Origin: Escherichia coli
GTDB taxonomy: Bacteria; Pseudomonadota; Gammaproteobacteria; Enterobacterales; Enterobacteriaceae
Assembly (NCBI RefSeq): GCF_030013595.1
Contig: NZ_CP122768.1
DNA length: 64,000 bases
Direction: 5' to 3' (one strand)
In this document: one piece after another, positions 1-64,000 of the stretch
Numbering within the stretch: the first letter of the stretch is position 1
Layout: every line of letters begins with the position of its first letter
The notes under the pieces: generated by a model
The model's database searches: none
Told to the model about the DNA's origin: nothing
What the model saw: only the letters and a program-made list of their open reading frames with translations
Program-made: the position numbers and the translations under genes

Positions 1-390
<390 letters not shown>

Positions 391-403
391 GCCTCAAAAC
401 AGT

Positions 404-430
404 GCCGGATGGCGATGCTGTCCGGCCTGC
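404..430 (+). terminator. GC-rich hairpin after purB (gccggatggcgatgctgtccggc), candidate terminator or REP-like element
   Basis: Inverted repeat gccgga/tccggc directly after the purB stop; no strong T-run, so weak. Confidence 0.3.
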
Positions 431-480
431 TTATTAAGATTATCCACTTTTTCTTTTTTCACTTTACCTCCCCTCCCCGC

Positions 481-499
481 TGGTTTATTTAATGTTTAC
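481..499 (+). promoter_or_regulatory. PhoP box (direct repeat GGTTTA-5nt-TGTTTA) upstream of phoP
   Basis: tGGTTTAtttaaTGTTTAc about 60 bp upstream of the phoP start, matching the PhoP-box hexamer repeat consensus. Confidence 0.7.
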
Positions 500-558
500 C
501 CCCATAACCACATAATCGCGTTACACTATTTTAATAATTAAGACAGGGAGAAATAAAA

Positions 559-1230
559 ATGCGCGTACTGGTTGTTGAAGACAATGCGTTGTTACGTCAC
601 CACCTTAAAGTTCAGATTCAGGATGCTGGTCATCAGGTCGATGACGCAGAAGATGCCAAAGAAGCCGATTATTATCTCAATGAACATTTACCGGATATTG
701 CGATTGTCGATCTGGGATTGCCAGACGAGGACGGTCTGTCACTGATTCGCCGCTGGCGTAGCAATGATGTTTCACTGCCGATTCTGGTATTAACCGCCCG
801 TGAAAGCTGGCAGGACAAAGTCGAAGTATTAAGTGCTGGCGCTGATGATTACGTGACTAAACCATTTCATATTGAAGAGGTGATGGCGCGAATGCAGGCA
901 TTAATGCGGCGTAATAGCGGTCTGGCTTCACAGGTCATTTCGCTACCCCCGTTTCAGGTTGATCTCTCTCGCCGTGAATTATCTATTAATGACGAAGTGA
1001 TCAAACTGACCGCGTTCGAATACACCATTATGGAAACGTTGATACGCAATAATGGCAAAGTGGTGAGCAAAGATTCGTTAATGCTCCAACTCTATCCGGA
1101 TGCGGAGCTGCGGGAAAGCCATACCATTGATGTACTGATGGGACGTCTGCGCAAAAAAATTCAGGCACAATATCCGCAAGAAGTGATTACCACCGTTCGC
1201 GGCCAGGGCTATCTGTTCGAATTGCGCTGA
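559..1230 (+). CDS. phoP: two-component response regulator PhoP
   Basis: 223-aa ORF with receiver domain and OmpR-type winged helix; overlaps phoQ start (ATGA); synteny. Confidence 0.95.
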
Positions 1231-2690
1231 TGAAAAAATTACTGCGTCTTTTTTTCCCGCTCTCGCTGCGGGTACGTTTTCTGTTAGCAACGGCAGCAGT
1301 AGTATTGGTGCTTTCGCTTGCCTACGGAATGGTTGCGCTGATCGGTTATAGCGTCAGTTTCGATAAAACCACGTTTCGGCTGTTACGTGGCGAGAGCAAT
1401 CTGTTCTATACCCTTGCGAAGTGGGAAAACAATAAGTTGCATGTCGAGTTACCCGAAAATATCGACAAGCAAAGCCCCACTATGACGCTAATTTATGATG
1501 AGAACGGGCAGCTTTTATGGGCGCAACGTGACGTGCCCTGGCTGATGAAGATGATCCAGCCTGACTGGCTGAAATCGAATGGTTTTCATGAAATTGAAGC
1601 GGATGTTAACGATACCAGCCTCTTGCTGAGTGGAGATCATTCGATACAGCAACAGTTGCAGGAAGTGCGGGAAGATGATGACGACGCGGAGATGACCCAC
1701 TCGGTGGCGGTAAACGTCTACCCGGCAACATCGCGGATGCCAAAGTTGACCATTGTGGTGGTGGATACCATTCCGGTGGAGCTAAAAAGTTCCTATATGG
1801 TCTGGAGCTGGTTTATCTATGTGCTCTCAGCCAATCTGCTGTTAGTGATCCCGCTGCTGTGGGTCGCCGCCTGGTGGAGTTTACGCCCCATCGAAGCCCT
1901 GGCAAAAGAAGTCCGCGAACTGGAAGAACATAACCGCGAATTGCTCAATCCAGCCACAACGCGAGAACTGACCAGTCTGGTACGAAACCTGAACCGATTG
2001 TTAAAAAGTGAACGCGAACGTTACGACAAATATCGTACGACGCTCACCGACCTGACCCATAGTCTGAAAACGCCACTGGCGGTGCTGCAAAGTACGCTGC
2101 GTTCTCTGCGTAGTGAGAAGATGAGCGTCAGTGATGCTGAACCGGTAATGCTGGAGCAAATCAGCCGCATTTCACAGCAAATTGGCTACTACCTGCATCG
2201 TGCCAGTATGCGCGGCGGGACATTGCTCAGCCGCGAGCTGCATCCGGTCGCCCCACTGCTGGACAATCTCACCTCGGCGCTGAACAAAGTGTATCAACGC
2301 AAAGGGGTCAATATCTCTCTCGATATTTCGCCAGAGATCAGCTTTGTCGGTGAGCAGAACGATTTTGTCGAGGTGATAGGCAACGTGCTGGATAATGCCT
2401 GTAAATATTGCCTCGAGTTTGTCGAAATATCTGCAAGGCAAACAGACGAGCATCTCTATATTGTGGTCGAGGATGATGGCCCCGGTATTCCATTAAGCAA
2501 GCGAGAGGTCATTTTCGACCGTGGTCAACGGGTTGATACTTTACGCCCTGGGCAAGGTGTAGGGCTGGCGGTAGCCCGCGAAATCACCGAGCAATATGAG
2601 GGTAAAATCGTCGCCGGAGAGAGCATGCTGGGCGGTGCGCGGATGGAGGTGATTTTTGGTCGCCAGCATTCTGCGCCGAAAGATGAATAA
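1230..2690 (+). CDS. phoQ: sensor histidine kinase PhoQ
   Basis: 486-aa ORF with two TM segments, periplasmic acidic patch (EDDDDAE), H-box and ATPase motifs. Confidence 0.95.
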
Positions 2691-2765
2691 ATATGTCCAT
2701 ACTTCACGCATTACGTTAAGCATCCGTTATAATCGGTTGCAGATACCAGCCTGTGGATGCTTAAC

Positions 2766-3887
2766 ATGGAATACCAACTCACTCTTAACTGGCCCGATTT
2801 TCTTGAACGTCACTGGCAGAAACGCCCGGTGGTGTTAAAACGCGGCTTTAATAATTTTATTGACCCAATCTCTCCAGACGAGTTGGCGGGTCTGGCGATG
2901 GAAAGCGAAGTCGACAGTCGACTGGTCAGTCATCAGGATGACAAATGGCAGGTCAGCCACGGTCCATTCGAAAGCTACGATCATCTCGGTGAAACTAACT
3001 GGTCATTGTTAGTGCAAGCAGTGAACCACTGGCATGAGCCGACCGCCGCGCTGATGCGACCGTTCCGTGAACTACCGGACTGGCGTATTGATGATCTGAT
3101 GATCTCTTTTTCCGTACCTGGCGGCGGCGTCGGCCCGCATCTCGATCAGTACGACGTGTTTATCATTCAGGGTACCGGACGTCGTCGCTGGCGAGTGGGC
3201 GAAAAGCTGCAAATGAAACAGCACTGCCCGCACCCGGATCTGTTACAGGTTGATCCGTTCGAAGCCATCATTGATGAAGAACTGGAGCCAGGCGATATTC
3301 TTTATATTCCGCCAGGATTCCCCCATGAAGGCTACGCGCTGGAAAATGCGATGAACTATTCCGTCGGTTTTCGCGCACCAAATACGCGGGAACTGATTAG
3401 CGGATTTGCCGATTATGTGCTGCAACGTGAACTGGGCGGCAACTACTACAGCGATCCGGATGTCCCACCTCGCGCTCATCCTGCGGACGTTCTACCGCAA
3501 GAAATGGATAAACTGCGTGAGATGATGCTTGAATTGATCAACCAGCCGGAACACTTTAAACAGTGGTTTGGCGAGTTTATATCCCAGTCACGTCATGAAC
3601 TGGATATCGCGCCACCAGAGCCGCCTTATCAGCCGGATGAAATCTACGATGCGCTAAAACAAGGTGATGTGCTGGTGCGCCTGGGTGGTCTGCGCGTATT
3701 GCGCATTGGCGACGACGTGTATGCCAATGGTGAGAAGATCGATTCCCCGCACCGTCCGGCACTGGATGCGCTCGCCAGCAACATTGCGCTGACCGCGGAG
3801 AATTTTGGTGATGCATTGGAAGATCCGTCATTCCTCGCGATGCTCGCAGCGCTGGTCAATAGCGGGTATTGGTTCTTCGAAGGGTAA
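2766..3887 (+). CDS. roxA: ribosomal protein-arginine oxygenase (JmjC/cupin family, YcfD/RoxA)
   Basis: ORF 2757-3887; start placed at the internal Met of MEYQLTLNW; synteny between phoQ and pepT. Confidence 0.85.
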   Translation: MEYQLTLNWPDFLERHWQKRPVVLKRGFNNFIDPISPDELAGLAMESEVDSRLVSHQDDKWQVSHGPFESYDHLGETNWSLLVQAVNHWHEPTAALMRPFRELPDWRIDDLMISFSVPGGGVGPHLDQYDVFIIQGTGRRRWRVGEKLQMKQHCPHPDLLQVDPFEAIIDEELEPGDILYIPPGFPHEGYALENAMNYSVGFRAPNTRELISGFADYVLQRELGGNYYSDPDVPPRAHPADVLPQEMDKLREMMLELINQPEHFKQWFGEFISQSRHELDIAPPEPPYQPDEIYDALKQGDVLVRLGGLRVLRIGDDVYANGEKIDSPHRPALDALASNIALTAENFGDALEDPSFLAMLAALVNSGYWFFEG

Positions 3888-3935
3888 GTTTGGATTTAAG
3901 CCGGATGCGGCATCACATGCCGCATCCCTTTTCGC

Positions 3936-5162
3936 TTACTTCCGTTGCGCCGTCAACTCGGCAATACGGACGATCACCTGCACCGCTTTTTCCATACCTT
4001 CCAGAGTCACAAACTCATGCTTACCATGATAGTTGTAACCGCCAGTGAACAGGTTCGGGCACGGTAATCCCATAAACGACAACTGCGCGCCGTCGGTACC
4101 GCCGCGGATCGGTTTCAGTTCCGGTTCAATATCGCAGTCACGCATCGCCTGCTGGGCGATATCGAGAATATGCGGATGCTCAACCACTTTCTCGCGCATA
4201 TTGTAGTAACTGTCTTCAATCACCAGTTCAATGTAGCAATCAGGGTGTAACCCTTTGCCCACTTTTTTGGCGATCTCCATCATTTTGCGTTTACGCGCTT
4301 CAAACTGCTTACGATCAAAATCACGAATGATGTAGTGCATATCGGCCCGTTCAACGGTGCCTTTCATGCTCGCCAGGTGATAGAAACCTTCATAGCCTTC
4401 TGTCATTTCCGGGCTTTCATTTGCCGGAACTTCCGCATGAATACGTGCCGCCAGCGAAAGCGCATTTACCATCACTCCTTTCGCCGTGCCCGGGTGAACA
4501 TTGTTACCGACAATTTTGATATTGACCGACGCGGCGTTGAAGTTTTCAAACTCCAGTTCGCCTACGCCACCACCATCAACGGTGTAAGCCCAGCGGGCAT
4601 CGAAGGCGTCAACATCAAAATGTTTCGCCCCTTTGCCCACTTCTTCATCCGGGGTAAAGGCGACGCGAATATCACCATGCGGAATGTTTTTTTGTTGTAA
4701 TACCGCCAGCGCGGTCATGATTTCTGCAATACCTGCTTTGTCATCGGCACCTAACAAGGTTTTACCATCGGTGGTAATCAGCGTCTGACCCAGTAGCTGA
4801 TGCAGCACCGGGAACATAACCGGTGATAAAACTTCATCGCCGATACCCAGCGCAATATCGCCACCGCGATAGTTTTCAACAATTTGCGGATTCACATTTT
4901 TGCCGCTGCAATCCGGTGAGGTATCCACATGAGAAATAAAGCCAATCGCCGGGATATCGCCAGGGACGTTAGCCGGTAACGTCGCCATCAAAGTGCCCTT
5001 CTCACTTAAGGTCACATTGATAAGCCCCATCTCTTCGAGCTGCTCTTTCAGCAGATGCAATAACTTCCATTGGCCTTCCGTGCTGGGAACCTGTCTCACC
5101 CCTGCCTTTGATTGGGTATCCAGAGACACGTAGTTCAAAAATCGCTCAAGTAGTTTATCCAT
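3936..5162 (-). CDS. pepT: peptidase T (tripeptide aminopeptidase, M20 family)
   Basis: ORF 3936-5204; start placed at MDKLLERFL; M20 metal-binding motifs; synteny. Confidence 0.9.
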
Positions 5163-5411
5163 GTAGTCACCCTCACTTTTTGTGACAACATTATTAAGAA
5201 GCAAGAAAAGACAAACATTGCGTCAGGTCACTTTTACCCCTGCAAGCGGGAATATTTATCAGCATTACCTTAATGAATATAAAGCTAAGCCAGTAATTCA
5301 CAACAAAGATTGGCGATTCAAGCGGTTTGCCGTAGAATTACCGCCCTCATTAAGAGTCACCAAGGTGGTTAACCACAAACCCCGCATCGGTAAGCCATCC
5401 GTTGCGTTTAC

Positions 5412-6548
5412 ATGGGACAGAGTAAAAAATTGAATAAACAACCGAGTTCGCTTTCACCGCTGGTGCAATTGGCGGGAATTCGCAAATGCTTTGATGGTAA
5501 AGAGGTCATTCCCCAGCTGGATCTGACTATCAACAATGGCGAGTTCCTCACGCTGCTTGGCCCTTCTGGCTGCGGTAAAACAACCGTTCTTCGCCTGATT
5601 GCAGGTCTGGAAACTGTTGATTCCGGACGCATCATGCTGGATAACGAGGACATCACCCACGTTCCGGCGGAAAACCGCTATGTGAACACTGTTTTCCAAA
5701 GCTACGCACTTTTCCCCCACATGACCGTGTTCGAAAATGTGGCCTTTGGGTTACGCATGCAAAAAACCCCCGCTGCTGAAATTACGCCCCGCGTGATGGA
5801 AGCCCTGCGGATGGTGCAGCTGGAAACCTTCGCTCAACGCAAACCGCATCAGCTCTCTGGTGGTCAACAGCAACGCGTCGCCATTGCCCGCGCGGTGGTT
5901 AACAAGCCTCGTCTGTTGTTGCTGGATGAGTCGCTCTCAGCGCTGGATTACAAACTGCGCAAGCAAATGCAGAACGAGCTGAAAGCGTTACAGCGTAAGC
6001 TTGGCATTACATTCGTCTTCGTGACTCACGACCAGGAAGAAGCACTCACCATGTCGGACAGGATTGTGGTGATGCGCGATGGTCGCATTGAGCAAGACGG
6101 CACGCCGCGTGAAATCTATGAAGAGCCGAAAAACCTGTTTGTTGCTGGGTTTATTGGCGAAATCAATATGTTTAACGCCACTGTCATCGAACGTCTAGAC
6201 GAGCAGCGCGTACGCGCCAACGTTGAAGGCCGCGAATGTAATATCTACGTTAACTTCGCCGTTGAACCGGGGCAAAAACTGCATGTTCTGCTGCGCCCGG
6301 AAGACTTACGTGTTGAAGAGATTAACGACGACAACCACGCTGAAGGGCTGATTGGTTACGTTCGCGAGCGTAACTACAAAGGCATGACGCTGGAGTCGGT
6401 TGTTGAACTGGAAAATGGCAAGATGGTGATGGTCAGCGAATTCTTCAATGAAGACGATCCTGACTTTGACCACTCTCTCGACCAAAAAATGGCCATTAAT
6501 TGGGTAGAAAGCTGGGAGGTCGTACTGGCTGATGAAGAACACAAGTAA
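5412..6548 (+). CDS. potA: spermidine/putrescine ABC transporter ATP-binding protein
   Basis: 378-aa ORF with Walker [10 protein letters not shown] and ABC signature LSGGQQQR. Confidence 0.95.
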
Positions 6549-7395
6549 GTTCCAGAATGTAGTGATTGTCACTATTGTCGGTTGGCTTGTGTTGTTTGTC
6601 TTTCTGCCCAACCTGATGATCATTGGCACCAGCTTTTTGACCCGCGACGACGCCAGTTTCGTCAAAATGGTCTTTACGCTGGATAACTACACGCGTCTGC
6701 TCGATCCGCTCTATTTTGAAGTGCTATTGCACTCGCTGAATATGGCGCTGATCGCCACCCTCGCCTGCCTGGTGCTGGGCTATCCTTTTGCCTGCTTTCT
6801 GGCGAAGCTGCCACACAAGGTGCGTCCGCTGCTGCTGTTTCTGCTGATTGTTCCGTTCTGGACCAACTCATTGATTCGTATCTACGGGCTGAAAATTTTC
6901 CTCAGCACCAAAGGCTATCTCAACGAGTTTTTGCTCTGGCTGGGCGTTATTGATACACCAATTCGCATCATGTTCACGCCCAGTGCGGTGATTATCGGTC
7001 TGGTTTACATTCTGCTACCGTTTATGGTGATGCCGCTGTACTCCAGTATCGAAAAACTGGATAAGCCGTTGCTGGAGGCGGCGCGCGATCTCGGTGCCAG
7101 CAAGTTGCAGACCTTTATCCGCATCATTATCCCACTGACGATGCCGGGAATTATTGCCGGATGTTTGCTGGTGATGCTGCCAGCGATGGGCCTGTTCTAT
7201 GTGTCCGACCTGATGGGCGGTGCGAAAAACCTGCTGATCGGTAACGTCATCAAAGTACAGTTCCTCAATATTCGTGACTGGCCGTTTGGTGCAGCCACCA
7301 GCATTACGCTGACTATCGTAATGGGCCTGATGTTGCTGGTTTACTGGCGCGCTTCTCGTTTGCTGAATAAGAAGGTGAGCGATATAGATAATTAA
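6532..7395 (+). CDS. potB: spermidine/putrescine ABC transporter permease with a prophage-derived altered C-terminus
   Basis: Polytopic permease ORF; the last codons (…KKVSDIDN) lie inside the prophage junction, whereas the native end (…KKVELE-stop, overlapping the potC start) is found at attR near 48670-48690. Confidence 0.85.
7364..7377. repeat. attL core: 14-bp direct repeat tgaataagaaggtg
   Basis: Identical 14-mer at 48665-48678 next to the integrase; lies within potB 3' codons. Confidence 0.75.
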
Positions 7396-7622
7396 TCCTT
7401 TATATTCAATGAAATAAGTTGGTTTTTAAAGGGTTTTATTGTTGAAGGCAACCGCGTTGTGTCTTTCACCAAAATCAATCAGTTGCGTTCTGGTTTTGGA
7501 GAATGTTTTTTGAGGCTTTTTGTTAAAGCCTGTTATGCATTGCCTCAATTAATAACCGTTTCCCCAGCCCTCCCAACCTTCAAAAGTCGGGAGGGTTCTA
7601 AACACCAGTTGCGATTGATTTA

Positions 7623-8195
7623 TTAGCCAATACCAAACGCTCGGATTGAACCCAAATCCTCCAGATTGTTCAGATCCTCTTTCATTTCACGCTGACGGCG
7701 ATAAATCTCGTCATTGCGATCGACCTGAGCCTGCGCCATTGCTGCCGCCAGCTCCTGAAGCTGTGCCATTGTCAGAGTGACAAGGTTATTTGCTGCATCC
7801 CCCCATCCCAGCGTTGACCGCGTACCTGCAACCTTTGTCGCCATTGCCACGGGCGCAATACGACTTATTGAGTCTGCACCACCATTCCAGGTACGACCGT
7901 TCCATTCGAACGTGAACGGCTGCGCCTCCTGTTCTGTGCGCCATGCTTCGATTTCCTGGCGTTTGGCGGCTTTTGCTGCTTCCAGCATTTCAGGTGATAC
8001 AGTGAACGGGGCTATATCCCCCCATTTACCGCTTTGCAGCTCCTGCCAAATTTGCTGGCCTGTTGTTGCTGTGTCTTCTGGTGTAGATGTGTAGGGGATG
8101 AAATCTTTCATCCCCTCAAATAACACTTCACAGTCAATTGCGCCATTCTCCAGCCTGCGGGCGTTTTTGATTTCTTTTATTTTTATCCCATTCAT
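7623..8195 (-). CDS. tail fibre assembly protein (Tfa)
   Basis: 190-aa ORF directly downstream of a fibre gene; Tfa/gpG-like architecture. Confidence 0.7.
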   Translation of the reverse strand: MNGIKIKEIKNARRLENGAIDCEVLFEGMKDFIPYTSTPEDTATTGQQIWQELQSGKWGDIAPFTVSPEMLEAAKAAKRQEIEAWRTEQEAQPFTFEWNGRTWNGGADSISRIAPVAMATKVAGTRSTLGWGDAANNLVTLTMAQLQELAAAMAQAQVDRNDEIYRRQREMKEDLNNLEDLGSIRAFGIG

Positions 8196-9598
8196 CAGGA
8201 AACTCTCACAAACAGACCGAAAATAAAATCGCTGGTCGCCTGAGTGCTGTTGCCCAGAGAGACATAGGCTCCCGAAAAGTGGCGTCCAGTATCCAGCACA
8301 TACCGTGGTGCTCCGTCATTCGACACTATAACAGCGCAGGGAATCAGAGTGCTGCCGCTTACGCTGTCACCACGTTTTATCGTATATTCATCAGTATTTG
8401 CTGCACGGTACGCGGCCTGAGTTAAGCCGCCAACTGCCACATCTCTGAATGGTACGTCGTACCACGGGCCAGCTATGTTATACAGCCATCTCGCACCATC
8501 TATCGCGGTTAAGTTTTGACTCAGGCATGTCCAGCGTATGTTCGTACTGTCCGCCCTGACCTCACAACAATACACGTCCTGATTAACCCCGTTAAAAATG
8601 ACAAACTTATCGCGCCTGTTTTGATTTTCATGCGTTGCTGTTTCCAGCATTTTTATCTCTACCTCTCCGCTAAAAACAACCCCTTCTATAATGTCCTTGG
8701 AATATGGGCCACCATATTGAACGACAAGATAGCGCCCCGGGGGAGTGGTCTGTACCCAAGAAGCAAATGTTGCTGATGTCGCGTATTTATCAAACTCCTT
8801 ACGTTGTGTGGGATACGCGCCATAACCGAAAGCTCCCGGAAGTGCCACACAACCTTCAGTTCGGTTGTAAATGTCTGTTTGTACATCCATCGTTGCAGCA
8901 CTTTTCAACCCCAGATTGTCTCGGGATTCCTGCTGAGCATCTTCCCCCTCTGCTGCAATTTCTGACAGGTGATTCGCCGTTTTCAGCGTTGCAGATAACG
9001 CAACATCAATATCATCTCTGGCCTGCTCTGCATCGGATGCGGCCTGTTTGGCGGCTTCAGCATCCTGCCTGACTTCTTCGGCGGTATCCTCAACCTGCGA
9101 GGCCAGCTGTTCAACGCGCTGCGTGTTTTCCTCCACAGCATTTGTATTCTGCTGAACATTATCTGCCAGCGTTTCAACCTGCTCTTTTATCAGAGCTGCC
9201 GCTTCAGCATGTTGCCCTGCCTGTCGTTCGCTTTCCGCTGCCGCTTCCGCGCTCTGCTGCGCCTGCACCACCAGTTCTTCGAACCGCTTAACAACATCTG
9301 GCTTCAGGTCGCCTTCATCGAGAGCGGTCAGGAAGTCGTTCAGCGTGCCGTGCTTTGAATCGTCGTAAACCGAAATATCACCGACACAATATTCTCTTTC
9401 AATACATGACCGAAGATAAACGTCATATCTTCCGGTCTGAGCCTCAAATGCATATTCTCCTGCCGGCCCCGTCACCACTGTTGCCACCGTTCTCATGACC
9501 ACTGCGGATGTATTCTGTCGGGCTTTCAGAATAATATGGTATCCGGACATGGGGAGTCCCGCACCATCCGTCAGCACACCCGAAATTAATACAGACAT
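8195..9598 (-). CDS. side tail fibre protein, lambda Stf-like N-terminus
   Basis: N-terminus (ISGVL.DG.G.P…LKAR.N.S…VY.DS.HGTLNDFL) resembles the lambda Stf N-terminal domain; acidic coiled-coil middle; followed by Tfa. Confidence 0.75.
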   Translation of the reverse strand: MSVLISGVLTDGAGLPMSGYHIILKARQNTSAVVMRTVATVVTGPAGEYAFEAQTGRYDVYLRSCIEREYCVGDISVYDDSKHGTLNDFLTALDEGDLKPDVVKRFEELVVQAQQSAEAAAESERQAGQHAEAAALIKEQVETLADNVQQNTNAVEENTQRVEQLASQVEDTAEEVRQDAEAAKQAASDAEQARDDIDVALSATLKTANHLSEIAAEGEDAQQESRDNLGLKSAATMDVQTDIYNRTEGCVALPGAFGYGAYPTQRKEFDKYATSATFASWVQTTPPGRYLVVQYGGPYSKDIIEGVVFSGEVEIKMLETATHENQNRRDKFVIFNGVNQDVYCCEVRADSTNIRWTCLSQNLTAIDGARWLYNIAGPWYDVPFRDVAVGGLTQAAYRAANTDEYTIKRGDSVSGSTLIPCAVIVSNDGAPRYVLDTGRHFSGAYVSLGNSTQATSDFIFGLFVRVS

Positions 9599-9622
9599 GT
9601 TTATTTCCTGATTCAGAAAACA

Positions 9623-10711
9623 TTAACCAAAATAATTGACGCCTTTTTTCTTGCCACTGGCTTTCCCCTTTGCAGAAATATCCGTGGTCAGTGACAGATT
9701 CAGCGTAAATCCCTGTCCCGGTACCAGTGAAAACTCCACAGACTCAGCCTGCCAGTGATGGTCCTCACGCACACCAAATCCCTGCGTGACAAAACGCATC
9801 TCCGCCCCTGCTTTCAGCAGTTCCGGCCTGCAGGGCAACGTTATCGTCATCTGGCGTCCGACTTTCTGCACACGTTTAACCTTCGACTCTGCACAGTGTT
9901 TTGCGGTGCCCTGGTCAGGCTGGGTAAACGGATGCCGCTTATCTGTTGACTCCACGTCAACTTTAACTTCACGTGTGCGTCCGTCACGGGCATCAAAATA
10001 CCGGACCCCAACTTTCCCGCTCTTTTTATCCCCCTTCGCACCACCCGCAGCGCCCTGTCGCTCACCTTCACGATAATCCCAGTCTGATACCATACCCGGT
10101 GTAATGGTTATCTCAGGCGCATTTCTGCCCCCCGTACTCTGTGATGCCCCGTATTCCAGAAATAACCAGTAGCCATTGGTCGGTTTACTGGTGGCGCCGT
10201 ACATACCTGCAATGCGGGACAAGAGGGCAGCATCAGATTCTGATGACTGCATCACCCACGGGATATGAATATCAGCAAGCACCGATGAGACGCGCGCCAC
10301 CAGATTATTTTCAGTGGCGATGGTGTTCACCAGGTCGCCCAGTGTGATATCGCTGAAAGCCCGGGTTTTCAGTGCGGTCACGTCTGCGCCATGTTTTGAC
10401 GCATTCATGGGGGCTGCGGTGGCATAAATGGTGAGCCGGCGGGGAGGACCACCGCTTGCCACCTGACAGACGGTAAAACTGCCTTTATTGACCAGATTTC
10501 CGTTGAACCCCAGTCCCAGCGTTAGCACCGCGCCTTTCGGTGGTAACGCCAGCGTCTCGCTGAACAGCGTTATCATCAGTTCATCGGACCGCTTTGTGGC
10601 TGCACCATTATCGGTATATCGCAGTTCAGCCAGCCCCCGTTTCAGGGCCTTCGTGATATCCTGGCCTTCCGCTGTCAGGCTGAAATCCGGCTGATATTCA
10701 TTCAGTCCCAT
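9623..10711 (-). CDS. tail protein D-like (P2 gpD / late control D family)
   Basis: 362-aa ORF in the P2 gene-order position after U and X. Confidence 0.6.
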   Translation of the reverse strand: MGLNEYQPDFSLTAEGQDITKALKRGLAELRYTDNGAATKRSDELMITLFSETLALPPKGAVLTLGLGFNGNLVNKGSFTVCQVASGGPPRRLTIYATAAPMNASKHGADVTALKTRAFSDITLGDLVNTIATENNLVARVSSVLADIHIPWVMQSSESDAALLSRIAGMYGATSKPTNGYWLFLEYGASQSTGGRNAPEITITPGMVSDWDYREGERQGAAGGAKGDKKSGKVGVRYFDARDGRTREVKVDVESTDKRHPFTQPDQGTAKHCAESKVKRVQKVGRQMTITLPCRPELLKAGAEMRFVTQGFGVREDHHWQAESVEFSLVPGQGFTLNLSLTTDISAKGKASGKKKGVNYFG

Positions 10712-10920
10712 AACTGAAACGTCTCCTTCACTTCCGGTTCATATACCCAGTCCGGCAACACGATTTCCACTCCCGACGGATAGACCGGACCAAGGTCAGC
10801 CAGCCCGGGATTGGCTTCCAGTACCGCCGCCAGTGACTGGTTAAGCCCGGCACTGCCATAGTGTCTCTGACAGATGTCATCCAGCATATCGCCGTCAGTG
10901 GTCCGCCAGTTTTTCGCCAT
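10702..10920 (-). CDS. tail protein X-like (LysM-like)
   Basis: 72-aa ORF between U-like and D-like genes; size and position. Confidence 0.6.
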   Translation of the reverse strand: MAKNWRTTDGDMLDDICQRHYGSAGLNQSLAAVLEANPGLADLGPVYPSGVEIVLPDWVYEPEVKETFQLWD

Positions 10921-11389
10921 AGTATTTCAGCTCCAGTGTGAACGTTTTGTTCTTTGGCGCCCCGCCGGGAAGAAAGGACGTGGTGTTATCTGAATAGGCG
11001 GTTGCCACGAAATACCCCATCACATCGCCTGTACTTGAGACCAGTAACTGCGGGGCCGGATTGTCATCCACCATCTGAACCAGCGTATCAAGGGCATCCA
11101 TTCCCACACCGTCACGAAATCCCGCATGCACCATGCCTTCAAGGGTTATTGTTCTGGCCCCCTTACCGGTATACTGCAGCAGGTCGTTTTTTCCGATAAG
11201 CTGCTGTTCATCCCATCGCCATTCCATAGTGCGCTTCATGGCGTTATAGGCTGCCGTATCAATACTGAATTCAAACTCACCAAACGACAGCATGACGCGG
11301 GAGGCGACATCCGTTAATGAACCCACCGCATCCCATGCTTCACGTTCAAGCCGGTTTACGCCCCAGCCCAGCAAATCCACCATGTTCAC
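10895..11389 (-). CDS. tail protein U-like
   Basis: 164-aa ORF immediately downstream of the tape measure gene, as in P2. Confidence 0.6.
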   Translation of the reverse strand: MNMVDLLGWGVNRLEREAWDAVGSLTDVASRVMLSFGEFEFSIDTAAYNAMKRTMEWRWDEQQLIGKNDLLQYTGKGARTITLEGMVHAGFRDGVGMDALDTLVQMVDDNPAPQLLVSSTGDVMGYFVATAYSDNTTSFLPGGAPKNKTFTLELKYYGEKLADH

Positions 11390-13044
11390 CCCCAGAATGC
11401 ATCACCATCGGTCATGCGGGAACGCTGACCAAAATTAATATCTCCCAGATTTTTCGTTACCCTGTCTGCCAGTTGTCCGGCATCCTCGCCGGGCTTCTGG
11501 GTGATGTTAAATTCCGCCCGTATCTGATACGTGGGTTTTACTTCCACCCGGCTGATACTGCCGGGGGTATGCTGAAGCGCTGAAAGGCGGTCAGCCTCCC
11601 CCGATGCGGGTTCCTGACGAGTTTTCTGTAGTTGATCGCGGGCAGCGCGAACACGCTCCCTCGCCCCATCAAAATCAGGTTCTTCCTTCGGTCCCAGCAA
11701 AGGATCGAGAAATGCATCAAACTTTTTATCGTCATGGTTCCAGGGGAGATAACCGCGGGTGTCTTTATAAGCCTGTACAACCTGTTTCGTCAGCTCCGGA
11801 TTTTTCCTGAGCAGTTCATCAAACCATTCACCCTGACCGTTTTTCTGCGCCACCGCTCTCGCCAGCTCAGGCGAACCCATTTTTGCCAGATATTCCAGCA
11901 CCTCTCGCCGGTCCTCCCGCGAATCATCCGCCAGCCCCCACTCAATGGCTTTCTGCGTTATTCCTGCAAGAACTTTTCCGAATTTCCACATCCACTCGGA
12001 CAAATCGATCAACGCCGGCAGGGCATCATCAAGGATAAATGCCTGAATCTTCTCAAGGCCACCCTCCTTAAACCAAGCCGCAAGATCATCCGTCACCTGT
12101 TGGATACGTGGCGCAAGCTCATTACCCAGTTGTCCGCTGATTTCATCAATGGAAGAACTCAAAACATTACGGAGATTTGACAGCGCCACATGCCCCTGAA
12201 CTGCGCCATCAGCCCCTTCTTTTGTCACCAGGTTATAGCGTTTCTGCTCACTGATAAGCTCCCGGAAGGTTTTTCCTGACAGACGCATCCAGGTCAGAAT
12301 TTTATTGGCCTCCCCCCCAAACAGCGCATCTGCCATCCCCGCCGCCTGCTGCTCATTCTCCACCTGCAGTAAGCGATCAAACAAAAATTCGACCTGTTCC
12401 TGGTTGTTTTTTCCGGCCATTACGCCCGCTTTCAGCCCCAGTTTACCGAATACCTCCTGAATGGCTCCTTTGTCCGTGGCACCATTATCATCGTCAAAAA
12501 CCTTGTTCCGGTATTCCTCAAACAGATCACCAATGTTTTCGCCGTTTAACCCCATCTGACGGCCCAGTGAATCCCACGCCGCATAGGTTTCGTAATCCAC
12601 CCCATAACTCCGGGCTATCCCTGCCCGCTCTGCCGTTTCCGAATTCCGGTTCAGTACCGCGCTGGCACCTGCTGCCAGCGTCAGCCCGGAACCAACAGAG
12701 AGCCCGAGTCCGGTTTTAAGAAATGTCCCTGCCCGTCCTTTCCAGCGTTCCAGGCGCTCTGCCCGTTCAAGCTGGCGATTAAATCGCTCCTGCTCCGCTG
12801 CAGCATCATTGATTTTCCGTTTCAGCTTTTCATACTGCTTTCGCAGATCGGTAATATCCTGCCCTGCCAGTACGCCAGCCTGAATTTTTCGCTTCAGTAC
12901 ATCCTGCTGACGCGTCAGGCGTGCCACTTCCTGTGTCGCACCAGCCAGACCTCGCTTCAGCCCCTCTGTCGATTTTTTCCACGACGGGTCAATAGTGCCG
13001 CCGATCCGGATATTCGCTCTGAGGTTATCGCCCACCGTTGCCAT
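11386..13044 (-). CDS. tail tape measure protein
   Basis: 552-aa ORF, coiled-coil-rich, positioned after the E/E' chaperone. Confidence 0.8.
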   Translation of the reverse strand: MATVGDNLRANIRIGGTIDPSWKKSTEGLKRGLAGATQEVARLTRQQDVLKRKIQAGVLAGQDITDLRKQYEKLKRKINDAAAEQERFNRQLERAERLERWKGRAGTFLKTGLGLSVGSGLTLAAGASAVLNRNSETAERAGIARSYGVDYETYAAWDSLGRQMGLNGENIGDLFEEYRNKVFDDDNGATDKGAIQEVFGKLGLKAGVMAGKNNQEQVEFLFDRLLQVENEQQAAGMADALFGGEANKILTWMRLSGKTFRELISEQKRYNLVTKEGADGAVQGHVALSNLRNVLSSSIDEISGQLGNELAPRIQQVTDDLAAWFKEGGLEKIQAFILDDALPALIDLSEWMWKFGKVLAGITQKAIEWGLADDSREDRREVLEYLAKMGSPELARAVAQKNGQGEWFDELLRKNPELTKQVVQAYKDTRGYLPWNHDDKKFDAFLDPLLGPKEEPDFDGARERVRAARDQLQKTRQEPASGEADRLSALQHTPGSISRVEVKPTYQIRAEFNITQKPGEDAGQLADRVTKNLGDINFGQRSRMTDGDAFWG

Positions 13045-13470
13045 AACACTGCTTCCTCTCTTCCGCCTCTGCCAGCATTATTGCCACAAAATCCTCATAC
13101 GGCAGTGCCATCACATCTCCGGGTGACCACCCGAACCATACTCCGGCACGCCGTATCGCCATCAGGATGTTTTCTTCTTCCGCCGGACCGGCGGCAGCAA
13201 AAAAACATTAAACTGCCGCTCCAGGGCCAGGTAATCACACGCTTCCATGTTCATCATGTCTGCCGCGTCCATCCCGCACAGACCGGCAATCATATCCAGA
13301 TCAGCCTCTGCTTCCGGTTTGGTACTCCGGCGATGCAACAGACGATCGCGGACGGTGGGCGCACGCATGGTGACGTGCGTGATCGTCTGTCCTGATGCGG
13401 TGACATACGGCACGGATAACACAATTTCCACGCAGCTGGCAGGAACACTGTTTTTTTCCGACATAAGCAT
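13025..13470 (-). CDS. predicted E+E' tail chaperone fusion via programmed -1 frameshift
   Basis: Minus-strand heptamer t-ttt-ttg at about 13198-13204; the -1 frame stays open for ~57 codons to a stop at about 13025, overlapping the tape-measure start as in P2 E/E'. Confidence 0.45.
13162..13470 (-). CDS. tail assembly chaperone E-like
   Basis: 102-aa ORF between tube and tape measure genes; contains slippery T_TTT_TTG near its 3' end. Confidence 0.65.
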   Translation of the reverse strand: MLMSEKNSVPASCVEIVLSVPYVTASGQTITHVTMRAPTVRDRLLHRRSTKPEAEADLDMIAGLCGMDAADMMNMEACDYLALERQFNVFLLPPVRRKKKTS

Positions 13471-13522
13471 CTCCTAAAAAAAGAAAAGGCGGCCTGAGCC
13501 GCCTGAATGGCAGATCCCCGGA

Positions 13523-14041
13523 TTAAACCCGGATGATTTTTTTCAGATCCGACAGAACATTAACGCCGTTAATACGACGTACAAATTCCTCCGGAATAAT
13601 GCAGATGGTTTCCAGGCCATCGACAGCCTGACGGTAATAACTCAGTGACATTTCCACTGTCACCGAAGCCTCTGCCTGTGATGTTGCCGGACGTGCATCC
13701 GGCGTGATACTGGTGATCATCCCCTGCAGGGTTTCCACCTGTCCGCTGGTCGCATTTCCCACCCGATAAGCCTGGCGCACAACAATCTCCGGCGAATAAA
13801 GCCCGGCCTGCAATCCCAGCAGCGTAAGCATGGCAACATCATAACCATAAATCTTAAACGAACAGGTCAGCGCTTCCATGCCGTCATCCACTGCCACCGG
13901 TGCATCCATTGCGCCGGTTTTGATATCCACTGTCGTGATATTAATGGCAGGCGGCGTGTATTCATGCGCACCCTGAAGGCGGATCCCGCCAGGAAGAAAT
14001 AACGCCCATGCACGCAACAGTTTTTTTTCACCCGTAATCAT
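13523..14041 (-). CDS. tail tube protein (FII-like)
   Basis: 172-aa ORF directly downstream of the sheath gene. Confidence 0.75.
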   Translation of the reverse strand: MITGEKKLLRAWALFLPGGIRLQGAHEYTPPAINITTVDIKTGAMDAPVAVDDGMEALTCSFKIYGYDVAMLTLLGLQAGLYSPEIVVRQAYRVGNATSGQVETLQGMITSITPDARPATSQAEASVTVEMSLSYYRQAVDGLETICIIPEEFVRRINGVNVLSDLKKIIRV

Positions 14042-15513
14042 ACCGTCAGTTCCTCCAGCGCCAGTTTATTGTTAATCATTGCCCGCAGTGTCAGGCGCTC
14101 CAGTGGTGACTTCGGCCCAAAGTCATAATCGATATACAACTGCCCTGCCGCCAGGGTTTCTGCTGTATTCAGTTCATCATTCAGCCAGGCGCTGCCACCG
14201 TGGATCGCACCCAGATTTTTAAGCTGACGCATATAGGCATTAATGCTGCCAAGAATGTCGTCTGCCACATCCCGATCAAGCGGGCGATCGACATAAGGCA
14301 ACATGGCCTCCTGGATACTGTCCTCAATCACATCTGCAGTGCGACGTACCGGTTCAAAGCGCCACTGACTGTGGGATGTGCACAGACGGTTACCCCAGTG
14401 TTTAAAACCGTCATGGCGAATAATGGTGGAGATATTTTCCATGTTCAGCAGGTTTGCCGTGCAGTTCTGCTCCCCGAGAATAAACGTATCCACCTGCTCC
14501 AGACCGGTGATATTCATCACGTCCTGGTTTGATTTGGACCACCACCACCCTTTTTCATAATCAATACGGGCACGCAGCCCGGCAGCACGAGCCGAATATG
14601 GACGAAATACCGTTTGCCCGCTGTCATCCGTCACTGACACGCGCGGACGCAGCAGCTCCACACGTCCGCCAAATGACGCGCGCCGCTGAACCACATCCTG
14701 CGGCGTTGCCATTGAGGGCGAGTCAATATAGGCCACAGCCCGCAACTTCGCGGCATACGTTTCCAGCGCCTTTGCCACGCCATCATCCTCACTGTACCCC
14801 GTGGCAATGAGGATGCGCGGTTGATAGCCTGTCACGCCCTTACTTTCTGTCAGCGCCTCCATGGCCTGAATCACCGCCGCACGCTGTTCGGCCTCTTTCG
14901 CCTTTGCTTTACTTTCTGCGCGCACCACAATCACCAGCGCACCAGTCTGGTCAAAAATATCACGCAGGGCCGGGTATAATGTTCCGGCTGTGCCCAGTTT
15001 CCCCGCCTGAGTAATGGCCCCTGCCACCACCACCGGTGTGTTGACCGGGAACGCCTCATCTTCCCCGCCGGATAACGTCAGGCTGAACGGCGACACCACT
15101 TTATTTTCAGCGCCTCCTGCATTCAGGGTGCTGGCAGCCGCCGTCACAGGCGAATCCCCCAGCGCATTCACCACTTCAGTCACACAATCCACCGTGGCGT
15201 TAACCTGGCTGTGTTCGTCCGTCCCCAGTGTTATCGTCAGGGTCGTACCTTTCAGCGAGGCCACTGTCTGCGCGTTTTGTTCCGTGGCAGCCACGGCAAC
15301 AACCGAAATCTTATTACCGACCCGACCTTCCTGTTTCGCCGTGAAATCCAGCGCCGTTCCCAGCAGCCAGGAACCGGCTGTGCCGGAAGCGCACACACCA
15401 CCAGAGGCGTCCGGCGCTGTCCCCACCAGGCCAATCACTGCCGTGGAGATGGTTTGCACGGCAACCGTGCCTGTCGTCAGTTCAATGGTTTCAACACCAT
15501 GTAATCCGGACAT
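14038..15513 (-). CDS. contractile tail sheath protein (FI-like)
   Basis: 491-aa ORF preceding the tube gene; sheath size class. Confidence 0.8.
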   Translation of the reverse strand: MSGLHGVETIELTTGTVAVQTISTAVIGLVGTAPDASGGVCASGTAGSWLLGTALDFTAKQEGRVGNKISVVAVAATEQNAQTVASLKGTTLTITLGTDEHSQVNATVDCVTEVVNALGDSPVTAAASTLNAGGAENKVVSPFSLTLSGGEDEAFPVNTPVVVAGAITQAGKLGTAGTLYPALRDIFDQTGALVIVVRAESKAKAKEAEQRAAVIQAMEALTESKGVTGYQPRILIATGYSEDDGVAKALETYAAKLRAVAYIDSPSMATPQDVVQRRASFGGRVELLRPRVSVTDDSGQTVFRPYSARAAGLRARIDYEKGWWWSKSNQDVMNITGLEQVDTFILGEQNCTANLLNMENISTIIRHDGFKHWGNRLCTSHSQWRFEPVRRTADVIEDSIQEAMLPYVDRPLDRDVADDILGSINAYMRQLKNLGAIHGGSAWLNDELNTAETLAAGQLYIDYDFGPKSPLERLTLRAMINNKLALEELTV

Positions 15514-15567
15514 ACATTTCTCCCATAAAAAAACCGCCCTCAGGCGGTCAGATGATTAACTTCTTTT

Positions 15568-16113
15568 TCAGGTATTTTGTGGCTGCTCAGGCCAGCTAAT
15601 ATTGTTGTAAGTGGTCTTATCCGTAATAGCGCTGAAATCCATCGCCTGCAGCGATTTCGCGTAAATGCGGTACGCTTTGAGCTTTTCCCTGTCTTCGTCA
15701 CTGATTAATCCCAGCAGCAGGTCTTTTTCCCATTCGCTGGTCATGATGCTGACCTGTTTTAACAGTGCATCACGCTCATCTTCCGCTTTAAGTTTGTAGT
15801 CAAAAACAAATTCATCATTGCGGTAGAACCAGTATCCCGACGCCTCAATGCGACGATTAGCGGTAATATCCGGCAACTCAATCACACTTTTATTTTCCGG
15901 GCAGATTGAGGTGATGTCTTTTCCGACCCAGACCACTTCGCCAGTTTCAACATAAATAACTTTCAGAGTGTCTGGCTGAAATTTTTCCTGGGCTTCGTGC
16001 CATTCCTGACCATCATCGGAGAACAGCCACAATAAAAATTTATGCTGTCGTGCCAGCTGGTATTGCTCAATTGTTTTAGGGTTTTGTGCCGTAAGATTTT
16101 TTAAGTGCATCAT
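15568..16113 (-). CDS. tail fibre assembly protein (gpG-like)
   Basis: 181-aa ORF downstream of fibre gene H. Confidence 0.65.
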   Translation of the reverse strand: MMHLKNLTAQNPKTIEQYQLARQHKFLLWLFSDDGQEWHEAQEKFQPDTLKVIYVETGEVVWVGKDITSICPENKSVIELPDITANRRIEASGYWFYRNDEFVFDYKLKAEDERDALLKQVSIMTSEWEKDLLLGLISDEDREKLKAYRIYAKSLQAMDFSAITDKTTYNNISWPEQPQNT

Positions 16114-16115
16114 GA

Positions 16116-17465
16116 TTACAAACTCGCTACATTTCGCCAGACACCATTAATCAGAACCTGCACCGGGCGTGCATTGGCCCAGTCCACACTTTCACCGCCA
16201 TCAACACCACTCAGTAAATGACCTGATGGCGCATTTCCTCCGCGTCCAATACCAATGGCACCTCCCAGACGCACATCCTGCACACCACCTGTTCTGGTCT
16301 GGTAACGGGCATCAAAATTTCCGTAGTTTGATGGAACCATCTGCCCGTTTACGGCAAACGTTATGCTGTTATCCGTATTCCTCTGACTGTAAAAATGCCA
16401 GCCAGAATCATCACCAAGCTCTGCAACAACAGGCCTTGAGGAATTTCCCCATAGACTAAATCTTGCACTCTTCGTGGAAGAACTGTCACACGACAGCGTG
16501 AACTTTCTTAAATTGCCGGTCGAGAGATTTTCTAATGCCAGCACACCGTTTTTTGTAAAACGAAAGGCGTTGTGTCCCTCTGCAAACACATTAATAACAC
16601 CGCGTCCGCCCCACTTAAAACCGGTATTGCTATCACAGAGCGTGAGTGATTTTTCACCCAGATTGTTCTCATTACCGATGCCAATCCTGTCACCAATAAC
16701 CACATCGCCCTGGCGCAGGTTAATGGAAATGGGCCGCAGTGGGCCAATATCACCATTTTCTCCATGGTCTTCCTGCGTGGGAATGAAGTGCAGGTAATCT
16801 TCTGAACGACGAAAAATCAGGCCAAAAGCCTCGTTGAAAATCCTCAGCGCATTAACACCACGGATTTTCAGTTCCCCGGTCATGGTGTCACCATCACGCT
16901 GAACGGCATTTTTTGCCTTGTCCACCGTGGGTTTTAATCCGAGGTTTTCAACAGCCTCATCCTTGTCTTCCACATCCGAAAGATTCTTTTTTCGTTGCAG
17001 ATAGCGTCTGTCTCCGATTTCCTGAGTAATAATGGCCCTGTCCGGATCAACTTCCAGCACCACGTTTTGTGCGTGCGTCAACCCAAGAACCAGCGTCAGA
17101 ATAACTTCCTTGATAACGGAGTCCGTCTGGTCTGGTAAAAAGGTGTCGGGATAACGTCCGTACGCGATAAGCGTACCTCTGTCGCTGATCATCCCCAGTT
17201 CACGAAGGGTTTTACCGGGGTATGATTTACAGTCAATCACAATATCCCCGCTGATGAAGCCCTCCTCCACCGCACCGTCGGAAAAGGGTTCCTGCCCGAA
17301 TTCGCCGTACAACGATGTCATTGCTGCCATTTCATCCGGCGTGGATGGCAATGCACGCCCGCCCCCGTCACCAAGCAGAACATGCCGGACGGTCACGGTT
17401 TGCCCGTTCTGATATGCTGCTTCAATTTCTGCAGCGCCGGACGTTGTCAGAATCAGTCCATTCAT
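16116..17465 (-). CDS. tail fibre protein (gpH-like)
   Basis: 449-aa ORF after baseplate I, Gly-rich C-terminal region. Confidence 0.7.
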   Translation of the reverse strand: MNGLILTTSGAAEIEAAYQNGQTVTVRHVLLGDGGGRALPSTPDEMAAMTSLYGEFGQEPFSDGAVEEGFISGDIVIDCKSYPGKTLRELGMISDRGTLIAYGRYPDTFLPDQTDSVIKEVILTLVLGLTHAQNVVLEVDPDRAIITQEIGDRRYLQRKKNLSDVEDKDEAVENLGLKPTVDKAKNAVQRDGDTMTGELKIRGVNALRIFNEAFGLIFRRSEDYLHFIPTQEDHGENGDIGPLRPISINLRQGDVVIGDRIGIGNENNLGEKSLTLCDSNTGFKWGGRGVINVFAEGHNAFRFTKNGVLALENLSTGNLRKFTLSCDSSSTKSARFSLWGNSSRPVVAELGDDSGWHFYSQRNTDNSITFAVNGQMVPSNYGNFDARYQTRTGGVQDVRLGGAIGIGRGGNAPSGHLLSGVDGGESVDWANARPVQVLINGVWRNVASL

Positions 17466-18052
17466 ACACCTGCCTCACTCTGCCCGCCTGTGGGCACTGT
17501 CTTTGTTGTCACACCGGTACTTCTGATTTTTTCTGTCGCCATCACATAGCCGTAACCAAATCCACGCCCTGTGCTGTTCCCGTAAACGTGAATACTGAAC
17601 CAGCTGCGCAGATTTTTGGCACGGAGCACCGCATGCTTCAGATCCTGATGATCATTCATCAGCACCGGTAAATCTTTCTGCTCCACGTTCAGACGGAAGG
17701 TATACGGCTCCCCGGGTGGGGTCTGCTCATACCACTCAACAATCTGCGACCGGAAGGGACTGTCAGCCAGCGATGCCATCAGCGCCGCTTTAGTCCCTCT
17801 GTGGCGGTGGATGTATGCAGCACGTTTTATCGCAGACCGTTTTTCCGCCTCCGTCCAGTGTTCATTCCAGGTGTCCACCGCCATTTCCCAGGCCAGCCAT
17901 GGCAGCAATTCAGCAGGACATAAATCGGGATTTTTGACATAGCGGATCAGACATACTGCGATTTCCGCCAGCATATCACCGGCGGTACTGTCCACCACCC
18001 GCTCTGCCCGGCTGGCACTGACCGGCAGTATGCTCCTGATATCGTCATTCAT
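17462..18052 (-). CDS. baseplate protein I-like
   Basis: 196-aa ORF in P2 V-W-J-I order. Confidence 0.65.
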   Translation of the reverse strand: MNDDIRSILPVSASRAERVVDSTAGDMLAEIAVCLIRYVKNPDLCPAELLPWLAWEMAVDTWNEHWTEAEKRSAIKRAAYIHRHRGTKAALMASLADSPFRSQIVEWYEQTPPGEPYTFRLNVEQKDLPVLMNDHQDLKHAVLRAKNLRSWFSIHVYGNSTGRGFGYGYVMATEKIRSTGVTTKTVPTGGQSEAGV

Positions 18053-18959
18053 CAGTTGTCTCCACCTTATTCAGCGTTACCTTGCGGCACCACGGTGCCT
18101 GCCCCATCGCAGGAACGATATCACTGCCCGGAGAGGTCAGATTCACCGTAATCACCCCGGTCTGGTGAAGGGCACCATCCATGCCAGAACGGGATGCCAC
18201 CGAGCCAATCAGGTGGACGCTGTCAGTGTATGACTGCAGCGCCTTGCGGGCATTTGCCATAACCAGTTCACCATCCAGTCCGTAGGGAATATGAATATCC
18301 GCCACCACATCGTAGGGAATAATTTCTGCCGTCCGGACACTGACAAAATCCGTCAGGGGACGGGTTTCATCATCACAGACTGATGCTGCCACCTTATCCA
18401 GCAGGGGTTGTGATGCAGTGCCATTTCCGGACCGGGATAACACATAAAGAAAAACACGCCCTTCCTGTGAATGCGTTTCCGGCCCGTAAGCCTTCACATC
18501 CAGCACATCAGGATCAGCACTTTGCGCAAAATAGTGGTACGCATTTTTCGCGCCGGCGGTGCTCAGCCGTGCCCATGACAACTGGATACGTTCGCGAAAA
18601 GCGTCATCATCTTCATACACCGCAGGCGTGGGCGGAATGGTGCTGTCATCTGCCGGGGTAATCACCAGACGCTGCACCTGAAAATTCGCACCAATCTGAT
18701 CCAGGTCGTTCCTCCGGGCACTCGCAAGCAATACACCCCGGACAGCATCATTGACCTGCTGGCGCATCAGCGCCACGCGAAAAGCCAGCGCCTCTGCCCA
18801 TTTATACGCCGGATCGGATTCCACCAGGGCCGAAAACAACGTGTCCAGCTCCTGATACTTCGTCACTATCTGAGTGACCAGCACAGCAGTGTCCGGCACC
18901 TCCACCGCATCCGGTACCGGTATCGCAGACAGATCAATAATTGCCTGAGACGTTGCCAA
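18045..18959 (-). CDS. baseplate J-like protein
   Basis: 304-aa ORF, position between W and I. Confidence 0.7.
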   Translation of the reverse strand: MATSQAIIDLSAIPVPDAVEVPDTAVLVTQIVTKYQELDTLFSALVESDPAYKWAEALAFRVALMRQQVNDAVRGVLLASARRNDLDQIGANFQVQRLVITPADDSTIPPTPAVYEDDDAFRERIQLSWARLSTAGAKNAYHYFAQSADPDVLDVKAYGPETHSQEGRVFLYVLSRSGNGTASQPLLDKVAASVCDDETRPLTDFVSVRTAEIIPYDVVADIHIPYGLDGELVMANARKALQSYTDSVHLIGSVASRSGMDGALHQTGVITVNLTSPGSDIVPAMGQAPWCRKVTLNKVETTDE

Positions 18960-19290
18960 TTTTTATCTCCTCGAGTCGAATCGTATCCTGAGTTTCGTTA
19001 TTCACCCCGACAAGCGTCAGCCACGCGCTTCCTTCTCCTGTCCACGTCACTTCCACCCGCCGGAGAGTCAGGCGGGGTTCCCAGCGTTCAAGGGCGGTTA
19101 CCGTTTCGCGAACAATTCTCACCCGCGTGAAATCATCCTGTGGGTTATCAAGCAGACTGAAAAGTCTGCTGCCGTATTCCCTGAGCAGGACCCGGCTGCC
19201 GGCCGGTGTTGACAAAATATCAGTGACGGACTGGCGCAGATGTTCGTTACCGTGCAGATATCTGCCGGTGGCTGAATCAATACCAATCAT
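18934..19290 (-). CDS. baseplate wedge W-like (GPW/gp25 family)
   Basis: 118-aa ORF, position between V and J. Confidence 0.65.
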   Translation of the reverse strand: MIGIDSATGRYLHGNEHLRQSVTDILSTPAGSRVLLREYGSRLFSLLDNPQDDFTRVRIVRETVTALERWEPRLTLRRVEVTWTGEGSAWLTLVGVNNETQDTIRLEEIKIGNVSGNY

Positions 19291-19323
19291 GTTGTTTATT
19301 CCGGAAAAAGAACTGAAAGGAGA

Positions 19324-19947
19324 TTACATTTGCTGACCAGGCTGTCCGGTGCTGCCACCACTGTCGCCCCGGTGATTGTGACCGTTATAGACAATTCTGA
19401 TTTGACTCATCGTTCCGTGATAATCAGAAACCTCACCACCGACCATCAGATCCGCCTTAACCACCGCCTCAGCATTCATGGTTGCTTTACCCTGTACGGT
19501 CAGGGTATCTGTGATTTCTACCGGACCGTCCAGGGTTCCCCTGCCGGTAATTTTATAGCTGCCGCCTTCAGCCAGCGTGATGGACAGGGCATTAGCCTGA
19601 CGGTCGTAACGGATTTCCGTTCCGGTATCAAACAAAATAACATGTTCGTATTCACTGCCCTCAGGGACAGGAATGGCGTCAATATTGGCCCCCGGATACA
19701 CCCGACCGTTACGCAAATCGCCCGCCTCCGATATCACTGTAACGGCATCTCCGGGAGCCGGGTAATTACTGACCTGCATGTAGCGCCCGGACTGTACCTG
19801 AATCCAGGGCAACGGAGGCGAAAGCACATCCCCGATATCCACCCGAACCATCACCGGGCTACCCGGGATCACCTCGTCCACCACGCCGCGACGGACCATG
19901 TCCGCCACCCTGCGGCGTAACTCTGCCACTTCATCTGCCAGACTCAT
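19324..19947 (-). CDS. baseplate spike / assembly protein V-like
   Basis: Track ORF 19324-20241 trimmed to the internal Met (MSLADEV…), giving ~207 aa like P2 gpV. Confidence 0.6.
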   Translation of the reverse strand: MSLADEVAELRRRVADMVRRGVVDEVIPGSPVMVRVDIGDVLSPPLPWIQVQSGRYMQVSNYPAPGDAVTVISEAGDLRNGRVYPGANIDAIPVPEGSEYEHVILFDTGTEIRYDRQANALSITLAEGGSYKITGRGTLDGPVEITDTLTVQGKATMNAEAVVKADLMVGGEVSDYHGTMSQIRIVYNGHNHRGDSGGSTGQPGQQM

Positions 19948-20497
19948 CACCGGTGCCCTCTGTTTTCCAGATAAGACGATAATCCCGCTCATGTTTCTTG
20001 CCGGTTTCCGGAGCTTTCCCCAGCCAGACTTCCTGTAAAGGCGCACCAGCCGGAACCTCGAACGGATCTTCTCCGACAGGAATATCCTGTTCAAAAGAAA
20101 CGCGGAAAACGATGTAGTCATCCAGAAGCCGGTCGAAGGTATCCACCTCAGCATCAATAAAAACAGCCGGATCAACGTTATCCAGCCCGAACGTGGCCCC
20201 CTCAATCCAGTCAGATAAATCCATCGCCAGACAACGGGCAAAAATCTGCGGTTTTGGCACGTTTTCCGTCTTCCCGGCCCGGTCTGTCACCACAAACAGA
20301 TCACATTTCAGCGTGACCCGCGTCTGCCCGTCGGCAAACTGAGCCTTGTCCCAGCCCGGTACATCCACAAACACGGCAGGCGTCACCAGTTGCGTCACTT
20401 TTTCCGGATACTCATCGGCATCTTCCACCCAGGGAATTTGTTTCAGACTGTCAATCACCGCCTGATGCCAGGCGCCCATCATCAATGGCTCCATCAC
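19931..20497 (-). CDS. virion morphogenesis / head-tail joining protein (unassigned)
   Basis: 188-aa ORF between head and baseplate modules. Confidence 0.4.
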   Translation of the reverse strand: MMEPLMMGAWHQAVIDSLKQIPWVEDADEYPEKVTQLVTPAVFVDVPGWDKAQFADGQTRVTLKCDLFVVTDRAGKTENVPKPQIFARCLAMDLSDWIEGATFGLDNVDPAVFIDAEVDTFDRLLDDYIVFRVSFEQDIPVGEDPFEVPAGAPLQEVWLGKAPETGKKHERDYRLIWKTEGTGDESGR

Positions 20498-21216
20498 TCC
20501 AGCCCCTTAAATACCCGGAATTTCAGTTCATGCTCAAAATTTTTCAGGATCAGTGCTTCCGCATCCGGAAAAACAAAATCCTCTATACGGTTCAGCATGG
20601 CTTCATAAATATCAATTTCCGCTTCACGCACCCTCCGTCGTCCGGATGCCTGTCGGATCAGTATCGTTTTCCTTTTTGATATACGTCCGTTACGATTTTC
20701 CGCTTCGAACTGGTTGATAAAGGCATCATCCGTTGACCAGGTGGTGACAGGCAGGGATTCCCCGGCAGGTTTAAAACTGATCTCCCGAGCCTTCCTGCGG
20801 CTGGAAGCTGGTGCAAAACGCCCCCGCTCATCGCGCAACTGATGGCGTTCGCCGCGTCGTCCCCCACTGATGCGTCCGCGCAGATCGCGTACTTTGATGG
20901 CGTTCAGACCGAACCATACCTTCGCCTCATCAAACTCATCACCGTTACGACGAATGATAAAATTATGCAGAACACGCTTTTTGATCATTTTCTGACTGCG
21001 TGGCGCAACCTGTTTTTTAAACTCTGCCAGGGCCTTCATCCGCAGTGCAGACGCGGCTCTTTTCAGCGCCACGCCCCAGGCTTTACGGATCTGACTTTTT
21101 GACCCACCCAGTTTAGCGATAATTTTCAGCACCTCATCTTCATCAATATCGACAACGAGGTTTCGTGCCAGCCGTCGCTGCCGGGCACTGCTTCGTTCAT
21201 GCTCTCTGACTGCCAT
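20494..21216 (-). CDS. virion morphogenesis protein (unassigned)
   Basis: Track ORF 20494-21276; start placed at internal Met MAVREHER; basic, Arg-rich. Confidence 0.4.
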   Translation of the reverse strand: MAVREHERSSARQRRLARNLVVDIDEDEVLKIIAKLGGSKSQIRKAWGVALKRAASALRMKALAEFKKQVAPRSQKMIKKRVLHNFIIRRNGDEFDEAKVWFGLNAIKVRDLRGRISGGRRGERHQLRDERGRFAPASSRRKAREISFKPAGESLPVTTWSTDDAFINQFEAENRNGRISKRKTILIRQASGRRRVREAEIDIYEAMLNRIEDFVFPDAEALILKNFEHELKFRVFKGLE

Positions 21217-21604
21217 AACGTTTACTCGGTCGTTCCGGTGCAGCAGGTGTATTTCTCCCGGGCTCTCCACGCGCAAGGGTGATGGTAATCACCCCCTGAC
21301 CCGCAGCGCCTGACTCATCCCAGCCGGGATCGACTACCTGATAGGGTTCGCCGTGGATCATGACCCTGTCATATTTTTTCAGACCGGCGGCCCATGCGCT
21401 CCGGGTAAATAACACGGGCGCAGTATCACGAATTTCGCCGCTGCCAGTGTTCATCCCGGTGTTATCTGCCGGGGCATCAAAAACGGCACGGATTTTTCTT
21501 TCCGTGCCGCCCGGATATATGCTGATTTCCGTCCCCATCGTATCCAGGATGATGTCATCCGCATCACTCATGGCCTGATCGAACAGATTATCGAACATCA
21601 TCAC
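21197..21604 (-). CDS. head-tail adaptor / head completion protein (unassigned)
   Basis: 135-aa ORF in the head-tail joining block. Confidence 0.4.
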   Translation of the reverse strand: MMMFDNLFDQAMSDADDIILDTMGTEISIYPGGTERKIRAVFDAPADNTGMNTGSGEIRDTAPVLFTRSAWAAGLKKYDRVMIHGEPYQVVDPGWDESGAAGQGVITITLARGEPGRNTPAAPERPSKRYGSQRA

Positions 21605-21966
21605 TCCCGGATTTTTTCTGCCAGACCGTCTGCCAGCAACGCGGGAACTGTGGCTTCATTAACCAGCACAACACTGGAGGCCCGGGCAAACATCAACATT
21701 TTTCCCGTCACAGCATCACAGGCTGGCATATGCGCCGTTTTCAGCATACGCACCCGGGCGAGTCCCTGCTCAGAATGCATTCCGTCGCCGGATGCATCGT
21801 TGCCCACCTCTTCCTTCCCCGTCTCCTCCCCATCGAATCCAGCGGCCTCCTCCTCCCATTCCGCCAGACGCTGCTCAAGATCGGCTTTTGAACCTGAAAT
21901 ATCTGCTTCACGCCCCAGAATCACTGCCAGTTCCTGCAAACGTTCAGTCATCTGCTCTTTTGTCAT
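21601..21966 (-). CDS. hypothetical head-associated protein
   Basis: Track ORF 21601-22098 trimmed to internal Met MTKEQM to avoid overlap with the capsid gene; acidic. Confidence 0.35.
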   Translation of the reverse strand: MTKEQMTERLQELAVILGREADISGSKADLEQRLAEWEEEAAGFDGEETGKEEVGNDASGDGMHSEQGLARVRMLKTAHMPACDAVTGKMLMFARASSVVLVNEATVPALLADGLAEKIRE

Positions 21967-22016
21967 CACATCTCTCCCGTGCGCTAAAGAAAAAGGCGGG
22001 AATATCCCGCCCTGTC

Positions 22017-23045
22017 TTATTTCACCTGAACCACCACAAACGCATCCGGATCCGGCAGCACCATCAACGGCGCAGACTGCGTCATTGTATATTCGCAACC
22101 AGGATCCCCCACTTCCTCCCAGTGTTTCGGATAACGAATCGCAGAGGTGATCCCTTCACTCAGCGCCTGATTATCCTGGATTGCGCCATAGCAACGGACG
22201 CCCTCCGCCTGAGTGTTTCCCAGAATCAGTGTACCTTCCGGCAGATAACGCTGTTCATCCCCGTTTTCGTCAACATACGTTGTCTTCGCCACCACGACAG
22301 CCAGATCGCCGTACCAGCCCTTAAAGGAAACCACGGAACCCAGGTCTTTCAGTGCGGTTTCCAGCTCAGATTTGGAGCCACGGCGGGTATCCAGTTTTTC
22401 ACGGAACAGTTTAAAACCGTTCAGCATACGCCAGACCGTGCCGTCCATAATCGCGATATTGATGGTACCGGAAGCAAAATCGCAGTACGCATCAAGATCA
22501 TGCGTCGGATCAAAGGTGTCAGCATTCTGCTTTGACCATTCGCGTCCGCCAGCCTGCGTAATGTTATTGGCGGCAGAACGCCCAAAATCCACTTCCACCG
22601 TCTCAAACTGCTCGCCGCTCATAGTGTATTTACCCTGCAGAACAGCACTGACTGCCTGCATTTCTTCCACCTGCACAATCGCCTGCTCTTCCTGTTTCAG
22701 GTTGTCCGTCAGAATACGCAGACGGCGGTAAGCCGGGTCATTAAGGCGGGCCGGATCTTCCCCCGGAAGACGTTCTACAGCCTGCTGATAATCAAAGCGG
22801 TGTTTTGGTTTTACATAACCGGGACGTAACACGCGGGTTTCACCACCACGGCTGCGCAGCACTTTGCCTGACACCACCGGAGACACATACGCCGCAACCG
22901 GTGTTTTGCCGGTAATTTTATCCAGCATGACTTCCTGAGTATGGAAAGTGATCGTGCGACGAAAGAACAGCTCAAGAAACAGCGCACGAAATTTCACTTT
23001 CTGCTCGGTGTACCCGAGTAACTGACGCGTGGTAAATAACCCCAT
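22017..23045 (-). CDS. major capsid protein (lambda gpE family)
   Basis: 342-aa ORF following the decoration gene; size and position as lambda E. Confidence 0.8.
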   Translation of the reverse strand: MGLFTTRQLLGYTEQKVKFRALFLELFFRRTITFHTQEVMLDKITGKTPVAAYVSPVVSGKVLRSRGGETRVLRPGYVKPKHRFDYQQAVERLPGEDPARLNDPAYRRLRILTDNLKQEEQAIVQVEEMQAVSAVLQGKYTMSGEQFETVEVDFGRSAANNITQAGGREWSKQNADTFDPTHDLDAYCDFASGTINIAIMDGTVWRMLNGFKLFREKLDTRRGSKSELETALKDLGSVVSFKGWYGDLAVVVAKTTYVDENGDEQRYLPEGTLILGNTQAEGVRCYGAIQDNQALSEGITSAIRYPKHWEEVGDPGCEYTMTQSAPLMVLPDPDAFVVVQVK

Positions 23046-23114
23046 AATTTATATTCCTTCAGAAACACAAACGGGCCGCATCGCGACCCGTTTTTTCAGT
23101 TAATCACTTCACCA

Positions 23115-23450
23115 TCAGGCGTGGCTGATGGCACTTCCCACAAATGCGTTGGCTTTTTTCACCGCATCCACCGAACCAGGCCAGACCAGCGACTCAGTGG
23201 CAAACGTACCGCTTTTGTAGTACGTCAGCATGGGCTCGGTCCCGGCAAGCGCCAGAGCCAGCACACCCACAGCCGTTCCGGCTTTCTGACCATCCCAGAC
23301 AACCAGTTTTCCGGTGGCGTCATCCACCATCAGTGGCGTCAGTGCAGGTGTGGCAGCACTGATACCACTGGTGGCTGTTGCGGTATGCGCCGGATCGCTT
23401 CCGGCAAAAATGCGCGCATCTGCACGCTTTTCCGTGGTGGTTTTAATCAT
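23115..23450 (-). CDS. head decoration protein (lambda gpD-like)
   Basis: 111-aa ORF between protease/scaffold and capsid genes. Confidence 0.7.
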   Translation of the reverse strand: MIKTTTEKRADARIFAGSDPAHTATATSGISAATPALTPLMVDDATGKLVVWDGQKAGTAVGVLALALAGTEPMLTYYKSGTFATESLVWPGSVDAVKKANAFVGSAISHA

Positions 23451-23488
23451 TTTTCAGCCTCCTGATTTATCTGAATTCCGGATATCGC

Positions 23489-25105
23489 TTACGGCATACT
23501 CATCAGCAGGTCTTCCTCACCGCGCCCGGCAGTTCCGCCACCGGAAACCGCACTGGCAGCATGCTGTGCCATAAAGCGATCAAAAAGTGTTTCCTGTGAC
23601 GGTTGCGATGCCGCCGGCGCGGCTGCCAGCAGCGTTTTCGCCTGCGCCACCGTCATTCCCGGTTGTTCTGTCAGTGCCTGTGCAAGTTGCTCGCGCCCTT
23701 TTGCCTCCGGCAGCGCCATAATCTGATCGCCGACACTTGCAGAACCAGCAACCGGTGCCGCCGCCAGTAACGTTTTGGCCTGGTCAACGGTCATTCCCGG
23801 CTGTTCAGCCAGCGCCTGCGCGAGTTGTTCACGCCCTTTTGCTTCCGGTAACGCCATAATCTGATCGCCTGTGCCTGCAGCACCAGCAGCAGGGGCTGCC
23901 GCCAGAAACGCTTTCGCCTGCTCCACCGTCATCCCCGGCTGACCTGCCAGCATCTGTGCCAGTTGCTCACGCCCCTTTGCTTCCGGCAGCCCCATAATCT
24001 GATCGCCCGTGCTGTCAGTACCGGCAACCGGCGCAGCTGCAAGCAACGTTTTCGCCTGCTCAACCGTCATTCCTGGCTGACCTGCCAGCATTTGCGCCAG
24101 TTGCTCGCGCCCTTTCGCCTCCTGACAATTCAGGATCCCCATCACGCGCTGATTTTCCTGGGCCACCGCTTCAGCAACGGTGAGATTTTTAACAGTCATT
24201 GCATTCTCCTTCGTAACAGAGTCATTCAGTACAGAAACCATCACTTCAACGGCATCTGCAGCATTAATCAGTTGATCAGCCAGGCCTGCATCAATGCCTG
24301 CCTGACCGTCATAAACGGCAGCCTCGGTATTCATCACCGCCTCTGAACTCAGCCCCGTATAAAGCGCCACCTTGTCGACAAACATCCGGCGGGCCTCATC
24401 AATACGGCGCTGAAAATCTGCACGCACACCTGCCGGCAATGCCTGAATACTGTTGCCGTCAACCTTATGCTGCCCGGAGTAAATCAGCGTGATGTCCACC
24501 CCTTCCTGTGCCAGTTGTTTCTCGTAACTGGTGTGCGCCATCATCACGCCAATCGAACCAATTTTTGCCGTCTGCGTGACCAGCCGACGGGTACAGGCTG
24601 CCGCCAGCAACATGGCGGCTGAACAGGCCATGTCATTACACAGCGCCCACACGGGCTTCTGTTCCCGCAGACGGTAAATCATGTCAGCACAGTCAAACGC
24701 CCCGGCAGCCTGACCGCCCGGGCTGTCGATATCCAGCAAAATGCCGCGCACATCCGGATCATTCACCGCCATCTGAAGGCGGGCCGTCAGGCCGTCATAG
24801 CCAGTCATGCCGGAGTAAGGCCGCAGGGTACCCAGTTTATGCACCAGCGTGCCGCTCACCGGAAGAATGGCGATGCCATTCTTCACCTGGTAACTCTTTG
24901 CCGGACGCTGACCGCCCGCCATATAGTCAGTCACAGCCAGTTGCATACCATCAGCATCAAGCTGAACAGCCTGCTGAGGAACGGCAAGGCTGCCGGCACC
25001 CATCTCTTTACCCAGCGCGCAAAAGAAAACCCGCGCATAGGCGGGTTCCAGTAAAAGCGGCTCATTAAATGCCATGGCGGCAATATGCGATAAATTACGA
25101 CGCAT
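23489..25105 (-). CDS. prohead protease fused to scaffold (lambda C/Nu3-like, S49 peptidase) with C-terminal ~46-aa repeats
   Basis: N-terminus MRRNLSHIAAMAFNEPLLLEPAYARVFF resembles lambda C; C-terminal repeats PEAKGREQLAQ.LA.QPGMTV.QAK.LLAAAP occur about 3.5 times. Confidence 0.85.
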   Translation of the reverse strand: MRRNLSHIAAMAFNEPLLLEPAYARVFFCALGKEMGAGSLAVPQQAVQLDADGMQLAVTDYMAGGQRPAKSYQVKNGIAILPVSGTLVHKLGTLRPYSGMTGYDGLTARLQMAVNDPDVRGILLDIDSPGGQAAGAFDCADMIYRLREQKPVWALCNDMACSAAMLLAAACTRRLVTQTAKIGSIGVMMAHTSYEKQLAQEGVDITLIYSGQHKVDGNSIQALPAGVRADFQRRIDEARRMFVDKVALYTGLSSEAVMNTEAAVYDGQAGIDAGLADQLINAADAVEVMVSVLNDSVTKENAMTVKNLTVAEAVAQENQRVMGILNCQEAKGREQLAQMLAGQPGMTVEQAKTLLAAAPVAGTDSTGDQIMGLPEAKGREQLAQMLAGQPGMTVEQAKAFLAAAPAAGAAGTGDQIMALPEAKGREQLAQALAEQPGMTVDQAKTLLAAAPVAGSASVGDQIMALPEAKGREQLAQALTEQPGMTVAQAKTLLAAAPAASQPSQETLFDRFMAQHAASAVSGGGTAGRGEEDLLMSMP

Positions 25106-26666
25106 CGACTTTTTCTCCCGTTGTCTGTCGGATCTGCTGCTGAAACGTGTCCTTTATCCAGATGGGGCGGGGAAGACCCGCTGCCTGTCGCTCCTGGCTT
25201 TCACGCAGTTGCTGGCGGAAAATCTCCTGATAGTCATCGCCCATCAGGGCCAGCTCTTTCTCATACGTGCTTAAACCACCTTCAATACGCATCACCGCTT
25301 CCTGCACTTCCTTAAGGCCATCAATCGCCATGCGACCGGCACCAATCCACTCGGCACGACACCATCCGGAACGGGCCTCCCAGAATGAAAAACGGGATTT
25401 CGGCGGGCGGATCACACCGCGAATAAGTGCTTCCTCCAGCCAGCAGGCAAACATCTGTGATGCCAGTCGACTGGCCACAAATTTTCGTTTGCCCATAAAA
25501 TACCGCCACGACTCATTGGCGGATGCCCTGGCACTGGAATAACTGACCTGTGAATAATCACGGGAAAGCTGTTCATAGGACACCCCCAGTCCGGCAGCGA
25601 TGTAACGTAACAGCGCCTTTTCCAGTTCAGAGAAACCATTATCTGCATTCTGCGCTGTCTGCAGATTCAGTGAATCCCCCGGATAAAGATGCGGAATACG
25701 GACCCCGCCCAGCTTTACCGTATTGGTGGCGTAATAACGCGCGTAGCCTTTCATGATGGTGTTCAGGGGATTTTTACCGCCATCTCCCACCCCGGCGATA
25801 TATTCAAATGCTTTTTCCGAATCCAGCGTGGATTCAATCGTCGCGGCATACATCGCCCGCACCACCGCCGACTGCAGTTGCGTGGCCTGCAGTGTGTCGA
25901 GCATCTTGAGGCGCTCCATGACAGAATAAAACTGGTTGGCCCCGCGCGTCTGTCCGTCCTCCTGCGGCTGAAACACATGGATCATTCCCGGTCGCCCGGA
26001 GGGCAGCGTCGCCGCAATCCGCGTCCAGTTGCTGACACCGTAACCGGGCCAGTCATCTTCCTGAACATGGTAGGCCAGTGCTTTTCCGTACCGGTTGATT
26101 TCCACCCCGGCACGCATAAAACGATCGCCGGTACCATAACCGGGTGTACTGACACGTTTCGGGCTGATGGTTTTGAATTTCGTCCGGAATAATGACGTGG
26201 ATTCCGTATCCCATACGGGCTGGACAAAAATTTCACCGTTAAATGTATGAACGCCCACCCCTTCACGAATAAATTCGGTAAACGAGCGACGCCCCTCCAC
26301 ATCCATCGAACCAAACACCGGATCGCAGAATTCCATCCACGCCGCCTCCACATCTTCAATAAAGGCATGTGAATCGGCTTCCGACATCCCCAGCCAGCGC
26401 CAGTTGGGCCGGTAACTCAGACGAAACATGTGTCCGACGATATGGTCTTTATGAATTTCAACGGCGTTTGCGGCAATACCGTTATTGCGGACCAGATCAT
26501 CCGCACGGGCGTTACCCAGCTGAATGGAAGGTAAGAGCGCCACGTCGGCACTTTCCGGTGCAGGCAGCCATTCCGCAAGCTGCCCGCCAAATCCGGTACC
26601 CCCTCCGGAATACCCCATACTCTGCCGCAGTGGCTGCCCGTGAAGATCCACCAGTTCCCCGTTCAC
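25095..26666 (-). CDS. portal protein (lambda gpB-like)
   Basis: 523-aa ORF between W and C homologues. Confidence 0.85.
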   Translation of the reverse strand: MNGELVDLHGQPLRQSMGYSGGGTGFGGQLAEWLPAPESADVALLPSIQLGNARADDLVRNNGIAANAVEIHKDHIVGHMFRLSYRPNWRWLGMSEADSHAFIEDVEAAWMEFCDPVFGSMDVEGRRSFTEFIREGVGVHTFNGEIFVQPVWDTESTSLFRTKFKTISPKRVSTPGYGTGDRFMRAGVEINRYGKALAYHVQEDDWPGYGVSNWTRIAATLPSGRPGMIHVFQPQEDGQTRGANQFYSVMERLKMLDTLQATQLQSAVVRAMYAATIESTLDSEKAFEYIAGVGDGGKNPLNTIMKGYARYYATNTVKLGGVRIPHLYPGDSLNLQTAQNADNGFSELEKALLRYIAAGLGVSYEQLSRDYSQVSYSSARASANESWRYFMGKRKFVASRLASQMFACWLEEALIRGVIRPPKSRFSFWEARSGWCRAEWIGAGRMAIDGLKEVQEAVMRIEGGLSTYEKELALMGDDYQEIFRQQLRESQERQAAGLPRPIWIKDTFQQQIRQTTGEKVDAS

Positions 26667-26872
26667 AGCCCCACTCCTGCCGGGCCGCGACGCCGTCCGG
26701 ATACGCCCAGCGCACTTTCCAGCTCTTCAATATACTGACGCAGTTCACCAATCGTCGCCCGCGAATACTGAACCTGACGCCCGTCCTTGCTGACGGAAAC
26801 CACAGCACGTCCGATCATCAGTTCATGTAATGCCCGGCGGGCATCACAAAGCATTTCATGCGTATAAACCAT
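26663..26872 (-). CDS. head-tail joining protein W (lambda gpW-like)
   Basis: 69-aa ORF; …RRRGPAG C-terminus like lambda W. Confidence 0.8.
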   Translation of the reverse strand: MVYTHEMLCDARRALHELMIGRAVVSVSKDGRQVQYSRATIGELRQYIEELESALGVSGRRRGPAGVGL

Positions 26873-26875
26873 TCT

Positions 26876-28792
26876 TTATCCTCCACTCAGTGCAGCCGCG
26901 ATTTCTTCCAGACTCATCTCATCGTCGTCCTGCTCATCTCTTCTGGCACGGGCCAGTGCTTCAAGATCCAGCTGCCACCGCTGAACTGAAATACGCAGGG
27001 CAGCATAGGCATATACCAGGCAGTCGAGGGCTTCGTTGCGTCGCCCTTTTTTATCCCACAGCAGTTTCACCCTGCCATTAACCACCTTCTCCACCAGCTC
27101 TTCCGCCACGATCTGACGCGCCTCTTCTTCCGAAAAAATGTCGGGGTTATCAGGAAAACGGAAGGTGTACGGGGCGGCTTCACTGGCAGAGACCACTGGC
27201 AGGGCAAAACGGGCGTACAGCATTTCCTTGACGGTATCGGAGCCCACCTCACACAAAAACACACCACGCTGGTTGCGCTTTTTGGGCATGGTGATCACCG
27301 GCTTGCCGTACACCGATGCCCCTTTTATGGGAAGCACAAAAAAAGTGCCGTGTTTCCTTGAACGCTGATACACAATGTCCTGGTCGATACCACCGGTATC
27401 CCAGCAGACACGGGAAATGGAAATTTCAGTACCGTCAGCATGACGATATTTTTTCCGGATCACCGTATCAACACGTTTAAGGGTGTCCTCGTCTTCCGGT
27501 CGCCCCATGATAATTTGCTTATCAATCAGAAAGGCTTCTTCGCCGGGAGCCCAGCCCCAGACATAAATTTCATAGCGATCTTTCTGGGAGTCGATCCCGG
27601 CGGTCAGGTAAACCACCCGCAGGGGAACCTGCGCACCATAGTGGCAGACCTTTTCCAGTAACAACTCAAAACTCAGCTTTTCTGCCACAGCCTCTTCATA
27701 GGGCTCCCCGAGCGTGGTGTTAATAAACGTCTTGACGCCGTTCGGATCCTTCAGCGCATCCAGCCAGTCATAAACAATCTGTACCCAGGTGGTGAACGGA
27801 CTATACGCCGTCCAGATGTGGAAAGTGACGGAGCGCGGCGGTGGCATCTCCTCATCGCCGGCGCTGTAAAATGCCAGGCCGTCGCGCGTCCACATCCCGG
27901 TATTGTCACAAATCCAGCGCCCGTCGGTCTGGTCAAGTTCCGACTGCCGGATCACACAGCCATTATGTTCACACAGGTAATACACCGTTTCCGGTTTACC
28001 CTTCTCCCATTTCAGGCCAAATGGCGTCGCATCATCGCCAAACTTCAGATACTGGGCCTCCCCGCAATGAGGGCAAGGGACATAAAACCGCATGAAATGC
28101 GCTGATTCATTTGCGGCTTTCTCAATCTGGCAGGAGCCTTTAATTTTTGGCGTTGAGCCACGTATGGATTTAGGCCATACCGAGCCTTCGATACGCTTAT
28201 CGCCAAGCAGCGTCGGCGAACCTTCTTTTTCCACATCCGGTTCAAACGAGGAGAGTTCGTCATAGCAGACCACATCCACAGATTTTTCACGGTAGTTTTT
28301 AGCAGCGGCGCCGCCAAGGCACCAGAAACCCACACCGGAGGAAAAACGCTTCAGGGTGAGTGTATTATCGCGGTGCTTTCTTCCGAACCATGGAGCCAGC
28401 TCCAGCAATGCAGGAACATCCCTGATCGTTGGCTCAACATGAGATTTCATGAAATCTTCTGCAGCAGAATCTGTTGGCTGAAAAAGCAGACTGTTACGGG
28501 ATTTATGCTCAATAAAATAAGCCTCCACCCCCAACAGCATTTTGGTGTAACCAACGCGCGCCGATTTAATCAGATTAACGGTGCGGATCCGGTCATTTCC
28601 CATGCTGTTCATAATGGCAACCTGAAACGGCAGGGTTTCCCATTGTCCGGGAGTGTATGAAGATTCTTTCGGCAGATAATAATGTTGATCAGCCCACTGA
28701 ACCGTCGTCAGTGGAACCGGAATATTGAGAGATAAAAGCCCTGTAGCTATCGCACCGGCTGCATTAGCTGCCTTCTGTGCGTCTGAAATCAT
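26876..28792 (-). CDS. terminase large subunit (lambda gpA-like)
   Basis: Track ORF 26876-28834; strong resemblance to lambda A (YYLPKES, KSARVGY.KMLLGV.AYFIEHK, Walker-like motifs); start placed at MISDAQ. Confidence 0.9.
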
Positions 28793-29312
28793 CAATCCAC
28801 CTGCCCACGTTTTCACCGGCTTTAGCTGCAACATTGGAGGCTTTCGCGATTTCAGTTTTCACCACATCAAGGTGTGACGGTGAAATATCCGGATATTTAC
28901 GCTGTAATGTCAGCGGCACACGTACAAGTATCCCCGAAATCTCCTGTGCCACACGTTGCAGAATGAAGGTAAACAATTCTGTTTCCAGCACCAGCCCTTC
29001 TTCACGGGCATTTTTCAGCTCCTGTGCGTCAGCCTGTGCTTTGGTTAACCGGTAGCGTTCATAGTCAATGGTGCCGGGTTGTAAATCTGATTCTGCAGTC
29101 GCACGCAAATCTTCCAGTTCTTTGCGGAGCTTTTCGTTTTCGATATCTTTTTCCCGCTGCGCATACCACTCAATGGCTTCTGCAGTATTGAACATGGCTT
29201 CGATACCTTTGCCTCCCCCCGACAAAACTCTCAGCCCCTGACTTTGCCAGCCAGTGATTGTTCTGACATCGCACTCAAAAATTTCCGCCAGTTTCTTTTT
29301 GTTAACCTTCAC
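28764..29312 (-). CDS. terminase small subunit (lambda Nu1-like)
   Basis: 182-aa ORF; N-terminus [12 protein letters not shown]…GGGKG resembles lambda Nu1 HTH and ATP-reactive region. Confidence 0.85.
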
Positions 29313-29612
29313 GGCACATATTCCTCACAAAAAGAAGAAAGGATCTCAAAACGCTTTTTTCAGCGAAAAATCACCGCTGCCAGATCCTTTCTTTTTTTAA
29401 GAAAACTCTATTAAACAACAGGTTAGCCAGAAGAAGAACGGATCTGCTTTTTCCCTGAAAATTTTCATAAATAGCGCGTTTTTGCGCGTCCCCAGACCCT
29501 CGGTGTTTCAGGTTCCAGAAAGGACCCGTTGAAATGGGAGTAATTATCATTTACACGCTCTAACACCTGCATTATCGCAACCCCTCACACAGAAGGGCTG
29601 CTGTAATGCCTG

Positions 29613-30011
29613 TTACTCACGAATCAGGCGAGCACTCTTACCATTCATTTCAATACGCGAATACTGCGGTTTACCATCAATGATGTCTGTCATCACGAAC
29701 ATCTCACCCGGCTGCAGTTCAACTACTGCGCCTTCCGGCAATTTCATGCAGGCAAATACCGGACAACCAGGATGACGATCATCTTCTGTTGCTTCCAGCA
29801 TTGACTCACCAAACCACTCCGTCGTGGCGCGACCATCAGCTGCTTTGTAGTGGATCAAGTACTGGTTTTCGCCATCCGCATACTGCGCGCGGGCTTTAAC
29901 CTCACCCCATTCATCACTGATGCGCATCTCCACCAGTTGAGACAACTCAAACTTAAACGGAGCAGCATCAGCACCAATTACAATCGGTTTGCTTTCTGTT
30001 TTTTCCATCAT
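29613..30011 (-). CDS. hypothetical protein (moron between cos region and lysis genes)
   Basis: 132-aa ORF with no family assignable by eye. Confidence 0.4.
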   Translation of the reverse strand: MMEKTESKPIVIGADAAPFKFELSQLVEMRISDEWGEVKARAQYADGENQYLIHYKAADGRATTEWFGESMLEATEDDRHPGCPVFACMKLPEGAVVELQPGEMFVMTDIIDGKPQYSRIEMNGKSARLIRE

Positions 30012-30180
30012 CGTCTCCTGATATCAAAGCCCGTCGCCGCACCGGGCACTGATCAACATTTGAGTATTCGCGGCGACAGAAAGAATTTATTTTATTGAGT
30101 AGCCACAAACACAGAATTTCATGCTTTCCGGACGCTGGCGCACTCTTCATTTTTCAGCAAAATATTCTGCTCTTACAGGC

Positions 30181-30360
30181 GATCAGTTCTGCAGACACTG
30201 CCGAACACCGTCGACAATTTCACAGACCAGAGAAGCGGTATCGAAAAGCTGGCGCGCTTTATCCAGGCTGACGCATCCCACCAATAAAAAAGGCACCAGT
30301 ATCGCTACCCATTTCGCCGCCGTTCGCGGCATTCTGTGTGTCCAGTGTTTTCGCGTCATA
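30181..30360 (-). CDS. putative small lipoprotein (59 aa; lipobox LVGC), not on the ORF track
   Basis: Hand translation of the minus strand: MTRKHWTHRMPRTAAKWVAILVPFLLVGCVSLDK…; ATG overlaps the stop of an upstream 37-codon ORF. Confidence 0.3.
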
Positions 30361-30605
30361 TCACCACCAACGCACAGCCCAAATCAGAACAGCGACCGCC
30401 ACAAGGCGAATTGCAAAGGCCGCAGCCCTTGTCAAATCAAGGCTCGCGGGAGTTTCCACTTCAATACCTTTCATAATGGACAACCTCAAAAAGAATCTTT
30501 TATACTTTCCCACGAGGATTTTCTCCGTACTCACTACTCACAATTTCCTCTCTGACGTGAAAACTCAAAACCCCGGACTGTTCCAGCAGCCGGGGTTTTG
30601 TTTTT

Positions 30606-30956
30606 TTATTTACTGCCCTGGGTGCGGCATCTGGCTATTTCACCCCTGGCTTTACTGTCACCGCGACAGATACAACGCACCGTGTCTCCGGTCAACGTGG
30701 TAATGTAAGCCTCATCCTCTTTTTCTACCGGAATACATGGAATATCCCCGCCCCGGCAATACTCAATTTTTGCTGCAAGATGAGTGTCACGCGGATAGAA
30801 CTCCAGACGATACATATCTCCCAGGACATGCACTTCCTCAACCTGGCGACCATCCTCAGTTACGGTAATTTTTTTCAGTGCGTACATACGTACCTCCGTT
30901 CTTTCGTTTTTTGAGCAATAAAAAAGCCGCTCATGGCGGCCCTGTATGTTTTGCAA
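30606..30956 (-). CDS. hypothetical Cys-rich protein downstream of the endolysin
   Basis: Track ORF 116 aa (true start may be the internal MYALKK); no TM segment, so not a canonical spanin. Confidence 0.4.
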   Translation of the reverse strand: MQNIQGRHERLFYCSKNERTEVRMYALKKITVTEDGRQVEEVHVLGDMYRLEFYPRDTHLAAKIEYCRGGDIPCIPVEKEDEAYITTLTGDTVRCICRGDSKARGEIARCRTQGSK

Positions 30957-30957
30957 G

Positions 30958-31341
30958 CTATCGCTTCAATTGAAAATGAGGCCCGTCTTTCAGTGTTTTC
31001 CAGTCCCCGCCCCATTCGATGGCAGTTCCCAGCTCTGCGGCAGCCTGCTTAAATGCCTGCGCGATTTTCTCGTACAGAGGCCAGTCCCATGACACCTGGC
31101 TGCCAACCCAGGCCACAACATCCACCGCATCACCGGTCAGGTGGCGGCTGTTCATGGTCTGGCTCTTACCTTCTGCAACCAGCTGTTTCTGGCGTTCTTT
31201 CGTGCGCAGGCCCTCCGTAATACCGAAATCAACCTCCGACAGTTCAAGGGCGCGGCGAACTACAGCAACCAGCTGTGGTTTGACGCCTTCCAGATTTTTC
31301 TCGCTCCGGCGGCTGAATCTGAATTTACCCGACATATTCAC
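30958..31341 (-). CDS. endolysin, peptidase M15 family (L-alanyl-D-glutamate peptidase type)
   Basis: 127-aa ORF with H…D…H zinc-peptidase-like spacing (SRHLTGDAVDV…) as in T5-type endolysins. Confidence 0.7.
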   Translation of the reverse strand: MNMSGKFRFSRRSEKNLEGVKPQLVAVVRRALELSEVDFGITEGLRTKERQKQLVAEGKSQTMNSRHLTGDAVDVVAWVGSQVSWDWPLYEKIAQAFKQAAAELGTAIEWGGDWKTLKDGPHFQLKR

Positions 31342-31574
31342 CTCAACAATGGAAAGATTCTTGTGACGTTCCCGCGTGCGCGTATCACCAGCACGCAGAA
31401 CAGCAGATTAAAAAACACATCCAGCCAGCCCGTTGCTAACGGGCGACCACACAGATAGCTGAGAGGCGAAAAGGCATACAGCAGCGTCAGCAGCCAGGCC
31501 AGCCATGACATCAGCGGTTTATGCCTGGAATCGCGACGACGATAAAAAAGAGCGTCAGCACGATAACCGTGCAT
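31338..31574 (-). CDS. small membrane protein in the lysis cassette (holin/antiholin-like)
   Basis: 78-aa hydrophobic ORF overlapping the endolysin start. Confidence 0.45.
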   Translation of the reverse strand: MHGYRADALFYRRRDSRHKPLMSWLAWLLTLLYAFSPLSYLCGRPLATGWLDVFFNLLFCVLVIRARGNVTRIFPLLR

Positions 31575-31601
31575 AACGCCACATTCAGTAATCCGGGAAG
31601 G

Positions 31602-31994
31602 TTACTTAACATTACCGCCTCCTCCGCCTCGCAGGCGGGAGAACCGTCCTGACACCAGCGATGCGATATCCTGCTGGTGGATGAACGACAGAATCTTCAC
31701 CGACACCACAGACACCAGCACTGCACACAGCGCGTCGACAGATTTACTGTGAAGCCCCAGTTTTTCGACCAGATAAGACGCCATCACATCCGCCCCCAGT
31801 ACGCCGATAATAAACGACACCAGAAAATGCGCCGCCACCCGCCAGACAGAAAGCGCCTGCGGCATCGTTGCCACAAACAACGCCCCCGCGAACGCACCAA
31901 ACACAATCCCGAAATCCGTTCCGGTGAACAGCCCGAATACCGTCGCCCCTCCGAGCGCAGCCGCCGTGCCGGAACCGGATAAGGGTTCAGACAT
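31602..31994 (-). CDS. putative holin
   Basis: Track ORF 31602-32027 trimmed to MSEPLSG; multiple Gly/Ala-rich TM segments, first gene of the late lysis block. Confidence 0.55.
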   Translation of the reverse strand: MSEPLSGSGTAAALGGATVFGLFTGTDFGIVFGAFAGALFVATMPQALSVWRVAAHFLVSFIIGVLGADVMASYLVEKLGLHSKSVDALCAVLVSVVSVKILSFIHQQDIASLVSGRFSRLRGGGGGNVK

Positions 31995-32015
31995 ACTTTT
32001 TTTCTCCTGTAAATA

Positions 32016-32045
32016 AAAAAGGGCCACCAGCGGCCCGTAAAAAAC
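32016..32045 (-). terminator. intrinsic terminator-like hairpin (gggccgctggtggccc + T-run on the minus strand)
   Basis: Perfect GC stem followed by ttttttattt on the minus strand just upstream of the holin; candidate tR'-like site. Confidence 0.5.
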
Positions 32046-32159
32046 AACACCCCGTCAAAGGCACCCGCAGATACCTTTTGTGTGGTGTATTCAGATTTGA
32101 CATACGCTGAGCAGGGCGAAGAAATGAAAAAGGCCCGCAGTAGCGAGCCATGAAGAAAC

Positions 32160-32195
32160 TGAATAAAAAAAAACCGCCTGGTACGGCGGTTAAGA
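32160..32195 (-). terminator. intrinsic terminator-like hairpin (ccgccgtaccaggcgg + T9 on the minus strand)
   Basis: Stem-loop followed by nine T residues on the minus strand, downstream of the tRNA cluster. Confidence 0.55.
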
Positions 32196-32453
32196 TGAAT
32201 TTCCAGGTTTTGCTTAATACGTGATTAATCTCAACGTTTTTTATAGATGTTAACAACATCGGAATGATGCATCACCGGCCCTGTCAGGAAATACAACATC
32301 TCCACCGATAATGCACCATTACGCTGTTGTAAAAAGACAGCACTGGGCTGTAACCGATATCACGTATTACAGAACAGGATGTGGATAAAGATTCAGGAAA
32401 ACATCCCACATATAATATGTCAGTGCCCAAAACAACCTGGTATCGTCTACTGC

Positions 32454-32528
<75 letters not shown>

Positions 32529-32531
32529 ATA

Positions 32532-32607
<76 letters not shown>

Positions 32608-32609
32608 AC

Positions 32610-32686
32610 TGGACCGCCACCGGGGACTCGAACCTCGCACACTCAACTTAAAGGGTTGACGCTCTTTCCCGATGAGCTAGTGGCGG
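32610..32686 (-). tRNA. tRNA with nominal anticodon UUU (Lys) but atypical anticodon loop (C at position 33)
   Basis: Acceptor ccgccac/gtggcgg, GGTTCGAGTCC T-loop, anticodon arm tcaac-CCTTTAA-gttga; one mismatch in the T-stem. Confidence 0.45.
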
Positions 32687-32687
32687 T

Positions 32688-32763
32688 TGGTGGCCCTTGC
32701 TGGATTTGAACCAGCGACCTGGCGATTATGAGTCGCTCGCTCTCACCACTGAGCTAAAGGGCC
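32688..32763 (-). tRNA. tRNA-Ile2 (anticodon CAU, ileX/ileZ-like)
   Basis: Sequence closely resembles E. coli minor tRNA-Ile (GGCCC.TTAGCTCAGTGGT.AGAGC…GACTCATAATCGC…GGTTCAA.TCC…GGGCCACCA). Confidence 0.7.
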
Positions 32764-32973
32764 GGGCGCAGGATAATAACGTTACAAAATCAATGTTGCA
32801 AGCATTCAAAAATCACCTGGTTAAAAATCACCCTTACTTCCTCCACCAGCGCATTCACCATGTCTATCCGAGATAAGTGGCACAAAAAAAACCACATTTG
32901 GGCGGGTTTTGTTTGCTTTTGCCATCACGTACAAAATCGGCAAAATATCAGATTTGCATAAAATATATGCCTT

Positions 32974-33669
32974 TCAATCTACTTTTGCAACACTTTGCTT
33001 TGAAAATGCCGCCTTTTGTTTTGAACGCGTTCTCATTACAAACAATAAAGCCCCACTATCCAGTCGGTAAAAAATGTGTTTCATTGCAACCCAGTGACGA
33101 GTAAATGTTTTGGACCAGTTTTTAGTTGTCACTCCCGCCAGTAATGCCAGCTCCTGGTATTCATAACCTTCCCCACCAAAAAGTTCTGCTTTTACTGCCT
33201 GCGCCGCCAGCCAGATTAATTTTTTCAGGCGTTCCTGCGTTTTCCCTGCAATTTTTCTGGTACCGGATTGAGTATTAAATTCGTTCCACGCCCACTGTGT
33301 TATCGCGATCTGATGCTCCCAGCAAATGTTTCCGCCGTAACACCACAACAACCAGGCTTTATGATGCTCTTCAAGAGACAGCACAGCCCGCCGCCATGAT
33401 GATGTCGAAAACTCAACCGGGCTGACCAGGGCAATTGATGAGCCTTTCGCCAGTGATTGTTTTCCCGGGATTGGTGGATTATCCCGCGTTATCATTTTTC
33501 CAGTCACTTCATCGCGGTACCGGATTTTTTTACGCCTGTAACGCCCTGTATCAAACATGGCATTCTCCTGCCAGGCTTCAAGCTGACCTTTTGTTGCCCC
33601 ACTCAAATCAGCGGTGGCGATAATGAGCTGCTCGCGCACAAACTGTAAATACTGGTTATTCATGCGCAC
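32974..33669 (-). CDS. putative late-gene antiterminator (Q-like)
   Basis: 231-aa ORF immediately upstream of the tRNA/lysis block and downstream of rusA. Confidence 0.5.
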   Translation of the reverse strand: MRMNNQYLQFVREQLIIATADLSGATKGQLEAWQENAMFDTGRYRRKKIRYRDEVTGKMITRDNPPIPGKQSLAKGSSIALVSPVEFSTSSWRRAVLSLEEHHKAWLLWCYGGNICWEHQIAITQWAWNEFNTQSGTRKIAGKTQERLKKLIWLAAQAVKAELFGGEGYEYQELALLAGVTTKNWSKTFTRHWVAMKHIFYRLDSGALLFVMRTRSKQKAAFSKQSVAKVD

Positions 33670-34025
33670 TCCAATTCTGTGATTTTTATCCCCAGCCGCC
33701 CACCAGGAACGAGCTGACCGCGCACAATATTGATTTCATCAAGCTGCTCGTCGTCTATGAGTAGTCCGGCATGCGTCAGCGCATCCAGTGGTGCTTTCAG
33801 GATATTGTCCAGGTCACGACGACGTTTATCCGGTGGCTCTGCAATCACCTTTATCGCCAGCCTTCCGGACAGGTTTAATTTCAGTCGCTGCTGGCGAACA
33901 ATTAGCGCCACATCCCGGCGATAACGCTCGCCGGCTTTTGATACAAAATATGTGCTGCCACGACGTCGCCAGTAGGTGTTCACCGTCGGCGGGTAAGGCA
34001 AAACAAATTCTATGCGTTCAGTCAT
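33660..34025 (-). CDS. rusA: Holliday junction resolvase RusA
   Basis: 121-aa ORF with RusA motifs (PPTVNTYW…, DLDNILKAPLDALT, GRL.I.I.E). Confidence 0.85.
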   Translation of the reverse strand: MTERIEFVLPYPPTVNTYWRRRGSTYFVSKAGERYRRDVALIVRQQRLKLNLSGRLAIKVIAEPPDKRRRDLDNILKAPLDALTHAGLLIDDEQLDEINIVRGQLVPGGRLGIKITELECA

Positions 34026-34026
34026 T

Positions 34027-35085
34027 TCATGCTTTCCACTTCAGGACACCCGAATTTTTCGCGTGCATTAAAAAACGAATCAGCAACAACAGCTGGCTGC
34101 CGTGTTTTTCTTCAAAATCTTTTACCCCAGCATGCAGTTCGTTATGGCATTTGCGGCACAGCGGAATAACAAACAAATCGTCAGCCTTTGTTCCCATCCC
34201 TCCCAGCCCATGACCAATGATGTGGTGCGGATCATCTGCCTGATTGCCACACGTCACGCATTTCTGCGTTTTTACCCAGCGCGTGTATACGGGCATCTCT
34301 TCCCGTTGTGGTTTCTGGCGCTGGAGATACTGAGCCGGAGACTCCGGATCAACGGCAATGCTGACCACCGTCTTTTCCTGTGGCAGGCTCTGTTGCTGGT
34401 GGACGTGAGGCGGTAGCACAATATTTTTTGTGCGCTGCTTCAGTATGCTGGTGGCTGTCTGCTCTCCAGGTACGATGTCGCTGTCGCGGTACACTGAGAG
34501 GATTTTTTCCGTACGTAATCCCAACGAACGACGTAATACTGCCTCCGGTAGCGCGTCCGCCACCTGATTGCAGACCGCCCACCAGGATAACTCAGCCAGC
34601 GATAATTCCCGCTCCTGCGCACCGCTTATTGCGTGACGGATGACGTCAATCATCCATGCTGTCAGGTTTTGTTGAGCAAGTTGCTCAAGTGATTCTGAGG
34701 TCTGGTCACGCAGCTGGTTGTCGCAGTGCCAGCACAACACCATCGCGCCGGTGCCGTAACGATGTATGACGGTTTCGCTGTGGTGATAGTCACCATGAGG
34801 CCACTGGCAGGATTTAACATGACGCAGGAGCCAGTCAGACAGTGCACCAGCGCCGCCGGCAGCACGAATCACCCGTTCGTCGCTGAAAAATGGCAGTAAT
34901 GATTTATCTTCCGCCAGCGGCTGGCGAACGGCAGGAACAACTCCGGACGGCAGACCACGCATGCTTTTCGGTTCCGGCTCCACCAGCACTCGAGGGTTAT
35001 GAAATACCTGCATGGATTCACGGCCCGGCTTTAGCACCACCAGCCCAAGTTCCGGTACCGGAACAGGTCGAAGCAATACCCGCAC
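34027..35085 (-). CDS. DUF968-family phage protein (YdfU-like) with C-terminal HNH-like Cys/His cluster
   Basis: 352-aa ORF (start may be the internal MQVFHN); C-terminus CVTCGN…HHIIGHG…CRKCHNELH. Confidence 0.6.
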   Translation of the reverse strand: MRVLLRPVPVPELGLVVLKPGRESMQVFHNPRVLVEPEPKSMRGLPSGVVPAVRQPLAEDKSLLPFFSDERVIRAAGGAGALSDWLLRHVKSCQWPHGDYHHSETVIHRYGTGAMVLCWHCDNQLRDQTSESLEQLAQQNLTAWMIDVIRHAISGAQERELSLAELSWWAVCNQVADALPEAVLRRSLGLRTEKILSVYRDSDIVPGEQTATSILKQRTKNIVLPPHVHQQQSLPQEKTVVSIAVDPESPAQYLQRQKPQREEMPVYTRWVKTQKCVTCGNQADDPHHIIGHGLGGMGTKADDLFVIPLCRKCHNELHAGVKDFEEKHGSQLLLLIRFLMHAKNSGVLKWKA

Positions 35086-35086
35086 G

Positions 35087-35365
35087 TTACCTCCAGATGC
35101 GTTGCTGGAATGTGCGGGACGGACGCGGTGGGCGTTCGGAATAAGGGAGTCTGACGTAGATTATCCAGTGACGATAATCGAGGCTGAGGGCTTTCCTAAA
35201 CTCATACCCACGTCTGCGGTAGTTCTGAATCAGCCATTCGGCCTGTTCTTCAGTGCAGGGGTCATGCTGATGCCAGTCATATTTGAATGTGTGAGAACAC
35301 CGCCCGTGCCTGCTGGCAAGGTCGGTTGAATCATCAGAATTGTGATGTTGGGTATAGCGTGCCAT
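35087..35365 (-). CDS. hypothetical protein
   Basis: 92-aa ORF in the nin-like region. Confidence 0.4.
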   Translation of the reverse strand: MARYTQHHNSDDSTDLASRHGRCSHTFKYDWHQHDPCTEEQAEWLIQNYRRRGYEFRKALSLDYRHWIIYVRLPYSERPPRPSRTFQQRIWR

Positions 35366-35431
35366 CGGTTTTCTCCGGTGGCACGGTGTTACTCAGCAGG
35401 AGTTCAATCCTGTTCTGGATTGTAGATGAGT

Positions 35432-35692
35432 TTATTCTTCTGCAAAAGCAGAAAATCCAGCCTTAAGACCAATCTCTTTCAGAACCTGTAATGATGTTAC
35501 AAATTCATCTTCACGCAAAATAAAACCGTCCGTCATAAGCTCATCAACAAAATAAATTAACACAGCTCCGCTCTTCCTTTGTTGAGATTGCAAACATTTA
35601 ATTCGGCAGTGACTGGCTATAACTCCATTCTCAACGCGTACAGCATAGAGGCCATTTTCACTAAAAATTTCACAAAATTCTTCGATTTTCAT
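35432..35692 (-). CDS. hypothetical protein
   Basis: 86-aa ORF; no recognisable motif. Confidence 0.35.
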   Translation of the reverse strand: MKIEEFCEIFSENGLYAVRVENGVIASHCRIKCLQSQQRKSGAVLIYFVDELMTDGFILREDEFVTSLQVLKEIGLKAGFSAFAEE

Positions 35693-35834
35693 CTTCAGAA
35701 TCCTTCCAGATAAATAGCTCTCCCCTTCTCAGGGTCCATCCCTCTTGTCCCTGCGCGCTACTCAAAACAGGAGGATTCTAATTAATCTTTATTTCTAAGC
35801 AACGCAAAAAACAAACCAAAAAAAAGACAAAACC

Positions 35835-35933
35835 ACAAACAATACAAACAATACAAACAATACAAACAATACAAACAATACAAACAATACAAACAATACA
35901 AACAATACAAACAATACAAACAATACAAACAAT
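35835..35933. repeat. tandem repeat, 11 perfect copies of the 9-mer acaaacaat
   Basis: Read directly from the sequence; intergenic, about 170 bp from the hok 3' end. Confidence 0.95.
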
Positions 35934-36015
35934 ACAGGCGCATCGATAATTAATTAACTTATCGGGTTACAAGGTAATATAACTTCAGTTAAAATTATTA
36001 ATCTCTTATTCGTGA

Positions 36016-36044
36016 AAAACAAAACCCGCCGAAGCGGGTTAAGT
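36016..36044 (-). terminator. intrinsic terminator of the hok transcript (aacccgcttcggcgggtttt on the minus strand)
   Basis: GC hairpin with tetraloop and T-run downstream of the hok stop. Confidence 0.6.
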
Positions 36045-36108
36045 GCGGGTGCTTTGAGGATGCCTGACACATCAGAGGTGGCGAGGGATTTCTCCCTCGC
36101 CTGGTCTC

Positions 36109-36264
36109 TTACTCCTCAGGTTCGTAAGCTGTGAAGACAGCGACCTCCGTCTGGCCGGTTCGGATTCGTACCTCGCAGAGGTCTTTCCTCGTTACCAGTG
36201 CCGTCACTATGACGGTTAAACAGATGACGATCAGGGCGATTAACATCGCCTTTTGCTGCTTCAT
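36109..36264 (-). CDS. hok: Hok/Gef-family type I toxin (51 aa), absent from the ORF track
   Basis: Hand translation: MKQQKAMLIALIVICLTVIVTALVTRKDLCEVRIRTGQTEVAVFTAYEPEE; SD aggag upstream; overlapping short mok-like frame; hallmark Hok TM domain and conserved Cys. Confidence 0.85.
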   Translation of the reverse strand: MKQQKAMLIALIVICLTVIVTALVTRKDLCEVRIRTGQTEVAVFTAYEPEE

Positions 36265-36554
36265 AGCCTGCTTCTCCTTGACCTTTCGGTCCGTAAGAGG
36301 CTAATCTCTATGTGTCGCATAGATATGGCCTCAGATTAATGTTAAGCGTCTTGCAGGACGCGTAATGTTAACTGGGGCTTTTCTCTATCTGCCTTTTGGT
36401 GTTCATGCCTGAGGCAGATAGCCTCAAGCACCCGCAGCAATTCTACTTAACTCTCCTTTTCCCGCAAACCGTTTTTATCCCCATCGGCAAATCGAATACA
36501 CCACCAACGCCACCGCCATCGCAATTCCTACTGTAGTGAATGCCTCAGGCCAGG

Positions 36555-36950
36555 TCATCGATTCACCTCCTGCTCAATATTTTTAAGGTCATTTTCCGCA
36601 TACAGTATTGCTGTCCTGGCTGCTCGTAACCGGGCTTTGGCGTTTTTCTCTTCACGTTCAAGTTTTGCCACAGCTTCACGAAGAGCATCCCGCTTTGCAT
36701 AGAGTGATTTTATCTCAGACACTATGTTTTCACCGTTTCTCGCACGCTCGAGAACAAGCTCGAACGGATCTAAAGCCAATCCGCATCGGTTACAGGTAAT
36801 CGTACGATTCACTTCTGAAATTGTTGTACGGATATGCTGACAGCATTTTTGCTCGCCGCTTTTTCTGTCGGTTATCACAACGTTGAGGAGTCCTTCCTCC
36901 TCTGATTTTGGCTGTACCAGGGTGATAACATTGTCGACTTCATTTTTCAT
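36555..36950 (-). CDS. hypothetical protein with Cys cluster and C-terminal coiled coil
   Basis: 131-aa ORF; CCQH…CNRCG motif. Confidence 0.4.
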   Translation of the reverse strand: MKNEVDNVITLVQPKSEEEGLLNVVITDRKSGEQKCCQHIRTTISEVNRTITCNRCGLALDPFELVLERARNGENIVSEIKSLYAKRDALREAVAKLEREEKNAKARLRAARTAILYAENDLKNIEQEVNR

Positions 36951-37483
36951 CAGTTCACCTCCTGCGGTGGTTCTGGTAGCGGCATCCAGTGAGTTGCCTG
37001 CTCAATATCATTACCCGGCTTAATCGTTGCATCCCCTCTCCGGAATGTACTTCCGGTATAGCGTGCGGAGCATATTAGCGGTTCAACCAGAGAGCTATCG
37101 AAATTCACCGAAATGATCACGTTCTGATTCTTCTCAGGCATTCGCTCACTACAGCTTATCCAGTCATTTTTAATGCCACTATCCTGACTCTGAAGCATAG
37201 TGGCGCGGTGACACCAGATAATCCAGCCAAGCGCCATATCCCATGCCATGTATTCGCTATCGCCATTTTTTGCCCTGCGACGATCTACAGATTCCCCGAA
37301 ACGCTTCTCCATAAATAATTCATAGGCTGCCCGTTCATCCGATACTGCTTCCAGCGATGCCAGTGCGATACGAAACACATCAGCAAGTAGGCTGTTTGAA
37401 GATTGGTTATCGTGCGCCGGATCGCTCAGGAAACCAGTGATGAATGATTTAATCTCCGCGTTTTCTCTGGTAATAGTGGTCAT
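36950..37483 (-). CDS. DUF551-domain phage protein
   Basis: Track ORF trimmed to MTTITREN; C-terminal HWMPLPEPP typical of DUF551. Confidence 0.55.
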   Translation of the reverse strand: MTTITRENAEIKSFITGFLSDPAHDNQSSNSLLADVFRIALASLEAVSDERAAYELFMEKRFGESVDRRRAKNGDSEYMAWDMALGWIIWCHRATMLQSQDSGIKNDWISCSERMPEKNQNVIISVNFDSSLVEPLICSARYTGSTFRRGDATIKPGNDIEQATHWMPLPEPPQEVN

Positions 37484-37484
37484 A

Positions 37485-37703
37485 TCAGTTCTCCTTATAC
37501 GGATTAATTTTATTGTGCAGTGTGTTGAACGACGCCCATACCACGTCGTTATACAATTCAATAACGGGCTCAATTACTTTTCCGATTATCCAGGCCAGTA
37601 ATAGCGGGAATATCGGTATCATCAATACGATAAACAGAATGAGAAACAGAAATTCTGTCGCTCTACTTTTTCGCGGATATTCTTTTCTGAATAATGTAGT
37701 CAT
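37485..37703 (-). CDS. small membrane protein
   Basis: 72-aa ORF with one hydrophobic helix. Confidence 0.35.
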   Translation of the reverse strand: MTTLFRKEYPRKSRATEFLFLILFIVLMIPIFPLLLAWIIGKVIEPVIELYNDVVWASFNTLHNKINPYKEN

Positions 37704-37830
37704 TTCTTACCGCCCTTTCGGGCGGCCTCCGGATGATTTGAGGGTGCAGGAATCCCTCCGGTTAAGGATTTAATAAAAACCACTTCTGATTTAAATTTTC
37801 AGTGTTTTGTTGTCAGGTGGTTTATCGCCT

Positions 37831-38412
37831 TTATGCTTCAGCCTTATTTCTCAGCCATACACAAACAGGGCCGTCTTCGGTGTCATGTATTGAACCAATA
37901 AACCAACCATCGCCCTCTGGTCGTTCCGGTTCCCATGCAGAAATATCAGCATCACACGCATCAAGGTCAGCACATCCTTCGTCTCTGAAGCAGAGGACGT
38001 ATTGAAGATTATTTTCCTCCATCCAGGCGTTAAACTCTTCCGTTGAAATATACTCCCGACCACCACAGAATTTTTCATATTCAGGATGCGTCCAGCAGCC
38101 ATATTCATCACGCATTACTGGTATTTCTTTAATTACGTTCATCAGTATCACTCCTAATGCTTTGTTAATTGCAGAATGGGCCATTTCGAATTCATCAGTT
38201 TTTCTGTCAGCAACACGAACCACCGCTTGCAGGGCTTCAAGTAATTCTGGTGCTGCCGCTAAAAGCTGAAAATTAGCTTTCTGCATCTGCCAGTCATTGT
38301 TGTATTTTGTCACCTTAGCAATTGCCTTATCGCGTTCACTATCCACTACCCAGCAATTAGCTGAACCGTGGAAACTTACATGCCATGGACCTGGTGTTCC
38401 TTTAAATTTCAT
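37831..38412 (-). CDS. Ead/Ea22-like early-region protein
   Basis: Track ORF trimmed to MKFKGTPGPW; GTPGPW motif common in lambdoid ead-region proteins. Confidence 0.45.
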   Translation of the reverse strand: MKFKGTPGPWHVSFHGSANCWVVDSERDKAIAKVTKYNNDWQMQKANFQLLAAAPELLEALQAVVRVADRKTDEFEMAHSAINKALGVILMNVIKEIPVMRDEYGCWTHPEYEKFCGGREYISTEEFNAWMEENNLQYVLCFRDEGCADLDACDADISAWEPERPEGDGWFIGSIHDTEDGPVCVWLRNKAEA

Positions 38413-38683
38413 GCCATGATTTTTTGTATTGCTCACTCGCTTCCTCCCACGTTTTAATGCTTTCACCACAGAACGGGCAAAATGAAACCCGAACTGGTAA
38501 TTTAGAAAATTCACCGGATCGCAACATCACCAAATCAGGGCCGCGAGTTAAACTCTCATTCCAGATTTTGTATATCAGCAGGCCTTTTCGCGTCGTGTAT
38601 TCAGCATCATGCTCAAGGGATTTTGTCAGTGCCGTACACGGTTCTATCTGATTGCCCTTAACCTGGCATTTTGATTCACTCAC
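38402..38683 (-). CDS. hypothetical protein
   Basis: 93-aa ORF with C-terminal CPFCG motif. Confidence 0.35.
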   Translation of the reverse strand: MSESKCQVKGNQIEPCTALTKSLEHDAEYTTRKGLLIYKIWNESLTRGPDLVMLRSGEFSKLPVRVSFCPFCGESIKTWEEASEQYKKSWHEI

Positions 38684-38957
38684 TGGTTGCTGTCTCCTGT
38701 CGGAACATCACGATCATCAGGCCATCTTTTGTTGCTACCCTGGCTGTTGTACCAGGCTCTATGCTGCTAAGGTCAAATGCATCACAGAACTCCTCTAACA
38801 CTTTCTGGCGTCTCTCCTGTTTGCGGCGCTTTTCCCACTGCTTCAGAAAAACAGAGGTCACCCACTTCCCCGCGCTGAACATGATGTAAAACCAACCAAG
38901 CAGAGCCAACCCCGTGTTGAGGGCTGTATCAATCGTTATTGTTGTGTCGATATTCAC
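38676..38957 (-). CDS. hypothetical membrane protein
   Basis: 93-aa ORF with N-terminal TM helix. Confidence 0.35.
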   Translation of the reverse strand: MNIDTTITIDTALNTGLALLGWFYIMFSAGKWVTSVFLKQWEKRRKQERRQKVLEEFCDAFDLSSIEPGTTARVATKDGLMIVMFRQETATSE

Positions 38958-39250
38958 TGTGTCTTCTCCTGGAAAATAACCGCATGCCCCAGTTTCTCCG
39001 CCAGTGCCAATTCTGCCTTAGCACCTGCTGACCGCTGCCAGCCTTTCAGCATGTAAATCGCATCCACACAACGAATCATTGCCATGCAAATATCCATGTA
39101 GTGTGGCTGTGTCAGCCCGTCTGGAAGTACTGCCGGGTTTAAGACTGTATGCCCTTCCCGTTTCAGTTCCTCTTCCGCCTTGTGGAACGCCTCACGGTTG
39201 AAATTTTTATACCCGGTCATCGGACCAGCGATATAAACCCTCACCCTCAC
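38954..39250 (-). CDS. DUF4406-like protein (nucleoside deoxyribosyltransferase-like fold)
   Basis: 98-aa ORF; VYIAGPM…G N-terminal motif. Confidence 0.45.
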   Translation of the reverse strand: MRVRVYIAGPMTGYKNFNREAFHKAEEELKREGHTVLNPAVLPDGLTQPHYMDICMAMIRCVDAIYMLKGWQRSAGAKAELALAEKLGHAVIFQEKTQ

Positions 39251-39642
39251 GCCATCACCTCCTGAAAATTACCCTGATAAAACGCCAGCACTCGCTGCAT
39301 AACCTCACTCTTCCGGCACTCGCGGCAGATTATGTTCTGGCTCCTGTCGTAGCGGCGTATCTCTCCGTCTGGTAACTTTCGAATCAGCGTCTGGTCAGTT
39401 GTTTTCTCCGGCGTCTTACGCCATTCGCGATACGTCTGCTCTGACGTAAAAACACCGTATTTACCGGACATGTATAAATCGCCACAAGCCAGTACATCCA
39501 CAAGGCAGCGTCGGACCGAATGCCAGCCTGCTCCCGTCGCTCTCTCCAGTTGCGACATCGTCATGCGTCCATTTTTGCGTACCAATCCGATAATTCGTGC
39601 CTTCAGCTCTTCCCGCTGTTCGGGTGTAAAAGGTTTCGCCAT
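39247..39642 (-). CDS. hypothetical protein
   Basis: 131-aa ORF upstream of the replication genes. Confidence 0.35.
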   Translation of the reverse strand: MAKPFTPEQREELKARIIGLVRKNGRMTMSQLERATGAGWHSVRRCLVDVLACGDLYMSGKYGVFTSEQTYREWRKTPEKTTDQTLIRKLPDGEIRRYDRSQNIICRECRKSEVMQRVLAFYQGNFQEVMA

Positions 39643-39671
39643 AAACCCTCCCGGTAAAATTACTTATCAAC

Positions 39672-40337
39672 TCAAACAAAACCTGCCGCTTTCCTGCGTT
39701 CATATTCCTGTTTCAGCAACTCAATTGGAGTTGGCCCCGACGGGCGTTCTGGTGCTGCCAGTTGCCTACGGACGGGTGGAACACTCAGTCCGTTACCAAC
39801 ATGCTTTGCCCATTTCGCTAGTTGCCGTTCTGCAAGCCGTTTTAACTCCCCTTCGGTCATCTGGCGCTCAATCCCCTTTGAACGCAGCTCGAGACAAATG
39901 TGATACAGCACAGGCTGAGACCACGGGTATTTATCGCTTCCGTCGTATCGCCAGGACTCGTTGCGCCAGCGTCGGTACTCCTCCATCACGTTATCCACCG
40001 TCAGACCAAATGGATTTGCCCCGCTCTCCGAAATCAGCGCCACAAACTCAGCCAGGTCCGGAGGCCATGTTTCACCCGCCCGGCAGCGGTCCATGCACTG
40101 GCGGCAGACCTGCCGGATTTGCTGCTCAGTCATCGCGCCAATCTGTGCAATCCAGAGCTTCGAAGGTGCGGCCCCGTTCTTCTGGGTCCAGCGGTTCGAA
40201 TAAACCTCCCCCATGAGTTCCCACAGCTTCCAGGCCGTTTCCGTCGCTGATAAATCCGTTTTCACGTTCCCACTGCTCACGTGCTGCCCGAATTTCCTGA
40301 ACTGCCCGTGATGCGGTGCCACCTGGTGCTGCTGCAT
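39672..40337 (-). CDS. replication protein P-like (helicase loader)
   Basis: Central and C-terminal region resembles lambda P (FVA…, YPWS…, RINRGE-like region); start uncertain because of overlap with the O ORF. Confidence 0.65.
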   Translation of the reverse strand: MQQHQVAPHHGQFRKFGQHVSSGNVKTDLSATETAWKLWELMGEVYSNRWTQKNGAAPSKLWIAQIGAMTEQQIRQVCRQCMDRCRAGETWPPDLAEFVALISESGANPFGLTVDNVMEEYRRWRNESWRYDGSDKYPWSQPVLYHICLELRSKGIERQMTEGELKRLAERQLAKWAKHVGNGLSVPPVRRQLAAPERPSGPTPIELLKQEYERRKAAGFV

Positions 40338-41166
40338 GGTTTACCCCCTTGCTGACTGGTTTAACCTGTGCCCTGACGTGATTTACGTGACGGGCGAATT
40401 TCTGCTCCCACTGAACCTGCGTGAACACTTTGCCCTCATCGCTCCAGTAATCCCGGAATGCGGCAAGTTCAGCAGGTGTAAATTCCGGCTCCGGCAAAGC
40501 CATCCCCCACAACGCAGCCCGTCGTCGAAAATCCCGTGACGGATGCCAGCTATCGGTCATCGGAAATTTTCCGATGGGTTCGCTCAGGCCATCCAGGAAT
40601 ACGGGTGGCACTGCCTGTAACGACAAAACTTCCTGCTCACTGGTCGGAGCACTCTCGCGTGCGTTATGTGTGGGGTTTAGATCTTTGGGTTCCTTTGGGT
40701 TCCGTGATCCGTTTTTGGGTGTCTTTGATGGAAAATTTGGGTGTCTTTGGTTATTTTCCATGCAGCTAAGAGTTCCGTTTTTGGGTCTGTTTTGTGCTGA
40801 AACATAACCATTTTCGGTACTGTTTTTATTAACAGTACCAATTTTACCCACCTTTAAAGACTCCCGTTTTTGGGTGTATTCAGGCTCGGCAACACTTTCT
40901 TCTACACCGATAAGTCGGTACACCACAATTTGCTTTGTTCTGCCTTTTCTCTCACCGGTATCAACAATTAACCCAATCTCCATCAGGTGTCGTAAGCTGT
41001 CCTGCACAGTCTTTTTGTTCAGTTCCGTTACTTCTGCCAGTGCAGATACAGACGGGTATGCACACAAATCGGCACCGCACATATCAGCAAGCCAGGTCAA
41101 TACTGACTTACTGGATGAACTGCCGGTTTTCACCTTTTTAGCCCATCGTAGTGCATCGATACTCAT
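40126..41166 (-). CDS. replication initiator O-like (N-terminal HTH origin-binding domain)
   Basis: Track ORF 40126-41241; start placed at MSIDALRWAKK; iteron array lies inside the gene. Confidence 0.65.
   Translation of the reverse strand: MSIDALRWAKKVKTGSSSSKSVLTWLADMCGADLCAYPSVSALAEVTELNKKTVQDSLRHLMEIGLIVDTGERKGRTKQIVVYRLIGVEESVAEPEYTQKRESLKVGKIGTVNKNSTENGYVSAQNRPKNGTLSCMENNQRHPNFPSKTPKNGSRNPKEPKDLNPTHNARESAPTSEQEVLSLQAVPPVFLDGLSEPIGKFPMTDSWHPSRDFRRRAALWGMALPEPEFTPAELAAFRDYWSDEGKVFTQVQWEQKFARHVNHVRAQVKPVSKGVNHAAAPGGTASRAVQEIRAAREQWERENGFISDGNGLEAVGTHGGGLFEPLDPEERGRTFEALDCTDWRDD
40670..40880. repeat. candidate replication origin: iterons (tttgggt-type repeats) plus AT-rich inverted repeat inside the O-like gene
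   Basis: Repeated …ctttgggttcc/gtttttgggtgtc… motifs and palindrome ggtactgtttttattaacagtacc; lambda ori lies inside O in the same manner. Confidence 0.55.
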
Positions 41167-41689
41167 ACGAACCCCTGGCAGACATTTGTTTATCTGCAAA
41201 GTAATATTGGTATTGCTGACGATACGCGTGCTTGAAAGCAATAGCTTTTTCTATAAGCTCGTCAGTCTCACGTTCCACAACAGCTGGATCCGCAAAAAGC
41301 AGCCCGGACTCCACCACATCGCCATATTCTTTGTTTAACCCGGCGATCATGTACGTAATGCTTTTTCCGTCAGTAATTTCACAATACAACCTGAAATCGC
41401 TGATCCGGATAGCCTCCATAATTGCCGGAATCAGCGCCGTGAATTTTTCCCGCTTATCCCTGGTGTCGATAGCTTTCCAGCGTTCGAATATCTTCACCCG
41501 GTTAACGCCCAGCGCCCGTTGATCAACCGCGCCATCATCAAACGTGACGCGTTGAACATCGATGTTCGGGCGTTCTTTCAGAGCCCAGAAGGCTTCCGTG
41601 ATTAATATCGTCGCCTGCTCCTGTGTCATTCCTGGTCGGCACACCCAGGCATCCAGAGCCTCACAAACCTGTTCAGGGGTGATTTTCAT
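41138..41689 (-). CDS. hypothetical early protein (YdaT/cII-position)
   Basis: 183-aa ORF between the cro-like and O-like genes. Confidence 0.4.
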   Translation of the reverse strand: MKITPEQVCEALDAWVCRPGMTQEQATILITEAFWALKERPNIDVQRVTFDDGAVDQRALGVNRVKIFERWKAIDTRDKREKFTALIPAIMEAIRISDFRLYCEITDGKSITYMIAGLNKEYGDVVESGLLFADPAVVERETDELIEKAIAFKHAYRQQYQYYFADKQMSARGSYEYRCTTMG

Positions 41690-41900
41690 TGTTCAACCGC
41701 CCCGCCCGCTTTGCCTTACGATATTCGTCATAAACTTTGGGGTCGTACTGAAGTTCCCCGCCGGATGCCTCTTGCAGGCGCATCGCGCGACCTTCAGGAA
41801 CCAGTTCCCCCCATGCAGCAATGCTTGCCAGCCTAACTCCTGCGGCATTGGCAAGCTTTGTTTTGCTGCCAAAAAACGCTATAGCATCAATTTTCAACAT
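41673..41900 (-). CDS. Cro/YdaS-like HTH regulator
   Basis: 75-aa ORF divergent from the repressor gene. Confidence 0.6.
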   Translation of the reverse strand: MLKIDAIAFFGSKTKLANAAGVRLASIAAWGELVPEGRAMRLQEASGGELQYDPKVYDEYRKAKRAGRLNNENHP

Positions 41901-41976
41901 ATCGAGCTCCTTAGATTTTCCTAAGGAAACTAGATCGTAGAGAAACCTAAGTCAAGAAAAATTAGAATTCCCTAAT
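41901..41976. promoter_or_regulatory. divergent promoter/operator region with cttagg/cctaag palindromes
   Basis: ccttagATTTTCctaagg palindrome and a further aacctaag half-site between the divergent repressor and cro-like genes. Confidence 0.55.
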
Positions 41977-42384
41977 ATGAAAAACGAAACCTTCGGTGCT
42001 CGCCTCTTACATAGGCGTAAAAAATTAAAACTGTCTCAGGCCGCATTAGGTAAGCTGGTCAAAGTGGCTCACGTAACAATTTCTCAATGGGAAAGAGATG
42101 AAACACAGCCGGCGGGGAAAAGATTATTCGCACTGAGCCAAGCGCTTCAGTGCTCACCGACTTGGCTTCTTTTTGGGGATGAAGATAAACAACCAGGCGA
42201 ACCGATCCCGGATAATCAGCCAGCCATTCTGACAGAAGATCAAAAAGAGTTACTTCAACTGTTCGACGCACTGCCTGAGTCAGAGCAAAAGGCCCTGTTG
42301 TCAGAGATGCGTGCTCGAGTTGAAAATTTCAACAAACTTTTTGAAGAACTACTCAAAGCTCGCAAAAGAAGCGCAAACAAATAA
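41977..42384 (+). CDS. prophage repressor (XRE-family HTH, cI/DicA-like)
   Basis: 135-aa ORF with N-terminal HTH (LSQAALGKLVKVAHVTISQWER); flanked by related operator motifs. Confidence 0.75.
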   Translation: MKNETFGARLLHRRKKLKLSQAALGKLVKVAHVTISQWERDETQPAGKRLFALSQALQCSPTWLLFGDEDKQPGEPIPDNQPAILTEDQKELLQLFDALPESEQKALLSEMRARVENFNKLFEELLKARKRSANK

Positions 42385-42429
42385 TCCCCTTTTTTCTCCA
42401 CACCCTGTAATAAAAAGCACAAACTTTCA

Positions 42430-42520
42430 AACACTTGTGTTTTTTACATCAAAAAACTTAGGTTTTTCTACATAAAAATCTTGACCACCAGCCTTAGGTT
42501 ATTCTAAATTTCATTCATCA
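42430..42520 (+). promoter_or_regulatory. candidate repressor-controlled early-left promoter (TTGACC -35) with two cttaggtt operator half-sites
   Basis: aacttaggttttt and gccttaggttatt flank ttgacc; same half-site as in 41901-41976. Confidence 0.5.
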
Positions 42521-42586
42521 AGACACCGCACGGTGTTCTCAGCAAACAGTTCCGCCACCCCGGCGTTAAGGGGAAATGAGGTCAAC

Positions 42587-42739
42587 ATGGATACTATCGA
42601 TCTTGGCAACAACGAATCTCTGGTATACGGCGTGTTTCCCAACCAGGACGGCACATTCACCGCGATGACGTATACCAAAAGCAAAACGTTTAAAACCGAA
42701 ACTGGCGCTCGTCGCTGGTTAGCCAGAAACACTGACTGA
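42587..42739 (+). CDS. YdfA-like small protein (DUF1391-like)
   Basis: Internal Met of track ORF 42533-42739 gives MDTIDLGNNESLVYGVFPNQDGTF… (~50 aa), first gene of the early-left operon. Confidence 0.5.
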   Translation: MDTIDLGNNESLVYGVFPNQDGTFTAMTYTKSKTFKTETGARRWLARNTD

Positions 42740-43389
42740 TGAGGCTGACGATGGAATTTAAAGATTTACCAATATCAATACAGGAAATGGCCGCTGATGT
42801 GATTCGCTCGCAACTGGCGCGGAACCCAATGATATTAGTAGATAAAGTGTTCATCAGAAATTTATCAAATCATGTCCGCAATTCTTTTACCGGACTGTAT
42901 TCATATTCGTTCACAAACAATCATTGTGTAGAAAATAAAGCAAAGCCCATTGCAGAAACGATAACGCAAAACATCAATACGAAACAAACCGAAGAAGAAA
43001 TTGACCAGTTTACCCGTGATGCTGGCTTAAAATGCAGGAAAGAAAAATCGCCATATGCGGGAAATATGTTTGTTTATGACAACCTTATCCGAATTCGTGG
43101 CGAAATTCCGACTGAATACCTGGCAAGAATTCACCAGGCATTACTTAAAAATCTGGAAACGGAAGTATTTGATGGCAATACCAACGGCTCCTTCGTGGTG
43201 TCAACTCTCGCAAAAGAGTGGGATACAGATAATCGCTGGAATGTTGCTACATGGTTATTCAGCAACAAAGCTGCTGCCCTGGAAGCTGCGGCCTGTATTT
43301 GCGACCTGCTAAGGACAGACCGCAAATACAACCTGGATGTGTATAGCTATATTTATGCTGAACACTATCCGCTATGGATTAACTGGTAA
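42739..43389 (+). CDS. hypothetical protein (moron, no recognisable family)
   Basis: 216-aa ORF; start may be 42751 (MEFKDL). Confidence 0.45.
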   Translation: MRLTMEFKDLPISIQEMAADVIRSQLARNPMILVDKVFIRNLSNHVRNSFTGLYSYSFTNNHCVENKAKPIAETITQNINTKQTEEEIDQFTRDAGLKCRKEKSPYAGNMFVYDNLIRIRGEIPTEYLARIHQALLKNLETEVFDGNTNGSFVVSTLAKEWDTDNRWNVATWLFSNKAAALEAAACICDLLRTDRKYNLDVYSYIYAEHYPLWINW

Positions 43390-43671
43390 TTACAAAGCTG
43401 TACCAGCAGGGCCACGGCGACCAGCGCCACGATTGTAATCAATGATGCCATTATAAAGCGCATTATTTAATTTATCGTCGAATGCCGATTCTGTGAGCCC
43501 TAGATCTGAATGAGTTTTTAATAACCCTGATTGCCTGAGTTGATTAACCAGGCATTCAATCTGTTTTTCAATAAGCGGATGTATTGGCTTGTTTGGCATT
43601 TTATCCTCCATTGAAGTTACTGGTTGAGAATGGAGACCACACGTGACAGCGTGTTGTCGTGCACCGGACAC
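43390..43671 (-). CDS. hypothetical small protein, convergent with the upstream gene
   Basis: Track ORF 93 aa; probable start at internal MEDKMPNK (~73 aa). Confidence 0.4.
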   Translation of the reverse strand: MSGARQHAVTCGLHSQPVTSMEDKMPNKPIHPLIEKQIECLVNQLRQSGLLKTHSDLGLTESAFDDKLNNALYNGIIDYNRGAGRRGPAGTAL

Positions 43672-43929
43672 GGATAAGAATCCGGCACTGACAGTTTACT
43701 GAAAGGATATATCCCTGAAAAGTCAGGGCATAACGCGAAAGCGCACGGCGGAGGTGTCTTTTCCTTAGAAGGCTTGTCGTTAGATTTCTTCGATTGTGCG
43801 CTTCCGGTTGTAGCACTCCGCGAAATGGCGCGGCGGTAAGTATGGCGGGGTTATTCCTTCCCCGTTGAGGACACCGGGTTGTCAGGTTGACCATACGCTT
43901 AAGTGACAACCCCGCTGCAACAACCCATG

Positions 43930-43988
43930 TTGATTACCTTTTGGTGGGTATCCGTTTTTTGTTTTCCCTTGTGATACCCGCCCTTTTT
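43930..43988 (+). ncRNA. DicF-like small RNA (terminator-ended)
   Basis: Hairpin ggtgggtatc…gatacccgcc plus T5 at 43943-43988, about 185 bp upstream of the DicB homologue; Qin-like gene order. Confidence 0.45.
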
Positions 43989-44173
43989 AAAGTGAATTTT
44001 GTGATGCGGTGAATGCGGCTCAGCGCACGCGGAACAGTTAAAAAAGTGATCGGTACTCTGTATTTGTTTTATGGAGTTGGTTTCCCTGTATTCCGGCGTT
44101 AATTGTTAACTGGTTAACGTCACCTGGAGGCACCAGGCACCGCATCACAAAATTCATTGTTGAGGACGCGATA

Positions 44174-44362
44174 ATGGAAACGTTATTACCAAACGTCAAT
44201 ACGTCTGAAGGTTGTTTTGAAATTGGTGTCAGAATCAGTAACCCTGTATTTACTGAAGATGCCATTAATAAGAGAAAACACGAACGGGAGCTATTAAATC
44301 AAATATGCATTGTTTCAATGCTGGCCCGTTTACGCCTGATGCAAAAAGGACGCTGCCAATGA
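44174..44362 (+). CDS. dicB: cell division inhibitor DicB homologue
   Basis: 62-aa ORF METLLPNVNTSEGCFEIGV.ISNPVFTEDAINKRK…ICIVSMLARLRLM, matching my recollection of Qin DicB. Confidence 0.75.
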   Translation: METLLPNVNTSEGCFEIGVRISNPVFTEDAINKRKHERELLNQICIVSMLARLRLMQKGRCQ

Positions 44363-44562
44363 ATACAGCATTTGCACTCGTTCTGACAGTTTTTCTTAAT
44401 ACAGGCGAACCAGTCGATCTTGTTATTGGTATACATGACTCAATGAAAGAATGCATGGCTGCCGCAGCGGAACAGAAAATTCCCGGCAACTGTTATCCGG
44501 TTGATAAAGTTATTCGCATGGACAATAACGAAATCCCGGCAGGACTTAAAACAGCACCGTAA
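44359..44562 (+). CDS. YdfD-like small protein
   Basis: Internal Met of track ORF 44305-44562 (MNTAFALVLTVFLNTGEPVD…), ~67 aa, immediately after dicB as in Qin. Confidence 0.5.
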   Translation: MNTAFALVLTVFLNTGEPVDLVIGIHDSMKECMAAAAEQKIPGNCYPVDKVIRMDNNEIPAGLKTAP

Positions 44563-44639
44563 TTAATATCCGGTTTCATTTTTATATGCCAGCAATGGCA
44601 GGGATTTGTTCACCCTAAAAATAGTTACGAGGTTTATCA

Positions 44640-47102
44640 ATGAGCGCTGATAAAGAAGAAATTGCACTATATTACGAAGCCAAAAATGACAAAGTCAGAA
44701 AACGCCTTGGGATTAAAGGCGGTTTTTACTGGCGCACAGCAAAAAAATTATCGATTGCAATATCACGCGGTGTTGTCGCAATGGACGATGCCGGATTTGA
44801 CGAAGAGGATTTTAAAAAACCTGTTCGCGTCCATTTACCCGTTGTGAATGACCTTCCTCCGGAAGGCGTGTTTGATACCGAATTCTGCAACCGATACGAA
44901 AAAGGCGGGGAAGATGGTATCACAATGGTACTTATCGCGCCCTCTGTTCAGGACAAACCAGCCAGCACTGACAATACCAACGTCAACGGTGAAGACATGA
45001 CTGAGATTGAGGAGAATATGCTCCTGCCAGTTTCAGGTCAGATTCTGCCTGTTCGATGGCTGGCGCAACACAACAGCGAAAAACCGATCACGCACGTTTC
45101 GCGGGACGAACTGCGCGCATTACATAACGCACAGGATGAAAAACTTCCCGCCGTTACCGCGCTGGCCATCTCAAATAAAGCAGCGCAACTCGAACCACTG
45201 GAAATTCGCGATCTCCACAAACTGGTACGCGACACTGACAAAGTTTTCCCTAATCCTGGTAATTCAGACCTGGGACTGATGACCGCTTTTTTCGAAGCAT
45301 ACCTGGGCGCTAACTACACCGATCGCGGTCTGCTTACAAAAGAGTGGATGAAGGGAAATCGTGTTTCACGTATCACCCGCACGGCTTCCGGCGCTAATGC
45401 TGGCGGCGGGAACAAAACCGATCGCAATCCGAATTTAGTACACACCTTCGATACGCTGGATGTGGAGATTGCAGCAGCCACACTTCCGATGGATTTTAAT
45501 ATTTATGAAATTCCGGGCAGCGTTTATCGTCGCGCAAAAGAAGTCGTCCGGAAGAAAGAAAGTCCGTTCAAAGAATGGTCCGCAGCACTTCGCGCAATCC
45601 CGGGTATCCTGGATTATTCCCGTGCCGCTATTTTTGCACTTATCCGGAGCGCCCACCCTGAACTTTACCTCTACAGGGTACGCCTTCAGGTGTATATCAA
45701 CGCCCACTTAACGGAGACTGATCACGAGAATCCTACCGAGGAAACTCTCGCTGCTGCACGACATACACCGGAAAAAGATATCCTGGAAGAAGTTAACCGC
45801 GAACTGGCTGCTGCTAAACACGAAACAGAAGAAGAAAAAAATAATGAGGAAAAATCACAACCGTCTGACGCAATGGCAGATGAACAGGCAACGACTGAAA
45901 CAATGGAGCCGGATACAACTGAACATCGCCAGGACACGCAATCGCTGGATACTCAGGCGCAGATAGATCCGGTTAATCAGGTAAAAGTTACCGCTGACGA
46001 AGTAAACAAAATTATGCAGGCAGCCAATATCAACCAGCCTGACGCCAATCAGTTGCTTGCTGTATCACGTGGTGAATTTGTTGCAGGGATTAGCGACCCG
46101 AATGATCCGAAATGGGTGAAGGGGATTGAAACCCGCGATTCAGTGAATCAGAACCAGCAAGAAATGGAACAGAACGACCAGAAAGCGGAAAAAAACAGCC
46201 CAAATGCGTTACAAAACGAGCCAGAAACGAAACAACCTGAGCCAGTAGCGCAACAGGAATCGGAAAAAGTCTGCACCGCCTGCGGTCAGAGCGGTGGCGG
46301 CAGCTGCCCTGATTGTGGCGCGGTGATGGGCGACGCAACATACCAGGAAACATTCGATGAAGAGAATCAGGTTGAAGTTCAGGAAAATGATCCGGAGGAA
46401 ATGGAAGGCGCTGAACATCCACACAAGGAGAATGCTGGCAGCGCTCAGGACCACGCCAGCGATAATGAAACTGGCGAGACGGCAGATCCCTTAATTGCGG
46501 TGAACGGTCATCACGTTATCACATCCACCAGCAGAGTGTGGTACCACCTGATGATCGACCTTGAAACAATGGGAACCAACACCAATGCGCCCATCGTGGT
46601 TATTGGTGCGGTTTTCTTCGACCCACAAACAGGGGAAATCGGGCCAGTATTTTATATCGTTATCAGTCTGACTGACGCAATGAATACAGGGGCTGTTCCT
46701 GACGGTGGAACCATCGAATGGTGGCTGAAGCAGTCCAGTGAAGCCAGAGCTGCCATTTTAACAGACCAGGTAAAACTGAAGGATGCCCTTTCGCGGTTTC
46801 GGGAGTTCATCAACGAATACTCAGATGAAAAATTCGTTCAGGTATGGGGTAATGGTGCAACTTTCGATAACGCAATTTTGCGCACCTCATACGAACGTCT
46901 GGACATCCCCTGCCCGTGGCGCTACTACAACGATCGCGATGTACGCACAATCGTTGAGCTGGGAAAAACCATCGGTTTTGATGCCAGAACAGCTATCCCG
47001 TTCGAAGGTGTACCCCACAATGCACTGGATGATGCCCGTCACCAGGCGAAATACGTTTCAGTAATCTGGCAAAAACTGATCCCGAGTCAGGCTGATTTTT
47101 AA
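44640..47102 (+). CDS. large multidomain protein: N-terminal domain of unknown function, acidic linker, CxxC-x-CxxC zinc ribbon, C-terminal DnaQ-like (DEDDh) 3'-5' exonuclease domain
   Basis: 820-aa ORF; C-terminus has DLET…, FDNAIL and HNALDDA motifs in exonuclease order; zinc ribbon CTACGQSGGGSCPDCG; long E/Q/D-rich linker. Confidence 0.6.
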   Translation: MSADKEEIALYYEAKNDKVRKRLGIKGGFYWRTAKKLSIAISRGVVAMDDAGFDEEDFKKPVRVHLPVVNDLPPEGVFDTEFCNRYEKGGEDGITMVLIAPSVQDKPASTDNTNVNGEDMTEIEENMLLPVSGQILPVRWLAQHNSEKPITHVSRDELRALHNAQDEKLPAVTALAISNKAAQLEPLEIRDLHKLVRDTDKVFPNPGNSDLGLMTAFFEAYLGANYTDRGLLTKEWMKGNRVSRITRTASGANAGGGNKTDRNPNLVHTFDTLDVEIAAATLPMDFNIYEIPGSVYRRAKEVVRKKESPFKEWSAALRAIPGILDYSRAAIFALIRSAHPELYLYRVRLQVYINAHLTETDHENPTEETLAAARHTPEKDILEEVNRELAAAKHETEEEKNNEEKSQPSDAMADEQATTETMEPDTTEHRQDTQSLDTQAQIDPVNQVKVTADEVNKIMQAANINQPDANQLLAVSRGEFVAGISDPNDPKWVKGIETRDSVNQNQQEMEQNDQKAEKNSPNALQNEPETKQPEPVAQQESEKVCTACGQSGGGSCPDCGAVMGDATYQETFDEENQVEVQENDPEEMEGAEHPHKENAGSAQDHASDNETGETADPLIAVNGHHVITSTSRVWYHLMIDLETMGTNTNAPIVVIGAVFFDPQTGEIGPVFYIVISLTDAMNTGAVPDGGTIEWWLKQSSEARAAILTDQVKLKDALSRFREFINEYSDEKFVQVWGNGATFDNAILRTSYERLDIPCPWRYYNDRDVRTIVELGKTIGFDARTAIPFEGVPHNALDDARHQAKYVSVIWQKLIPSQADF

Positions 47103-47163
47103 TGTTCAACCGTCGCCAGTTGTCGTTGGTATTCTGCAACTGGCGCGTTCCGGAGTGATAACC

Positions 47164-47433
47164 ATGAGCGAACAGTACCTGATAACGCTCGACGAGTGGA
47201 AACCAAAACGGTTCAGTCTCCCAATAACAAACACCACCCTGGTGAAATACGGAAAACTAGGATACATCGTTCCAAGACCACAAAAAATTCGTGGGCGTTG
47301 GCTGATAGATCGCCGGGCAGTATTTGTTGGACCTGGTGAAACAGGAATTGCGCCGGAAATTCATACTGGCGATGATGATGCACTGAAGGAGATTTTAACT
47401 CATGTCACCGAGGCCACGAAAAAACAGCACTGA
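47164..47433 (+). CDS. xis: excisionase (Xis-like)
   Basis: Small ORF just upstream of int, overlapping its start; winged-helix-like segment resembling lambda Xis. Confidence 0.6.
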   Translation: MSEQYLITLDEWKPKRFSLPITNTTLVKYGKLGYIVPRPQKIRGRWLIDRRAVFVGPGETGIAPEIHTGDDDALKEILTHVTEATKKQH

Positions 47434-48520
47434 CGTAGCCGGTCTTTACGAAAAGTTTGATCGCAGAACTGGCAGGGTTTACTACCAGTATAAAAACCCT
47501 GTGACTGGAAAATTTCACGGACTCGGAACAGACAAAGGTAAGGCAGAAAAAATCGCTTCCACAGCCAATCAGCGAATAGCTGCAGCAGAGGCTGAATATT
47601 TCATGCGCAAAATTGATGAAAGTCCGTCAGCAACAAAACGTCGGGGTATCAGATTAAAGGCATGGGTTGATCGATATCTGAAAATACAGGACGCGCGACT
47701 GAAAAATGGAGATATTGCAGCTACAACTCACAAAGAAAAAGCCCGAATGGCTGCATACCTGGTTTCCCGTCTGGGAAACCACCCATTGAAAGAACTGGAA
47801 GTAAGAGACTTTGCATTAATACTGGATGAGTGGCTGGATAAAGACATGGTCAGCACAGCGAGAGTAAATCGCGGATTATGGGTTGATATTTATAAAGAAG
47901 CACAGCATGCAGGGGAAGTTCCTCCTGGATGGAATCCTCCGGAGGCTACCCGTAAACCGATCCCTAAAGTAACCAGAGCCAGGCTCACCATGGAAGACTG
48001 GCAAAAAATTTACAATGCAACGCCTGAAAAACACTTTATCCGTAACGCAATGCTTCTTGCGATTGTTACTGGTCAGCGCCGTGATGACATTTGCCACATG
48101 CGTTTTTCAGATGTGTGGAACGAACACTTGCATATCACCCAGGGAAAAACCGGAATGCGTCTGGCGTTACCGCTTACACTACGCTGTGATGCCATTGGGA
48201 TAACGTTAAAAGAAGTTATTGATGGGTGCCGAGACAGAATATTAAGTCCATATCTAATCCATAGTCGGCACCAGAAACAACCGAAGCCGATGAGTAAAGA
48301 CAACCTGAGCGACTACTTTGCCAAAGCACGGGATCTGGCTGGGATAATTCCACCAGCAGGAAAAACTCCGCCAACATTTCATGAACAACGCTCTCTATCA
48401 GAACGGCTGTACCGTGCACAGGGTATCGATACAAAAACATTACTAGGACATAAAGTCCAGGCAACCACCGATCGCTATAACGATACTCGAGGTCAGGAAT
48501 GGGTTAAGTTGGTTATTTGA
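47402..48520 (+). CDS. int: tyrosine integrase (lambda Int family)
   Basis: 372-aa ORF with catalytic-domain motifs (R…, HxxR-like LLGH, C-terminal Y in TDRYND) next to attR. Confidence 0.9.
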   Translation: MSPRPRKNSTDVAGLYEKFDRRTGRVYYQYKNPVTGKFHGLGTDKGKAEKIASTANQRIAAAEAEYFMRKIDESPSATKRRGIRLKAWVDRYLKIQDARLKNGDIAATTHKEKARMAAYLVSRLGNHPLKELEVRDFALILDEWLDKDMVSTARVNRGLWVDIYKEAQHAGEVPPGWNPPEATRKPIPKVTRARLTMEDWQKIYNATPEKHFIRNAMLLAIVTGQRRDDICHMRFSDVWNEHLHITQGKTGMRLALPLTLRCDAIGITLKEVIDGCRDRILSPYLIHSRHQKQPKPMSKDNLSDYFAKARDLAGIIPPAGKTPPTFHEQRSLSERLYRAQGIDTKTLLGHKVQATTDRYNDTRGQEWVKLVI

Positions 48521-48559
48521 CAAACACCATATGGAATATCCGTCACCATCTCAGGAAAA

Positions 48560-48620
48560 AAGTGTTGTAAAATGCGTGGCCTAGTTTTGGGGAAACGTTT
48601 TGGAGAGATTTTGGAGAAAG
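48560..48620. promoter_or_regulatory. candidate integrase arm-type binding repeats (ttttggRga x3)
   Basis: gttttggggaaac gttttggagagat tttggagaaagg between int and attR; similar ggttttggagaat on the attL arm near 7470-7500. Confidence 0.4.
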
Positions 48621-48664
48621 GAAAAAATTGAATAAATTCAAAATCCTGAAAGTGTCCCGCCTTA

Positions 48665-48678
48665 TGAATAAGAAGGTG
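48665..48678. repeat. attR core: 14-bp direct repeat tgaataagaaggtg
   Basis: Identical to 7364-7377; followed by the native potB 3' end (gtggaactcgaatga). Confidence 0.75.
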
Positions 48679-48686
48679 GAACTCGA

Positions 48687-49481
48687 ATGATCGGTCGACT
48701 GCTTCGCGGCGGTTTTATGACCGCTATCTACGCGTACCTGTATATTCCAATCATTATTTTGATTGTGAACTCTTTCAACAGCTCGCGCTTTGGCATCAAC
48801 TGGCAGGGTTTTACCACTAAATGGTATAGCCTGCTGATGAACAACGACAGTCTGTTGCAGGCAGCTCAGCATTCATTGACGATGGCGGTGTTTTCAGCGA
48901 CGTTTGCTACGCTTATCGGTTCACTGACGGCAGTTGCGCTGTACCGTTATCGCTTTCGCGGTAAACCGTTCGTTAGCGGAATGCTGTTCGTGGTGATGAT
49001 GTCGCCAGATATTGTGATGGCGATTTCTCTGCTGGTGCTGTTTATGCTGCTGGGTATTCAGCTTGGCTTCTGGTCGCTGCTGTTCTCGCATATCACCTTC
49101 TGCCTGCCGTTTGTGGTGGTGACGGTGTATTCGCGCCTGAAAGGTTTTGACGTGCGAATGCTGGAAGCGGCGAAAGATCTCGGTGCCAGCGAATTTACCA
49201 TTCTGCGAAAAATCATTCTGCCACTGGCAATGCCAGCGGTAGCGGCGGGCTGGGTGTTAAGCTTTACCCTGTCGATGGACGATGTAGTAGTTTCTTCGTT
49301 CGTCACCGGACCAAGCTATGAAATTCTGCCGTTAAAAATTTATTCGATGGTCAAAGTCGGCGTATCGCCGGAAGTTAACGCGCTGGCAACCATATTACTG
49401 GTGCTGTCGCTGGTGATGGTAATTGCCAGCCAGCTTATTGCTCGTGATAAAACGAAAGGTAACACAGGGGACGTTAAATGA
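48687..49481 (+). CDS. potC: spermidine/putrescine ABC transporter permease
   Basis: 264-aa polytopic permease ORF; start overlaps the native potB stop. Confidence 0.95.
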   Translation: MIGRLLRGGFMTAIYAYLYIPIIILIVNSFNSSRFGINWQGFTTKWYSLLMNNDSLLQAAQHSLTMAVFSATFATLIGSLTAVALYRYRFRGKPFVSGMLFVVMMSPDIVMAISLLVLFMLLGIQLGFWSLLFSHITFCLPFVVVTVYSRLKGFDVRMLEAAKDLGASEFTILRKIILPLAMPAVAAGWVLSFTLSMDDVVVSSFVTGPSYEILPLKIYSMVKVGVSPEVNALATILLVLSLVMVIASQLIARDKTKGNTGDVK

Positions 49482-50524
49482 AAAAATGGTCACGCCACCT
49501 GCTCGCGGCGGGTGCTCTGGCACTGGGCATGAGCGCCGCTCACGCCGATGACAACAACACGCTGTATTTCTACAACTGGACCGAGTACGTGCCGCCAGGA
49601 CTGCTTGAACAGTTCACCAAAGAAACCGGTATTAAGGTTATCTATTCGACTTACGAGTCGAACGAAACCATGTACGCGAAGCTGAAAACGTACAAAGACG
49701 GTGCCTATGACCTGGTGGTTCCTTCAACCTATTACGTCGATAAAATGCGTAAAGAAGGGATGATCCAGAAGATCGACAAGTCGAAGTTAAGCAATTTCAG
49801 CAACCTCGATCCAGACATGCTCAACAAGCCGTTTGACCCGAATAACGACTATTCCATTCCGTATATCTGGGGTGCGACGGCGATTGGCGTTAACGGTGAT
49901 GCGGTAGATCCGAAATCCGTTACCAGCTGGGCCGATCTGTGGAAGCCTGAGTACAAAGGCAGCCTGCTGCTGACCGACGATGCCCGTGAAGTGTTCCAGA
50001 TGGCGCTGCGCAAACTGGGCTACTCCGGTAACACTACCGATCCGAAAGAGATTGAAGCTGCATATAACGAGCTAAAAAAACTGATGCCAAACGTAGCAGC
50101 GTTTAACTCCGATAACCCGGCTAACCCGTACATGGAAGGCGAAGTTAACCTCGGCATGATCTGGAACGGTTCTGCTTTCGTTGCACGCCAGGCGGGTACG
50201 CCTATTGACGTGGTGTGGCCGAAAGAAGGCGGTATTTTCTGGATGGACAGCCTGGCGATCCCAGCAAATGCCAAAAACAAAGAAGGCGCGCTGAAATTGA
50301 TCAACTTCCTGCTGCGCCCAGATGTGGCAAAACAGGTTGCAGAAACTATCGGTTATCCAACGCCAAACCTTGCGGCGCGTAAGCTGTTAAGTCCGGAAGT
50401 GGCGAACGATAAAACGCTCTACCCGGATGCTGAAACCATTAAAAATGGTGAATGGCAGAATGACGTTGGCGCAGCCAGCAGCATTTATGAAGAGTATTAT
50501 CAGAAGCTGAAAGCAGGACGTTAA
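49478..50524 (+). CDS. potD: spermidine/putrescine periplasmic binding protein
   Basis: 348-aa ORF with signal peptide, solute-binding fold. Confidence 0.95.
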   Translation: MKKWSRHLLAAGALALGMSAAHADDNNTLYFYNWTEYVPPGLLEQFTKETGIKVIYSTYESNETMYAKLKTYKDGAYDLVVPSTYYVDKMRKEGMIQKIDKSKLSNFSNLDPDMLNKPFDPNNDYSIPYIWGATAIGVNGDAVDPKSVTSWADLWKPEYKGSLLLTDDAREVFQMALRKLGYSGNTTDPKEIEAAYNELKKLMPNVAAFNSDNPANPYMEGEVNLGMIWNGSAFVARQAGTPIDVVWPKEGGIFWMDSLAIPANAKNKEGALKLINFLLRPDVAKQVAETIGYPTPNLAARKLLSPEVANDKTLYPDAETIKNGEWQNDVGAASSIYEEYYQKLKAGR

Positions 50525-50530
50525 TTCAGC

Positions 50531-50560
50531 AAGCGGGCGGTGGTATTACCGCCCGTTTTT
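50531..50560 (+). terminator. intrinsic terminator after potD (gcgggcggtggtattaccgcccg + T-run)
   Basis: GC stem-loop followed by tttttt. Confidence 0.75.
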
Positions 50561-50581
50561 TATTTAGCAAGGATGTGGCTA

Positions 50582-51043
50582 ATGAGTCAGGACAGTAGAG
50601 TTTTCTTTCATATATTCCTCGGTATCGGTCTGGTACTGATCCTCATTTCTGTTGTTGTCTTTTATAACCAGTTCACCTATAGCAAAGATGCGATTCATAC
50701 TGAAGGCGTCATTGTTGATACCGTCTGGCACTCCAGTCATTCTCATCGCACGGGTAAAAATGGTTCGTGGTATCCCGTCGTTGCCTTTCGACCGACGCCT
50801 GATTACACGCTAATTTTCAATTCGAGTATTGGCAGCGATTTTTATGAAGACAGCGAAGGCGATAAAGTTAATGTTTATTATTCTCCAGGACATCCTGAAA
50901 AGGCTGAGATAAATAACCCGTGGGTTAATTTTTTTAAATGGGGGTTTATCGGCATTATGGGCGTTATTTTTATCTCCGTCGGTTTATTAATCAGTATGCC
51001 CTCCTCTAAAAAGACACGCAGGAAACGGAAGTCCCGCCCATGA
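50582..51043 (+). CDS. ymfA: inner membrane protein YmfA
   Basis: Track ORF 50540-51043 trimmed to MSQDSRVFF (~153 aa); two TM helices; synteny. Confidence 0.8.
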
Positions 51044-51825
51044 AAAAAATCATAATATTGCTCAGTTTACTGATACTCCTGCCTCTGACGGCAACCAGTA
51101 ATCCATTGATTCCAATAATGAAGACTCTTTTTACAGATGTTACAGGTACTGTACCGGATGCTGAAGAGATCGCGCATAAAGCCGAGCTTTTTCGCCAACA
51201 AACCGGGATTGCGCCGTTTATCGTGGTTGTACCTGGCGTTAATGAAGCAAGCTTCAGGCAAAATGGCAAAGCGATGCTGGCGCATGCGTCATCTTCATTG
51301 AGTGATGTAAAAGGCAGCGTCCTGTTACTTTTTACCACCCGCGAGCCACGGTTAATTATGATAACCAACGGCCAGGTTGAAAGCGGTCTGGACGATAAAC
51401 ATCTCGGCCTTCTGGTAGAAAATCACACTCAGGCTTATTTACATGCGGACCTCTGGTATCAGGGAATCAATAATGCATTGGCTGTTTTACAAGCACAGAT
51501 ATTAAAACAACCGACGCCGCCACTGACATATTATCCGCATCCCGGACAACAGCAGGAGAATGATCCTCCCGGCAGTACCACGATATTAGGTCTTTTTGCC
51601 TGGGCAGTTGCATTCATCGTCTTTACTGCATTTTTTTACTACACGACGCGCCTTAATTATGCATTAAAGTTTGCAGTGGCGATGACTATTGCCAATATGG
51701 GTTATCAGGCTTTATGTTTGTACATCGATAATAGCTTGGCGATTACCAGAATATCGCCGCTCTGGGCAGGGCTGATTGGTGTCTGTACGTTTATTGCCGC
51801 GTTGTTATTGACGAGTAAACGGTAA
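51040..51825 (+). CDS. ycfZ: inner membrane protein YcfZ
   Basis: 261-aa ORF with signal/TM segments; synteny. Confidence 0.8.
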
Positions 51826-51849
51826 AAGAGGCAGTAAAGTGTGCGTTTA

Positions 51850-51950
51850 TTATGCCGGATGCGGCGCGAACGCCTTATCTGGCCCACAAAACCCGCAAAT
51901 TCAATTAATTGCGTCCCCTTGTAGGCCTGATAAGCGTAGCACATCAGGCA
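51850..51950. repeat. REP-type extragenic palindromes
   Basis: gccggatgcggcgcgaacgccttatc and taggcctgataagcgtagc motifs between ycfZ and cobB. Confidence 0.6.
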
Positions 51951-51962
51951 ATGCTTCCTGCT

Positions 51963-52784
51963 TTATAAGCCCTTCAGCAACTTTTCAACAAACTCTGGCA
52001 CCACCTGGCTTGCCGGGCCGTAATATTTCTCGGCAAATTCATTACCGACCTGGCTTGGTTCAAGATTCAGTTCCACGGTGTGTGCGCCATGCAGTTTCGC
52101 TTCGTGAACAAACCCAGCCGCCGGATAAACATGCCCTGATGTACCAATGGCAATGAAAATATCGGCCATTGACAACGCCATATAAATTTCATCCATGCCG
52201 AGTGGCATTTCGCCAAACCAAACGACGTGCGGGCGCAAGGGTGCCGGGAACTGGCAACAATGGCATTTATCTTCTGGCGTAACGTCTTCGGTCCAGTCGA
52301 GAACCTGACCACTTTGCGAACAACGAACTTTTAGCAGTTCCCCATGCATATGAATGACATTGGTATTACCTGCGCGTTCATGCAGGTTGTCTATATTCTG
52401 CGTTACCAGCAAAAAGCGATCGCCGAGGGCGTCTTGCAGTTTAGCCAGCGCAAGATGCGCGGCGTTAGGCTGAATTTCTGGCTGCTGCAGCTGTCGGCGA
52501 CGGGCGTTATAAAACGCTTGCACCAGTTCAGGATCGCGATCGAAACCTTCCGGCGTTGCCACATCTTCAACCCGATGTTCTTCCCACAGGCCATCTGCGG
52601 CGCGAAAGGTACGAATACCTGATTCCGCAGAAATACCTGCCCCTGTCAGTACGAGTACTCTTGGTTTTTCCATTGCTTCCGGCACCACTTTATCTCTGAA
52701 AAAAATACGCTGACGCAAACGCTCGCGCAGACGGCGTTTATTTTTACGAAAACGACTTAACCGATGACCCCGACGCGACAGCAT
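51963..52784 (-). CDS. cobB: NAD-dependent protein deacylase (sirtuin), long isoform
   Basis: 273-aa ORF with Rossmann GAGISAESG motif and Zn-binding Cys pairs. Confidence 0.9.
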
Positions 52785-52799
52785 AGCAACCTCTGTTGT

Positions 52800-53711
52800 T
52801 TAATCGGTTAGATGTAGGAAGGCCGCACCACGCATTCCTCCCGCATCACCGTGGCGCGCGCGTTCAATGCGCGGAACACGAGCTACAGGTAAGAGATGAC
52901 GAGGCAGCCTGTCCGCCAGTTGCGTTGTGATTGCCGGGAAATTCGATAAGCCACCACCAATGACGACCAGGTCAGGGTCAACAATGGTCAGGATATTTCC
53001 CAGACAAACCGCTAATAAATCCAGATAACGCTCAACGTGCGCCCTTGCCTGCTCATCACCTTGATCATAAAGCGCAATAATTTCGGGAGCCTGCAACGGT
53101 TGATGATAATAGTGTTGATACAGCCACGCAAAACCGCGACCAGACAGATAATTTTCAATGCAGCCATGCTGACCACAGCCGCAGCGGCGTAACGGGAAAT
53201 CCAGCCCCATCATGGTTAACGCATCAACCGGCAGACGCATATGGCCAAACTCGCCGGTAATATAGCTTTTACCGGTAATTGGTTTACCGTTGAAAATCAG
53301 CCCGCCGCCAACGCCGGTGCCGAGAATCAACCCCATCACCAGTGGATATTGAGTAAATTCATCATCCCAGGCTTCTGAAAGGGCAAAACAGTTGGCATCG
53401 TTATCAAGGCGGACATCGCGATCAAGACGTGCGCTCAGGTCGGCACGCAGCGGTTTACCGCTGGCAGCGGGGACATTGGCGGCATACAGCGTACCATCTT
53501 CTGTTTCCGGCATTCCCGGAATACCGATGCCGACAGAGCCTTTACAGCCAAAACGTTGGTCAGCTTCAGCTACCAGCTCACACACTGCATCTAAAAATGC
53601 GTCATAGCTGTCACGCGGTGTCGGCACCCGCTTTTCCCACTGCAACTGCCGACCGCTATCAAACACGCCAAGCGCAATTTTTGTTCCACCAATATCAAAC
53701 CCGTAATACAT
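52800..53711 (-). CDS. nagK: N-acetyl-D-glucosamine kinase
   Basis: Track ORF trimmed to [11 protein letters not shown] (ROK-family ATP-binding start). Confidence 0.9.
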
Positions 53712-53739
53712 TGCCGCTCCTTGTTTTAATGTACTGCCT

Positions 53740-56988
<3,249 letters not shown>

Positions 56989-57137
56989 TCAATCGGCTAA
57001 AGGGCCTCATTTTCTCATCGGCCTTGTAGCCTGATCTTTATCTGAAAAATAACCAAATACAGACAGATACGCATTACACCACGCGACTGGCCCCTCAGGA
57101 TCAACAGCATGTTAAATAAAAAGAGCGTGTTGTCCTG

Positions 57138-58211
57138 ATGAAACAAAAAGAGCTATGGATTAACCAGATCAAAGGGTTATGTATTTGTCTGGTGGTGATT
57201 TATCACTCGGTTATTACCTTTTATCCGCATCTGACCACTTTCCAGCATCAGTTATCGGAAGTCCTGAGCAAATGCTGGATCTATTTCAATCTTTACCTTG
57301 CACCCTTTCGTATGCCGGTTTTTTTCTTTATATCCGGCTATTTGATTCGCCGCTATATCGACAGCGTACCGTGGGGAAATTGTCTCGATAAACGGATCTG
57401 GAACATCTTCTGGGTGCTGGCGCTTTGGGGCGTGGTGCAGTGGCTGGCGTTAAGTGCGCTGAACCAGTGGCTGGCACCTGAGCGCGATTTAAGCAATGCC
57501 TCCAATGCCGCTTATGCCGATTCCACCGGTGAGTTCCTGCACGGGATGATCACCGCCAGCACCAGCTTGTGGTATCTGTATGCGTTAATTGTCTATTTCG
57601 TGGTATGTAAAATTTTTAGCCGTCTGGCGCTGCCACTATTCGCCTTGTTTGTACTGCTGAGTGTGGCGGTTAATTTCGTTCCCACGCCGTGGTGGGGATT
57701 GAACAGTGTGATCCGCAATTTGCCTTATTACAGCCTTGGCGCATGGTTTGGCGCAACATTAATGACCTGTGTTAAAGAGGTGCCGTTGCGCCGCCATCTG
57801 CTGATGGCTTCTTTGCTGGCTGTTCTGGCGGTCGGTGCCTGGTTGTTTACTATCTCGCTGCTGTTGTCGCTGGTATCGATTGTGGTGATCATGAAACTGT
57901 TTTATCAGTACGAGCAACGTTTCGGTATGCGCTCCACCAGCCTGCTGAATGTGATTGGCTCCAACACCATTGCTATCTACACCACCCATCGCATTCTGGT
58001 AGAAATATTCAGCTTAACTCTGCTTGCGCAAATGAACGCGGCACACTGGTCGCCGCAAGTCGAACTGACACTCCTGCTGGTTTATCCCTTTGTCAGTTTG
58101 TTCATCTGTACTGTTGCGGGCTTGCTGGTAAGAAAACTTTCACAGCGTGCATTCAGCGATCTGTTGTTCTCCCCGCCTTCACTGCCCGCTGCCGTCAGTT
58201 ACTCCCGCTAA
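57138..58211 (+). CDS. ycfT: inner membrane acyltransferase-family protein YcfT
   Basis: 357-aa polytopic ORF; synteny between lolC and mfd. Confidence 0.8.
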   Translation: MKQKELWINQIKGLCICLVVIYHSVITFYPHLTTFQHQLSEVLSKCWIYFNLYLAPFRMPVFFFISGYLIRRYIDSVPWGNCLDKRIWNIFWVLALWGVVQWLALSALNQWLAPERDLSNASNAAYADSTGEFLHGMITASTSLWYLYALIVYFVVCKIFSRLALPLFALFVLLSVAVNFVPTPWWGLNSVIRNLPYYSLGAWFGATLMTCVKEVPLRRHLLMASLLAVLAVGAWLFTISLLLSLVSIVVIMKLFYQYEQRFGMRSTSLLNVIGSNTIAIYTTHRILVEIFSLTLLAQMNAAHWSPQVELTLLLVYPFVSLFICTVAGLLVRKLSQRAFSDLLFSPPSLPAAVSYSR

Positions 58212-58338
58212 GCCATCGCCCCAGCCGGGGCGATTCAATTTGCTAAACCATGTCGATTACGGATAATGAACAGCATTGCTTATCAGAGATATGCCCCCAT
58301 ATGTTGAGGCATATCCTAACGAGAATCTGACAACCGTT

Positions 58339-61300
58339 ATGCCTGAACAATATCGTTATACGCTGCCCGTCAAAGCGGGTGAGCAGCGTCTGCTGGGCGA
58401 GTTAACCGGCGCTGCCTGCGCGACGCTGGTAGCGGAAATTGCCGAACGTCACGCCGGTCCGGTGGTACTCATTGCACCAGATATGCAAAATGCTCTGCGT
58501 TTGCATGATGAAATCAGCCAGTTTACCGATCAAATGGTGATGAATCTGGCGGACTGGGAAACTCTTCCCTACGACAGTTTTTCGCCTCATCAGGACATTA
58601 TCTCCTCGCGCCTTTCCACCCTTTACCAGCTACCGACGATGCAGCGTGGCGTACTGATTGTTCCGGTGAATACGCTTATGCAGCGCGTTTGCCCGCACAG
58701 TTTTCTCCACGGTCATGCGCTGGTGATGAAAAAAGGTCAGCGCCTGTCACGAGATGCATTACGAACCCAACTGGACAGCGCCGGTTATCGCCATGTTGAC
58801 CAGGTGATGGAGCACGGCGAATACGCCACGCGCGGCGCGTTGCTGGATCTCTTCCCGATGGGGAGTGAGCTGCCTTATCGTCTTGATTTCTTTGATGATG
58901 AAATCGACAGCCTGCGGGTGTTTGACGTCGATAGCCAGCGCACGCTGGAGGAAGTAGAAGAGATCAATCTGCTGCCCGCGCACGAATTTCCGACCGATAA
59001 AGCGGCAATTGAACTGTTCCGCAGCCAGTGGCGTGATACCTTCGAAGTGAAGCGCGATCCAGAACATATTTATCAGCAAGTGAGTAAAGGCACATTACCT
59101 GCCGGGATCGAGTACTGGCAGCCATTGTTCTTCAGCGAACCACTGCCGCCGCTGTTCAGTTATTTCCCTGCCAATACCTTGCTGGTGAATACTGGCGATC
59201 TGGAAAACAGTGCCGAACGTTTCCAGGCTGACACGCTGGCGCGTTTTGAGAATCGCGGCGTCGATCCGATGCGTCCACTGTTGCCACCACAATCGCTCTG
59301 GCTGCGGGTAGACGAGCTCTTTTCAGAGCTGAAAAACTGGCCGCGTGTGCAGCTAAAAACTGAACATTTACCGACAAAAGCCGCGAATGCCAATTTAGGT
59401 TTCCAGAAACTGCCAGACCTGGCCGTTCAGGCACAACAAAAAGCGCCGCTGGATGCGCTACGTAAGTTCCTCGAGACTTTCGACGGTCCGGTGGTGTTCT
59501 CGGTAGAAAGTGAAGGTCGCCGTGAAGCGCTGGGTGAACTGCTCGCACGAATTAAAATTGCTCCGCAACGCATTATGCGTCTTGATGAAGCCAGCGACCG
59601 TGGGCGTTATCTGATGATTGGCGCTGCCGAACATGGTTTTGTCGATAAGGTGCGTAACCTGGCGCTGATTTGCGAAAGCGATCTGCTCGGTGAACGTGTT
59701 GCCCGCCGTCGTCAGGATTCTCGCCGCACCATCAACCCCGATACACTGATCCGCAACCTCGCGGAGCTGCATATTGGCCAGCCGGTGGTCCATCTGGAGC
59801 ACGGCGTCGGTCGCTATGCCGGAATGACCACGCTGGAAGCGGGCGGCATTACTGGCGAGTATTTGATGCTCACCTATGCCAACGACGCCAAACTGTATGT
59901 TCCGGTGTCGTCACTGCATCTGATTAGCCGTTACGCCGGTGGCGCGGAAGAAAACGCCCCGCTGCATAAACTTGGCGGCGATGCGTGGTCACGCGCGCGG
60001 CAGAAAGCGGCGGAAAAAGTGCGTGATGTGGCGGCAGAATTGCTGGATATCTACGCGCAACGCGCCGCCAAAGAGGGCTACGCGTTTAAACACGATCGTG
60101 AGCAGTATCAGTTGTTCTGCGACAGCTTCCCGTTTGAAACCACGCCGGATCAGGCGCAGGCCATTAATGCGGTGCTTAGCGACATGTGTCAGCCGCTGGC
60201 AATGGATCGTCTGGTGTGTGGCGATGTTGGCTTTGGGAAAACTGAAGTCGCGATGCGCGCCGCTTTCCTGGCAGTAGATAACCACAAGCAGGTGGCGGTG
60301 CTGGTGCCTACCACCCTTCTCGCGCAGCAGCATTACGACAACTTCCGCGACCGTTTCGCCAACTGGCCAGTACGCATCGAAATGATCTCCCGTTTCCGCA
60401 GTGCCAAAGAACAGACGCAAATCCTTGCGGAAGTGGCGGAAGGGAAAATCGATATTCTGATCGGTACGCACAAACTGCTGCAAAATGACGTCAAGTTTAA
60501 AGATTTAGGCCTGCTGATTGTCGATGAAGAACACCGCTTCGGGGTACGTCATAAAGAGCGCATTAAAGCGATGCGTGCGAACGTGGATATTCTGACGCTT
60601 ACCGCTACGCCGATCCCACGTACGCTGAATATGGCGATGAGCGGAATGCGCGATCTGTCGATTATTGCCACGCCGCCCGCCCGTCGTCTGGCGGTCAAAA
60701 CGTTTGTCCGCGAGTATGACAGTCTGGTGGTCCGGGAGGCGATCCTGCGTGAAATTTTGCGCGGAGGACAGGTTTATTATCTCTACAATGATGTGGAAAA
60801 CATTCAGAAAGCCGCCGAACGGCTGGCAGAACTGGTGCCAGAAGCGCGGATCGCCATCGGTCACGGGCAGATGCGCGAGCGCGAACTGGAGCGGGTGATG
60901 AATGATTTCCATCATCAACGTTTCAACGTGCTGGTTTGTACAACCATTATCGAAACCGGGATCGACATCCCGACAGCCAACACCATTATTATTGAACGCG
61001 CGGATCACTTCGGTCTGGCGCAGCTGCACCAGTTGCGCGGTCGCGTCGGGCGTTCGCATCATCAGGCATATGCATGGTTGCTGACACCGCATCCAAAAGC
61101 GATGACTACCGATGCACAAAAACGTCTTGAAGCGATTGCCTCGCTGGAAGATCTCGGGGCAGGTTTTGCGCTGGCAACGCACGATCTGGAGATTCGCGGC
61201 GCGGGTGAATTGCTTGGCGAAGAACAAAGCGGCTCAATGGAAACTATCGGTTTCTCGCTGTATATGGAGTTGCTGGAAAACGCCGTCGATGCGCTGAAAG

Positions 61301-61785
61301 CCGGACGCGAGCCGTCGCTGGAAGATCTCACCAGTCAACAAACAGAAGTCGAGCTGCGGATGCCGTCGCTGTTGCCGGATGATTTCATTCCTGACGTGAA
61401 TACGCGTTTGTCGTTCTATAAACGTATTGCCAGCGCCAAAACGGAAAACGAACTGGAAGAGATCAAAGTTGAGCTTATCGATCGCTTCGGCCTGCTGCCG
61501 GATCCGGCGCGTACCCTGCTGGATATTGCCCGTCTGCGCCAGCAAGCGCAGAAACTGGGGATCAGGAAGCTGGAAGGTAATGAGAAAGGCGGCGTGATCG
61601 AATTTGCCGAGAAGAATCACGTTAATCCGGCATGGCTGATTGGTTTGCTGCAAAAACAGCCGCAGCATTACCGCCTTGATGGTCCGACGCGCCTGAAGTT
61701 TATTCAGGATTTGAGTGAGCGGAAAACGCGTATCGAATGGGTACGCCAGTTTATGCGTGAACTGGAAGAGAACGCCATCGCTTGA
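58339..61785 (+). CDS. mfd: transcription-repair coupling factor Mfd
   Basis: Track ORF 58276-61785 trimmed to MPEQYRYTLP; helicase motifs (GDVGFGKTE, DEEHRFG), UvrB-homology N-terminus. Confidence 0.95.
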   Translation: MPEQYRYTLPVKAGEQRLLGELTGAACATLVAEIAERHAGPVVLIAPDMQNALRLHDEISQFTDQMVMNLADWETLPYDSFSPHQDIISSRLSTLYQLPTMQRGVLIVPVNTLMQRVCPHSFLHGHALVMKKGQRLSRDALRTQLDSAGYRHVDQVMEHGEYATRGALLDLFPMGSELPYRLDFFDDEIDSLRVFDVDSQRTLEEVEEINLLPAHEFPTDKAAIELFRSQWRDTFEVKRDPEHIYQQVSKGTLPAGIEYWQPLFFSEPLPPLFSYFPANTLLVNTGDLENSAERFQADTLARFENRGVDPMRPLLPPQSLWLRVDELFSELKNWPRVQLKTEHLPTKAANANLGFQKLPDLAVQAQQKAPLDALRKFLETFDGPVVFSVESEGRREALGELLARIKIAPQRIMRLDEASDRGRYLMIGAAEHGFVDKVRNLALICESDLLGERVARRRQDSRRTINPDTLIRNLAELHIGQPVVHLEHGVGRYAGMTTLEAGGITGEYLMLTYANDAKLYVPVSSLHLISRYAGGAEENAPLHKLGGDAWSRARQKAAEKVRDVAAELLDIYAQRAAKEGYAFKHDREQYQLFCDSFPFETTPDQAQAINAVLSDMCQPLAMDRLVCGDVGFGKTEVAMRAAFLAVDNHKQVAVLVPTTLLAQQHYDNFRDRFANWPVRIEMISRFRSAKEQTQILAEVAEGKIDILIGTHKLLQNDVKFKDLGLLIVDEEHRFGVRHKERIKAMRANVDILTLTATPIPRTLNMAMSGMRDLSIIATPPARRLAVKTFVREYDSLVVREAILREILRGGQVYYLYNDVENIQKAAERLAELVPEARIAIGHGQMRERELERVMNDFHHQRFNVLVCTTIIETGIDIPTANTIIIERADHFGLAQLHQLRGRVGRSHHQAYAWLLTPHPKAMTTDAQKRLEAIASLEDLGAGFALATHDLEIRGAGELLGEEQSGSMETIGFSLYMELLENAVDALKAGREPSLEDLTSQQTEVELRMPSLLPDDFIPDVNTRLSFYKRIASAKTENELEEIKVELIDRFGLLPDPARTLLDIARLRQQAQKLGIRKLEGNEKGGVIEFAEKNHVNPAWLIGLLQKQPQHYRLDGPTRLKFIQDLSERKTRIEWVRQFMRELEENAIA

Positions 61786-61932
61786 TGGTTAGATTGGGGG
61801 CGTTTCTGCGCCCCCATCTGCAACATTTACAAATTCTTTGCACTTCCCTGCACTATCCGACACTGTCACCATCCATAATTCAGGCTTATCTGTTTATTAC
61901 AATAACCTTATATTTATTATGGATTTTTGGTG

Positions 61933-62892
61933 ATGATCAAAACGCGTTTTTCTCGCTGGCTAACGTTTTTTACGTTCGCCGCTGCCGTGGCGCTGGCGCT
62001 ACCGGCAAAAGCCAACACCTGGCCGCTGCCGCCAGCGGGCAGTCGTCTGGTTGGCGAAAACAAATTTCATGTGGTGGAAAATGACGGTGGTTCTCTGGAA
62101 GCCATCGCCAAAAAATATAATGTCGGCTTTCTCGCTCTGTTACAGGCTAACCCCGGCGTTGATCCTTACGTGCCGCGCGCGGGTAGCGTGTTAACGATCC
62201 CGTTGCAAACCCTACTTCCAGATGCGCCGCGCGAAGGCATTGTGATCAATATTGCGGAACTGCGTCTCTATTACTACCCGCCGGGTAAAAATTCGGTAAC
62301 CGTGTATCCCATCGGCATTGGTCAGTTGGGTGGTGACACGCTGACGCCAACGATGGTGACTACCGTTTCGGACAAGCGTGCAAACCCAACCTGGACGCCA
62401 ACAGCGAATATTCGCGCCCGTTATAAAGCTCAGGGGATTGAGCTACCTGCAGTGGTTCCGGCAGGACCGGATAACCCAATGGGGCATCATGCGATTCGTC
62501 TGGCGGCCTATGGTGGCGTTTATTTGCTTCACGGTACGAACGCCGATTTCGGCATCGGCATGCGGGTAAGTTCTGGCTGTATTCGTCTGCGTGATGACGA
62601 TATCAAAACACTCTTTAGCCAGGTCACCCCAGGCACCAAAGTGAATATCATCAACACTCCGATAAAAGTCTCTGCCGAACCAAACGGTGCGCGTCTGGTT
62701 GAAGTACATCAGCCGCTGTCAGAGAAGATTGATGACGATCCGCAGCTGCTGCCAATTACGCTGAATAGCGCAATGCAATCATTTAAAGATGCAGCACAAA
62801 CTGACGCTGAAGTGATGCAACATGTGATGGATGTCCGTTCCGGGATGCCGGTGGATGTCCGCCGTCATCAAGTGAGCCCACAAACTCTGTAA
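61933..62892 (+). CDS. ldtC: L,D-transpeptidase (YcfS/LdtC)
   Basis: ~320-aa ORF with signal peptide, LysM-like segment and YkuD catalytic motif (HGT…SSGCIRL). Confidence 0.85.
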   Translation: MIKTRFSRWLTFFTFAAAVALALPAKANTWPLPPAGSRLVGENKFHVVENDGGSLEAIAKKYNVGFLALLQANPGVDPYVPRAGSVLTIPLQTLLPDAPREGIVINIAELRLYYYPPGKNSVTVYPIGIGQLGGDTLTPTMVTTVSDKRANPTWTPTANIRARYKAQGIELPAVVPAGPDNPMGHHAIRLAAYGGVYLLHGTNADFGIGMRVSSGCIRLRDDDIKTLFSQVTPGTKVNIINTPIKVSAEPNGARLVEVHQPLSEKIDDDPQLLPITLNSAMQSFKDAAQTDAEVMQHVMDVRSGMPVDVRRHQVSPQTL

Positions 62893-62973
62893 ATCCTGGA
62901 TAAAAAAATCCCCGCGACACGGCATGTCGCGGGGAAAAAATCAGCAGTAGCAGGCATTAATGAGGGTTAATGC

Positions 62974-63231
62974 TTATTTATAAATTACTGCTGTTCCATG
63001 GAGGGTATTTGGACCGGTTACAGAAGTAATACGGAATGATTTTGCGCCCATCTCATCCGCTTTTTGCGCCAGCTGCTCTTCCAGCGATCCCAGATTTGTC
63101 CCCGCGTTAGCACTGATAGTACCGACTTTTTGTTGGCCTTCTGGCGTTGACTGAACTTCGACAGCCGCAAAGCTGGCAAATGACATGGAGCTTAAAATCG
63201 CCGCAGCGATGAGGGTTTTTACGTTTTTCAT
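62974..63231 (-). CDS. bhsA: multiple stress resistance protein BhsA (YcfR)
   Basis: 85-aa ORF with signal peptide, YdgH/BhsA/McbA family. Confidence 0.85.
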   Translation of the reverse strand: MKNVKTLIAAAILSSMSFASFAAVEVQSTPEGQQKVGTISANAGTNLGSLEEQLAQKADEMGAKSFRITSVTGPNTLHGTAVIYK

Positions 63232-63471
63232 AATAGTGGCCTTATGCAGATGAATGACGTCGCAAGCAATTACTTAACGATCGATAACTAAATGATAGAT
63301 GTGATCTGGATCACATACAAGATATTTTTTATAACAATCATTAATTAATTTAAAAATCTTTAAATTTCAGTTAAATAGAAAGCAATTATTTTTATGGTTT
63401 GTGGACTGGTGAACGGAGGTGATTATTTTTATAATAACCTTTCAATCACAGTCACCAGGTACAACGGCATC

Positions 63472-64000
63472 ATGGCAACTGACTCAACACAATGTGTAAA
63501 AAAAAGCCGTGGCCGCCCAAAAGTGTTCGACAGGGATGCCGCGCTTGATAAGGCCATGAAATTGTTCTGGCAGCACGGTTATGAAGCGACTTCTCTTGCG
63601 GACCTCGTCGAAGCGACCGGAGCCAAAGCGCCCACGCTATACGCGGAATTTACCAACAAAGAGGGGTTATTTCGCGCCGTACTCGACCGCTATATCGATC
63701 GTTTTGCCGCTAAGCATGAAGCACAGCTGTTTTGTGAAGAGAAAAGCGTGGAGACTGCGCTGGCTGACTATTTTGCTGCCGTCGCCAACTGCTTTACCAG
63801 CAAAGACACCCCGGCTGGCTGCTTTATGATCAACAACTGCACCACCCTCTCCCCGGATTCCGGAGATATCGGCAATACGCTGAAATCACGCCATGCGATG
63901 CAAGAGCGCACTTTGCAGCAGTTTTTATGTCAACGACAAGCGCGCGGGGAAATCCCGACCCACTGTGACGTGACGCATCTGGCAGAATTCCTTAATTGTA
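63472..64000 (+). CDS. comR: TetR-family repressor ComR (YcfQ), 5' portion (runs off the window end)
   Basis: ATG at about 63472; N-terminal TetR HTH (RGRPKVFDRDAALDKAMKLFWQHGYEATSLADL); no stop before the window end. Confidence 0.75.
   Translation, partial: MATDSTQCVKKSRGRPKVFDRDAALDKAMKLFWQHGYEATSLADLVEATGAKAPTLYAEFTNKEGLFRAVLDRYIDRFAAKHEAQLFCEEKSVETALADYFAAVANCFTSKDTPAGCFMINNCTTLSPDSGDIGNTLKSRHAMQERTLQQFLCQRQARGEIPTHCDVTHLAEFLNC

Follow-up and report, generated by a model that had tools for sequence, protein, structure and literature searches.

A lambdoid prophage at the potB attachment site of Escherichia coli, between potAB and potCD

The interval 7364-48678 of the window (the whole stretch of Escherichia coli DNA that was analysed, 64 kb in length) is very probably one lambdoid temperate prophage, integrated site-specifically at an attB in potB; PotB has acquired a new tail, the start of potC has been kept, and potCD now follows int. 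Counting one copy of the attachment core, the element measures 41,301 bp. A potB-site prophage is real but ordinary, already known and with its site named in the literature: phi-CFT073-potB of UPEC CFT073 is named for it (PMC4632033), PP_potB is found in O157:H7 (PMC9997748), and Stx phages have been reported at potC in LEE-negative STEC (PMC8065619).

The boundaries are marked by a 14-bp direct repeat, TGAATAAGAAGGTG, which the initial annotation had located near both ends. Exactly two copies were found in the window, both on the + strand, and no third copy appeared there when one mismatch was allowed; identity between the flanks of the two copies stops at 14 bp on either side. The ORF coordinates also agree with the positions proposed there: the left copy lies within the last codons of potB, and the right one lies 144 bp past the int stop (48520). 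Directly after the right copy comes GAACTCGAATGA, the native end of potB, with a TGA that overlaps the potC start codon at 48687.

7364..7377, + strand: att core at the int-distal (window-left) junction, from the repeat search; empty-site alignments break here
48665..48678, + strand: att core at the int-proximal (window-right) junction, including the potC Shine-Dalgarno-like AAGGTGG

An artificial empty site, made by joining 6864-7377 to 48679-49200, was aligned to 5426 complete E. coli genomes. This comparison with insertion-free E. coli, which had been suggested as a check, yielded an end-to-end match to an uninterrupted potB-potC junction in 3800 of the 5426. In the other genomes the match broke exactly at the repeat (query positions 501 to 514), and the three empty sites that were read directly hold a single 14-mer core each. 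The repeats are thus at the junctions, as had been claimed, and the presence of a direct core repeat at both ends with one copy at the empty site is the pattern of integration at a potB attB. The idea that the repeat arose by chance, and that the block is ancestral chromosome or another kind of island, is already refuted and retains a negligible probability: the shortness of the repeat is all that speaks for it, chance would account for only 0.04 matches, in thousands of genomes the empty-site alignment breaks exactly at the repeat, a full lambdoid gene order is present with int and xis adjacent to one repeat, and attP is found in a related contig.

Comparison with other lysogens revealed that attR cores carry A8, that attL cores and empty sites carry G8, and that the O157:H7 attL core ends GGCA. 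From this comparison, strand exchange would be placed in or around AAGG, at core positions 9-12. A tyrosine integrase of the lambda family would have recombined the phage attP with the chromosomal attB in the last potB codons, and the genes and arms involved are the following:

47155..47433, + strand: excisionase (phrog_629, E 5e-26)
47402..48520, + strand: tyrosine integrase of the lambda Int family, 372 aa, reading towards potC
7378..7622, + strand: int-distal att arm, with TTTTGGNGA motifs at 7466-7474 (-) and 7494-7502 (+)
48521..48664, + strand: int-proximal att arm, with three tandem arm-type motifs at 48585-48593, 48598-48606 and 48609-48617

The integrase aligns with lambda Int in the PDB (1z1b) with an E value of 3e-54 across residues 26-371, almost its full length. 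Pfam detected Arm-DNA-bind_1 (PF09003, E 7e-21, residues 1-64) and Phage_integrase (PF00589), and the catalytic hexad is intact: R226, K249, H327, R330, H350 and Y359 align with lambda R212, K235, H308, R311, H333 and Y342. The arm-binding N-domain and the six catalytic residues are therefore shared with lambda, where int likewise adjoins attP with xis overlapping upstream. In lambda the P' arm holds three tandem arm-type sites and the P arm two, like the int-proximal and distal arms here. Both cores are short (15 bp in lambda, 14 bp here). In contrast, the lambda attB is intergenic while the present one is located in the 3' end of a coding gene that belongs to an operon, and neither the arm-type motif nor the core sequence is related to its lambda counterpart.

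The window contains ten TTTTGGNGA matches, of which five fall inside the two att arms, and the distal motif (about +131 relative to the core) has been retained by L002 (O157:H7) and L003, two other potB-site elements whose arms have otherwise diverged. The repeats are predicted to be arm-type sites, as required by a heterobivalent Int. An attP form was found in IMG/VR contig UViG_2534681703_000014, in which the int end, the three-motif arm, the core and an L003-type distal arm are contiguous; this contig represents a relative with the same int and not exactly the same phage. The distal arm also contains a hairpin (CCCTCCC..GGGAGGG, 7568-7595) and folds more stably than shuffled sequences (z = -3.9). 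A reading of this structure as a lambda sib/tI-like element after potB' was discarded, as neither strand of the hairpin shows a T-run and other potB phages do not conserve the arm past about 140 bp. A scan for an intrinsic terminator after potB' found none.

PHROGs and NCBIfam profiles revealed the complete lambdoid modular order (int-xis-recombination, repressor/cro, O/P, Q, lysis, terminase-head-tail) from 48520 to 7623:

7623..20497, - strand: P2-type contractile tail module (PHROGs, near full-length matches; RefSeq annotation of the syntenic STEC383 prophage), with two fibre/assembly pairs, gpD-like, X, U, tape measure and baseplate I/J/W/V
13523-14041, - strand: tail tube
14038-15513, - strand: tail sheath
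20494..29312, - strand: lambda/phage-21-type head and packaging module (PHROGs), also with neck and head-closure proteins, FI, decoration protein and W
22017-23045, - strand: major capsid
23489-25105, - strand: S49 protease/scaffold
25095-26666, - strand: portal
26876-28834, - strand: TerL
28764-29312, - strand: TerS
30606..32027, - strand: lysis cassette (PHROGs)
31602-32027 and 31338-31574, - strand: two holins
30958-31341, - strand: M15 endolysin
30606-30956, - strand: downstream ORF of the lysis cassette
32454..32763, - strand: phage tRNA cluster, Gly-TCC, Thr-TGT, Lys-TTT, Met-CAT (ARAGORN, Rfam tRNA)
32974-33669, - strand: Q-like antiterminator (PHROGs)
33660-34025, - strand: RusA (PHROGs)
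34027-35085, - strand: DUF968/HNH (PHROGs)
36109..36433, - strand: hok/sok type I toxin-antitoxin (Rfam RF01794 sok, 108 bits vs a gathering score of 59; hok ORF 36109-36264 translated)
40126-41241, - strand: O-like initiator (PHROGs; replication region 39247..41241)
39672-40337, - strand: P-like helicase loader (PHROGs)
39247-39642, - strand: Ren-like (PHROGs)
41138..42384: immunity region, with cII-like 41138-41689 on the - strand (PHROGs)
41673-41900, - strand: DicC-type cro (NCBIfam DicC, 168 bits, above cut-off)
41977-42384, + strand: divergent DicA-type repressor (NCBIfam DicA, 237 bits, above cut-off)
44640..47102, + strand: RecE-type exonuclease, 820 aa (PHROGs)

Structural, lysis, replication and recombination genes are near full length against PHROGs profiles, with no truncated core genes, and at the DNA level the head module is 75-77% identical to phage 21 and lambda-like phages. 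The description of the region as a complete-looking prophage of about 41 kb is borne out by this gene set, which belongs to a single element. No defence system was detected among the unassigned ORFs (PADLOC, Pfam).

A possible, if not very probable, alternative is that the prophage is complete in looks only: a cryptic, non-inducible, fixed island that never yields attP or particles. Its repressor is DicA-type, like that of the defective Qin prophage; domain searches gave an HTH family match only and detected no LexA-like cleavage domain, and SOS inducibility is thus uncertain. A search for the lambda cos sequence (GGGCGGCGACCT, up to two mismatches) gave no meaningful match near the terminase genes. 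Over the tail module no deposited phage is a close relative, the sheath proteins being at most 62% identical, and in a phage collection the same int was matched by two records only, both of them prophage cut-outs including potCD. These traits must be weighed, however, against the full-length genes, the intact catalytic hexad, the retention of arm-type motifs by both arms, the attP-configured relative that has the same int, and the frequent gain or loss of PP_potB in O157:H7 (PMC9997748).

In the genomes inspected, the prophages at this site (phi-CFT073-potB, PP_potB, Stx) share the same int/att module, and the core is the same except for single-base variants in some lysogens. Their cargo and morphogenesis modules differ from those of the present prophage, which combines a P2-type contractile tail, DicA/DicC immunity, four tRNAs and hok/sok, and has neither stx nor espK; the O157:H7 element carries espK beside attL.

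Integration has left potB open:

6532..7395, + strand: potB' hybrid, host potB up to the core plus five phage codons and a stop; 287 aa, ending ...KKVSDIDN

The phage arm beside the core would carry replacement codons and a stop, as in other phages that integrate inside genes. Positions 7378-7395 (AGC GAT ATA GAT AAT TAA) are phage-supplied and encode SDIDN and the stop. Translation of 6532-7395 agrees with the claim that potB ends in KKVSDIDN and not in KKVELE, the tail of the 285-aa native PotB; gene-restoring integration, with a phage-encoded end of similar length, is therefore what the locus displays. The product matches the NCBIfam PotB equivalog NF007044 with 548 bits. The exact 287-aa protein is already on record as PotB, the name that RefSeq gives to the 287-aa product of the STEC383 lysogen. 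PotB' would remain a full-length permease whose ELE end has been exchanged for a short acidic one, SDIDN, and is presumably functional, judging from sequence. Phage-borne tails seen so far are SDIDN, SDISD, SELDD, NELDD, RELDD, SEIGD and TEIDN, with the same stop codon in all; that these tails stay alike in length and character although the arms have diverged suggests that transporter function has been under selection.

Phage-supplied gene ends are not peculiar to this site. The prophage e14 and phage 21 integrate into a coding gene, icd, with phage-supplied replacement codons. Those cases and Rac at ttcA share with the present one the principle that the phage arm supplies a substitute gene end and the host gene stays open, although only five codons are replaced here. 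Integration and excision of Rac alter the TtcA terminus (PMC4632033). An additional difference is that potB is internal to an operon, which creates a polarity problem for potCD that is absent for icd and ttcA.

On the other side of the prophage the following features were found:

48664..48690, + strand: relic of the native potB end, ATG AAT AAG AAG GTG GAA CTC GAA TGA (MNKKVELE and stop), the stop overlapping the potC ATG
48687-49481, + strand: potC (ORF list; RefSeq annotation of homologous junctions)
49478-50524, + strand: potD (ORF list; RefSeq annotation of homologous junctions)

As the initial annotation had stated, the pot operon is physically split: the prophage parts potCD (48687..50524) from potAB, and the overlap of the potB stop with the potC start is broken, uncoupling their translation. 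The duplicated core would leave potC with its ribosome-binding site (AAGGTGG, inside the core) and start codon, both of which are retained. The relic ATG uses an A supplied by the phage, giving an 8-codon ORF that stops on the potC start. This A precedes the right core in all E. coli lysogens read, and C is found in the Salmonella relic described below. A role of the ORF as a translational-coupling device was rejected since it lacks a Shine-Dalgarno sequence, which potC does possess, and since Salmonella has no such ATG; we consider it incidental.

Separated from the potA promoter, potCD would logically have to rely on read-through or on transcription that starts within the prophage, as the initial annotation had reasoned. 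Integration would have placed these genes directly downstream of int, which is co-oriented and ends 166 bp upstream of potC. No terminator-like site was detected by consensus scan between the int stop and the potC ATG, an anatomy that fits read-through into potCD. No sigma-70 consensus promoter was detected on the + strand from 47000 to the potC ATG, the int-proximal arm (48521..48664) contains neither terminator-like nor consensus promoter-like sites, and scans of both junctions and of the Salmonella relic gave nothing convincing upstream of potC. Candidates picked by eye were weak (7/12 matches), and a TAAAAT hexamer lacked a -35 element, so no potC promoter was called. We infer that potCD is transcribed by read-through from int or the early-left operon, or from a weak att-arm promoter; our literature search found no study on how potCD is transcribed in lysogens.

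In lambda, int is usually poorly expressed in the lysogen, and by analogy read-through into potCD could be weak. Together with a potA promoter 41 kb away and the lack of a consensus promoter upstream of potC in the prophage end, this gives some weight to an unlikely scenario in which integration is polar: potCD would be essentially silent and PotABCD spermidine uptake lost, the host relying on synthesis and other transporters. No terminator-like site was found from int to potC, however, and among complete E. coli genomes about 30% have this site filled. Lysogens encode the same PotC (WP_000580316.1) as two of the three empty-site strains that were examined, and the phage-borne PotB tails are constant in length and character even where the arms have diverged. 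Salmonella, moreover, has the same split fixed, and potCD is still needed there for transport phenotypes (PMC3340349).

The Salmonella enterica case involves the sifA islet, whose interruption of potABCD has been described for serovar Typhimurium. The islet lies between potB and potC, is flanked by the identical 14-mer and splits the operon at the same base pairs; PotB ends SDISD. The islet, a remnant spanning about 1.65 kb, bears the SPI-2 effector gene sifA and lacks int, xis and phage genes. Its potC-proximal flank keeps CGTTTTGGAGAGATTTTGGAGAA, which corresponds to the tandem arm-type motifs of the present phage family, and the C before its right core explains the lack of an ATG mini-ORF. 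The original sifA paper by Stein et al. in 1996 reportedly noted 14-bp direct repeats. Salmonella potAB and potCD mutants still show transport phenotypes (PMC3340349, PMC11299824), which by analogy suggests that a split at this 14-mer is compatible with function.

A quite doubtful possibility is that the att arms of this phage family are shaped to keep the pot operon working: the distal arm would encode an acidic PotB tail of conserved length, and the int-proximal arm, with a 23-nt arm-site block (CGTTTTGGAGAGATTTTGGAGAA) that the E. coli phages share unchanged with the int-less Salmonella relic, might double as a potCD promoter or leader. If so, the Salmonella relic would have been retained for that host function.

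The region matters little beyond correct annotation, which should name it as a lambdoid prophage of the potB site and describe the 287-aa PotB as a host/phage hybrid. Some interest attaches to a physiological point: potCD is cut from the potA promoter at exactly the potB core position in the Salmonella enterica locus read and in roughly 30% of complete E. coli genomes. Lysogeny may alter polyamine uptake, for which a link to Salmonella virulence has been reported (PMC3340349, PMC11299824).

The same int-att-potC junction, 94-99.5% identical, is present in 1599 of the 5426 complete genomes, and the potB site is thus among the commonest prophage sites of E. coli. Of the early half of the prophage, 65% is the most that any complete E. 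coli genome of this set contains; 64 genomes contain at least 80% of the late half.

The window contains exactly two copies of the 14-bp sequence TGAATAAGAAGGTG (7364-7377 and 48665-48678); the chance expectation is 0.04 matches, and a one-mismatch scan of the window yielded no additional match. Identity between the copies is confined to the 14 bp, and the flanks differ at both ends. The left copy lies within the final codons of a 287-aa open reading frame (ORF; 6532-7395) that is PotB according to NCBIfam (548 bits, cut-off 348), and the right copy is located 144 bp past the stop codon of a 372-aa ORF (47402-48520). Directly 3' of the right copy stands GAACTCGAATGA, whose TGA overlaps the potC ATG at 48687.

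An artificial empty site was made by fusing 6864-7377 and 48679-49200 so that one core remained. Of 5426 complete E. coli genomes, 3800 have an annotated, intact potB-potC junction that the construct matched end to end; in the others, its alignment splits at the core (query positions 501 to 514). Three empty sites read directly carry one 14-mer each, followed by GAACTCGAATGA. The initial annotation had proposed a repeat-bounded insertion in the 3' end of potB; the single core of empty sites and the break of other genomes at the core confirm this observation and support its overall interpretation, as the empty-site data revealed neither a contiguous block devoid of repeats nor repeats displaced from the junctions. 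The idea that the repeat is fortuitous, or that the interval is an ancestral chromosomal block, is contradicted by both the repeat statistics and the empty sites, and can be excluded.

Occupancy of the site was surveyed in the same complete genomes with an 851-bp int-att-potC query (coverage of at least 80%). The junction was detected, with 94-99.5% identity, in 1599 of 5426, which accounts for nearly all genomes with a split empty-site construct. The distal arm is more variable than this junction: it is full-length in only 45 genomes, and in others the shared part is about 32 bp or about 140 bp long. Of 5435 records matching the host potB-potC flanks (6864-7377 and 48679-49200), only 110 do so with at least 99% identity, and all others with 95-99%; hence, the host carries a minority allele of the potB-potC locus.

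The interval (41,301 bp, one core counted) is a single prophage with canonical lambdoid gene order. From the right junction leftwards, it contains:

47402-48520, + strand: integrase
47155-47433, + strand: excisionase
44640-47102, + strand: RecE-type exonuclease
Between the exonuclease and the DicA-type repressor: DicB-region block
41977-42384, + strand: DicA-type repressor, divergent from the DicC-type cro
41673-41900, - strand: DicC-type cro, with a cII-like gene beside it
Leftward of the cII-like gene: O-like initiator, P-like helicase loader, then Ren
Leftward of Ren: nin-type region with a hok/sok module
Next: DUF968/HNH, RusA, then the Q-like antiterminator (32974-33669)
Leftward of the Q-like antiterminator: four tRNA genes
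Leftward of the tRNA genes: lysis genes (two holins and an M15 endolysin)
Packaging: small and large terminase
Head: W-like adaptor, portal, S49 protease/scaffold, decoration protein, major capsid protein, FI
Between head genes and tail: neck proteins
P2-type contractile tail: baseplate V/W/J/I, fibre and assembly protein
P2-type contractile tail, continued: sheath, tube, tape measure, U, X, D
Adjoining the left junction: second fibre pair

Profile matches span almost the full length of key prophage proteins, and neither IS elements nor truncations were seen in the prophage. The possibility that it is cryptic and non-inducible finds some support in the DicA-type repressor, in which no cleavage domain was detected, and in the search for cos, which did not find one; we consider it rather unlikely.

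Several loci within the prophage deserve mention. The hok/sok type I toxin-antitoxin module of the nin region (36109-36433, - strand; Rfam sok, 108 bits) has MKQQKAMLIALIVICLTVIVTALVTRKDLCEVRIRTGQTEVAVFTAYEPEE as its Hok ORF. At 35835-35936, the 9-nt sequence ACAAACAAT is perfectly repeated in tandem (11.3 copies) within a 53-codon ORF on the - strand (35782-35943) that reads MR(LYC)x11..., a tract likely to be hypervariable or slippage-prone. The tRNA genes between Q and the lysis genes (32454-32763, - strand) are Gly-TCC, Thr-TGT, Lys-TTT and Met-CAT. Within the S49 protease/scaffold gene, a 138-bp tandem repeat (23614-24122, - strand; 3.7 copies, 80% matches) gives rise to repeated protein segments, and PHROG matches are split into 4-5 stretches. 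A 216-aa ORF directly 3' of the DicA-type repressor and in the same orientation (42739-43389, + strand) matches phrog_2151 and had no match in Pfam, NCBIfam or PADLOC; it is a candidate for a moron expressed during lysogeny. Two small ORFs 3' of the endolysin region (30170-30480, - strand) encode a membrane peptide, MKGIEVETPASLDL...IWAVRWW, and a product resembling a lipoprotein, MTRKHWTHRMPRTAAKWVAILVPFLLVGC..., whose lipobox is LLVGC; these could be spanin-like products or a moron of the Bor/Cor type. A 144-aa ORF listed on the + strand of this segment matched no family and is likely to be spurious.

Residues 26-371 of the integrase align with lambda Int (PDB 1z1b; E = 3e-54), and R226, K249, H327, R330, H350 and Y359 correspond to lambda R212, K235, H308, R311, H333 and Y342. 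Pfam detects a lambda arm-DNA-binding domain (1-64) and a catalytic domain (194-363). Three tandem copies of the motif TTTTGGNGA lie in the int-proximal arm (48585-48617) and two copies in the distal arm (7466-7474, - strand; 7494-7502, + strand), and the att arms hold 5 of its 10 matches in the 64-kb window. This distribution is that expected for arm-type Int sites, which the motifs putatively represent. In lambda, the arm beside int has three such sites and the opposite arm two, a 3 + 2 layout that matches that of the window. The otherwise diverged distal arms of two other lysogens, O157:H7 SS NE 1040-1 (L002) and L003, have AAAATCAA.CA.TT.C..TCT..TTTTGGAGAA at equal distance from the core.

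A search of IMG/VR for exact matches to the predicted attP junction retrieved one, UViG_2534681703_000014, a 45-kb viral contig (match at 124-149, - strand). Its int end, three-motif arm, core and L003-type distal arm are contiguous, and its integrase is the same. Hence, an unintegrated configuration exists for a close relative.

Comparison of cores (L001, position 49378; L004, 816; L006, 1681; L007, 816; L002, 1815) provided hints about the crossover. Int-proximal cores among other lysogens read TGAATAAAAAGGTG (L001, L004 and L006 among them) or TGAACAAAAAGGTG. Core position 8 is G in the distal core of L001, in L002 and L003, and in all three empty sites. An int-proximal A8 facing G8 elsewhere suggests that the A is phage-derived and that exchange occurs to its right, while the O157:H7 distal core, TGAATAAGAAGGCA, ending in GGCA, suggests exchange to the left of position 13. 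From these few examples, strand exchange would map to AAGG (core positions 9-12) or close to it.

The prophage is an ordinary representative of a very widespread, named class, the lambdoid prophages with lambda-family Int at the potB att site. Such elements include phi-CFT073-potB in uropathogenic strain CFT073 (PMC4632033) and PP_potB, often gained or lost in O157:H7 (PMC9997748); the insertion sites of Stx phages include potC (PMC8065619). The exact PotB hybrid and Int proteins are already public under the names PotB and phage integrase, and two records labelled as 'phage' that share this int are prophage cut-outs that retain potC and potD. A syntenic prophage occupies the potB site of strain STEC383, with a 287-aa product that RefSeq names PotB; its tRNAs are Gly and Thr only, compared with four in the window. 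Head and terminase genes show 75-77% DNA identity to phage 21 and lambda-like phages, and the nearest sheath proteins in deposited phages (Hafnia phage yong2 and Citrobacter phage Chris1) reach only about 60% identity. In 64 complete E. coli genomes, 80% or more of the late half is present, with up to 99% identity; no complete E. coli genome has more than 65% of the early half. The mosaic thus combines common modules in a new way, and novelty is limited to that combination. In O157:H7 SS NE 1040-1, the type III effector gene espK (L002, 2210-3360) adjoins the distal junction.

Translation bears out the proposed exchange of the PotB terminus, from ...KKVELE (285 aa) to ...KKVSDIDN (287 aa). Tails in PotB cluster members and other lysogens are SDISD, SELDD, NELDD, RELDD, SEIGD and (A)TEIDN; that of L002 ends ...KKATEIDN. 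All extend five residues past the core-encoded Val (or Ala), terminate at the same codon position and fit x-[D/E]-[I/L]-x-[D/N]. Diverged phage arms thus preserve tail length and acidic character, which hints at selection for a working permease; att-site constraints at the DNA level could also yield the pattern.

On the other side, potC retains its ATG and the upstream AAGGTGG because both lie within or past the duplicated core. In the potB relic (48664-48690, + strand), a phage-supplied A creates an ATG that opens an 8-codon ORF, MNKKVELE*, ending on the potC start. This A precedes the core in all E. coli lysogens read and is missing from a Salmonella relic; given also that the ORF has no Shine-Dalgarno sequence, we regard it as incidental.

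The potCD genes lie 166 bp downstream of int in the same orientation, and neither terminator-like structures nor consensus sigma-70 promoters were found between the int stop codon and potC. Hence, potCD transcripts would most simply arise by read-through originating in int or in the early-left operon; alternatively, the arm may contain a weak promoter. Polar silencing of potCD by the insertion is possible, but is disfavoured by the frequency of site occupancy, by the identity of PotC (WP_000580316.1) in lysogens and two of the three empty-site strains inspected, and by a precedent in Salmonella. There, potABCD is interrupted by sifA, deletions of potAB and potCD have phenotypes, and potCD complements (PMC3340349, PMC11299824); in Salmonella, a working transporter can thus coexist with an altered tail and a split operon, and by analogy this is probably true of E. 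coli lysogens too.

In Salmonella enterica GCA_031641955.1 (L009, 3833-5510), sifA lies between potB and potC, and the PotB tail is SDISD. The islet is bounded by the identical 14-mer TGAATAAGAAGGTG and retains, on its potC-proximal side, CGTTTTGGAGAGATTTTGGAGAA, the tandem arm-type motifs of potB-site phages. Because it shares both with this int/att family, the islet appears to be what remains of a potB-integrating prophage after decay. Its CGTTTTGGAGAGATTTTGGAGAA is identical to that of modern E. coli phages, and the adjoining relic sequence is only about 70% identical.

Follow-up and report, generated by a model that had tools for sequence, protein, structure and literature searches.

What kind of virion, if any, is encoded where lambda-like head genes run into P2-like tail genes and these into two sets of tail fibres? 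The question is raised by positions 7623-29312 of the window, the 64,000-nucleotide stretch of Escherichia coli DNA analysed here. We consider it very probable that they hold the late operon of one intact lambdoid prophage, with a lambda-type head, a contractile tail of the P2/R-pyocin type and two fibre/chaperone sets; as a phage mosaic, this combination is genuine, recurs and is of an ordinary kind. The region consists of 26 intact, co-oriented virion genes within one 41-kb lambdoid prophage, all 26 on the minus strand and overlapping or tightly packed, and its bounds coincide exactly with gene ends: the last ORF, that of the DUF4376 protein (7623-8195), stops at 7623, and the small terminase (28764-29312) starts at 29312. 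A significant family assignment was obtained for every one of the 26 (PHROGs, Pfam, NCBIfam and PDB sequence matches), and because the observation is one of gene content and not a statistical pattern, chance is not an issue. The ORF lengths equal those annotated by PGAP in a 99%-identical prophage of E. coli ETEC6335, and therefore none of the module's genes is truncated or frameshifted.

The prophage and its head genes

The prophage spans approximately 7378-48678 and uses the 3' end of potB as its host site. The att core TGAATAAGAAGGTG, the longest word common to both junctions, lies at 7364-7377 inside the potB 3' end at the fibre-proximal junction and again at 48665-48678, adjoining int; this 14-bp pair and the integrase (47402-48520) are the only ones in the prophage. 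Since the integrase sits at the opposite end, the fibre end, called attL in the first-pass annotation, is attR by the lambda convention. Lysis, Q, replication (O/P), immunity (cI/cII) and integration genes are present and lambdoid, and P2 head, replication or regulatory genes had no match in the prophage. Nor was an Ogr-type late regulator, a P2 feature, found here, and late expression is presumably Q-dependent.

If expressed, the prophage would build a myovirus with a cos-packaging head of the lambda/phage 21 type, made with Nu1, A, portal B, protease/scaffold C, decoration D, capsid E and FI. The order Nu1-A-W-B-C/Nu3-D-E, recognised already in the first-pass annotation, is confirmed by PHROG profiles and by 69-87% amino acid identity to phage 21 (47% for W), and with FI and FII added it is the order of the phage 21/lambda head module, the nucleotide identity to phage 21 being about 77%. 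The small terminase (28764-29312; phrog_57, 1.6e-61; 87% to phage 21 gp1) is followed by the large terminase of A type (26876-28834, with the PGAP start at about 28792; phrog_15, E=0; 83%), a head-tail adaptor of W type (26663-26872; phrog_75, 1.7e-29) that is unusually diverged compared with its neighbours, and the B-type portal (25095-26666; phrog_21, 1e-179; 74%). An S49 prohead protease with a C-terminal scaffold, of C/Nu3 type, comes next (23489-25105; phrog_53, 2e-216; 69% to phage 21 C); its scaffold part differs from that of phage 21 and lambda in carrying four 46-aa tandem repeats, visible as a 138-nt repeat at 23610-24122. The decoration protein of D type (23115-23450; phrog_49, 4.1e-27; 75%) and the major capsid protein of E type (22017-23045; phrog_2353/6020/29; 82%) complete the closely related part. 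A putative lambda-like cos region lies upstream of Nu1 on the same strand (29330-29530), where the sequence, read directly, has what we take to be a resemblance to lambda cosQ/cosN/cosB; the lambda cohesive end GGGCGGCGACCT was not found anywhere in the window.

Neck and contractile tail

Strong similarity to phage 21 stops after E. The packaging protein FI (21601-21966; Pfam Packaging_FI, 1e-9; phrog_92) is only 38% identical to its phage 21 counterpart, and the joining protein of FII type (21197-21604; Pfam Phage_attach, 4.5e-11; phrog_82) gave no BLAST match to phage 21 FII, its relatives at 32-34% amino acid identity being the FII-like genes of Hafnia phage yong2 (MZ516527) and Citrobacter phage Chris1 (ON041214), which share this tail. 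As judged from these similarities, the evolutionary lambda/P2 joint lies between FI and FII instead of after the last head gene, where it had been placed earlier.

What follows FII is not the Z-U-V-G-T-H-M-L-K-I-J series of lambda tail genes. The Z position is occupied by a neck/tail-completion protein of the Ne1/Tc class (20494-21216; phrog_27, "tail completion or Neck1", 2.5e-28), 41-42% identical to yong2/Chris1 and with no sequence match in PDB, which the single PHROG label would make Ne1. Its neighbour (19931-20497) is the counterpart of the R2 pyocin protein PA0615: a profile search of PDB recovers the PA0615 collar (E=3.2e-4), and the AlphaFold model (pLDDT 72) matches the 6u5f collar (2.8e-8), the Mu terminator (1e-7) and lambda gpU (TM 0.55/0.75), the modelled structure pointing to a tail terminator/collar of gpU fold. 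The neck would be built in the order W, FII, Ne1-class protein and gpU-fold terminator/collar, and FII and the two neck proteins appear to have been inherited with the tail lineage. Both neck genes, lying between FII and V, were missing from the gene list of the first-pass annotation.

The tail genes had been described as P2-like, and profile searches do assign them to contractile P2/R-pyocin families, not to siphovirus ones. They are arranged as collar-V-W-J-I-H-G-sheath-tube-E/E'-T-U-X-D. The earlier order V-W-J-I-H-G-FI-FII-E/E'-T-U-(X)-D is thus correct as an order, but the placing of X between U and D is that of R-pyocins, P2 having its X in the O operon. P2 V, W, J, I, H, G, FI, FII, U, X and D are 22-49% identical to the proteins here, and E and T had no direct BLAST match to P2. 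The tail would consist of spike V, initiator W, wedges J and I, sheath, tube, E/E', tape measure, U, X and hub D.

The spike (19324-19947) scores above the cutoff of TIGR01644 phage_P2_V (2.8e-19) and matches P2 gpV in PDB (3qr8, 1.6e-10; 26%). The W/gp25-type sheath initiator (18934-19290; Pfam GPW_gp25, 1.3e-13; PA0617, 8.7e-15; 38% to P2 W) and the wedges of J type (18045-18959; Baseplate_J, 1.7e-20; PA0618 Tri1, 2.5e-52; 40% to P2 J) and I type (17462-18052; Tail_P2_I, 3.8e-34; TIGR01634 above cutoff; PA0619 Tri2, 7e-17) precede the first fibre set. Beyond it come the sheath of P2 FI type (14038-15513; Phage_sheath_1 and Phage_sheath_1C; PA0622, 1.1e-51), 37% identical to P2 FI over aa 146-483, and the tube of P2 FII type (13523-14041; Phage_tube, 2.2e-20; PA0623, 2.6e-12). 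The assembly chaperones occupy 13025-13470: E (13162-13470; Phage_TAC_7, 6.9e-10) contains a -1 frameshift site, T_TTT_TTG, at 13204-13198, from which the -1 frame is open to 13025, giving a 148-aa E+E' fusion. The P2-type slip site, P2 E+E' being annotated with a -1 frameshift, is conserved, and the E' extension has no Pfam match. In the position of P2 T stands a 552-aa tape measure (11386-13044; phrog_3654, 5.5e-215, and several further tape-measure PHROGs down to 2.4e-11; 38-41% to yong2/Chris1). U (10895-11389; Phage_P2_GpU, 7.6e-26; 33% to P2 U) corresponds to the R2 pyocin "ripcord" PA0626 (1.7e-13) and X (10702-10920; Phage_tail_X, 5.3e-17; P2 gpX 2ltf, 3.3e-9) to the "glue" PA0627 (1.3e-6), and the D-type hub (9623-10711; phrog_52, 1.2e-94; R2 pyocin hub 6u5h_C, 7.1e-17; 35% to P2 D) has a weak match to Pfam Phage_GPD (0.025).

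Each solved component of the Pseudomonas aeruginosa R2 pyocin (PA0615-PA0628) is therefore matched by sequence or fold (collar, spike, sheath initiator, Tri1, Tri2, sheath, tube, ripcord, glue and hub), those of PA0617, 0618, 0619, 0622, 0623, 0626, 0627 and the hub directly, and the order of the tail genes here agrees with the PA numbering. In contrast to R2 pyocin and P2, the sheath is extended at its N-terminus by a further domain of some 100 aa and a second fibre set follows D; the tail would be joined to a DNA-filled lambda-type head via W/FII/Ne1, whereas P2 uses L/R/S.

Two fibres and their chaperones

The predicted virion has two receptor-binding fibres, one chaperone each. Fibre 1 (16116-17465), a baseplate fibre of P2 H type, combines an N-terminal PF12571 anchor (Pfam Phage_tail_fib, 4.3e-13 on aa 4-148) with an exchangeable distal part: the C-terminal 278 aa are 42% identical to P2 H, and aa 159-449 are 59% identical to phiP27 L54, whose N-terminus is different. 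Its chaperone, of P2 G/Tfa type (15568-16113; Caudo_TAP, 2.3e-21), is 36% identical to P2 G and 93% to phiP27 L55. By homology with P2, fibre 1 would be anchored on the baseplate and folded by this Caudo_TAP protein.

The second fibre at the prophage end does have the lambda Stf-like N-terminus reported for it. Fibre 2 (8195-9598; 467 aa) has a collar domain (aa 1-94; Pfam phage_tail_N, 5.5e-53), a coiled-coil shaft (about aa 100-235) and a variable receptor-binding tip (aa 240-467), and its N-terminus matches the Ur-lambda Stf collar (9e7m, 1.7e-16) and the neck "collar spike" gp40 of XM1 (7kjk, 4e-6), proteins with the same succession of collar domain, coiled-coil shaft and distal binding part. 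Its tip shows no relation to the one in lambda Stf, which is T4 gp37-like, and the adjacent gene (7623-8195; 190 aa), previously taken for a second Tfa, belongs by Pfam to the DUF4376 family (8.7e-15) and not to Caudo_TAP. In the Alteromonas phages V22 and A5, experiments have established members of this family as fibre chaperones (PMC7289586, PMC10579305), and the DUF4376 protein here would fold fibre 2.

From the gene content, we infer that the particle is assembled and that fibre 2 is present on it. In lambda, whose tail is non-contractile, Stf is attached at the gpV/gpM junction and folded by a Tfa-type chaperone; in a contractile tail, that grip point, the tube/baseplate junction, should be buried by sheath and baseplate. 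In Ur-lambda, the Stf collar domain encircles a junction between hexameric rings (PMC12617516), and gp40 of XM1, a Vibrio myophage, is seated at the neck, binding connector and terminator rings (PMC10457771). The analogy suggests, as our preferred guess, that fibre 2 docks at the neck as a collar around the FII/terminator rings, the match to gp40 being modest. Against a tail length that we estimate at ~80-90 nm from the tape measure, the shortest versions of fibre 2, such as the one here, look too short to span from neck to cell surface, and the second fibre of HP1-like prophages, with its baseplate-type PF12571 anchor, could equally mean a baseplate seat for second fibres.

The distal parts are where the phages differ. 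Compared with ETEC6335, the module is 98-99.8% identical, the exceptions being the DUF4376 gene and the tips of both fibres. HP1-like prophages have fibres with a PF12571 anchor whose tip is 95-99% identical to that of fibre 2, and there too DUF4376 follows. Divergence focused at the tips, and the same tip on a different anchor domain, support the fibre-based host-range modularity that had been proposed.

One virion or several remnants

Fibre 2 and its chaperone might be the inert leftover of a lambdoid siphovirus ancestor whose Z-J tail genes were replaced by the contractile tail while stf-tfa stayed beside att, without being incorporated into particles. We find this improbable, although stf-tfa of lambda and phage 21 likewise lies in this place near att and both proteins that the Ur-lambda collar domain grips, gpV and gpM, are absent here. 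Fibre 2 aligns end to end with phiP27 L56 (490 aa) and the DUF4376 protein with L57 (188 aa; 68%), leaving no sign of truncation; dN/dS is 0.08-0.10 for the collar domain and 0.15-0.19 for the DUF4376 gene, that is, strong purifying selection, if at near-saturated dS. Just 24 nt, with no terminator-like site, separate D from fibre 2, and the tip is actively exchanged. Moreover, the same cassette of fibre and Caudo_TAP followed by StfN-fibre and DUF4376 stands beside att in the Stx2e phage phiP27 (NC_003356) behind a Mu-like tail, in Rac-SA53 (KU052037) behind another contractile tail and in a transposable Mu-like prophage of UMNF18. These have other head and tail types (HK97-like head with Mu-like tail; Mu-like), share by BLAST no tail protein beyond the two-fibre cassette, and differ in the fibre 1 anchor to suit each baseplate. 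Over these four contractile-tail contexts, the collar domains form a myovirus-associated subgroup, 60-78% identical to one another versus 44-47% to lambda and phage 21; in phiP27, fibre 2 is 56% identical overall and about 90% over collar and shaft. Full length, under purifying selection and met again behind contractile tails unrelated to this one, the pair is not a remnant.

A lambda-like prophage fragment lying beside or nested with a P2-like prophage or an R-type tailocin would explain the collinearity with the R2 pyocin cluster, all of whose solved parts are matched, and the terminator-like hairpins after G and after the tube gene, where P2 operons end. It is nevertheless very hard to reconcile with a single integrase and att pair flanking the whole 41 kb, with gapless late genes on one strand, with the lack of matches to P2 head, replication or regulatory genes, and with FII and neck genes that link the halves and, in yong2 and Chris1, are inherited along with the tail. 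Among 5426 complete E. coli genomes, furthermore, the head-tail junction E-FI-FII-neck recurs in 76 and that from D to fibre 2 in 73, at integration sites that vary between strains. Somewhat less improbable, though still unlikely, is a cryptic prophage whose genes look intact and which no longer makes infectious particles, as the UMNF18 copy, in which a Mu-like insertion disrupts gene H, might suggest. Here, all virion ORFs keep the lengths annotated in the 99%-identical relative, the lysis, Q, replication, immunity and integration genes are all there, and the different chromosomal sites imply recent mobility.

A single intact late operon, our preferred reading, belongs to a lineage that some 1.4% of the complete E. 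coli genomes carry and that includes Stx2e prophages. In the collection of isolated phages searched, none had this tail at >62% sheath identity. The closest are yong2 and Chris1, isolated temperate phages that share FII, neck, terminator, V and tail proteins with the window at 34-62% amino acid identity. Their TerS/TerL/W/portal are of the lambda family, but identity to the terminase and portal here is only about 24%, and a fused Clp-protease/capsid gene replaces C, D and E. Their tail order is V-sheath-tube-E-T-U-X-D-W-J-I-H-G, and they carry one fibre set, invertible in Chris1, without the StfN/DUF4376 pair.

A single lambdoid prophage at potB

All sizeable open reading frames from 7623 to 29312 are encoded on the minus strand and overlap or stand only a short way apart, and the first-pass annotation had set these limits exactly, from the stop of the last gene to the start of the small terminase gene. 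The window is chromosomal E. coli DNA, and its left 7.4 kb, with phoQ, pepT, roxA, potA and potB, has matches in 5425 of the 5426 complete E. coli genomes. A direct repeat of 14 bp, TGAATAAGAAGGTG, is found within the 3' end of potB (7364-7377) and again just upstream of the potC start (48665-48678); a search for att repeats with 12-nt seeds gave no result, and the core was obtained by direct comparison of both junctions. A tyrosine integrase gene (47402-48520) adjoins the second copy, and between it and the virion genes lies a lambdoid set comprising a RecE-like exonuclease, repressor, cII, O, P, RusA and Q, together with four tRNAs, two holins and an M15 endolysin. Given the repeat pair, the adjoining integrase and the lambdoid genes between them, the element is a single 41-kb lambdoid prophage; readings as a tailocin and as two tandem prophages were both considered and rejected. 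The attachment site at the fibre end had been labelled attL, but with the integrase at the opposite junction it is attR by lambda convention.

The insertion replaces the last codons of potB (7364-7395, 48665-48689), changing the PotB C terminus from ...KKVELE to ...KKVSDIDN, and separates potB from potC, which normally overlap. The tRNAs Gly-TCC, Thr-TGT, Lys-TTT and Met-CAT (32454-32763 and 31987-32259) sit directly 3' of the Q antiterminator gene (32974-33669), and at the same position the Stx2e phage phiP27 and ETEC6335, an E. coli with a closely related Stx2e prophage, have tRNAs and then stx2e. The window has no toxin gene beside its tRNAs, only a 90-aa reading frame with no PHROG match. 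The nin-like region of the prophage contains an intergenic run of about 12 perfect tandem copies of the 9-bp unit ACAAACAAT (35826-35936).

Phage 21-like head and contractile tail

PHROG and Pfam matches give the order small terminase, large terminase, W-type adaptor, portal, S49 protease/scaffold, decoration, major capsid, FI and FII-type head-closure protein. The two-subunit Nu1/A cos terminase was recognized by phrog_57 and phrog_15, portal B, protease/scaffold C-Nu3, decoration D and capsid E stand in lambda order, and W, FI and FII have matches at the family level only (phrog_75, Packaging_FI and Phage_attach). By megablast, A to E share ~77% nucleotide identity with phage 21 and other lambda-like phages. 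Amino acid identity to phage 21 is 87% for Nu1, 83% for A, 47% for W, 74% for B, 69% for C, 75% for D, 82% for E and 38% for FI; FII has no phage 21 match at E<0.01. Judged by these similarities, the head and packaging module is lambda-type and phage 21-like. The region upstream of Nu1 (29330-29530), read directly, is cos-like and resembles that of lambda, but lambda's own 12-nt cohesive end, which we take to be GGGCGGCGACCT, is absent from the window. In what is presumably its place stands GGGTCTGGGGAC (29488-29499, minus strand), with cosQ/cosB sequence around it that is otherwise lambda-like, which points to a cohesive end other than lambda's. The C protease gene contains, in its Nu3-like scaffold part, about four copies of a 138-nt (46-aa) unit (23610-24122), which bring the protein to 538 aa; that of phage 21 has 501 aa.

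Pfam matches in the tail genes cover Baseplate_J, GPW_gp25, Tail_P2_I, Phage_P2_GpU, Phage_tail_X, Phage_tube, both sheath domains, Phage_TAC_7, Phage_tail_fib and Caudo_TAP; neither the tape measure nor the E' extension had a Pfam match. TIGR01644 (P2 V) and TIGR01634 (P2 I) scored above their curated cut-offs, NCBIfam being otherwise mostly uninformative on the tail genes. For V and D the Pfam evidence alone is weak, and the matches to TIGR01644, PHROG and PDB are significant. Amino acid identity to P2 is 26% for V, 38% for W, 40% for J, 40% for I, 36% for G, 42% for the C-terminal part of H, 37% for the sheath, 22% for the tube, 33% for U, 49% for X and 35% for D. One search against the sequences of solved structures matched the parts of the R2 pyocin: Tri1 PA0618 (2.5e-52), sheath PA0622 (1.1e-51), Tri2 PA0619 (7e-17), the hub (7e-17), sheath initiator PA0617 (8.7e-15), ripcord PA0626 (1.7e-13), tube PA0623 (2.6e-12) and glue PA0627 (1.3e-6); P2 gpV and gpX were matched as well. 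The profile searches bear out the earlier reading of the tail as P2-type and place its genes in P2 and R-pyocin contractile families, in the order V-W-J-I-H-G-sheath-tube-E/E'-T-U-X-D, and on this homology the tail is classed as the P2/R-type pyocin contractile type.

Some features depart from P2 and others are retained. Gene X lies between U and D, which we take to be the R-pyocin arrangement, whereas P2 has it in the O operon. The E gene ends with T_TTT_TTG (13204-13198) just upstream of the tape measure gene, and the -1 frame is open from the slip site to a stop at 13025, overlapping the tape-measure start; a predicted -1 frameshift would yield a 148-aa E+E' product, and the P2 genes are arranged likewise and carry a -1 frameshift in their annotation. 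The sheath protein (14038-15513), at 491 aa, is longer than those of P2 (396 aa) and the R2 pyocin (386 aa), and its matches to both begin only at about residue 146; it therefore carries an extra N-terminal domain, probably surface-exposed. Terminator-like hairpins with T runs occur on the minus strand after G (15532-15549, the counterpart of the P2 V operon end) and after the tube gene (13487-13504), and may be relics of a P2-style operon structure within a Q-antiterminated transcript.

The gene list of the first-pass annotation was in the right order and left out two genes between FII and V. One encodes a 188-aa protein (19931-20497) not recognized by Pfam. A profile built from ten homologues matched the R2 pyocin collar PA0615 (E=3.2e-4), and the protein's own AlphaFold model (pLDDT 72) matched the pyocin collar (2.8e-8), the phage Mu terminator (1e-7) and lambda gpU (TM 0.55/0.75), so that we assign it, by profile and modelled fold, as the tail terminator. 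The other, of 240 aa (20494-21216), belongs to phrog_27, "tail completion or Neck1", and had no meaningful match in the PDB as a single sequence or as a three-sequence profile. From FII through the two neck proteins to the tail, every protein shares 34-62% identity with its counterpart in Hafnia phage yong2 and Citrobacter phage Chris1, whose terminase and portal are only ~24% identical to those in the window and whose capsid genes are of another type. As FII, neck and tail are common to these phages and the heads differ, the recombination joint with the phage 21-like head maps between FI and FII, and the head-closure protein is inherited with the tail it must bind. W stacks on FII; it is more diverged (47% to phage 21) than the neighbouring head genes.

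The P2 likeness ends with the tail. No match to the P2 genes Q, P, O, N, M, L, R/S or Ogr/Cox/C/A was found by tblastn, and a relationship between the terminator family and P2 R or S was rejected on an hhalign probability below 1%. The P2 head, R/S, regulatory and replication genes being absent and the remainder of the prophage lambdoid, the element is not a member of the P2 phage family (Peduoviridae), although it bears a P2-type tail.

Two fibre sets and their exchange

Fibre 1 (16116-17465; 449 aa) has the P2-H-type N-terminal domain PF12571 and is followed by the Caudo_TAP chaperone G (15568-16113). Fibre 2 (8195-9598; 467 aa) follows gene D at a distance of 24 nt, and nothing resembling a terminator lies in the gap. 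Its residues 1-134 match Pfam phage_tail_N (PF08400; 5.5e-53) and residues 1-93 the solved Ur-lambda Stf collar domain 9e7m (1.7e-16). The distal pair is not a truncated remnant: fibre 2 aligns end to end with phiP27 L56, ~90% identical in collar and shaft and ~30% in the tip, with a C-terminal LFVRV motif in common, and the 190-aa protein 3' of it (7623-8195) is 68% identical to phiP27 L57. That protein had been taken for the fibre's own Tfa. Only DUF4376 was found in it and no Caudo_TAP (PF02413) domain, so the family name does not hold; DUF4376 proteins are fibre chaperones in the Alteromonas phages V22 and A5 (PMC7289586, PMC10579305), and by analogy with V22 gp27 the function does, the protein being a Tfa-like chaperone outside the Tfa family. 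AlphaFold modelling of the fibre 2 tip on a 22-sequence alignment gave pLDDT 61 and pTM 0.48, and Foldseek found nothing above TM 0.25 in the PDB.

The collar domain and the chaperone of fibre 2 are under strong purifying selection, with dN/dS of 0.08-0.10 and 0.15-0.19, respectively, at dS of ~1-2.5. The same cassette, a fibre with Caudo_TAP followed by an StfN fibre with DUF4376, lies att-proximal in four otherwise unrelated contractile-tail phages: the window's prophage, phiP27 (with an HK97-like head and a Mu-like tail), Rac-SA53 and the transposable Mu-like prophage of UMNF18. No other tail protein is common to the four. Their collar domains are 60-78% identical to one another and only 44-47% to those of lambda and phage 21. 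Among 5426 complete E. coli genomes, the D-to-fibre-2 junction is present in 73 and the E-FI-FII-neck junction in 76. Could the second fibre nevertheless be a relic? The purifying selection, the recurring cassette, the collar subgroup and the recurrent D junction led us to reject this.

The fibre tips are the exchangeable parts. Alignment with the ETEC6335 Stx2e prophage shows 99.8% identity over the stretch running from Nu1 into the N-terminal part of H and 97.9% from G to the fibre 2 collar; the module diverges at three places only: the H tip, the fibre 2 shaft and tip, and the DUF4376 gene (76%). The fibre 2 tip (aa 225-467) is 95-99% identical to the tips of many 408-aa fibres with a P2-H-type anchor. 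HP1-like E. coli prophages (L009-L011, 7740-11808) have two consecutive fibres, both with this anchor, the first followed by Caudo_TAP and the second bearing the window's fibre 2 tip and followed by DUF4376. With the tip on another anchor and DUF4376 again behind it, tip and chaperone move as a unit between anchors. Among temperate myoviruses of E. coli, designs with two fibres are common.

Assembly, fibre placement and occurrence

Homology would have late transcription run, dependent on Q, through the whole block; the terminase would cut at cos and fill a lambda-type head, to be closed by W and FII, and a separately built tail would join via the gpU-fold terminator. In that tail, V, D, U and X would form the hub and J, I and W the wedges; tube and sheath would be measured out by T together with E/E', and the cap would consist of the terminator plus the Ne1-class protein. 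Fibre 1 would sit on the J/I wedges, as in P2.

The place of fibre 2 is less clear. The Ur-lambda tail carries twelve collar domains around the junction at which the last tube ring meets the distal tail protein (PMC12617516). In a contractile tail this junction should be buried under sheath and baseplate, and homologues of lambda gpV and gpM are absent here, so the docking site must differ from that of lambda Stf. The only solved myophage protein matching the collar domain is XM1 gp40 (E=4e-6), which attaches to the connector and terminator rings of the neck (PMC10457771). For these reasons we lean, at rather less than even confidence, towards the Stf-type collar fibre of the window and of related E. 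coli myovirus prophages being a neck fibre in preference to a baseplate one; as part of this, and with a shade more reserve, docking might be around the FII and gpU-fold terminator rings, as in XM1 gp40. On the other hand, a fibre of 467 aa is short relative to a tail estimated, from the tape-measure length, at ~80-90 nm, and the second fibres of the HP1-like prophages carry a baseplate-type anchor, both of which weaken the neck reading. If true, the neck placement would explain how the StfN-fibre and DUF4376 cassette can be moved unchanged among P2-like, Mu-like, other contractile and siphovirus tails, and these temperate phages, Stx2e converters included, would have receptor-binding proteins at both tail ends.

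As a finding this is ordinary: lambdoid mosaics bearing a contractile tail, such as phiP27, are well known, and isolated phages combining lambda-family packaging genes with this tail type already exist in yong2 and Chris1. Among isolated phages, the collection searched contained none with this tail above 62% sheath identity, and a literature search found no paper describing this prophage lineage and nothing specific on Stx2e prophage tails, Hafnia phage yong2 or PF08400 in myoviruses. The sole non-textbook point is the Stf-type collar domain mounted on sheathed tails: it has been solved on the non-contractile lambda tail, yet it is paired with several unrelated baseplate types. The lineage occurs in ~1.4% of complete E. 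coli genomes, and the exact module, correctly annotated by automatic means, in many RefSeq E. coli genomes, some with stx2e. In pig ETEC/STEC strains, Stx2e is carried by this same virion module, and which strains such converting phages reach is probably decided by the two exchangeable fibre tips. In UMNF18 (NZ_AGTD01000001.1, 1365520-1410813), the same prophage lies at potB with 100% identical tail proteins, split within fibre gene H by the transposable Mu-like prophage that itself ends in the same cassette; the head half of the split prophage lies further on, at 1359047-1360446.

Follow-up and report, generated by a model that had tools for sequence, protein, structure and literature searches.

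The tail module and its chaperone gene

We analyzed a 64,000-nucleotide stretch of an Escherichia coli genome (contig NZ_CP122768.1), referred to below as the window. The site studied here lies in a prophage of ~41 kb that is integrated between potB and potC and whose head genes are lambda-like, not P2-like. Its contractile-tail module has the order sheath, tube, E, tape-measure-like, U-like, X, and D-like, which resembles the FI-FII-E-T-U-(X)-D order of phage P2 (Table 1). The structural region in the window is uninterrupted and 99.7 to 99.8% identical to that of ETEC6335, in which all head and tail genes are annotated as intact, and Stx2e-carrying prophages of porcine E. coli are among the near-identical relatives. 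Besides, 701 nt of the window match E. coli UMNF18 at 100%; the relative in that strain has a frameshifted portal gene, and a Mu-like prophage is inserted in its tail-fibre gene. The view that the host prophage is split, with a Mu-like prophage and another tail module next to the site, was dropped after direct comparison confined the insertion to UMNF18. A megablast search with the tail module gave no match among sequenced phages, and relatives were found at the protein level only.

The E-like product is named a phage tail assembly protein by PGAP (WP_001291419.1), is assigned to PHROG 166 (tail protein), and matches Pfam PF10109 (Phage_TAC_7, tail assembly chaperone E/41/14) over residues 14 to 89 (2e-11); the same profile matched 11 of the 11 family members scanned, at best with 9e-16. 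In NCBIfam, no model matched E, the E+E' fusion, or the tape-measure protein, and a sequence search of solved structures returned no relevant match. An in-frame ATG at 13470 precedes the one at 13464 (ORF 13470..13162). The second ATG is likely the true start and the first is probably unused, since AGGAG is located 6 nt upstream of ATG 13464 and both the PGAP choice and the alignment of all homologues agree with it; with this start, E has 100 aa and the predicted fusion 146 aa.

The tube protein matched TIGR01611 (tail_tube) with 1e-18, a score under the curated cut-off, and PF04985 was seen in its homologues. The tape-measure-like protein matched PHROG 3654 strongly and several tape-measure PHROGs less well (2e-11 at best), and in some genomes PGAP names it a phage tail tape measure protein. 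E thus sits between the tube and tape-measure genes of a contractile-tail module, as a P2-type chaperone pair does. The terminator-like hairpin ahead of E, whose stem is unchanged in nine E. coli alleles, is a possible attenuator that would lower expression of E and the downstream genes.

Table 1. Features of the chaperone locus, in the order of transcription (window coordinates)
Feature	Position	Strand	Remarks
Tail tube gene	13523..14041	minus	Directly upstream of E; PGAP: phage major tail tube protein
Terminator-like hairpin and T tract	13487..13504	minus	Between tube gene and E; 7-pair stem, 6 GC; tail TTTCTTTTTT
E-like tail assembly chaperone gene	13464..13162	minus	Zero frame, 100 aa; stop at 13164-13162
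GGAG within CTG GAG	13222..13219	minus	14 nt 5' of heptamer (15 nt before its second base); candidate Shine-Dalgarno-like stimulator
Slippery heptamer T_TTT_TTG	13204..13198	minus	X_XXY_YYZ phase; P-site TTT, A-site TTG
E' coding extension	13025..13198	minus	-1 frame; 57 codons and TAA at 13027-13025
GC hairpin CUG-CCGCCG-GUC-CGGCGG-AAG	13177..13197	minus	Core stem 3 nt past heptamer; -11.7 kcal/mol
45-aa ATG ORF	13025..13162	minus	Separate PGAP call, hypothetical protein WP_156841731.1
Tape-measure-like gene	11386..13044	minus	552 aa, ATG at 13044; position as P2 T

The slippery heptamer and the -1 frame

The zero frame near the 3' end of E reads ...CAG TTT AAT GTT TTT TTG CTG CCG..., so that T_TTT_TTG stands 11 codons ahead of the E stop, and a seventh T at 13205 lengthens the run (T7, 13205-13199). 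The initial annotation had placed this heptamer on the minus strand at about 13198-13204, followed by an open -1 frame of ~57 codons that ends ~19 nt inside the tape-measure ORF and gives a fusion of ~146 aa. We found the heptamer at exactly these positions and in the correct phase. The -1 frame, which is shut by a TAA (13210-13208) just 5' of the T run and opens at the run, continues for 57 sense codons, and the predicted E+E' has the proposed 146 aa when counted from ATG 13464. The E' end is likewise located as described, with the overlap corrected to 20 nt from the positions of the E' stop and the tape-measure ATG.

The combination of a heptamer with an open frame is not significant by itself. 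In the window, ORFs of 90 aa or longer comprise 27,136 codons and hold 118 XXXYYYZ heptamers in phase. Of these heptamers, 12% are followed by a -1 frame that stays open for 57 codons or more, and the scan included several spurious examples. These counts imply that a heptamer in the last 20 codons together with such an extension is expected in ~1% of ORFs. Thus, the significance of the site derives from its position between tube and tape measure and from its conservation, not from the pattern alone.

In public annotation, the C-terminal part of the fusion appears as the 45-aa hypothetical protein or is left uncalled. WP_156841731.1 occurs on 928 contigs and is labelled hypothetical every time, and the E protein of the prophage family is found on at least 1000 public contigs; the fused E+E' sequence was not found in a collection of 15 billion proteins. 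We interpret the 45-aa protein as the C-terminal part of E', and the predicted E' is reached solely via the shift.

Conservation of the signal and of the extension

We compared nine E. coli alleles of 87 to 100% identity. A 41-nt block around the slip site, including the heptamer, is invariant in all nine, and the -1 extension is 57 codons long in each. The stretch that codes only for E' (117 nt) has 29 variable sites, distributed 5/5/19 over codon positions 1/2/3 of the -1 frame; by this distribution, purifying selection acts on the -1 frame.

Seven more distant homologues, at 38 to 79% identity, hold T_TTT_TTG (T_TTT_TTA in one of them), and the codon ahead of it varies among GTT, GAT, AAT, and GCT. 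Leu in the A site is encoded by TTG or TTA in 9/9 lineages, versus 17/90 for the other Leu codons in the same ORFs. An open -1 frame of 54 to 64 codons is present in all 17 distant loci and ends near the tape-measure start wherever that start is annotated. Loss of the -1 extension in homologous prophages had been named as one finding that would speak against the prediction; the extension is kept in 9/9 alleles and in 17/17 distant loci. Furthermore, an alignment of the fusions from 11 family members shows no gaps over the junction, two-frame tblastn matches were obtained in phages KP12, Phi06_2974B, and PhiKM, and the E' motif AAAG.AE...IRRAG.WFGW is conserved from the T run onward in all relatives.

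The closest sequenced phages are Hafnia phage yong2, Citrobacter phage Chris1, and related enterobacterial prophages, which have the order sheath-tube-E-(E')-tape measure-U-X-D as in the window. Their E proteins are 37 to 45% identical to E of the window, the E' motifs are the same, and the -1 E' ORF spans 57 to 79 codons (57 to 63 in all but one locus). This clade, however, is without the heptamer. Its site, GTT TTT ATG, offers just a U_UU.U tetramer, on which the slip would fall one codon earlier, so the family as a whole does not share the exact site. Tetramers of the U_UU.U type are shift-prone in E. coli mainly with a stimulator (PMC4066793).

Comparison with P2 and lambda

The P2 RefSeq record gives a -1 frameshift site at T_TTT_TTG and a joined E+E' coding sequence. 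Like the P2 gpE/gpE+E' pair (FETUD operon), the window has this heptamer, with its phase unchanged, toward the 3' end of a PF10109 gene of ~90 to 100 aa, located between the tube (FII) and tape-measure (T) genes, and a -1 extension of 57 codons after the shift whose end overlaps the tape-measure ORF by a few nucleotides. The E/E'-like arrangement proposed in the initial annotation is supported by these features and by the conservation of the -1 extension. The fusions are of 142 aa in P2 and 146 aa in the window, and the overlaps with the tape-measure gene are 8 and 20 nt, respectively. The efficiency of the P2 E/E' shift is ~10%. The P2 arrangement has been described as conserved among P2-like phages (PMC3931495). 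The window differs from P2 in having an X-like LysM gene between U and D and lambda-like head genes, and the protein identity is only ~24%, with no significant pairwise BLAST match. Moreover, P2 E' belongs to Pfam PF06528 (Phage_P2_GpE), as in P2-like fusions, whereas this profile did not match E' of the window or of the family members even at E <= 10; membership of PF06528 was accordingly dropped.

Profile comparison with P2-like E+E' fusions (hhalign) was colinear through the junction and weak (probability 10 to 30%, E = 3e-3 to 5e-4); the best comparison covered 112 columns at E = 5e-4 and a probability of 30%. An AlphaFold model of the fusion (pLDDT 84, pTM 0.76) has a helix running through the junction. 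Foldseek placed this model closest to a tape measure chaperone of 137 aa from Burkholderia phage Mica (E = 5.7e-6, 124 columns), and N15 GT is among the further matches.

Lambda gpG/gpGT follows the same logic, in which a -1 shift near the gene end, just upstream of the tape-measure gene, gives a minor fusion. The lambda slippery heptamer is G_GGA_AAG. Lambda has no sequence similarity to the window, its tail is non-contractile, and its T forms a gene-sized frame of its own ahead of H. A review (PMC5009743) assigns tape-measure binding to the part shared by gpG and gpGT, and binding of the tail tube protein to the extension.

Candidate stimulators

Two elements close to the heptamer were considered as stimulators. 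The upstream GGAG is kept in 9/10 sequences of the heptamer clade, and the Glu codon of CTG GAG is GAG in 9/9, compared with 28 GAG to 37 GAA (43%) elsewhere in the same ORFs. Its spacing fits the 6- to 17-nt range of Shine-Dalgarno-like stimulation (PMC4066793). Since GGAG doubles as conserved Leu-Glu coding and the sequences share ancestry, these observations are suggestive of a stimulator role for this candidate and go no further. The E. coli dnaX -1 signal has an upstream Shine-Dalgarno-like stimulator, to which GGAG in the window is a possible parallel, but its heptamer is another one and the window is without a conserved downstream hairpin.

A stimulatory stem-loop or pseudoknot 3' of the heptamer, which the initial annotation had suggested seeking, did not emerge: folding, covariation, and Rfam, which had no match at the site, yielded no conserved structure of this kind 5 to 9 nt downstream. 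The local GC hairpin, with a 3-nt spacer, does not exceed shuffled sequence in stability (z = 0.14), and in relatives, substitutions break its pairs without compensation; 71% of cells are paired, and 5/8 pairs depart only by unpaired cells. It is probably not a conserved stimulator. A larger fold (13100-13225) has z = -2.36 and is without covariation support.

Proposed mechanism and alternative explanations

Taken together with the identity of E and its neighbours, we consider it highly probable that this contractile-tail module encodes a P2-type E/E+E' tail chaperone pair via a -1 frameshift at T_TTT_TTG. Most ribosomes would remain in the zero frame and produce the 100-aa E. A minority would slip back by one nucleotide at the heptamer, with P-site tRNA-Phe and A-site tRNA-Leu re-pairing on T-TT and T-TT, and would then translate the 57 codons of the -1 frame into the 146-aa E+E', ending 20 nt into the tape-measure gene. 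A slip one codon earlier, on a U_UU.U tetramer, would give a fusion of equal length with Phe replacing Leu at residue 90; the predicted junction peptide is ...QFNVFLAAAGPAEEENILMAIR with the heptamer slip and ...QFNVFFAAAGPAEEENILMAIR with the tetramer slip. The -1 motifs that shift most efficiently in E. coli do not include U_UU.U_UU.G (PMC4066793), and the shift efficiency may therefore be low. If E/E+E' of P2 and G/GT of lambda are a guide, the N-terminal part common to both products would bind the tape-measure protein, recruitment of tail-tube subunits would fall to the E' domain, and the frameshift would set the E : E+E' ratio.

We infer that the shift is ribosomal, although an extra U in some transcripts, added by RNA polymerase slipping on T7, would also put E' in frame. 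Seven T's in a row (13205-13199) are present, and a T6 genomic variant is known (P0003, 25 members), which indicates that indels arise readily in the run, either in the DNA or during sequencing. For E. coli RNA polymerase to slip efficiently, however, runs of ~9 or more are usually needed, and the runs of the relatives are shorter, with six T's (GAT/AAT/GCT TTT TTG) or five. The conserved element is a heptamer in the correct phase that includes a TTR Leu codon, and the identical P2 heptamer is recorded as a translational frameshift; polymerase slippage is thus an improbable source of the fusion. It is more improbable still that E' is an independent small gene, translated without any frameshift from ATG 13162 or from a GTG/ATG near 13113 behind GGAG. 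PGAP does call the 45-aa protein in many genomes, the authors of the yong2 record likewise called a separate small ORF, and an internal GGAGATGTGATG might act as a weak start. Yet ATG 13162 is replaced by ACA or ACG in 5/9 alleles, while the frame and the protein stay conserved on both sides of it, and no Shine-Dalgarno sequence precedes it. Protein conservation in all relatives begins at the T run, well upstream of the candidate starts, which is exactly where the -1 frame of the window opens.

The explanation to which we give the least credence, amounting to a very slight chance, is that the pattern arose by chance or survives as an inactive relic, and that the -1 frame is silent in this prophage. 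The ~1% chance rate per ORF would allow a coincidence, and prophages are often defective, the UMNF18 relative with its insertion and broken portal gene being a case in point. Against this stand the purifying selection on the -1 frame, its conservation across genera, and the near identity of the uninterrupted structural region to the intact ETEC6335 prophage.

Implications

The -1 frameshift reading also raises a question about the evolution of the signal. The heptamer clade with its upstream GGAG and the sister clade with a bare tetramer might mean that the recoding signal moved and changed type within one chaperone family, a proposal that we make tentatively and regard as rather doubtful. In the heptamer clade, GGAG could play a dnaX-like stimulator role that replaces a downstream structure. 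The T7 run in the window would permit both slip types, giving Phe or Leu at residue 90. If both clades shift, they would offer a natural series for studying the tuning of weak, stimulator-poor -1 sites that set chaperone ratios.

The site itself is of an ordinary and well-known kind among phages, overlooked here by public annotation. It adds one further case, well supported by comparison, of tailed-phage chaperones encoded via programmed frameshift and leaves existing knowledge unchanged, and a corrected annotation would recover a tail-assembly protein whose P2 counterpart is essential.

Predicted shift site and reading frames

The minus-strand tail-chaperone-like gene (E), located between the tail tube and tape-measure genes, ends with ...CAG TTT AAT GTT TTT TTG CTG CCG CCG GTC CGG CGG AAG AAG AAA ACA TCC TGA. 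The initial annotation had placed a slippery heptamer, T_TTT_TTG, at about 13198-13204 in this 3' end, followed by a -1 frame (E') open for ~57 codons, terminating ~19 nt inside the tape-measure ORF and giving an E+E' fusion of ~146 aa. All these statements were accurate to within 1 to 2 nt: the heptamer is present and in phase, a TAA (13210-13208) closes the -1 frame directly 5' of the T run, and the E' stop lies 20 nt within the tape-measure-like gene. Because AGGAG is found 6 nt 5' of the second ATG of E, which is also the start in PGAP and all homologues, E is 100 aa and the predicted fusion is 146 aa.

Coordinates of the features discussed (window positions)
Feature	Position	Strand	Remarks
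E ORF	13470..13162	-	Second ATG (13464) taken as start; 100 aa
Heptamer T_TTT_TTG	13204..13198	-	X_XXY_YYZ phase; P site TTT, A site TTG
E' extension, -1 frame	Shift point to TAA 13027-13025	-	57 open codons
45-aa ORF (WP_156841731.1)	13025-13162	-	PGAP "hypothetical protein"
Sheath gene	5' of E		PHROG 23
Tail tube gene	5' of E	-	TIGR01611/PHROG 55
Tape-measure-like gene, 552 aa	3' of E, ATG 13044	-	PHROG 3654 strong; several tape-measure PHROGs weak
U-like tail protein gene	3' of E
"Tail protein X" gene	3' of E
D-like gene	3' of E		Late control/VgrG-family protein
Terminator-like hairpin	13487-13504	-	Between tube gene and E
Terminator-like hairpin	15532-15549	-	Directly upstream of sheath gene
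Second tail-fibre gene	8195-9598	-	"Prophage tail fiber N-terminal domain"
tRNA genes	32454-32763		Gly-tcc, Thr-tgt, Lys-ttt, Met-cat
Exonuclease VIII-like gene	44640-47102
372-aa ORF adjoining potC	47402-48520		Putative integrase
PotC	48687-49481
PotD	49478-50524

By itself, a heptamer with an open -1 frame is not more than chance. Across window ORFs of 90 aa or longer (27,136 codons), 118 in-phase XXXYYYZ heptamers occur, and after 12% of these the -1 frame stays open for 57 codons or more; the same scan also gave several plainly spurious cases. It is context and comparison that carry the weight.

Right after the slip site (13186-13197, minus strand), the zero frame reads Leu-Pro-Pro, with P91 and P92 invariant family-wide in the alignment, and the same nucleotides read Ala-Ala-Ala/Arg in the -1 frame. 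The invariant Pro-Pro may have a role in pausing or may be kept for protein reasons only. Besides, a 122-aa database variant (P0003; 25 member sequences) reads ...FNVFCCRRSGG..., corresponding to T6 instead of T7 at 13199-13205 (minus strand), which puts E into the third frame; this is either a genuine homopolymer indel or a sequencing error.

Comparison with known tail chaperones

In phage P2 (NC_001895), E reads ...GGT TTT TTG TCG..., with the heptamer and phase identical to those of the window, and the record labels the spot as a misc_feature "site of -1 translational frameshift" and joins E and E' into one CDS (142 aa), which stops 8 nt inside T. PMC3931495, citing Christie et al. 2002, describes how P2 is organized here and that P2-like phages share this layout, and the lambda G/GT mechanism has been reviewed (PMC5009743). 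The gene order is likewise P2-like, and the proposed match to the conserved E/E' (lambda G/GT) arrangement is supported.

The E-like protein matched Pfam PF10109 ("tail assembly chaperone proteins E, or 41 or 14") at 2e-11, as well as PHROG 166. P2-like fusions carry PF10109 plus PF06528, and a Pfam search gave no PF06528 match in the window's E'. In profile-profile alignment, which was weak (probability, 10-30%; E = 3e-3 to 5e-4), family and P2-like fusions were colinear through the junction (FNVF-LAAAG versus VVGF-LVAELG). A tblastn search with the fusion gave two-frame matches over both parts in Klebsiella phage KP12, Phi06_2974B, and BcepMu-like PhiKM, the -1 frame encoding RWFRFQPGEIDAL... 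in PhiKM versus VWFGWSPGDVMAL... in the window. The AlphaFold model of the fusion is confident (pLDDT, 84 overall and ~90 for E' residues; pTM, 0.76) and has a helix (residues 75-92) spanning the junction. In BFVD, Foldseek ranked first a "tape measure chaperone" (137 aa) of Burkholderia phage Mica (E = 5.7e-6 over 124 aligned columns), and N15 GT and further tail assembly chaperones were also matched.

Prophage context

The prophage (~41 kb, ~7400-48600) lies between potB and potC/potD, splitting the potABCD operon, and the 372-aa ORF may encode its integrase. It is a hybrid, its head genes resembling those of lambda and its contractile tail that of P2, with P2-like baseplate genes V-W-J-I-H; the tail module follows the P2 order FI-FII-E-T-U-D, except that X is inserted.

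GC hairpins with T tracts flank the sheath and tube genes. The stem of the one preceding E is invariant in nine E. coli alleles, and this hairpin could be an attenuator, so that E, tape measure, U, X, and D would be expressed at a lower level than sheath and tube. The end of the prophage past the D-like gene holds the second tail-fibre gene and a DUF4376 gene (within 7600-9598, minus strand), which come in addition to an H-like fibre gene and fibre assembly gene that precede the sheath gene. Relatives differ most in this region (77-84% identity, or replaced).

In the related E. coli strain UMNF18, a complete Mu-like prophage interrupts tail-fibre gene H of the same prophage (junctions at window 17190-17193), and the UMNF18 portal gene is frameshifted as well. 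The Mu-like element has a transposase, a sheath, tube, and tape-measure set of its own, and two small ORFs preceding that tape-measure gene. Direct comparison showed that this insertion is absent from the window. A prophage of porcine strain ETEC6335 matches the window at 99.7-99.8% identity across head and tail genes; in it, stx2eA/B and tRNA genes (26685-28264 of that locus) separate the lysis genes from a DNA methyltransferase gene. In some relatives, therefore, this type of contractile-tailed prophage serves as a Stx2e vehicle. The window has the four tRNA genes listed above (region 32091-32785) and lacks a Stx2e A subunit.

Conservation of the -1 frame

The 701 nt around the shift site were found in 73 of 5426 complete E. 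coli genomes. Among nine alleles (87-100% identity), the 41-nt block CAGTTTAATGTTTTTTTGCTGCCGCCGGTCCGGCGGAAG is invariant with variable flanks; in one allele, UTAK-3, the zero frame stops sooner (E, 96 aa), with the -1 frame intact. Variable sites at -1-frame codon positions 1, 2, and 3 of the E'-only 117 nt numbered 5, 5, and 19 (5, 3, and 38 in the zero frame of E-only sequence), and therefore the -1 frame is protein-coding and under purifying selection.

A one-genome-per-species scan, five database-homologue look-ups, and the two closest sequenced phages yielded 17 distant loci, with 37-79% identity to the window's E. The initial annotation had made its prediction depend on the extension being kept in homologous prophages, and it was: 57 codons in all nine E. 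coli alleles and 54-64 codons past the T run in all 17 distant loci, ending near the next gene's start wherever that start is annotated (overlap, usually few to ~25 nt). The heptamer is kept in seven (Salmonella, Trabulsiella, Citrobacter, Serratia, and three metagenome-derived contigs), once as T_TTT_TTA, after a varying codon (GTT, GAT, AAT, or GCT; V, D, N, or A) that always ends in T. In all nine lineages (window, UTAK-3, and the seven loci), Leu at the A site is encoded by TTG or TTA, codons used for just 17 of the 90 other Leu residues of these ORFs.

The remaining 10 loci (the clade of Hafnia phage yong2, Citrobacter phage Chris1, and eight related enterobacterial loci) read GTT TTT ATG, a U_UU.U tetramer one codon earlier with no heptamer; in E. 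coli, this tetramer is the third most shift-prone (PMC4066793). The sister clade keeps the -1 E' ORF with the tetramer in the heptamer's place, and shifting there is putative. Several members have a GCCCG...CGGGC stem starting ~5-6 nt past the ATG. Fusions built at either type of site align gap-free across the junction, with R105, G108, P122, F126, E133, and E135 invariant in E'.

Possible stimulatory elements

A search for the stimulatory stem-loop or pseudoknot suggested initially gave no conserved structure downstream. The hairpin CUG-CCGCCG-GUC-CGGCGG-AAG (-11.7 kcal/mol; 3-nt spacer from the heptamer) was no more stable than shuffled sequence (z = 0.14), and substitutions among relatives break pairs rather than compensate. 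The fold of 13100-13225 was more stable than shuffles (z = -2.36), but covariation support was not found, and Rfam gave no match. In P2, a similar hairpin of 5 bp lies 1 nt past the heptamer, with a putative role only.

An upstream GGAG (13222-13219), 14 nt 5' of the heptamer, falls in the 6-17 nt range of experimentally validated SD-like stimulators (PMC4066793). It is kept in 9 of 10 heptamer-clade sequences, and its Glu codon is GAG in nine of nine versus 28 GAG to 37 GAA elsewhere, in lineages that are not independent and at a site also encoding conserved Leu-Glu; it is a candidate stimulator only. U_UU.U_UU.G is outside the most efficient E. coli -1 motifs (PMC4066793), and such modest efficiency would fit a low-level shift.

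Alternative explanations and annotation status

PGAP treats the C-terminal part of E' as a separate gene, and yet independent initiation is contradicted, since five of the nine alleles have ACA or ACG in place of its ATG, with no PGAP call there, and protein conservation begins at the T run. That the heptamer and -1 frame are chance or a relic is contradicted as well, by the purifying selection and by conservation across genera. A run of T could also give the fusion by transcriptional slippage, which is disfavored because relatives keep just five or six T and the identical P2 heptamer is recorded as translational. By every comparative criterion applied, the frameshift appears to be real in this prophage family, where it is unannotated; both the initial observation and its interpretation are supported.

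The exact E protein occurs on at least 1000 contigs and the 45-aa ORF on 928, every time as "hypothetical protein," and a 15-billion-protein collection lacks the 146-aa fusion. For this family, this is a systematic annotation gap. E/E' of the window, which has the P2 heptamer but a divergent E' domain and in which a conserved downstream structure was not found, would be a further, unannotated instance of the familiar tail-chaperone frameshift of the P2 E/E+E' (lambda G/GT-like) type. Its points of mild interest are the clade-specific heptamer/tetramer switch and the possible upstream SD-like stimulator.

Follow-up and report, generated by a model that had tools for sequence, protein, structure and literature searches.

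Based on its sequence, the locus described here is an E. coli prophage head protease/scaffold gene of the lambda C/Nu3 design (gene 5/gene 6 in phage 21), in which the scaffold part carries four tandem copies of a 46-aa module. We consider it probable that these modules act as multivalent contact points of the scaffold, which the protease encoded by the same gene would later cut up. The gene lies on the minus strand of the window, i.e., the whole 64,000-nucleotide stretch of E. coli DNA that was analysed, together with the following parts and neighbors:

25095..26666, minus strand: portal gene, matched by phrog_21 portal protein with E 1e-179; it runs into the start of the protease gene, like lambda B into C
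23489..25105, minus strand: lambda C-type prohead protease/scaffold gene, 538 aa, stop codon included (ORF list, Pfam, PHROG)
24200..25105, minus strand: protease part, aa 1-302 (Pfam, NCBIfam)
24239-24670, minus strand: Pfam S49 core within the protease part (Pfam)
24620-24622, minus strand: codon of Ser162, which with Lys214 makes up the putative Ser-Lys dyad of the protease part (alignment)
23115-23450, minus strand: head decoration gene, the downstream neighbor of the protease gene (PHROG match; phrog_49 / phrog_2353 for the decoration and capsid genes)
22017-23045, minus strand: major capsid gene, downstream of the decoration gene (PHROG match; similar to phage 21 gp7)

The product had been described beforehand as a C-like protease, and profile searches bore this out: Pfam PF01343 (Peptidase_S49) covers aa 146-289 of the 538-aa ORF with E 3.8e-33, phrog_53 ('head maturation protease') matches it with E 2e-216, and the NCBIfam SppA_dom model spans aa 78-290. 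A 100%-identical gene on the chromosome of E. coli ETEC6335 is annotated there as 'S49 family peptidase'. Ser162 and Lys214 are invariant when the 538-aa protein is aligned with phage 21 gp5 and lambda C; the lambda equivalent of Ser162 is Ser166, which we take to belong to the catalytic dyad. The head module follows the order terminase - W - portal - C - D - E - FI - FII, as in lambda, and the encoded capsid protein shares 82% identity with phage 21 gp7 and 59% with lambda E, while the protease part has 73% DNA identity to phage 21. Of the features that characterize the lambda C/Nu3 type, an S49 domain with a Ser-Lys dyad, a position between the portal and capsid genes, and a Nu3-homologous C-terminal region were found; the scaffold part matched lambda nu3 by tblastn with 47.7% identity (E 5e-12).

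Very probably, the last 236 aa are in addition translated on their own as a scaffolding protein, from a Shine-Dalgarno (SD)-like sequence and an ATG internal to the gene:

24206..24211, minus strand: SD-like AAGGAG, 6 nt upstream of an internal in-frame ATG (sequence reading)
23489..24199, minus strand: nested Nu3/gp6-like scaffold ORF, 236 aa, MTVKNLTVAEAV..., of putative expression, in frame with the protease C-terminus

The AAGGAG-N6-ATG arrangement places the candidate scaffold start at 24199, and five other alleles as well as phage 21 have a purine-rich SD-like run 5-8 nt 5' of the equivalent ATG. This run is kept in the DNA across alleles while the residues encoded there vary, and the scaffold Met1 is invariant in an alignment with 12 homologues. 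The nested ORF aligns to phage 21 gene 6, for which M81255, the phage 21 record, gives an RBS and a gene start at the equivalent site (residue 302 vs 303). Lambda Nu3 differs in that it starts at Met239, inside the protease domain; the window and phage 21 both have Ile at this position, and their nested start is near residue 303.

Within the scaffold part, Tandem Repeats Finder detected a repeat with a period of 138, 3.7 copies, 80% matches, no indels and a score of 596 at 23614-24122. A second repeat search gave 237-nt copies at 138-nt spacing and 79% identity, and the 16-mer CCATAATCTGATCGCC has three exact occurrences, at 23716, 23854 and 23992 (0.04 expected by chance). These results confirm the ~138-bp tandem units encoding a 46-aa repeat that the preliminary description had read in this gene, including its example of a sequence recurring at about 130-145 bp (in fact precisely 138 bp). 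Its statement that the Nu3-like C-terminal part is made of this unit also stands, with four units at aa 321-504; the term 'near-identical' applies to the protein core, but not to the whole units, whose identity is 65-85% for the protein and 64-79% for the DNA. The units and the tail that follows them are:

24008..24145, minus strand: repeat unit 1, aa 321-366, VMGILNCQEAKGREQLAQMLAGQPGMTVEQAKTLLAAAPV + linker AGTDST (unit HMM match 321-360)
23870..24007, minus strand: repeat unit 2, aa 367-412 (HMM match 367-406), without counterpart in the 3-copy phage 21/Salmonella proteins
23732..23869, minus strand: repeat unit 3, aa 413-458 (HMM match 413-452)
23594..23731, minus strand: repeat unit 4, aa 459-504 (HMM match 459-498; AlphaFold2 three helices, pLDDT 89-94)
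23492..23593, minus strand: conserved C-terminal tail, aa 505-538, ETLFDRFMAQH ... LLMSMP (alignment, AlphaFold2)

The four 46-aa units begin at residues 321, 367, 413 and 459 (24145-23594, minus strand), with the motif EAKGREQLAQ beginning at residues 329, 375, 421 and 467. In units 2-4 the first helix reads GDQIMALP, but in unit 1 VMGILNCQ, which is why the DNA count is 3.7 and not 4. The module consensus is xxxILAxxEAKGRExLAxxLAxxPGMTVExAxxxLAAAP, and the modules are joined by short Ala/Gly/Thr linkers and followed by the conserved tail (LFDRFM...LLMSMP). In the tail, residues F206, F209, M210 and P236 (scaffold numbering) are invariant among the aligned homologues; AlphaFold2 predicts a helix at LFDRFMAQH with pLDDT ~79 and disorder in the remainder.

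A profile built from the module finds 1918 representative proteins, phage protease or scaffold, typically with a single match, either towards the C-terminal end in proteins of 430-550 aa or in proteins of 130-200 aa. The unit HMM matches lambda C once, at 361-400, and phage 21 gp5 three times. The likeness to phage 21 genes 5/6 includes the gene order, the nested start with its SD, the tandem module in the scaffold part and a matching C-terminal tail. However, phage 21 has three mutually diverged modules (e.g., EAKGAEAQAE in the third), whereas the four in the window are much more uniform; in the protein alignment with the 3-copy homologues, unit 2, the extra module, forms an insertion behind module 1, the scaffold has 236 aa in comparison to 200 aa, and the window prophage encodes a contractile tail, unlike phage 21. 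GenBank M81255 annotates the Tri1/Tri/Tri3 boxes of phage 21 as 'Tri boxes, function unknown'; the window shares the tandem ~40-aa modules in a nested scaffold, but with four of them rather than exactly three. A literature search on Tri boxes, phage 21 head genes and tandem repeats in S49 prophage scaffolds found nothing relevant in the collection of papers searched. The lambda C/Nu3 gene is also flanked by portal B and D/E and encodes an S49 protease with invariant Ser and Lys, a scaffold nested in frame, and the module followed by a related tail; unlike in the window, the single lambda module is preceded by a ~55-aa low-complexity linker. The 'S49 family peptidase' proteins of Gifsy-1/Salmonella and E. 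coli O157-type prophages have an equal architecture and scaffold parts 45-65% identical to that of the window, but they contain three modules, have longer and more variable linkers, and are far commoner than the window type.

A published interaction map of lambda reports interactions of Nu3 with B, C, E and itself (PMC3224144). Each module in the window may be a protein-protein contact point for the capsid protein, the portal and/or other scaffold chains, and the array could thereby give rise to a multivalent scaffold and a multivalent tethered protease, held by the modules inside the procapsid. Such a scaffold would nucleate shell assembly and be co-packaged, and the protease would later cut it, plausibly in the linkers, so that the scaffold can leave the procapsid. 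A functional analogy is offered by the P22-type scaffolding protein, an otherwise flexible scaffold with a helix-turn-helix coat-binding domain in its C-terminal part; this small helical element is believed to contact the capsid protein. The P22 scaffold has no protease fusion, is recycled rather than degraded, and contains one binding domain; PDB sequence and fold searches gave no match between the window module and P22-type scaffolds. Staphylococcal protein A, with tandem three-helix-bundle binding domains of ~58 aa, is an analogy only, with no homology and a different biology.

We considered whether the repeats could instead form a flexible spacer or length ruler that sets scaffold distance or mass without specific binding by the modules, which appears unlikely. 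Ala, Gln and Gly are abundant in the scaffold part, accounting for 50, 25 and 24 of its 236 residues, and lambda Nu3 is described as largely disordered. Lambda Nu3, with one module and its long low-complexity linker, has 201 aa, similar to the 200 aa of phage 21 gp6 with three modules, and the AlphaFold2 model of the whole 236-aa scaffold, based on 12 homologues, has a pLDDT of 55.8, resembling a flexible chain and too poor for a fold search. Nevertheless, a deeper alignment predicts the unit as a compact three-helix mini-domain of ~40 residues with pLDDT 89-94, and E-A-x-G-R-E, L-A and P-x-M-(T/S)-x-E-x-A are invariant or nearly so in 45 diverse units and in ~1900 representative proteins, unlike what a mere spacer would retain. 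Furthermore, the post-protease length in the family ranges from roughly 130 to 260 aa and is therefore not tightly fixed.

The preliminary description had also regarded the array as a place where recombinational instability or errors of assembly are likely. If it were a recent unstable repeat or a mis-assembly, the copy number in the window would be arbitrary and without functional meaning, which we find highly improbable. Copy number does differ within the lineage: the STEC005/STEC313 alleles have five units, with units 2 and 3 sharing 95% DNA identity, and units 2-4 of strain A34 are 96-98% identical, which indicates, at the level of sequence comparison, homogenisation. Many 'partial' database proteins end inside the first module as well (e.g., P0079, with 2623 members). 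The window allele, on the other hand, has unit pairs with dS 0.7-1.7 and dN/dS 0.09-0.39, and the longest exact direct repeat between units is 18 bp. Efficient RecA recombination in E. coli usually takes roughly 23-27 bp of identity, and the 18-bp repeat falls below this requirement and below usual assembler k-mers. The 762-bp scaffold region is found with at least 99% identity and equal length in 16 complete genomes, and alleles with as little as 86% identity still have this length. Exact copies of the 538-aa protein occur on 104 contigs, and 12 of the 15 cluster members listed have 538 aa. Units are positionally orthologous across alleles with 97-100% identity; for example, unit 3 has 98% DNA identity to unit 4 of STEC005 and unit 3 of Oki. 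Long identical DNA and copy number varying among near-identical genomes, the marks of an unstable or recently expanded repeat, are absent from the window allele and partly present in the STEC005 and A34 alleles. The independent complete assemblies strongly imply that the source strain has four units; the claim of instability or error is unsupported here, and the repeat in the window, not being an artefact of assembly, can be treated like any other sequence. Judging from these comparisons and from a dN/dS of 0.157 for the array between the window and EC11 alleles, the units are old and not near-identical in DNA, the array has grown by old tandem duplications, and it is kept by purifying selection on the protein.

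Two further explanations are extremely improbable. A role of the periodicity in DNA or RNA, as a protein-binding array, recombination site or structured RNA, would agree with an exact 16-18-bp word at precise 138-bp spacing, but this word encodes the conserved peptide GDQIM, third codon positions take 18-26 of the 29-50 differences per unit pair, the period divides exactly by three and is free of indels, and the protein motif is kept in distant taxa whose DNA is unrelated. A helix-hairpin-helix-like (HhH) nucleic-acid-binding motif, by which the scaffold would contact DNA, was proposed by the superficial resemblance of LAxxPGMTVEQAKxLL to the HhH signature and by weak Pfam T2SSK matches (E 0.37 and 3.7), and was rejected: the module reads PGMT or PGMS in place of a G-h-G hairpin, the scaffold part has a net charge of -8, scaffolds have left, or are leaving, the procapsid when DNA comes in, and every score, from profile or fold search, is below significance. 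Pfam/NCBIfam searches of the repeat region gave chance-level matches only, as did the PDB sequence search (bL12 with E 0.11, and designed helical repeat proteins). The fold search gave no significant structural relative of the predicted three-helix unit; its match to RuvA (1ixs_A), below significance, falls in domain III, the RuvB-binding three-helix domain, and not in the HhH domains.

Returning to the modules as contact points, we compared their number among related prophages, surveying 60 evenly spaced records and 6 loci from 826 members of the 90% cluster and 105 E. coli genomes. Copy number varies, with one module in lambda, three in phage 21 and the Gifsy-1-type proteins, four in the window and five in STEC005/STEC313, where the 584-aa allele is present in a few STEC strains. 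Of 5426 complete E. coli genomes, 3808 have matches to the protease part; the scaffold type of the window is found in 105 genomes. The four-copy scaffold was absent from the isolated phages in a collection of 50,697 records. On this sequence evidence four copies are the norm in its E. coli lineage, and the prophage gene represents a known arrangement in an ordinary and stable copy-number variant. The suggestion made beforehand that copy number changes scaffold length holds (236 vs 282 aa), while the partner capsid protein remains at 341-342 aa with a one-, three- or four-module scaffold; therefore, nothing suggests an effect on capsid size. Since lambda assembles a capsid with one module and a 59%-identical capsid protein, extra copies are not required in principle, and a benefit of higher valency is hypothetical.

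More tentatively, it is possible that the module is an unnamed, widespread capsid- or portal-docking domain that targets S49 proteases and scaffolds into procapsids, and that its copy number (1-5) is tuned by unequal recombination or gene conversion and sets valency. If so, the four- and five-copy E. coli prophage alleles would constitute a natural dosage series for valency control of shell nucleation. The module has neither a Pfam family nor a solved structure, and ever since the phage 21 annotation its function has been recorded as unknown. The gene is a clear example of a feature of lambda-type head assembly that has attracted little attention: the protease-targeting/scaffold region consists of a conserved mini-domain whose number varies between similar head modules. 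Beyond the module count, the locus represents ordinary prophage structural-gene biology, and the series of one, three, four and five copies, all with capsid proteins of 341-342 aa, can be used for probing module binding and valency.

Our analysis established that the scaffold part of the window gene consists of a conserved mini-domain under selection, repeated like beads on a string and shared with lambda Nu3. The tandem ~138-bp repeats of the preliminary description proved real. Tandem Repeats Finder detected one array at 23614-24122 (period 138, 3.7 copies, 80% matches, 0 indels, score 596), an independent seed-and-extend search returned in-register 237-nt copies spaced 138 nt at 79% identity, and a word count located exact matches of CCATAATCTGATCGCC at 23716, 23854 and 23992 (n=3 versus 0.04 expected by chance). 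The ORF list and the motif positions place the array as follows:

23489-25105, minus strand: array-bearing ORF, 538 aa
24145-23594, minus strand: four 46-aa units, residues 321-504

The motif EAKGREQLAQ starts at residues 329, 375, 421 and 467. The first eight residues are VMGILNCQ in unit 1 versus GDQIMALP in units 2-4, and for this reason the DNA copy score is 3.7 rather than 4.

Eighteen residues ahead of unit 1, the sequence ACG AAG GAG AAT GCA ATG places AAGGAG 6 bases before an in-frame ATG at 24199, from which a 236-aa product is predicted. Five other alleles and phage 21 have a purine-rich SD-like run 5-8 nt ahead of the equivalent Met (CAGGAGG, CAGGAG, GAGGA, AGAGAGG, AGAGGAGG), while the residues encoded there vary (KEN, QEE, QEN, EDK, REV, RGG), the pattern expected if nucleotides, not amino acids, are constrained. 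All 12 aligned homologues retain this Met, and in phage 21 (M81255) an RBS and gene 6 are annotated inside gene 5 at exactly the equivalent position. Based on the SD-like run, the invariant Met and the gene 6 annotation, the earlier wording "fused protease-scaffold gene" is fair; more exactly, this is a C/Nu3-type nested pair whose inner scaffold ORF is probably expressed. Both the S49 protease with nested scaffold and the repetition of the module were already known. Lambda Nu3 starts elsewhere, at Met239, which aligns to Ile in the window protein and phage 21 (window 24398-24400; alignment A4 of the window protein, phage 21 gp5 and lambda C), and therefore the nested start is shifted ~64 codons downstream in the window/phage 21 branch. 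Despite the different start sites, lambda Nu3 (201 aa) and phage 21 gp6 (200 aa) are nearly equal in length, as modules acting purely as spacer would allow.

The modules themselves make a pure spacer improbable. A profile of 45 diverse units gave the consensus xxxILAxxEAKGRExLAxxLAxxPGMTVExAxxxLAAAP, in which A10, G12 and A17 are invariant and I4, E9, R13, E14, L20, A21, A31 and L35 nearly so. AlphaFold2 modeled the whole scaffold poorly (pLDDT 55.8), the only pattern being three short helices repeating per unit. In a construct of the last unit plus the tail (62-sequence alignment), the unit was predicted as three helices (construct residues 3-8, 17-24 and 31-40; pLDDT 89-94), followed by a tail helix, LFDRFMAQH (pLDDT ~79), and a disordered end. 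Such invariant positions and a confidently predicted fold are hard to reconcile with a mere spacer. A BFVD fold search returned other phage S49 peptidases; Pfam has no family for the module, and a PDB sequence search returned no relative of it. Against a database of 1.84 billion representative proteins, the profile gave 1918 matches at E ≤1e-3 and 229 at E ≤1e-10. Among the best 150 of the 1918, ~120 are single-copy and only a handful have at least three copies. The single copy typically sits 80-100 residues before the C-terminus when the protein is 430-550 aa long, or centrally when it is 130-200 aa long.

Five Bradyrhizobium "hypothetical proteins" (P0081, P0088, P0098, P0101, P0109; 160-225 aa) stand alone with two modules and no protease domain, and therefore separate scaffold-like genes carrying the module also exist well outside the enterobacteria. 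Two other database proteins, P0162 (844 aa; an unrelated ~400-aa N-terminal region joined to a complete lambda C) and P0042 (277 aa; a region with a precomputed PF01746 domain joined to a three-module scaffold region), look like assembly or gene-calling chimeras and not real architectures.

Lambda Nu3 is required for portal incorporation, and its reported partners are B, C, E and itself (PMC3224144). We infer that each module of the array may be a protein-protein contact point, and tandem copies would make both scaffold and protease multivalent, with the same array on both. The short Ala/Gly/Thr/Ser linkers are plausible protease cut sites, and cleavage there would leave scaffold pieces small enough to exit the shell. 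Capsid proteins of 341-342 aa pair with 1, 3 or 4 modules; as far as sequence can tell, copy number has no tie to capsid size. A four-copy scaffold is of interest to phage assembly specialists, although not surprising.

Module counts, obtained with a unit HMM and by inspecting the sequences, differ among relatives:

1 module: lambda; lambda-like proteins such as P0089
2 modules: some E. coli proteins; stand-alone ~160-225-aa Bradyrhizobium proteins
3 modules: phage 21; Gifsy-1-type Salmonella proteins; common E. coli prophage proteins
4 modules: window protein
5 modules: STEC005 / STEC313, 584 aa

The phage 21 copies are labeled "Tri1 box", "Tri box" and "Tri3 box; function unknown; putative" in M81255, so module repetition has been on record since that deposit.

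The preliminary description had also suspected repeat instability or assembly error, and for the window allele this is contradicted. Whole units share 64-79% DNA and 65-85% protein identity, their differences are concentrated at third codon positions (dS 0.73-1.73, dN/dS 0.09-0.39; Nei-Gojobori), and the longest exact direct repeat is 18 bp; the duplications are therefore old, and selection has maintained the protein sequence. Relative to the EC11 allele (86% identical), dN/dS is 0.157 in the array and 0.085 in the protease part, thus purifying selection extends across the whole gene. The scaffold region is present in 105 of 5426 complete E. coli genomes. In an evenly spaced sample (n=60 records), 49 of the 60 matched the full 762-bp query over an essentially equal span at 86-100% identity and have four units (one, STEC383, is a 757-bp frameshifted pseudogene); in six more, which also have four units, a linker is 9 bp shorter, and three have the 5-unit allele. 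The exact 538-aa protein occurs in 104 contigs, and 826 sequences make up its cluster at 90% identity (15 are listed: twelve of 538 aa, one of 584 aa and two partial). None of 50,697 phage genome records covered ≥80% of the 236-aa scaffold. Units are also positionally orthologous between alleles: window u1, u3 and u4 match STEC005 u1, u4 and u5 at 97-100% DNA identity, and window u2-u4 match Oki u2-u4 at 97-98%. Signs of recent change are found in STEC005, where u2 and u3 are 95% identical in DNA, and in A34, where u2-u4 are mutually 96-98% identical with exact runs up to 63-64 bp. The array expands and homogenizes over evolutionary time, but the window allele is a settled, diverged four-unit form. 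A DNA-level function of the periodicity is contradicted by the codon-position pattern of the unit differences, and HhH-type DNA binding by the lack of a G-h-G hairpin, by scores short of significance and by a net charge of -8.

A great many database proteins labeled "S49 family peptidase, partial" stop within the first module (P0079, P0077, P0075, P0103, P0104; 2623 member sequences in P0079 alone). Breaks of draft assemblies at this point are evidently frequent in the common three-module prophage genes, perhaps owing to the internal repeat or to several similar prophages per genome. In STEC383 (NZ_CP091026.1 2989442-2992598), the annotation marks the protease/scaffold, decoration and capsid genes alike as frameshifted pseudogenes, the protease-gene frameshift lying just ahead of and inside the repeat array; decay of the prophage or long-read indel errors left uncorrected may be responsible.

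The protease part contains Peptidase_S49 at residues 146-289 (Pfam, E 3.8e-33) and matches phrog_53 "head maturation protease" (E 2e-216), and several PHROGs "head scaffolding" and "capsid assembly" families align to the repeat region in 4-5 stretches; NCBIfam gave only sub-threshold SppA domain matches. Ser162 and Lys214 are invariant across the window protein, lambda C and phage 21 gp5, and Ser162 aligns with lambda Ser166, the reported nucleophile. The window is 100% identical to the E. coli ETEC6335 chromosome, whose annotation calls the gene simply "S49 family peptidase"; the gene is a generically annotated four-copy member, common in E. coli prophages. The neighboring genes all lie on the minus strand in lambda order:

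minus strand: small and large terminase
minus strand: W-like adaptor, after the terminases
minus strand: portal gene, overlapping the start of the protease/scaffold gene
minus strand: decoration protein gene, next after the protease/scaffold gene
minus strand: major capsid protein, 342 aa, after the decoration gene
minus strand: FI-like and FII-like proteins, after the major capsid gene

The capsid protein shares 82% identity with phage 21 gp7 and 59% with lambda E. It aligns to positions 1-314 of phrog_2353 "major head protein", and the FI-like ORF directly downstream (21601-22098, minus strand) to 317-481 of the same profile, so a single longer protein is annotated or made in some phages; fusion products, frameshift products or mis-annotation may explain the shared match. 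The lambda/phage 21-type head/packaging module (21197-29312) and a contractile tail module (7623-21276) belong to one prophage, which is a head/tail mosaic and not a lambda-like siphovirus. Its tail genes include:

14038-15513: tail sheath (phrog_23)
18045-18959: baseplate wedge
16116-17465, 8195-9598 and 7623-8195: tail fibers

Four adjacent tRNA genes (32454-32763, minus strand) are also part of the prophage and are located upstream of the terminase genes: Met-CAT, Lys-TTT, Thr-TGT and Gly-TCC.
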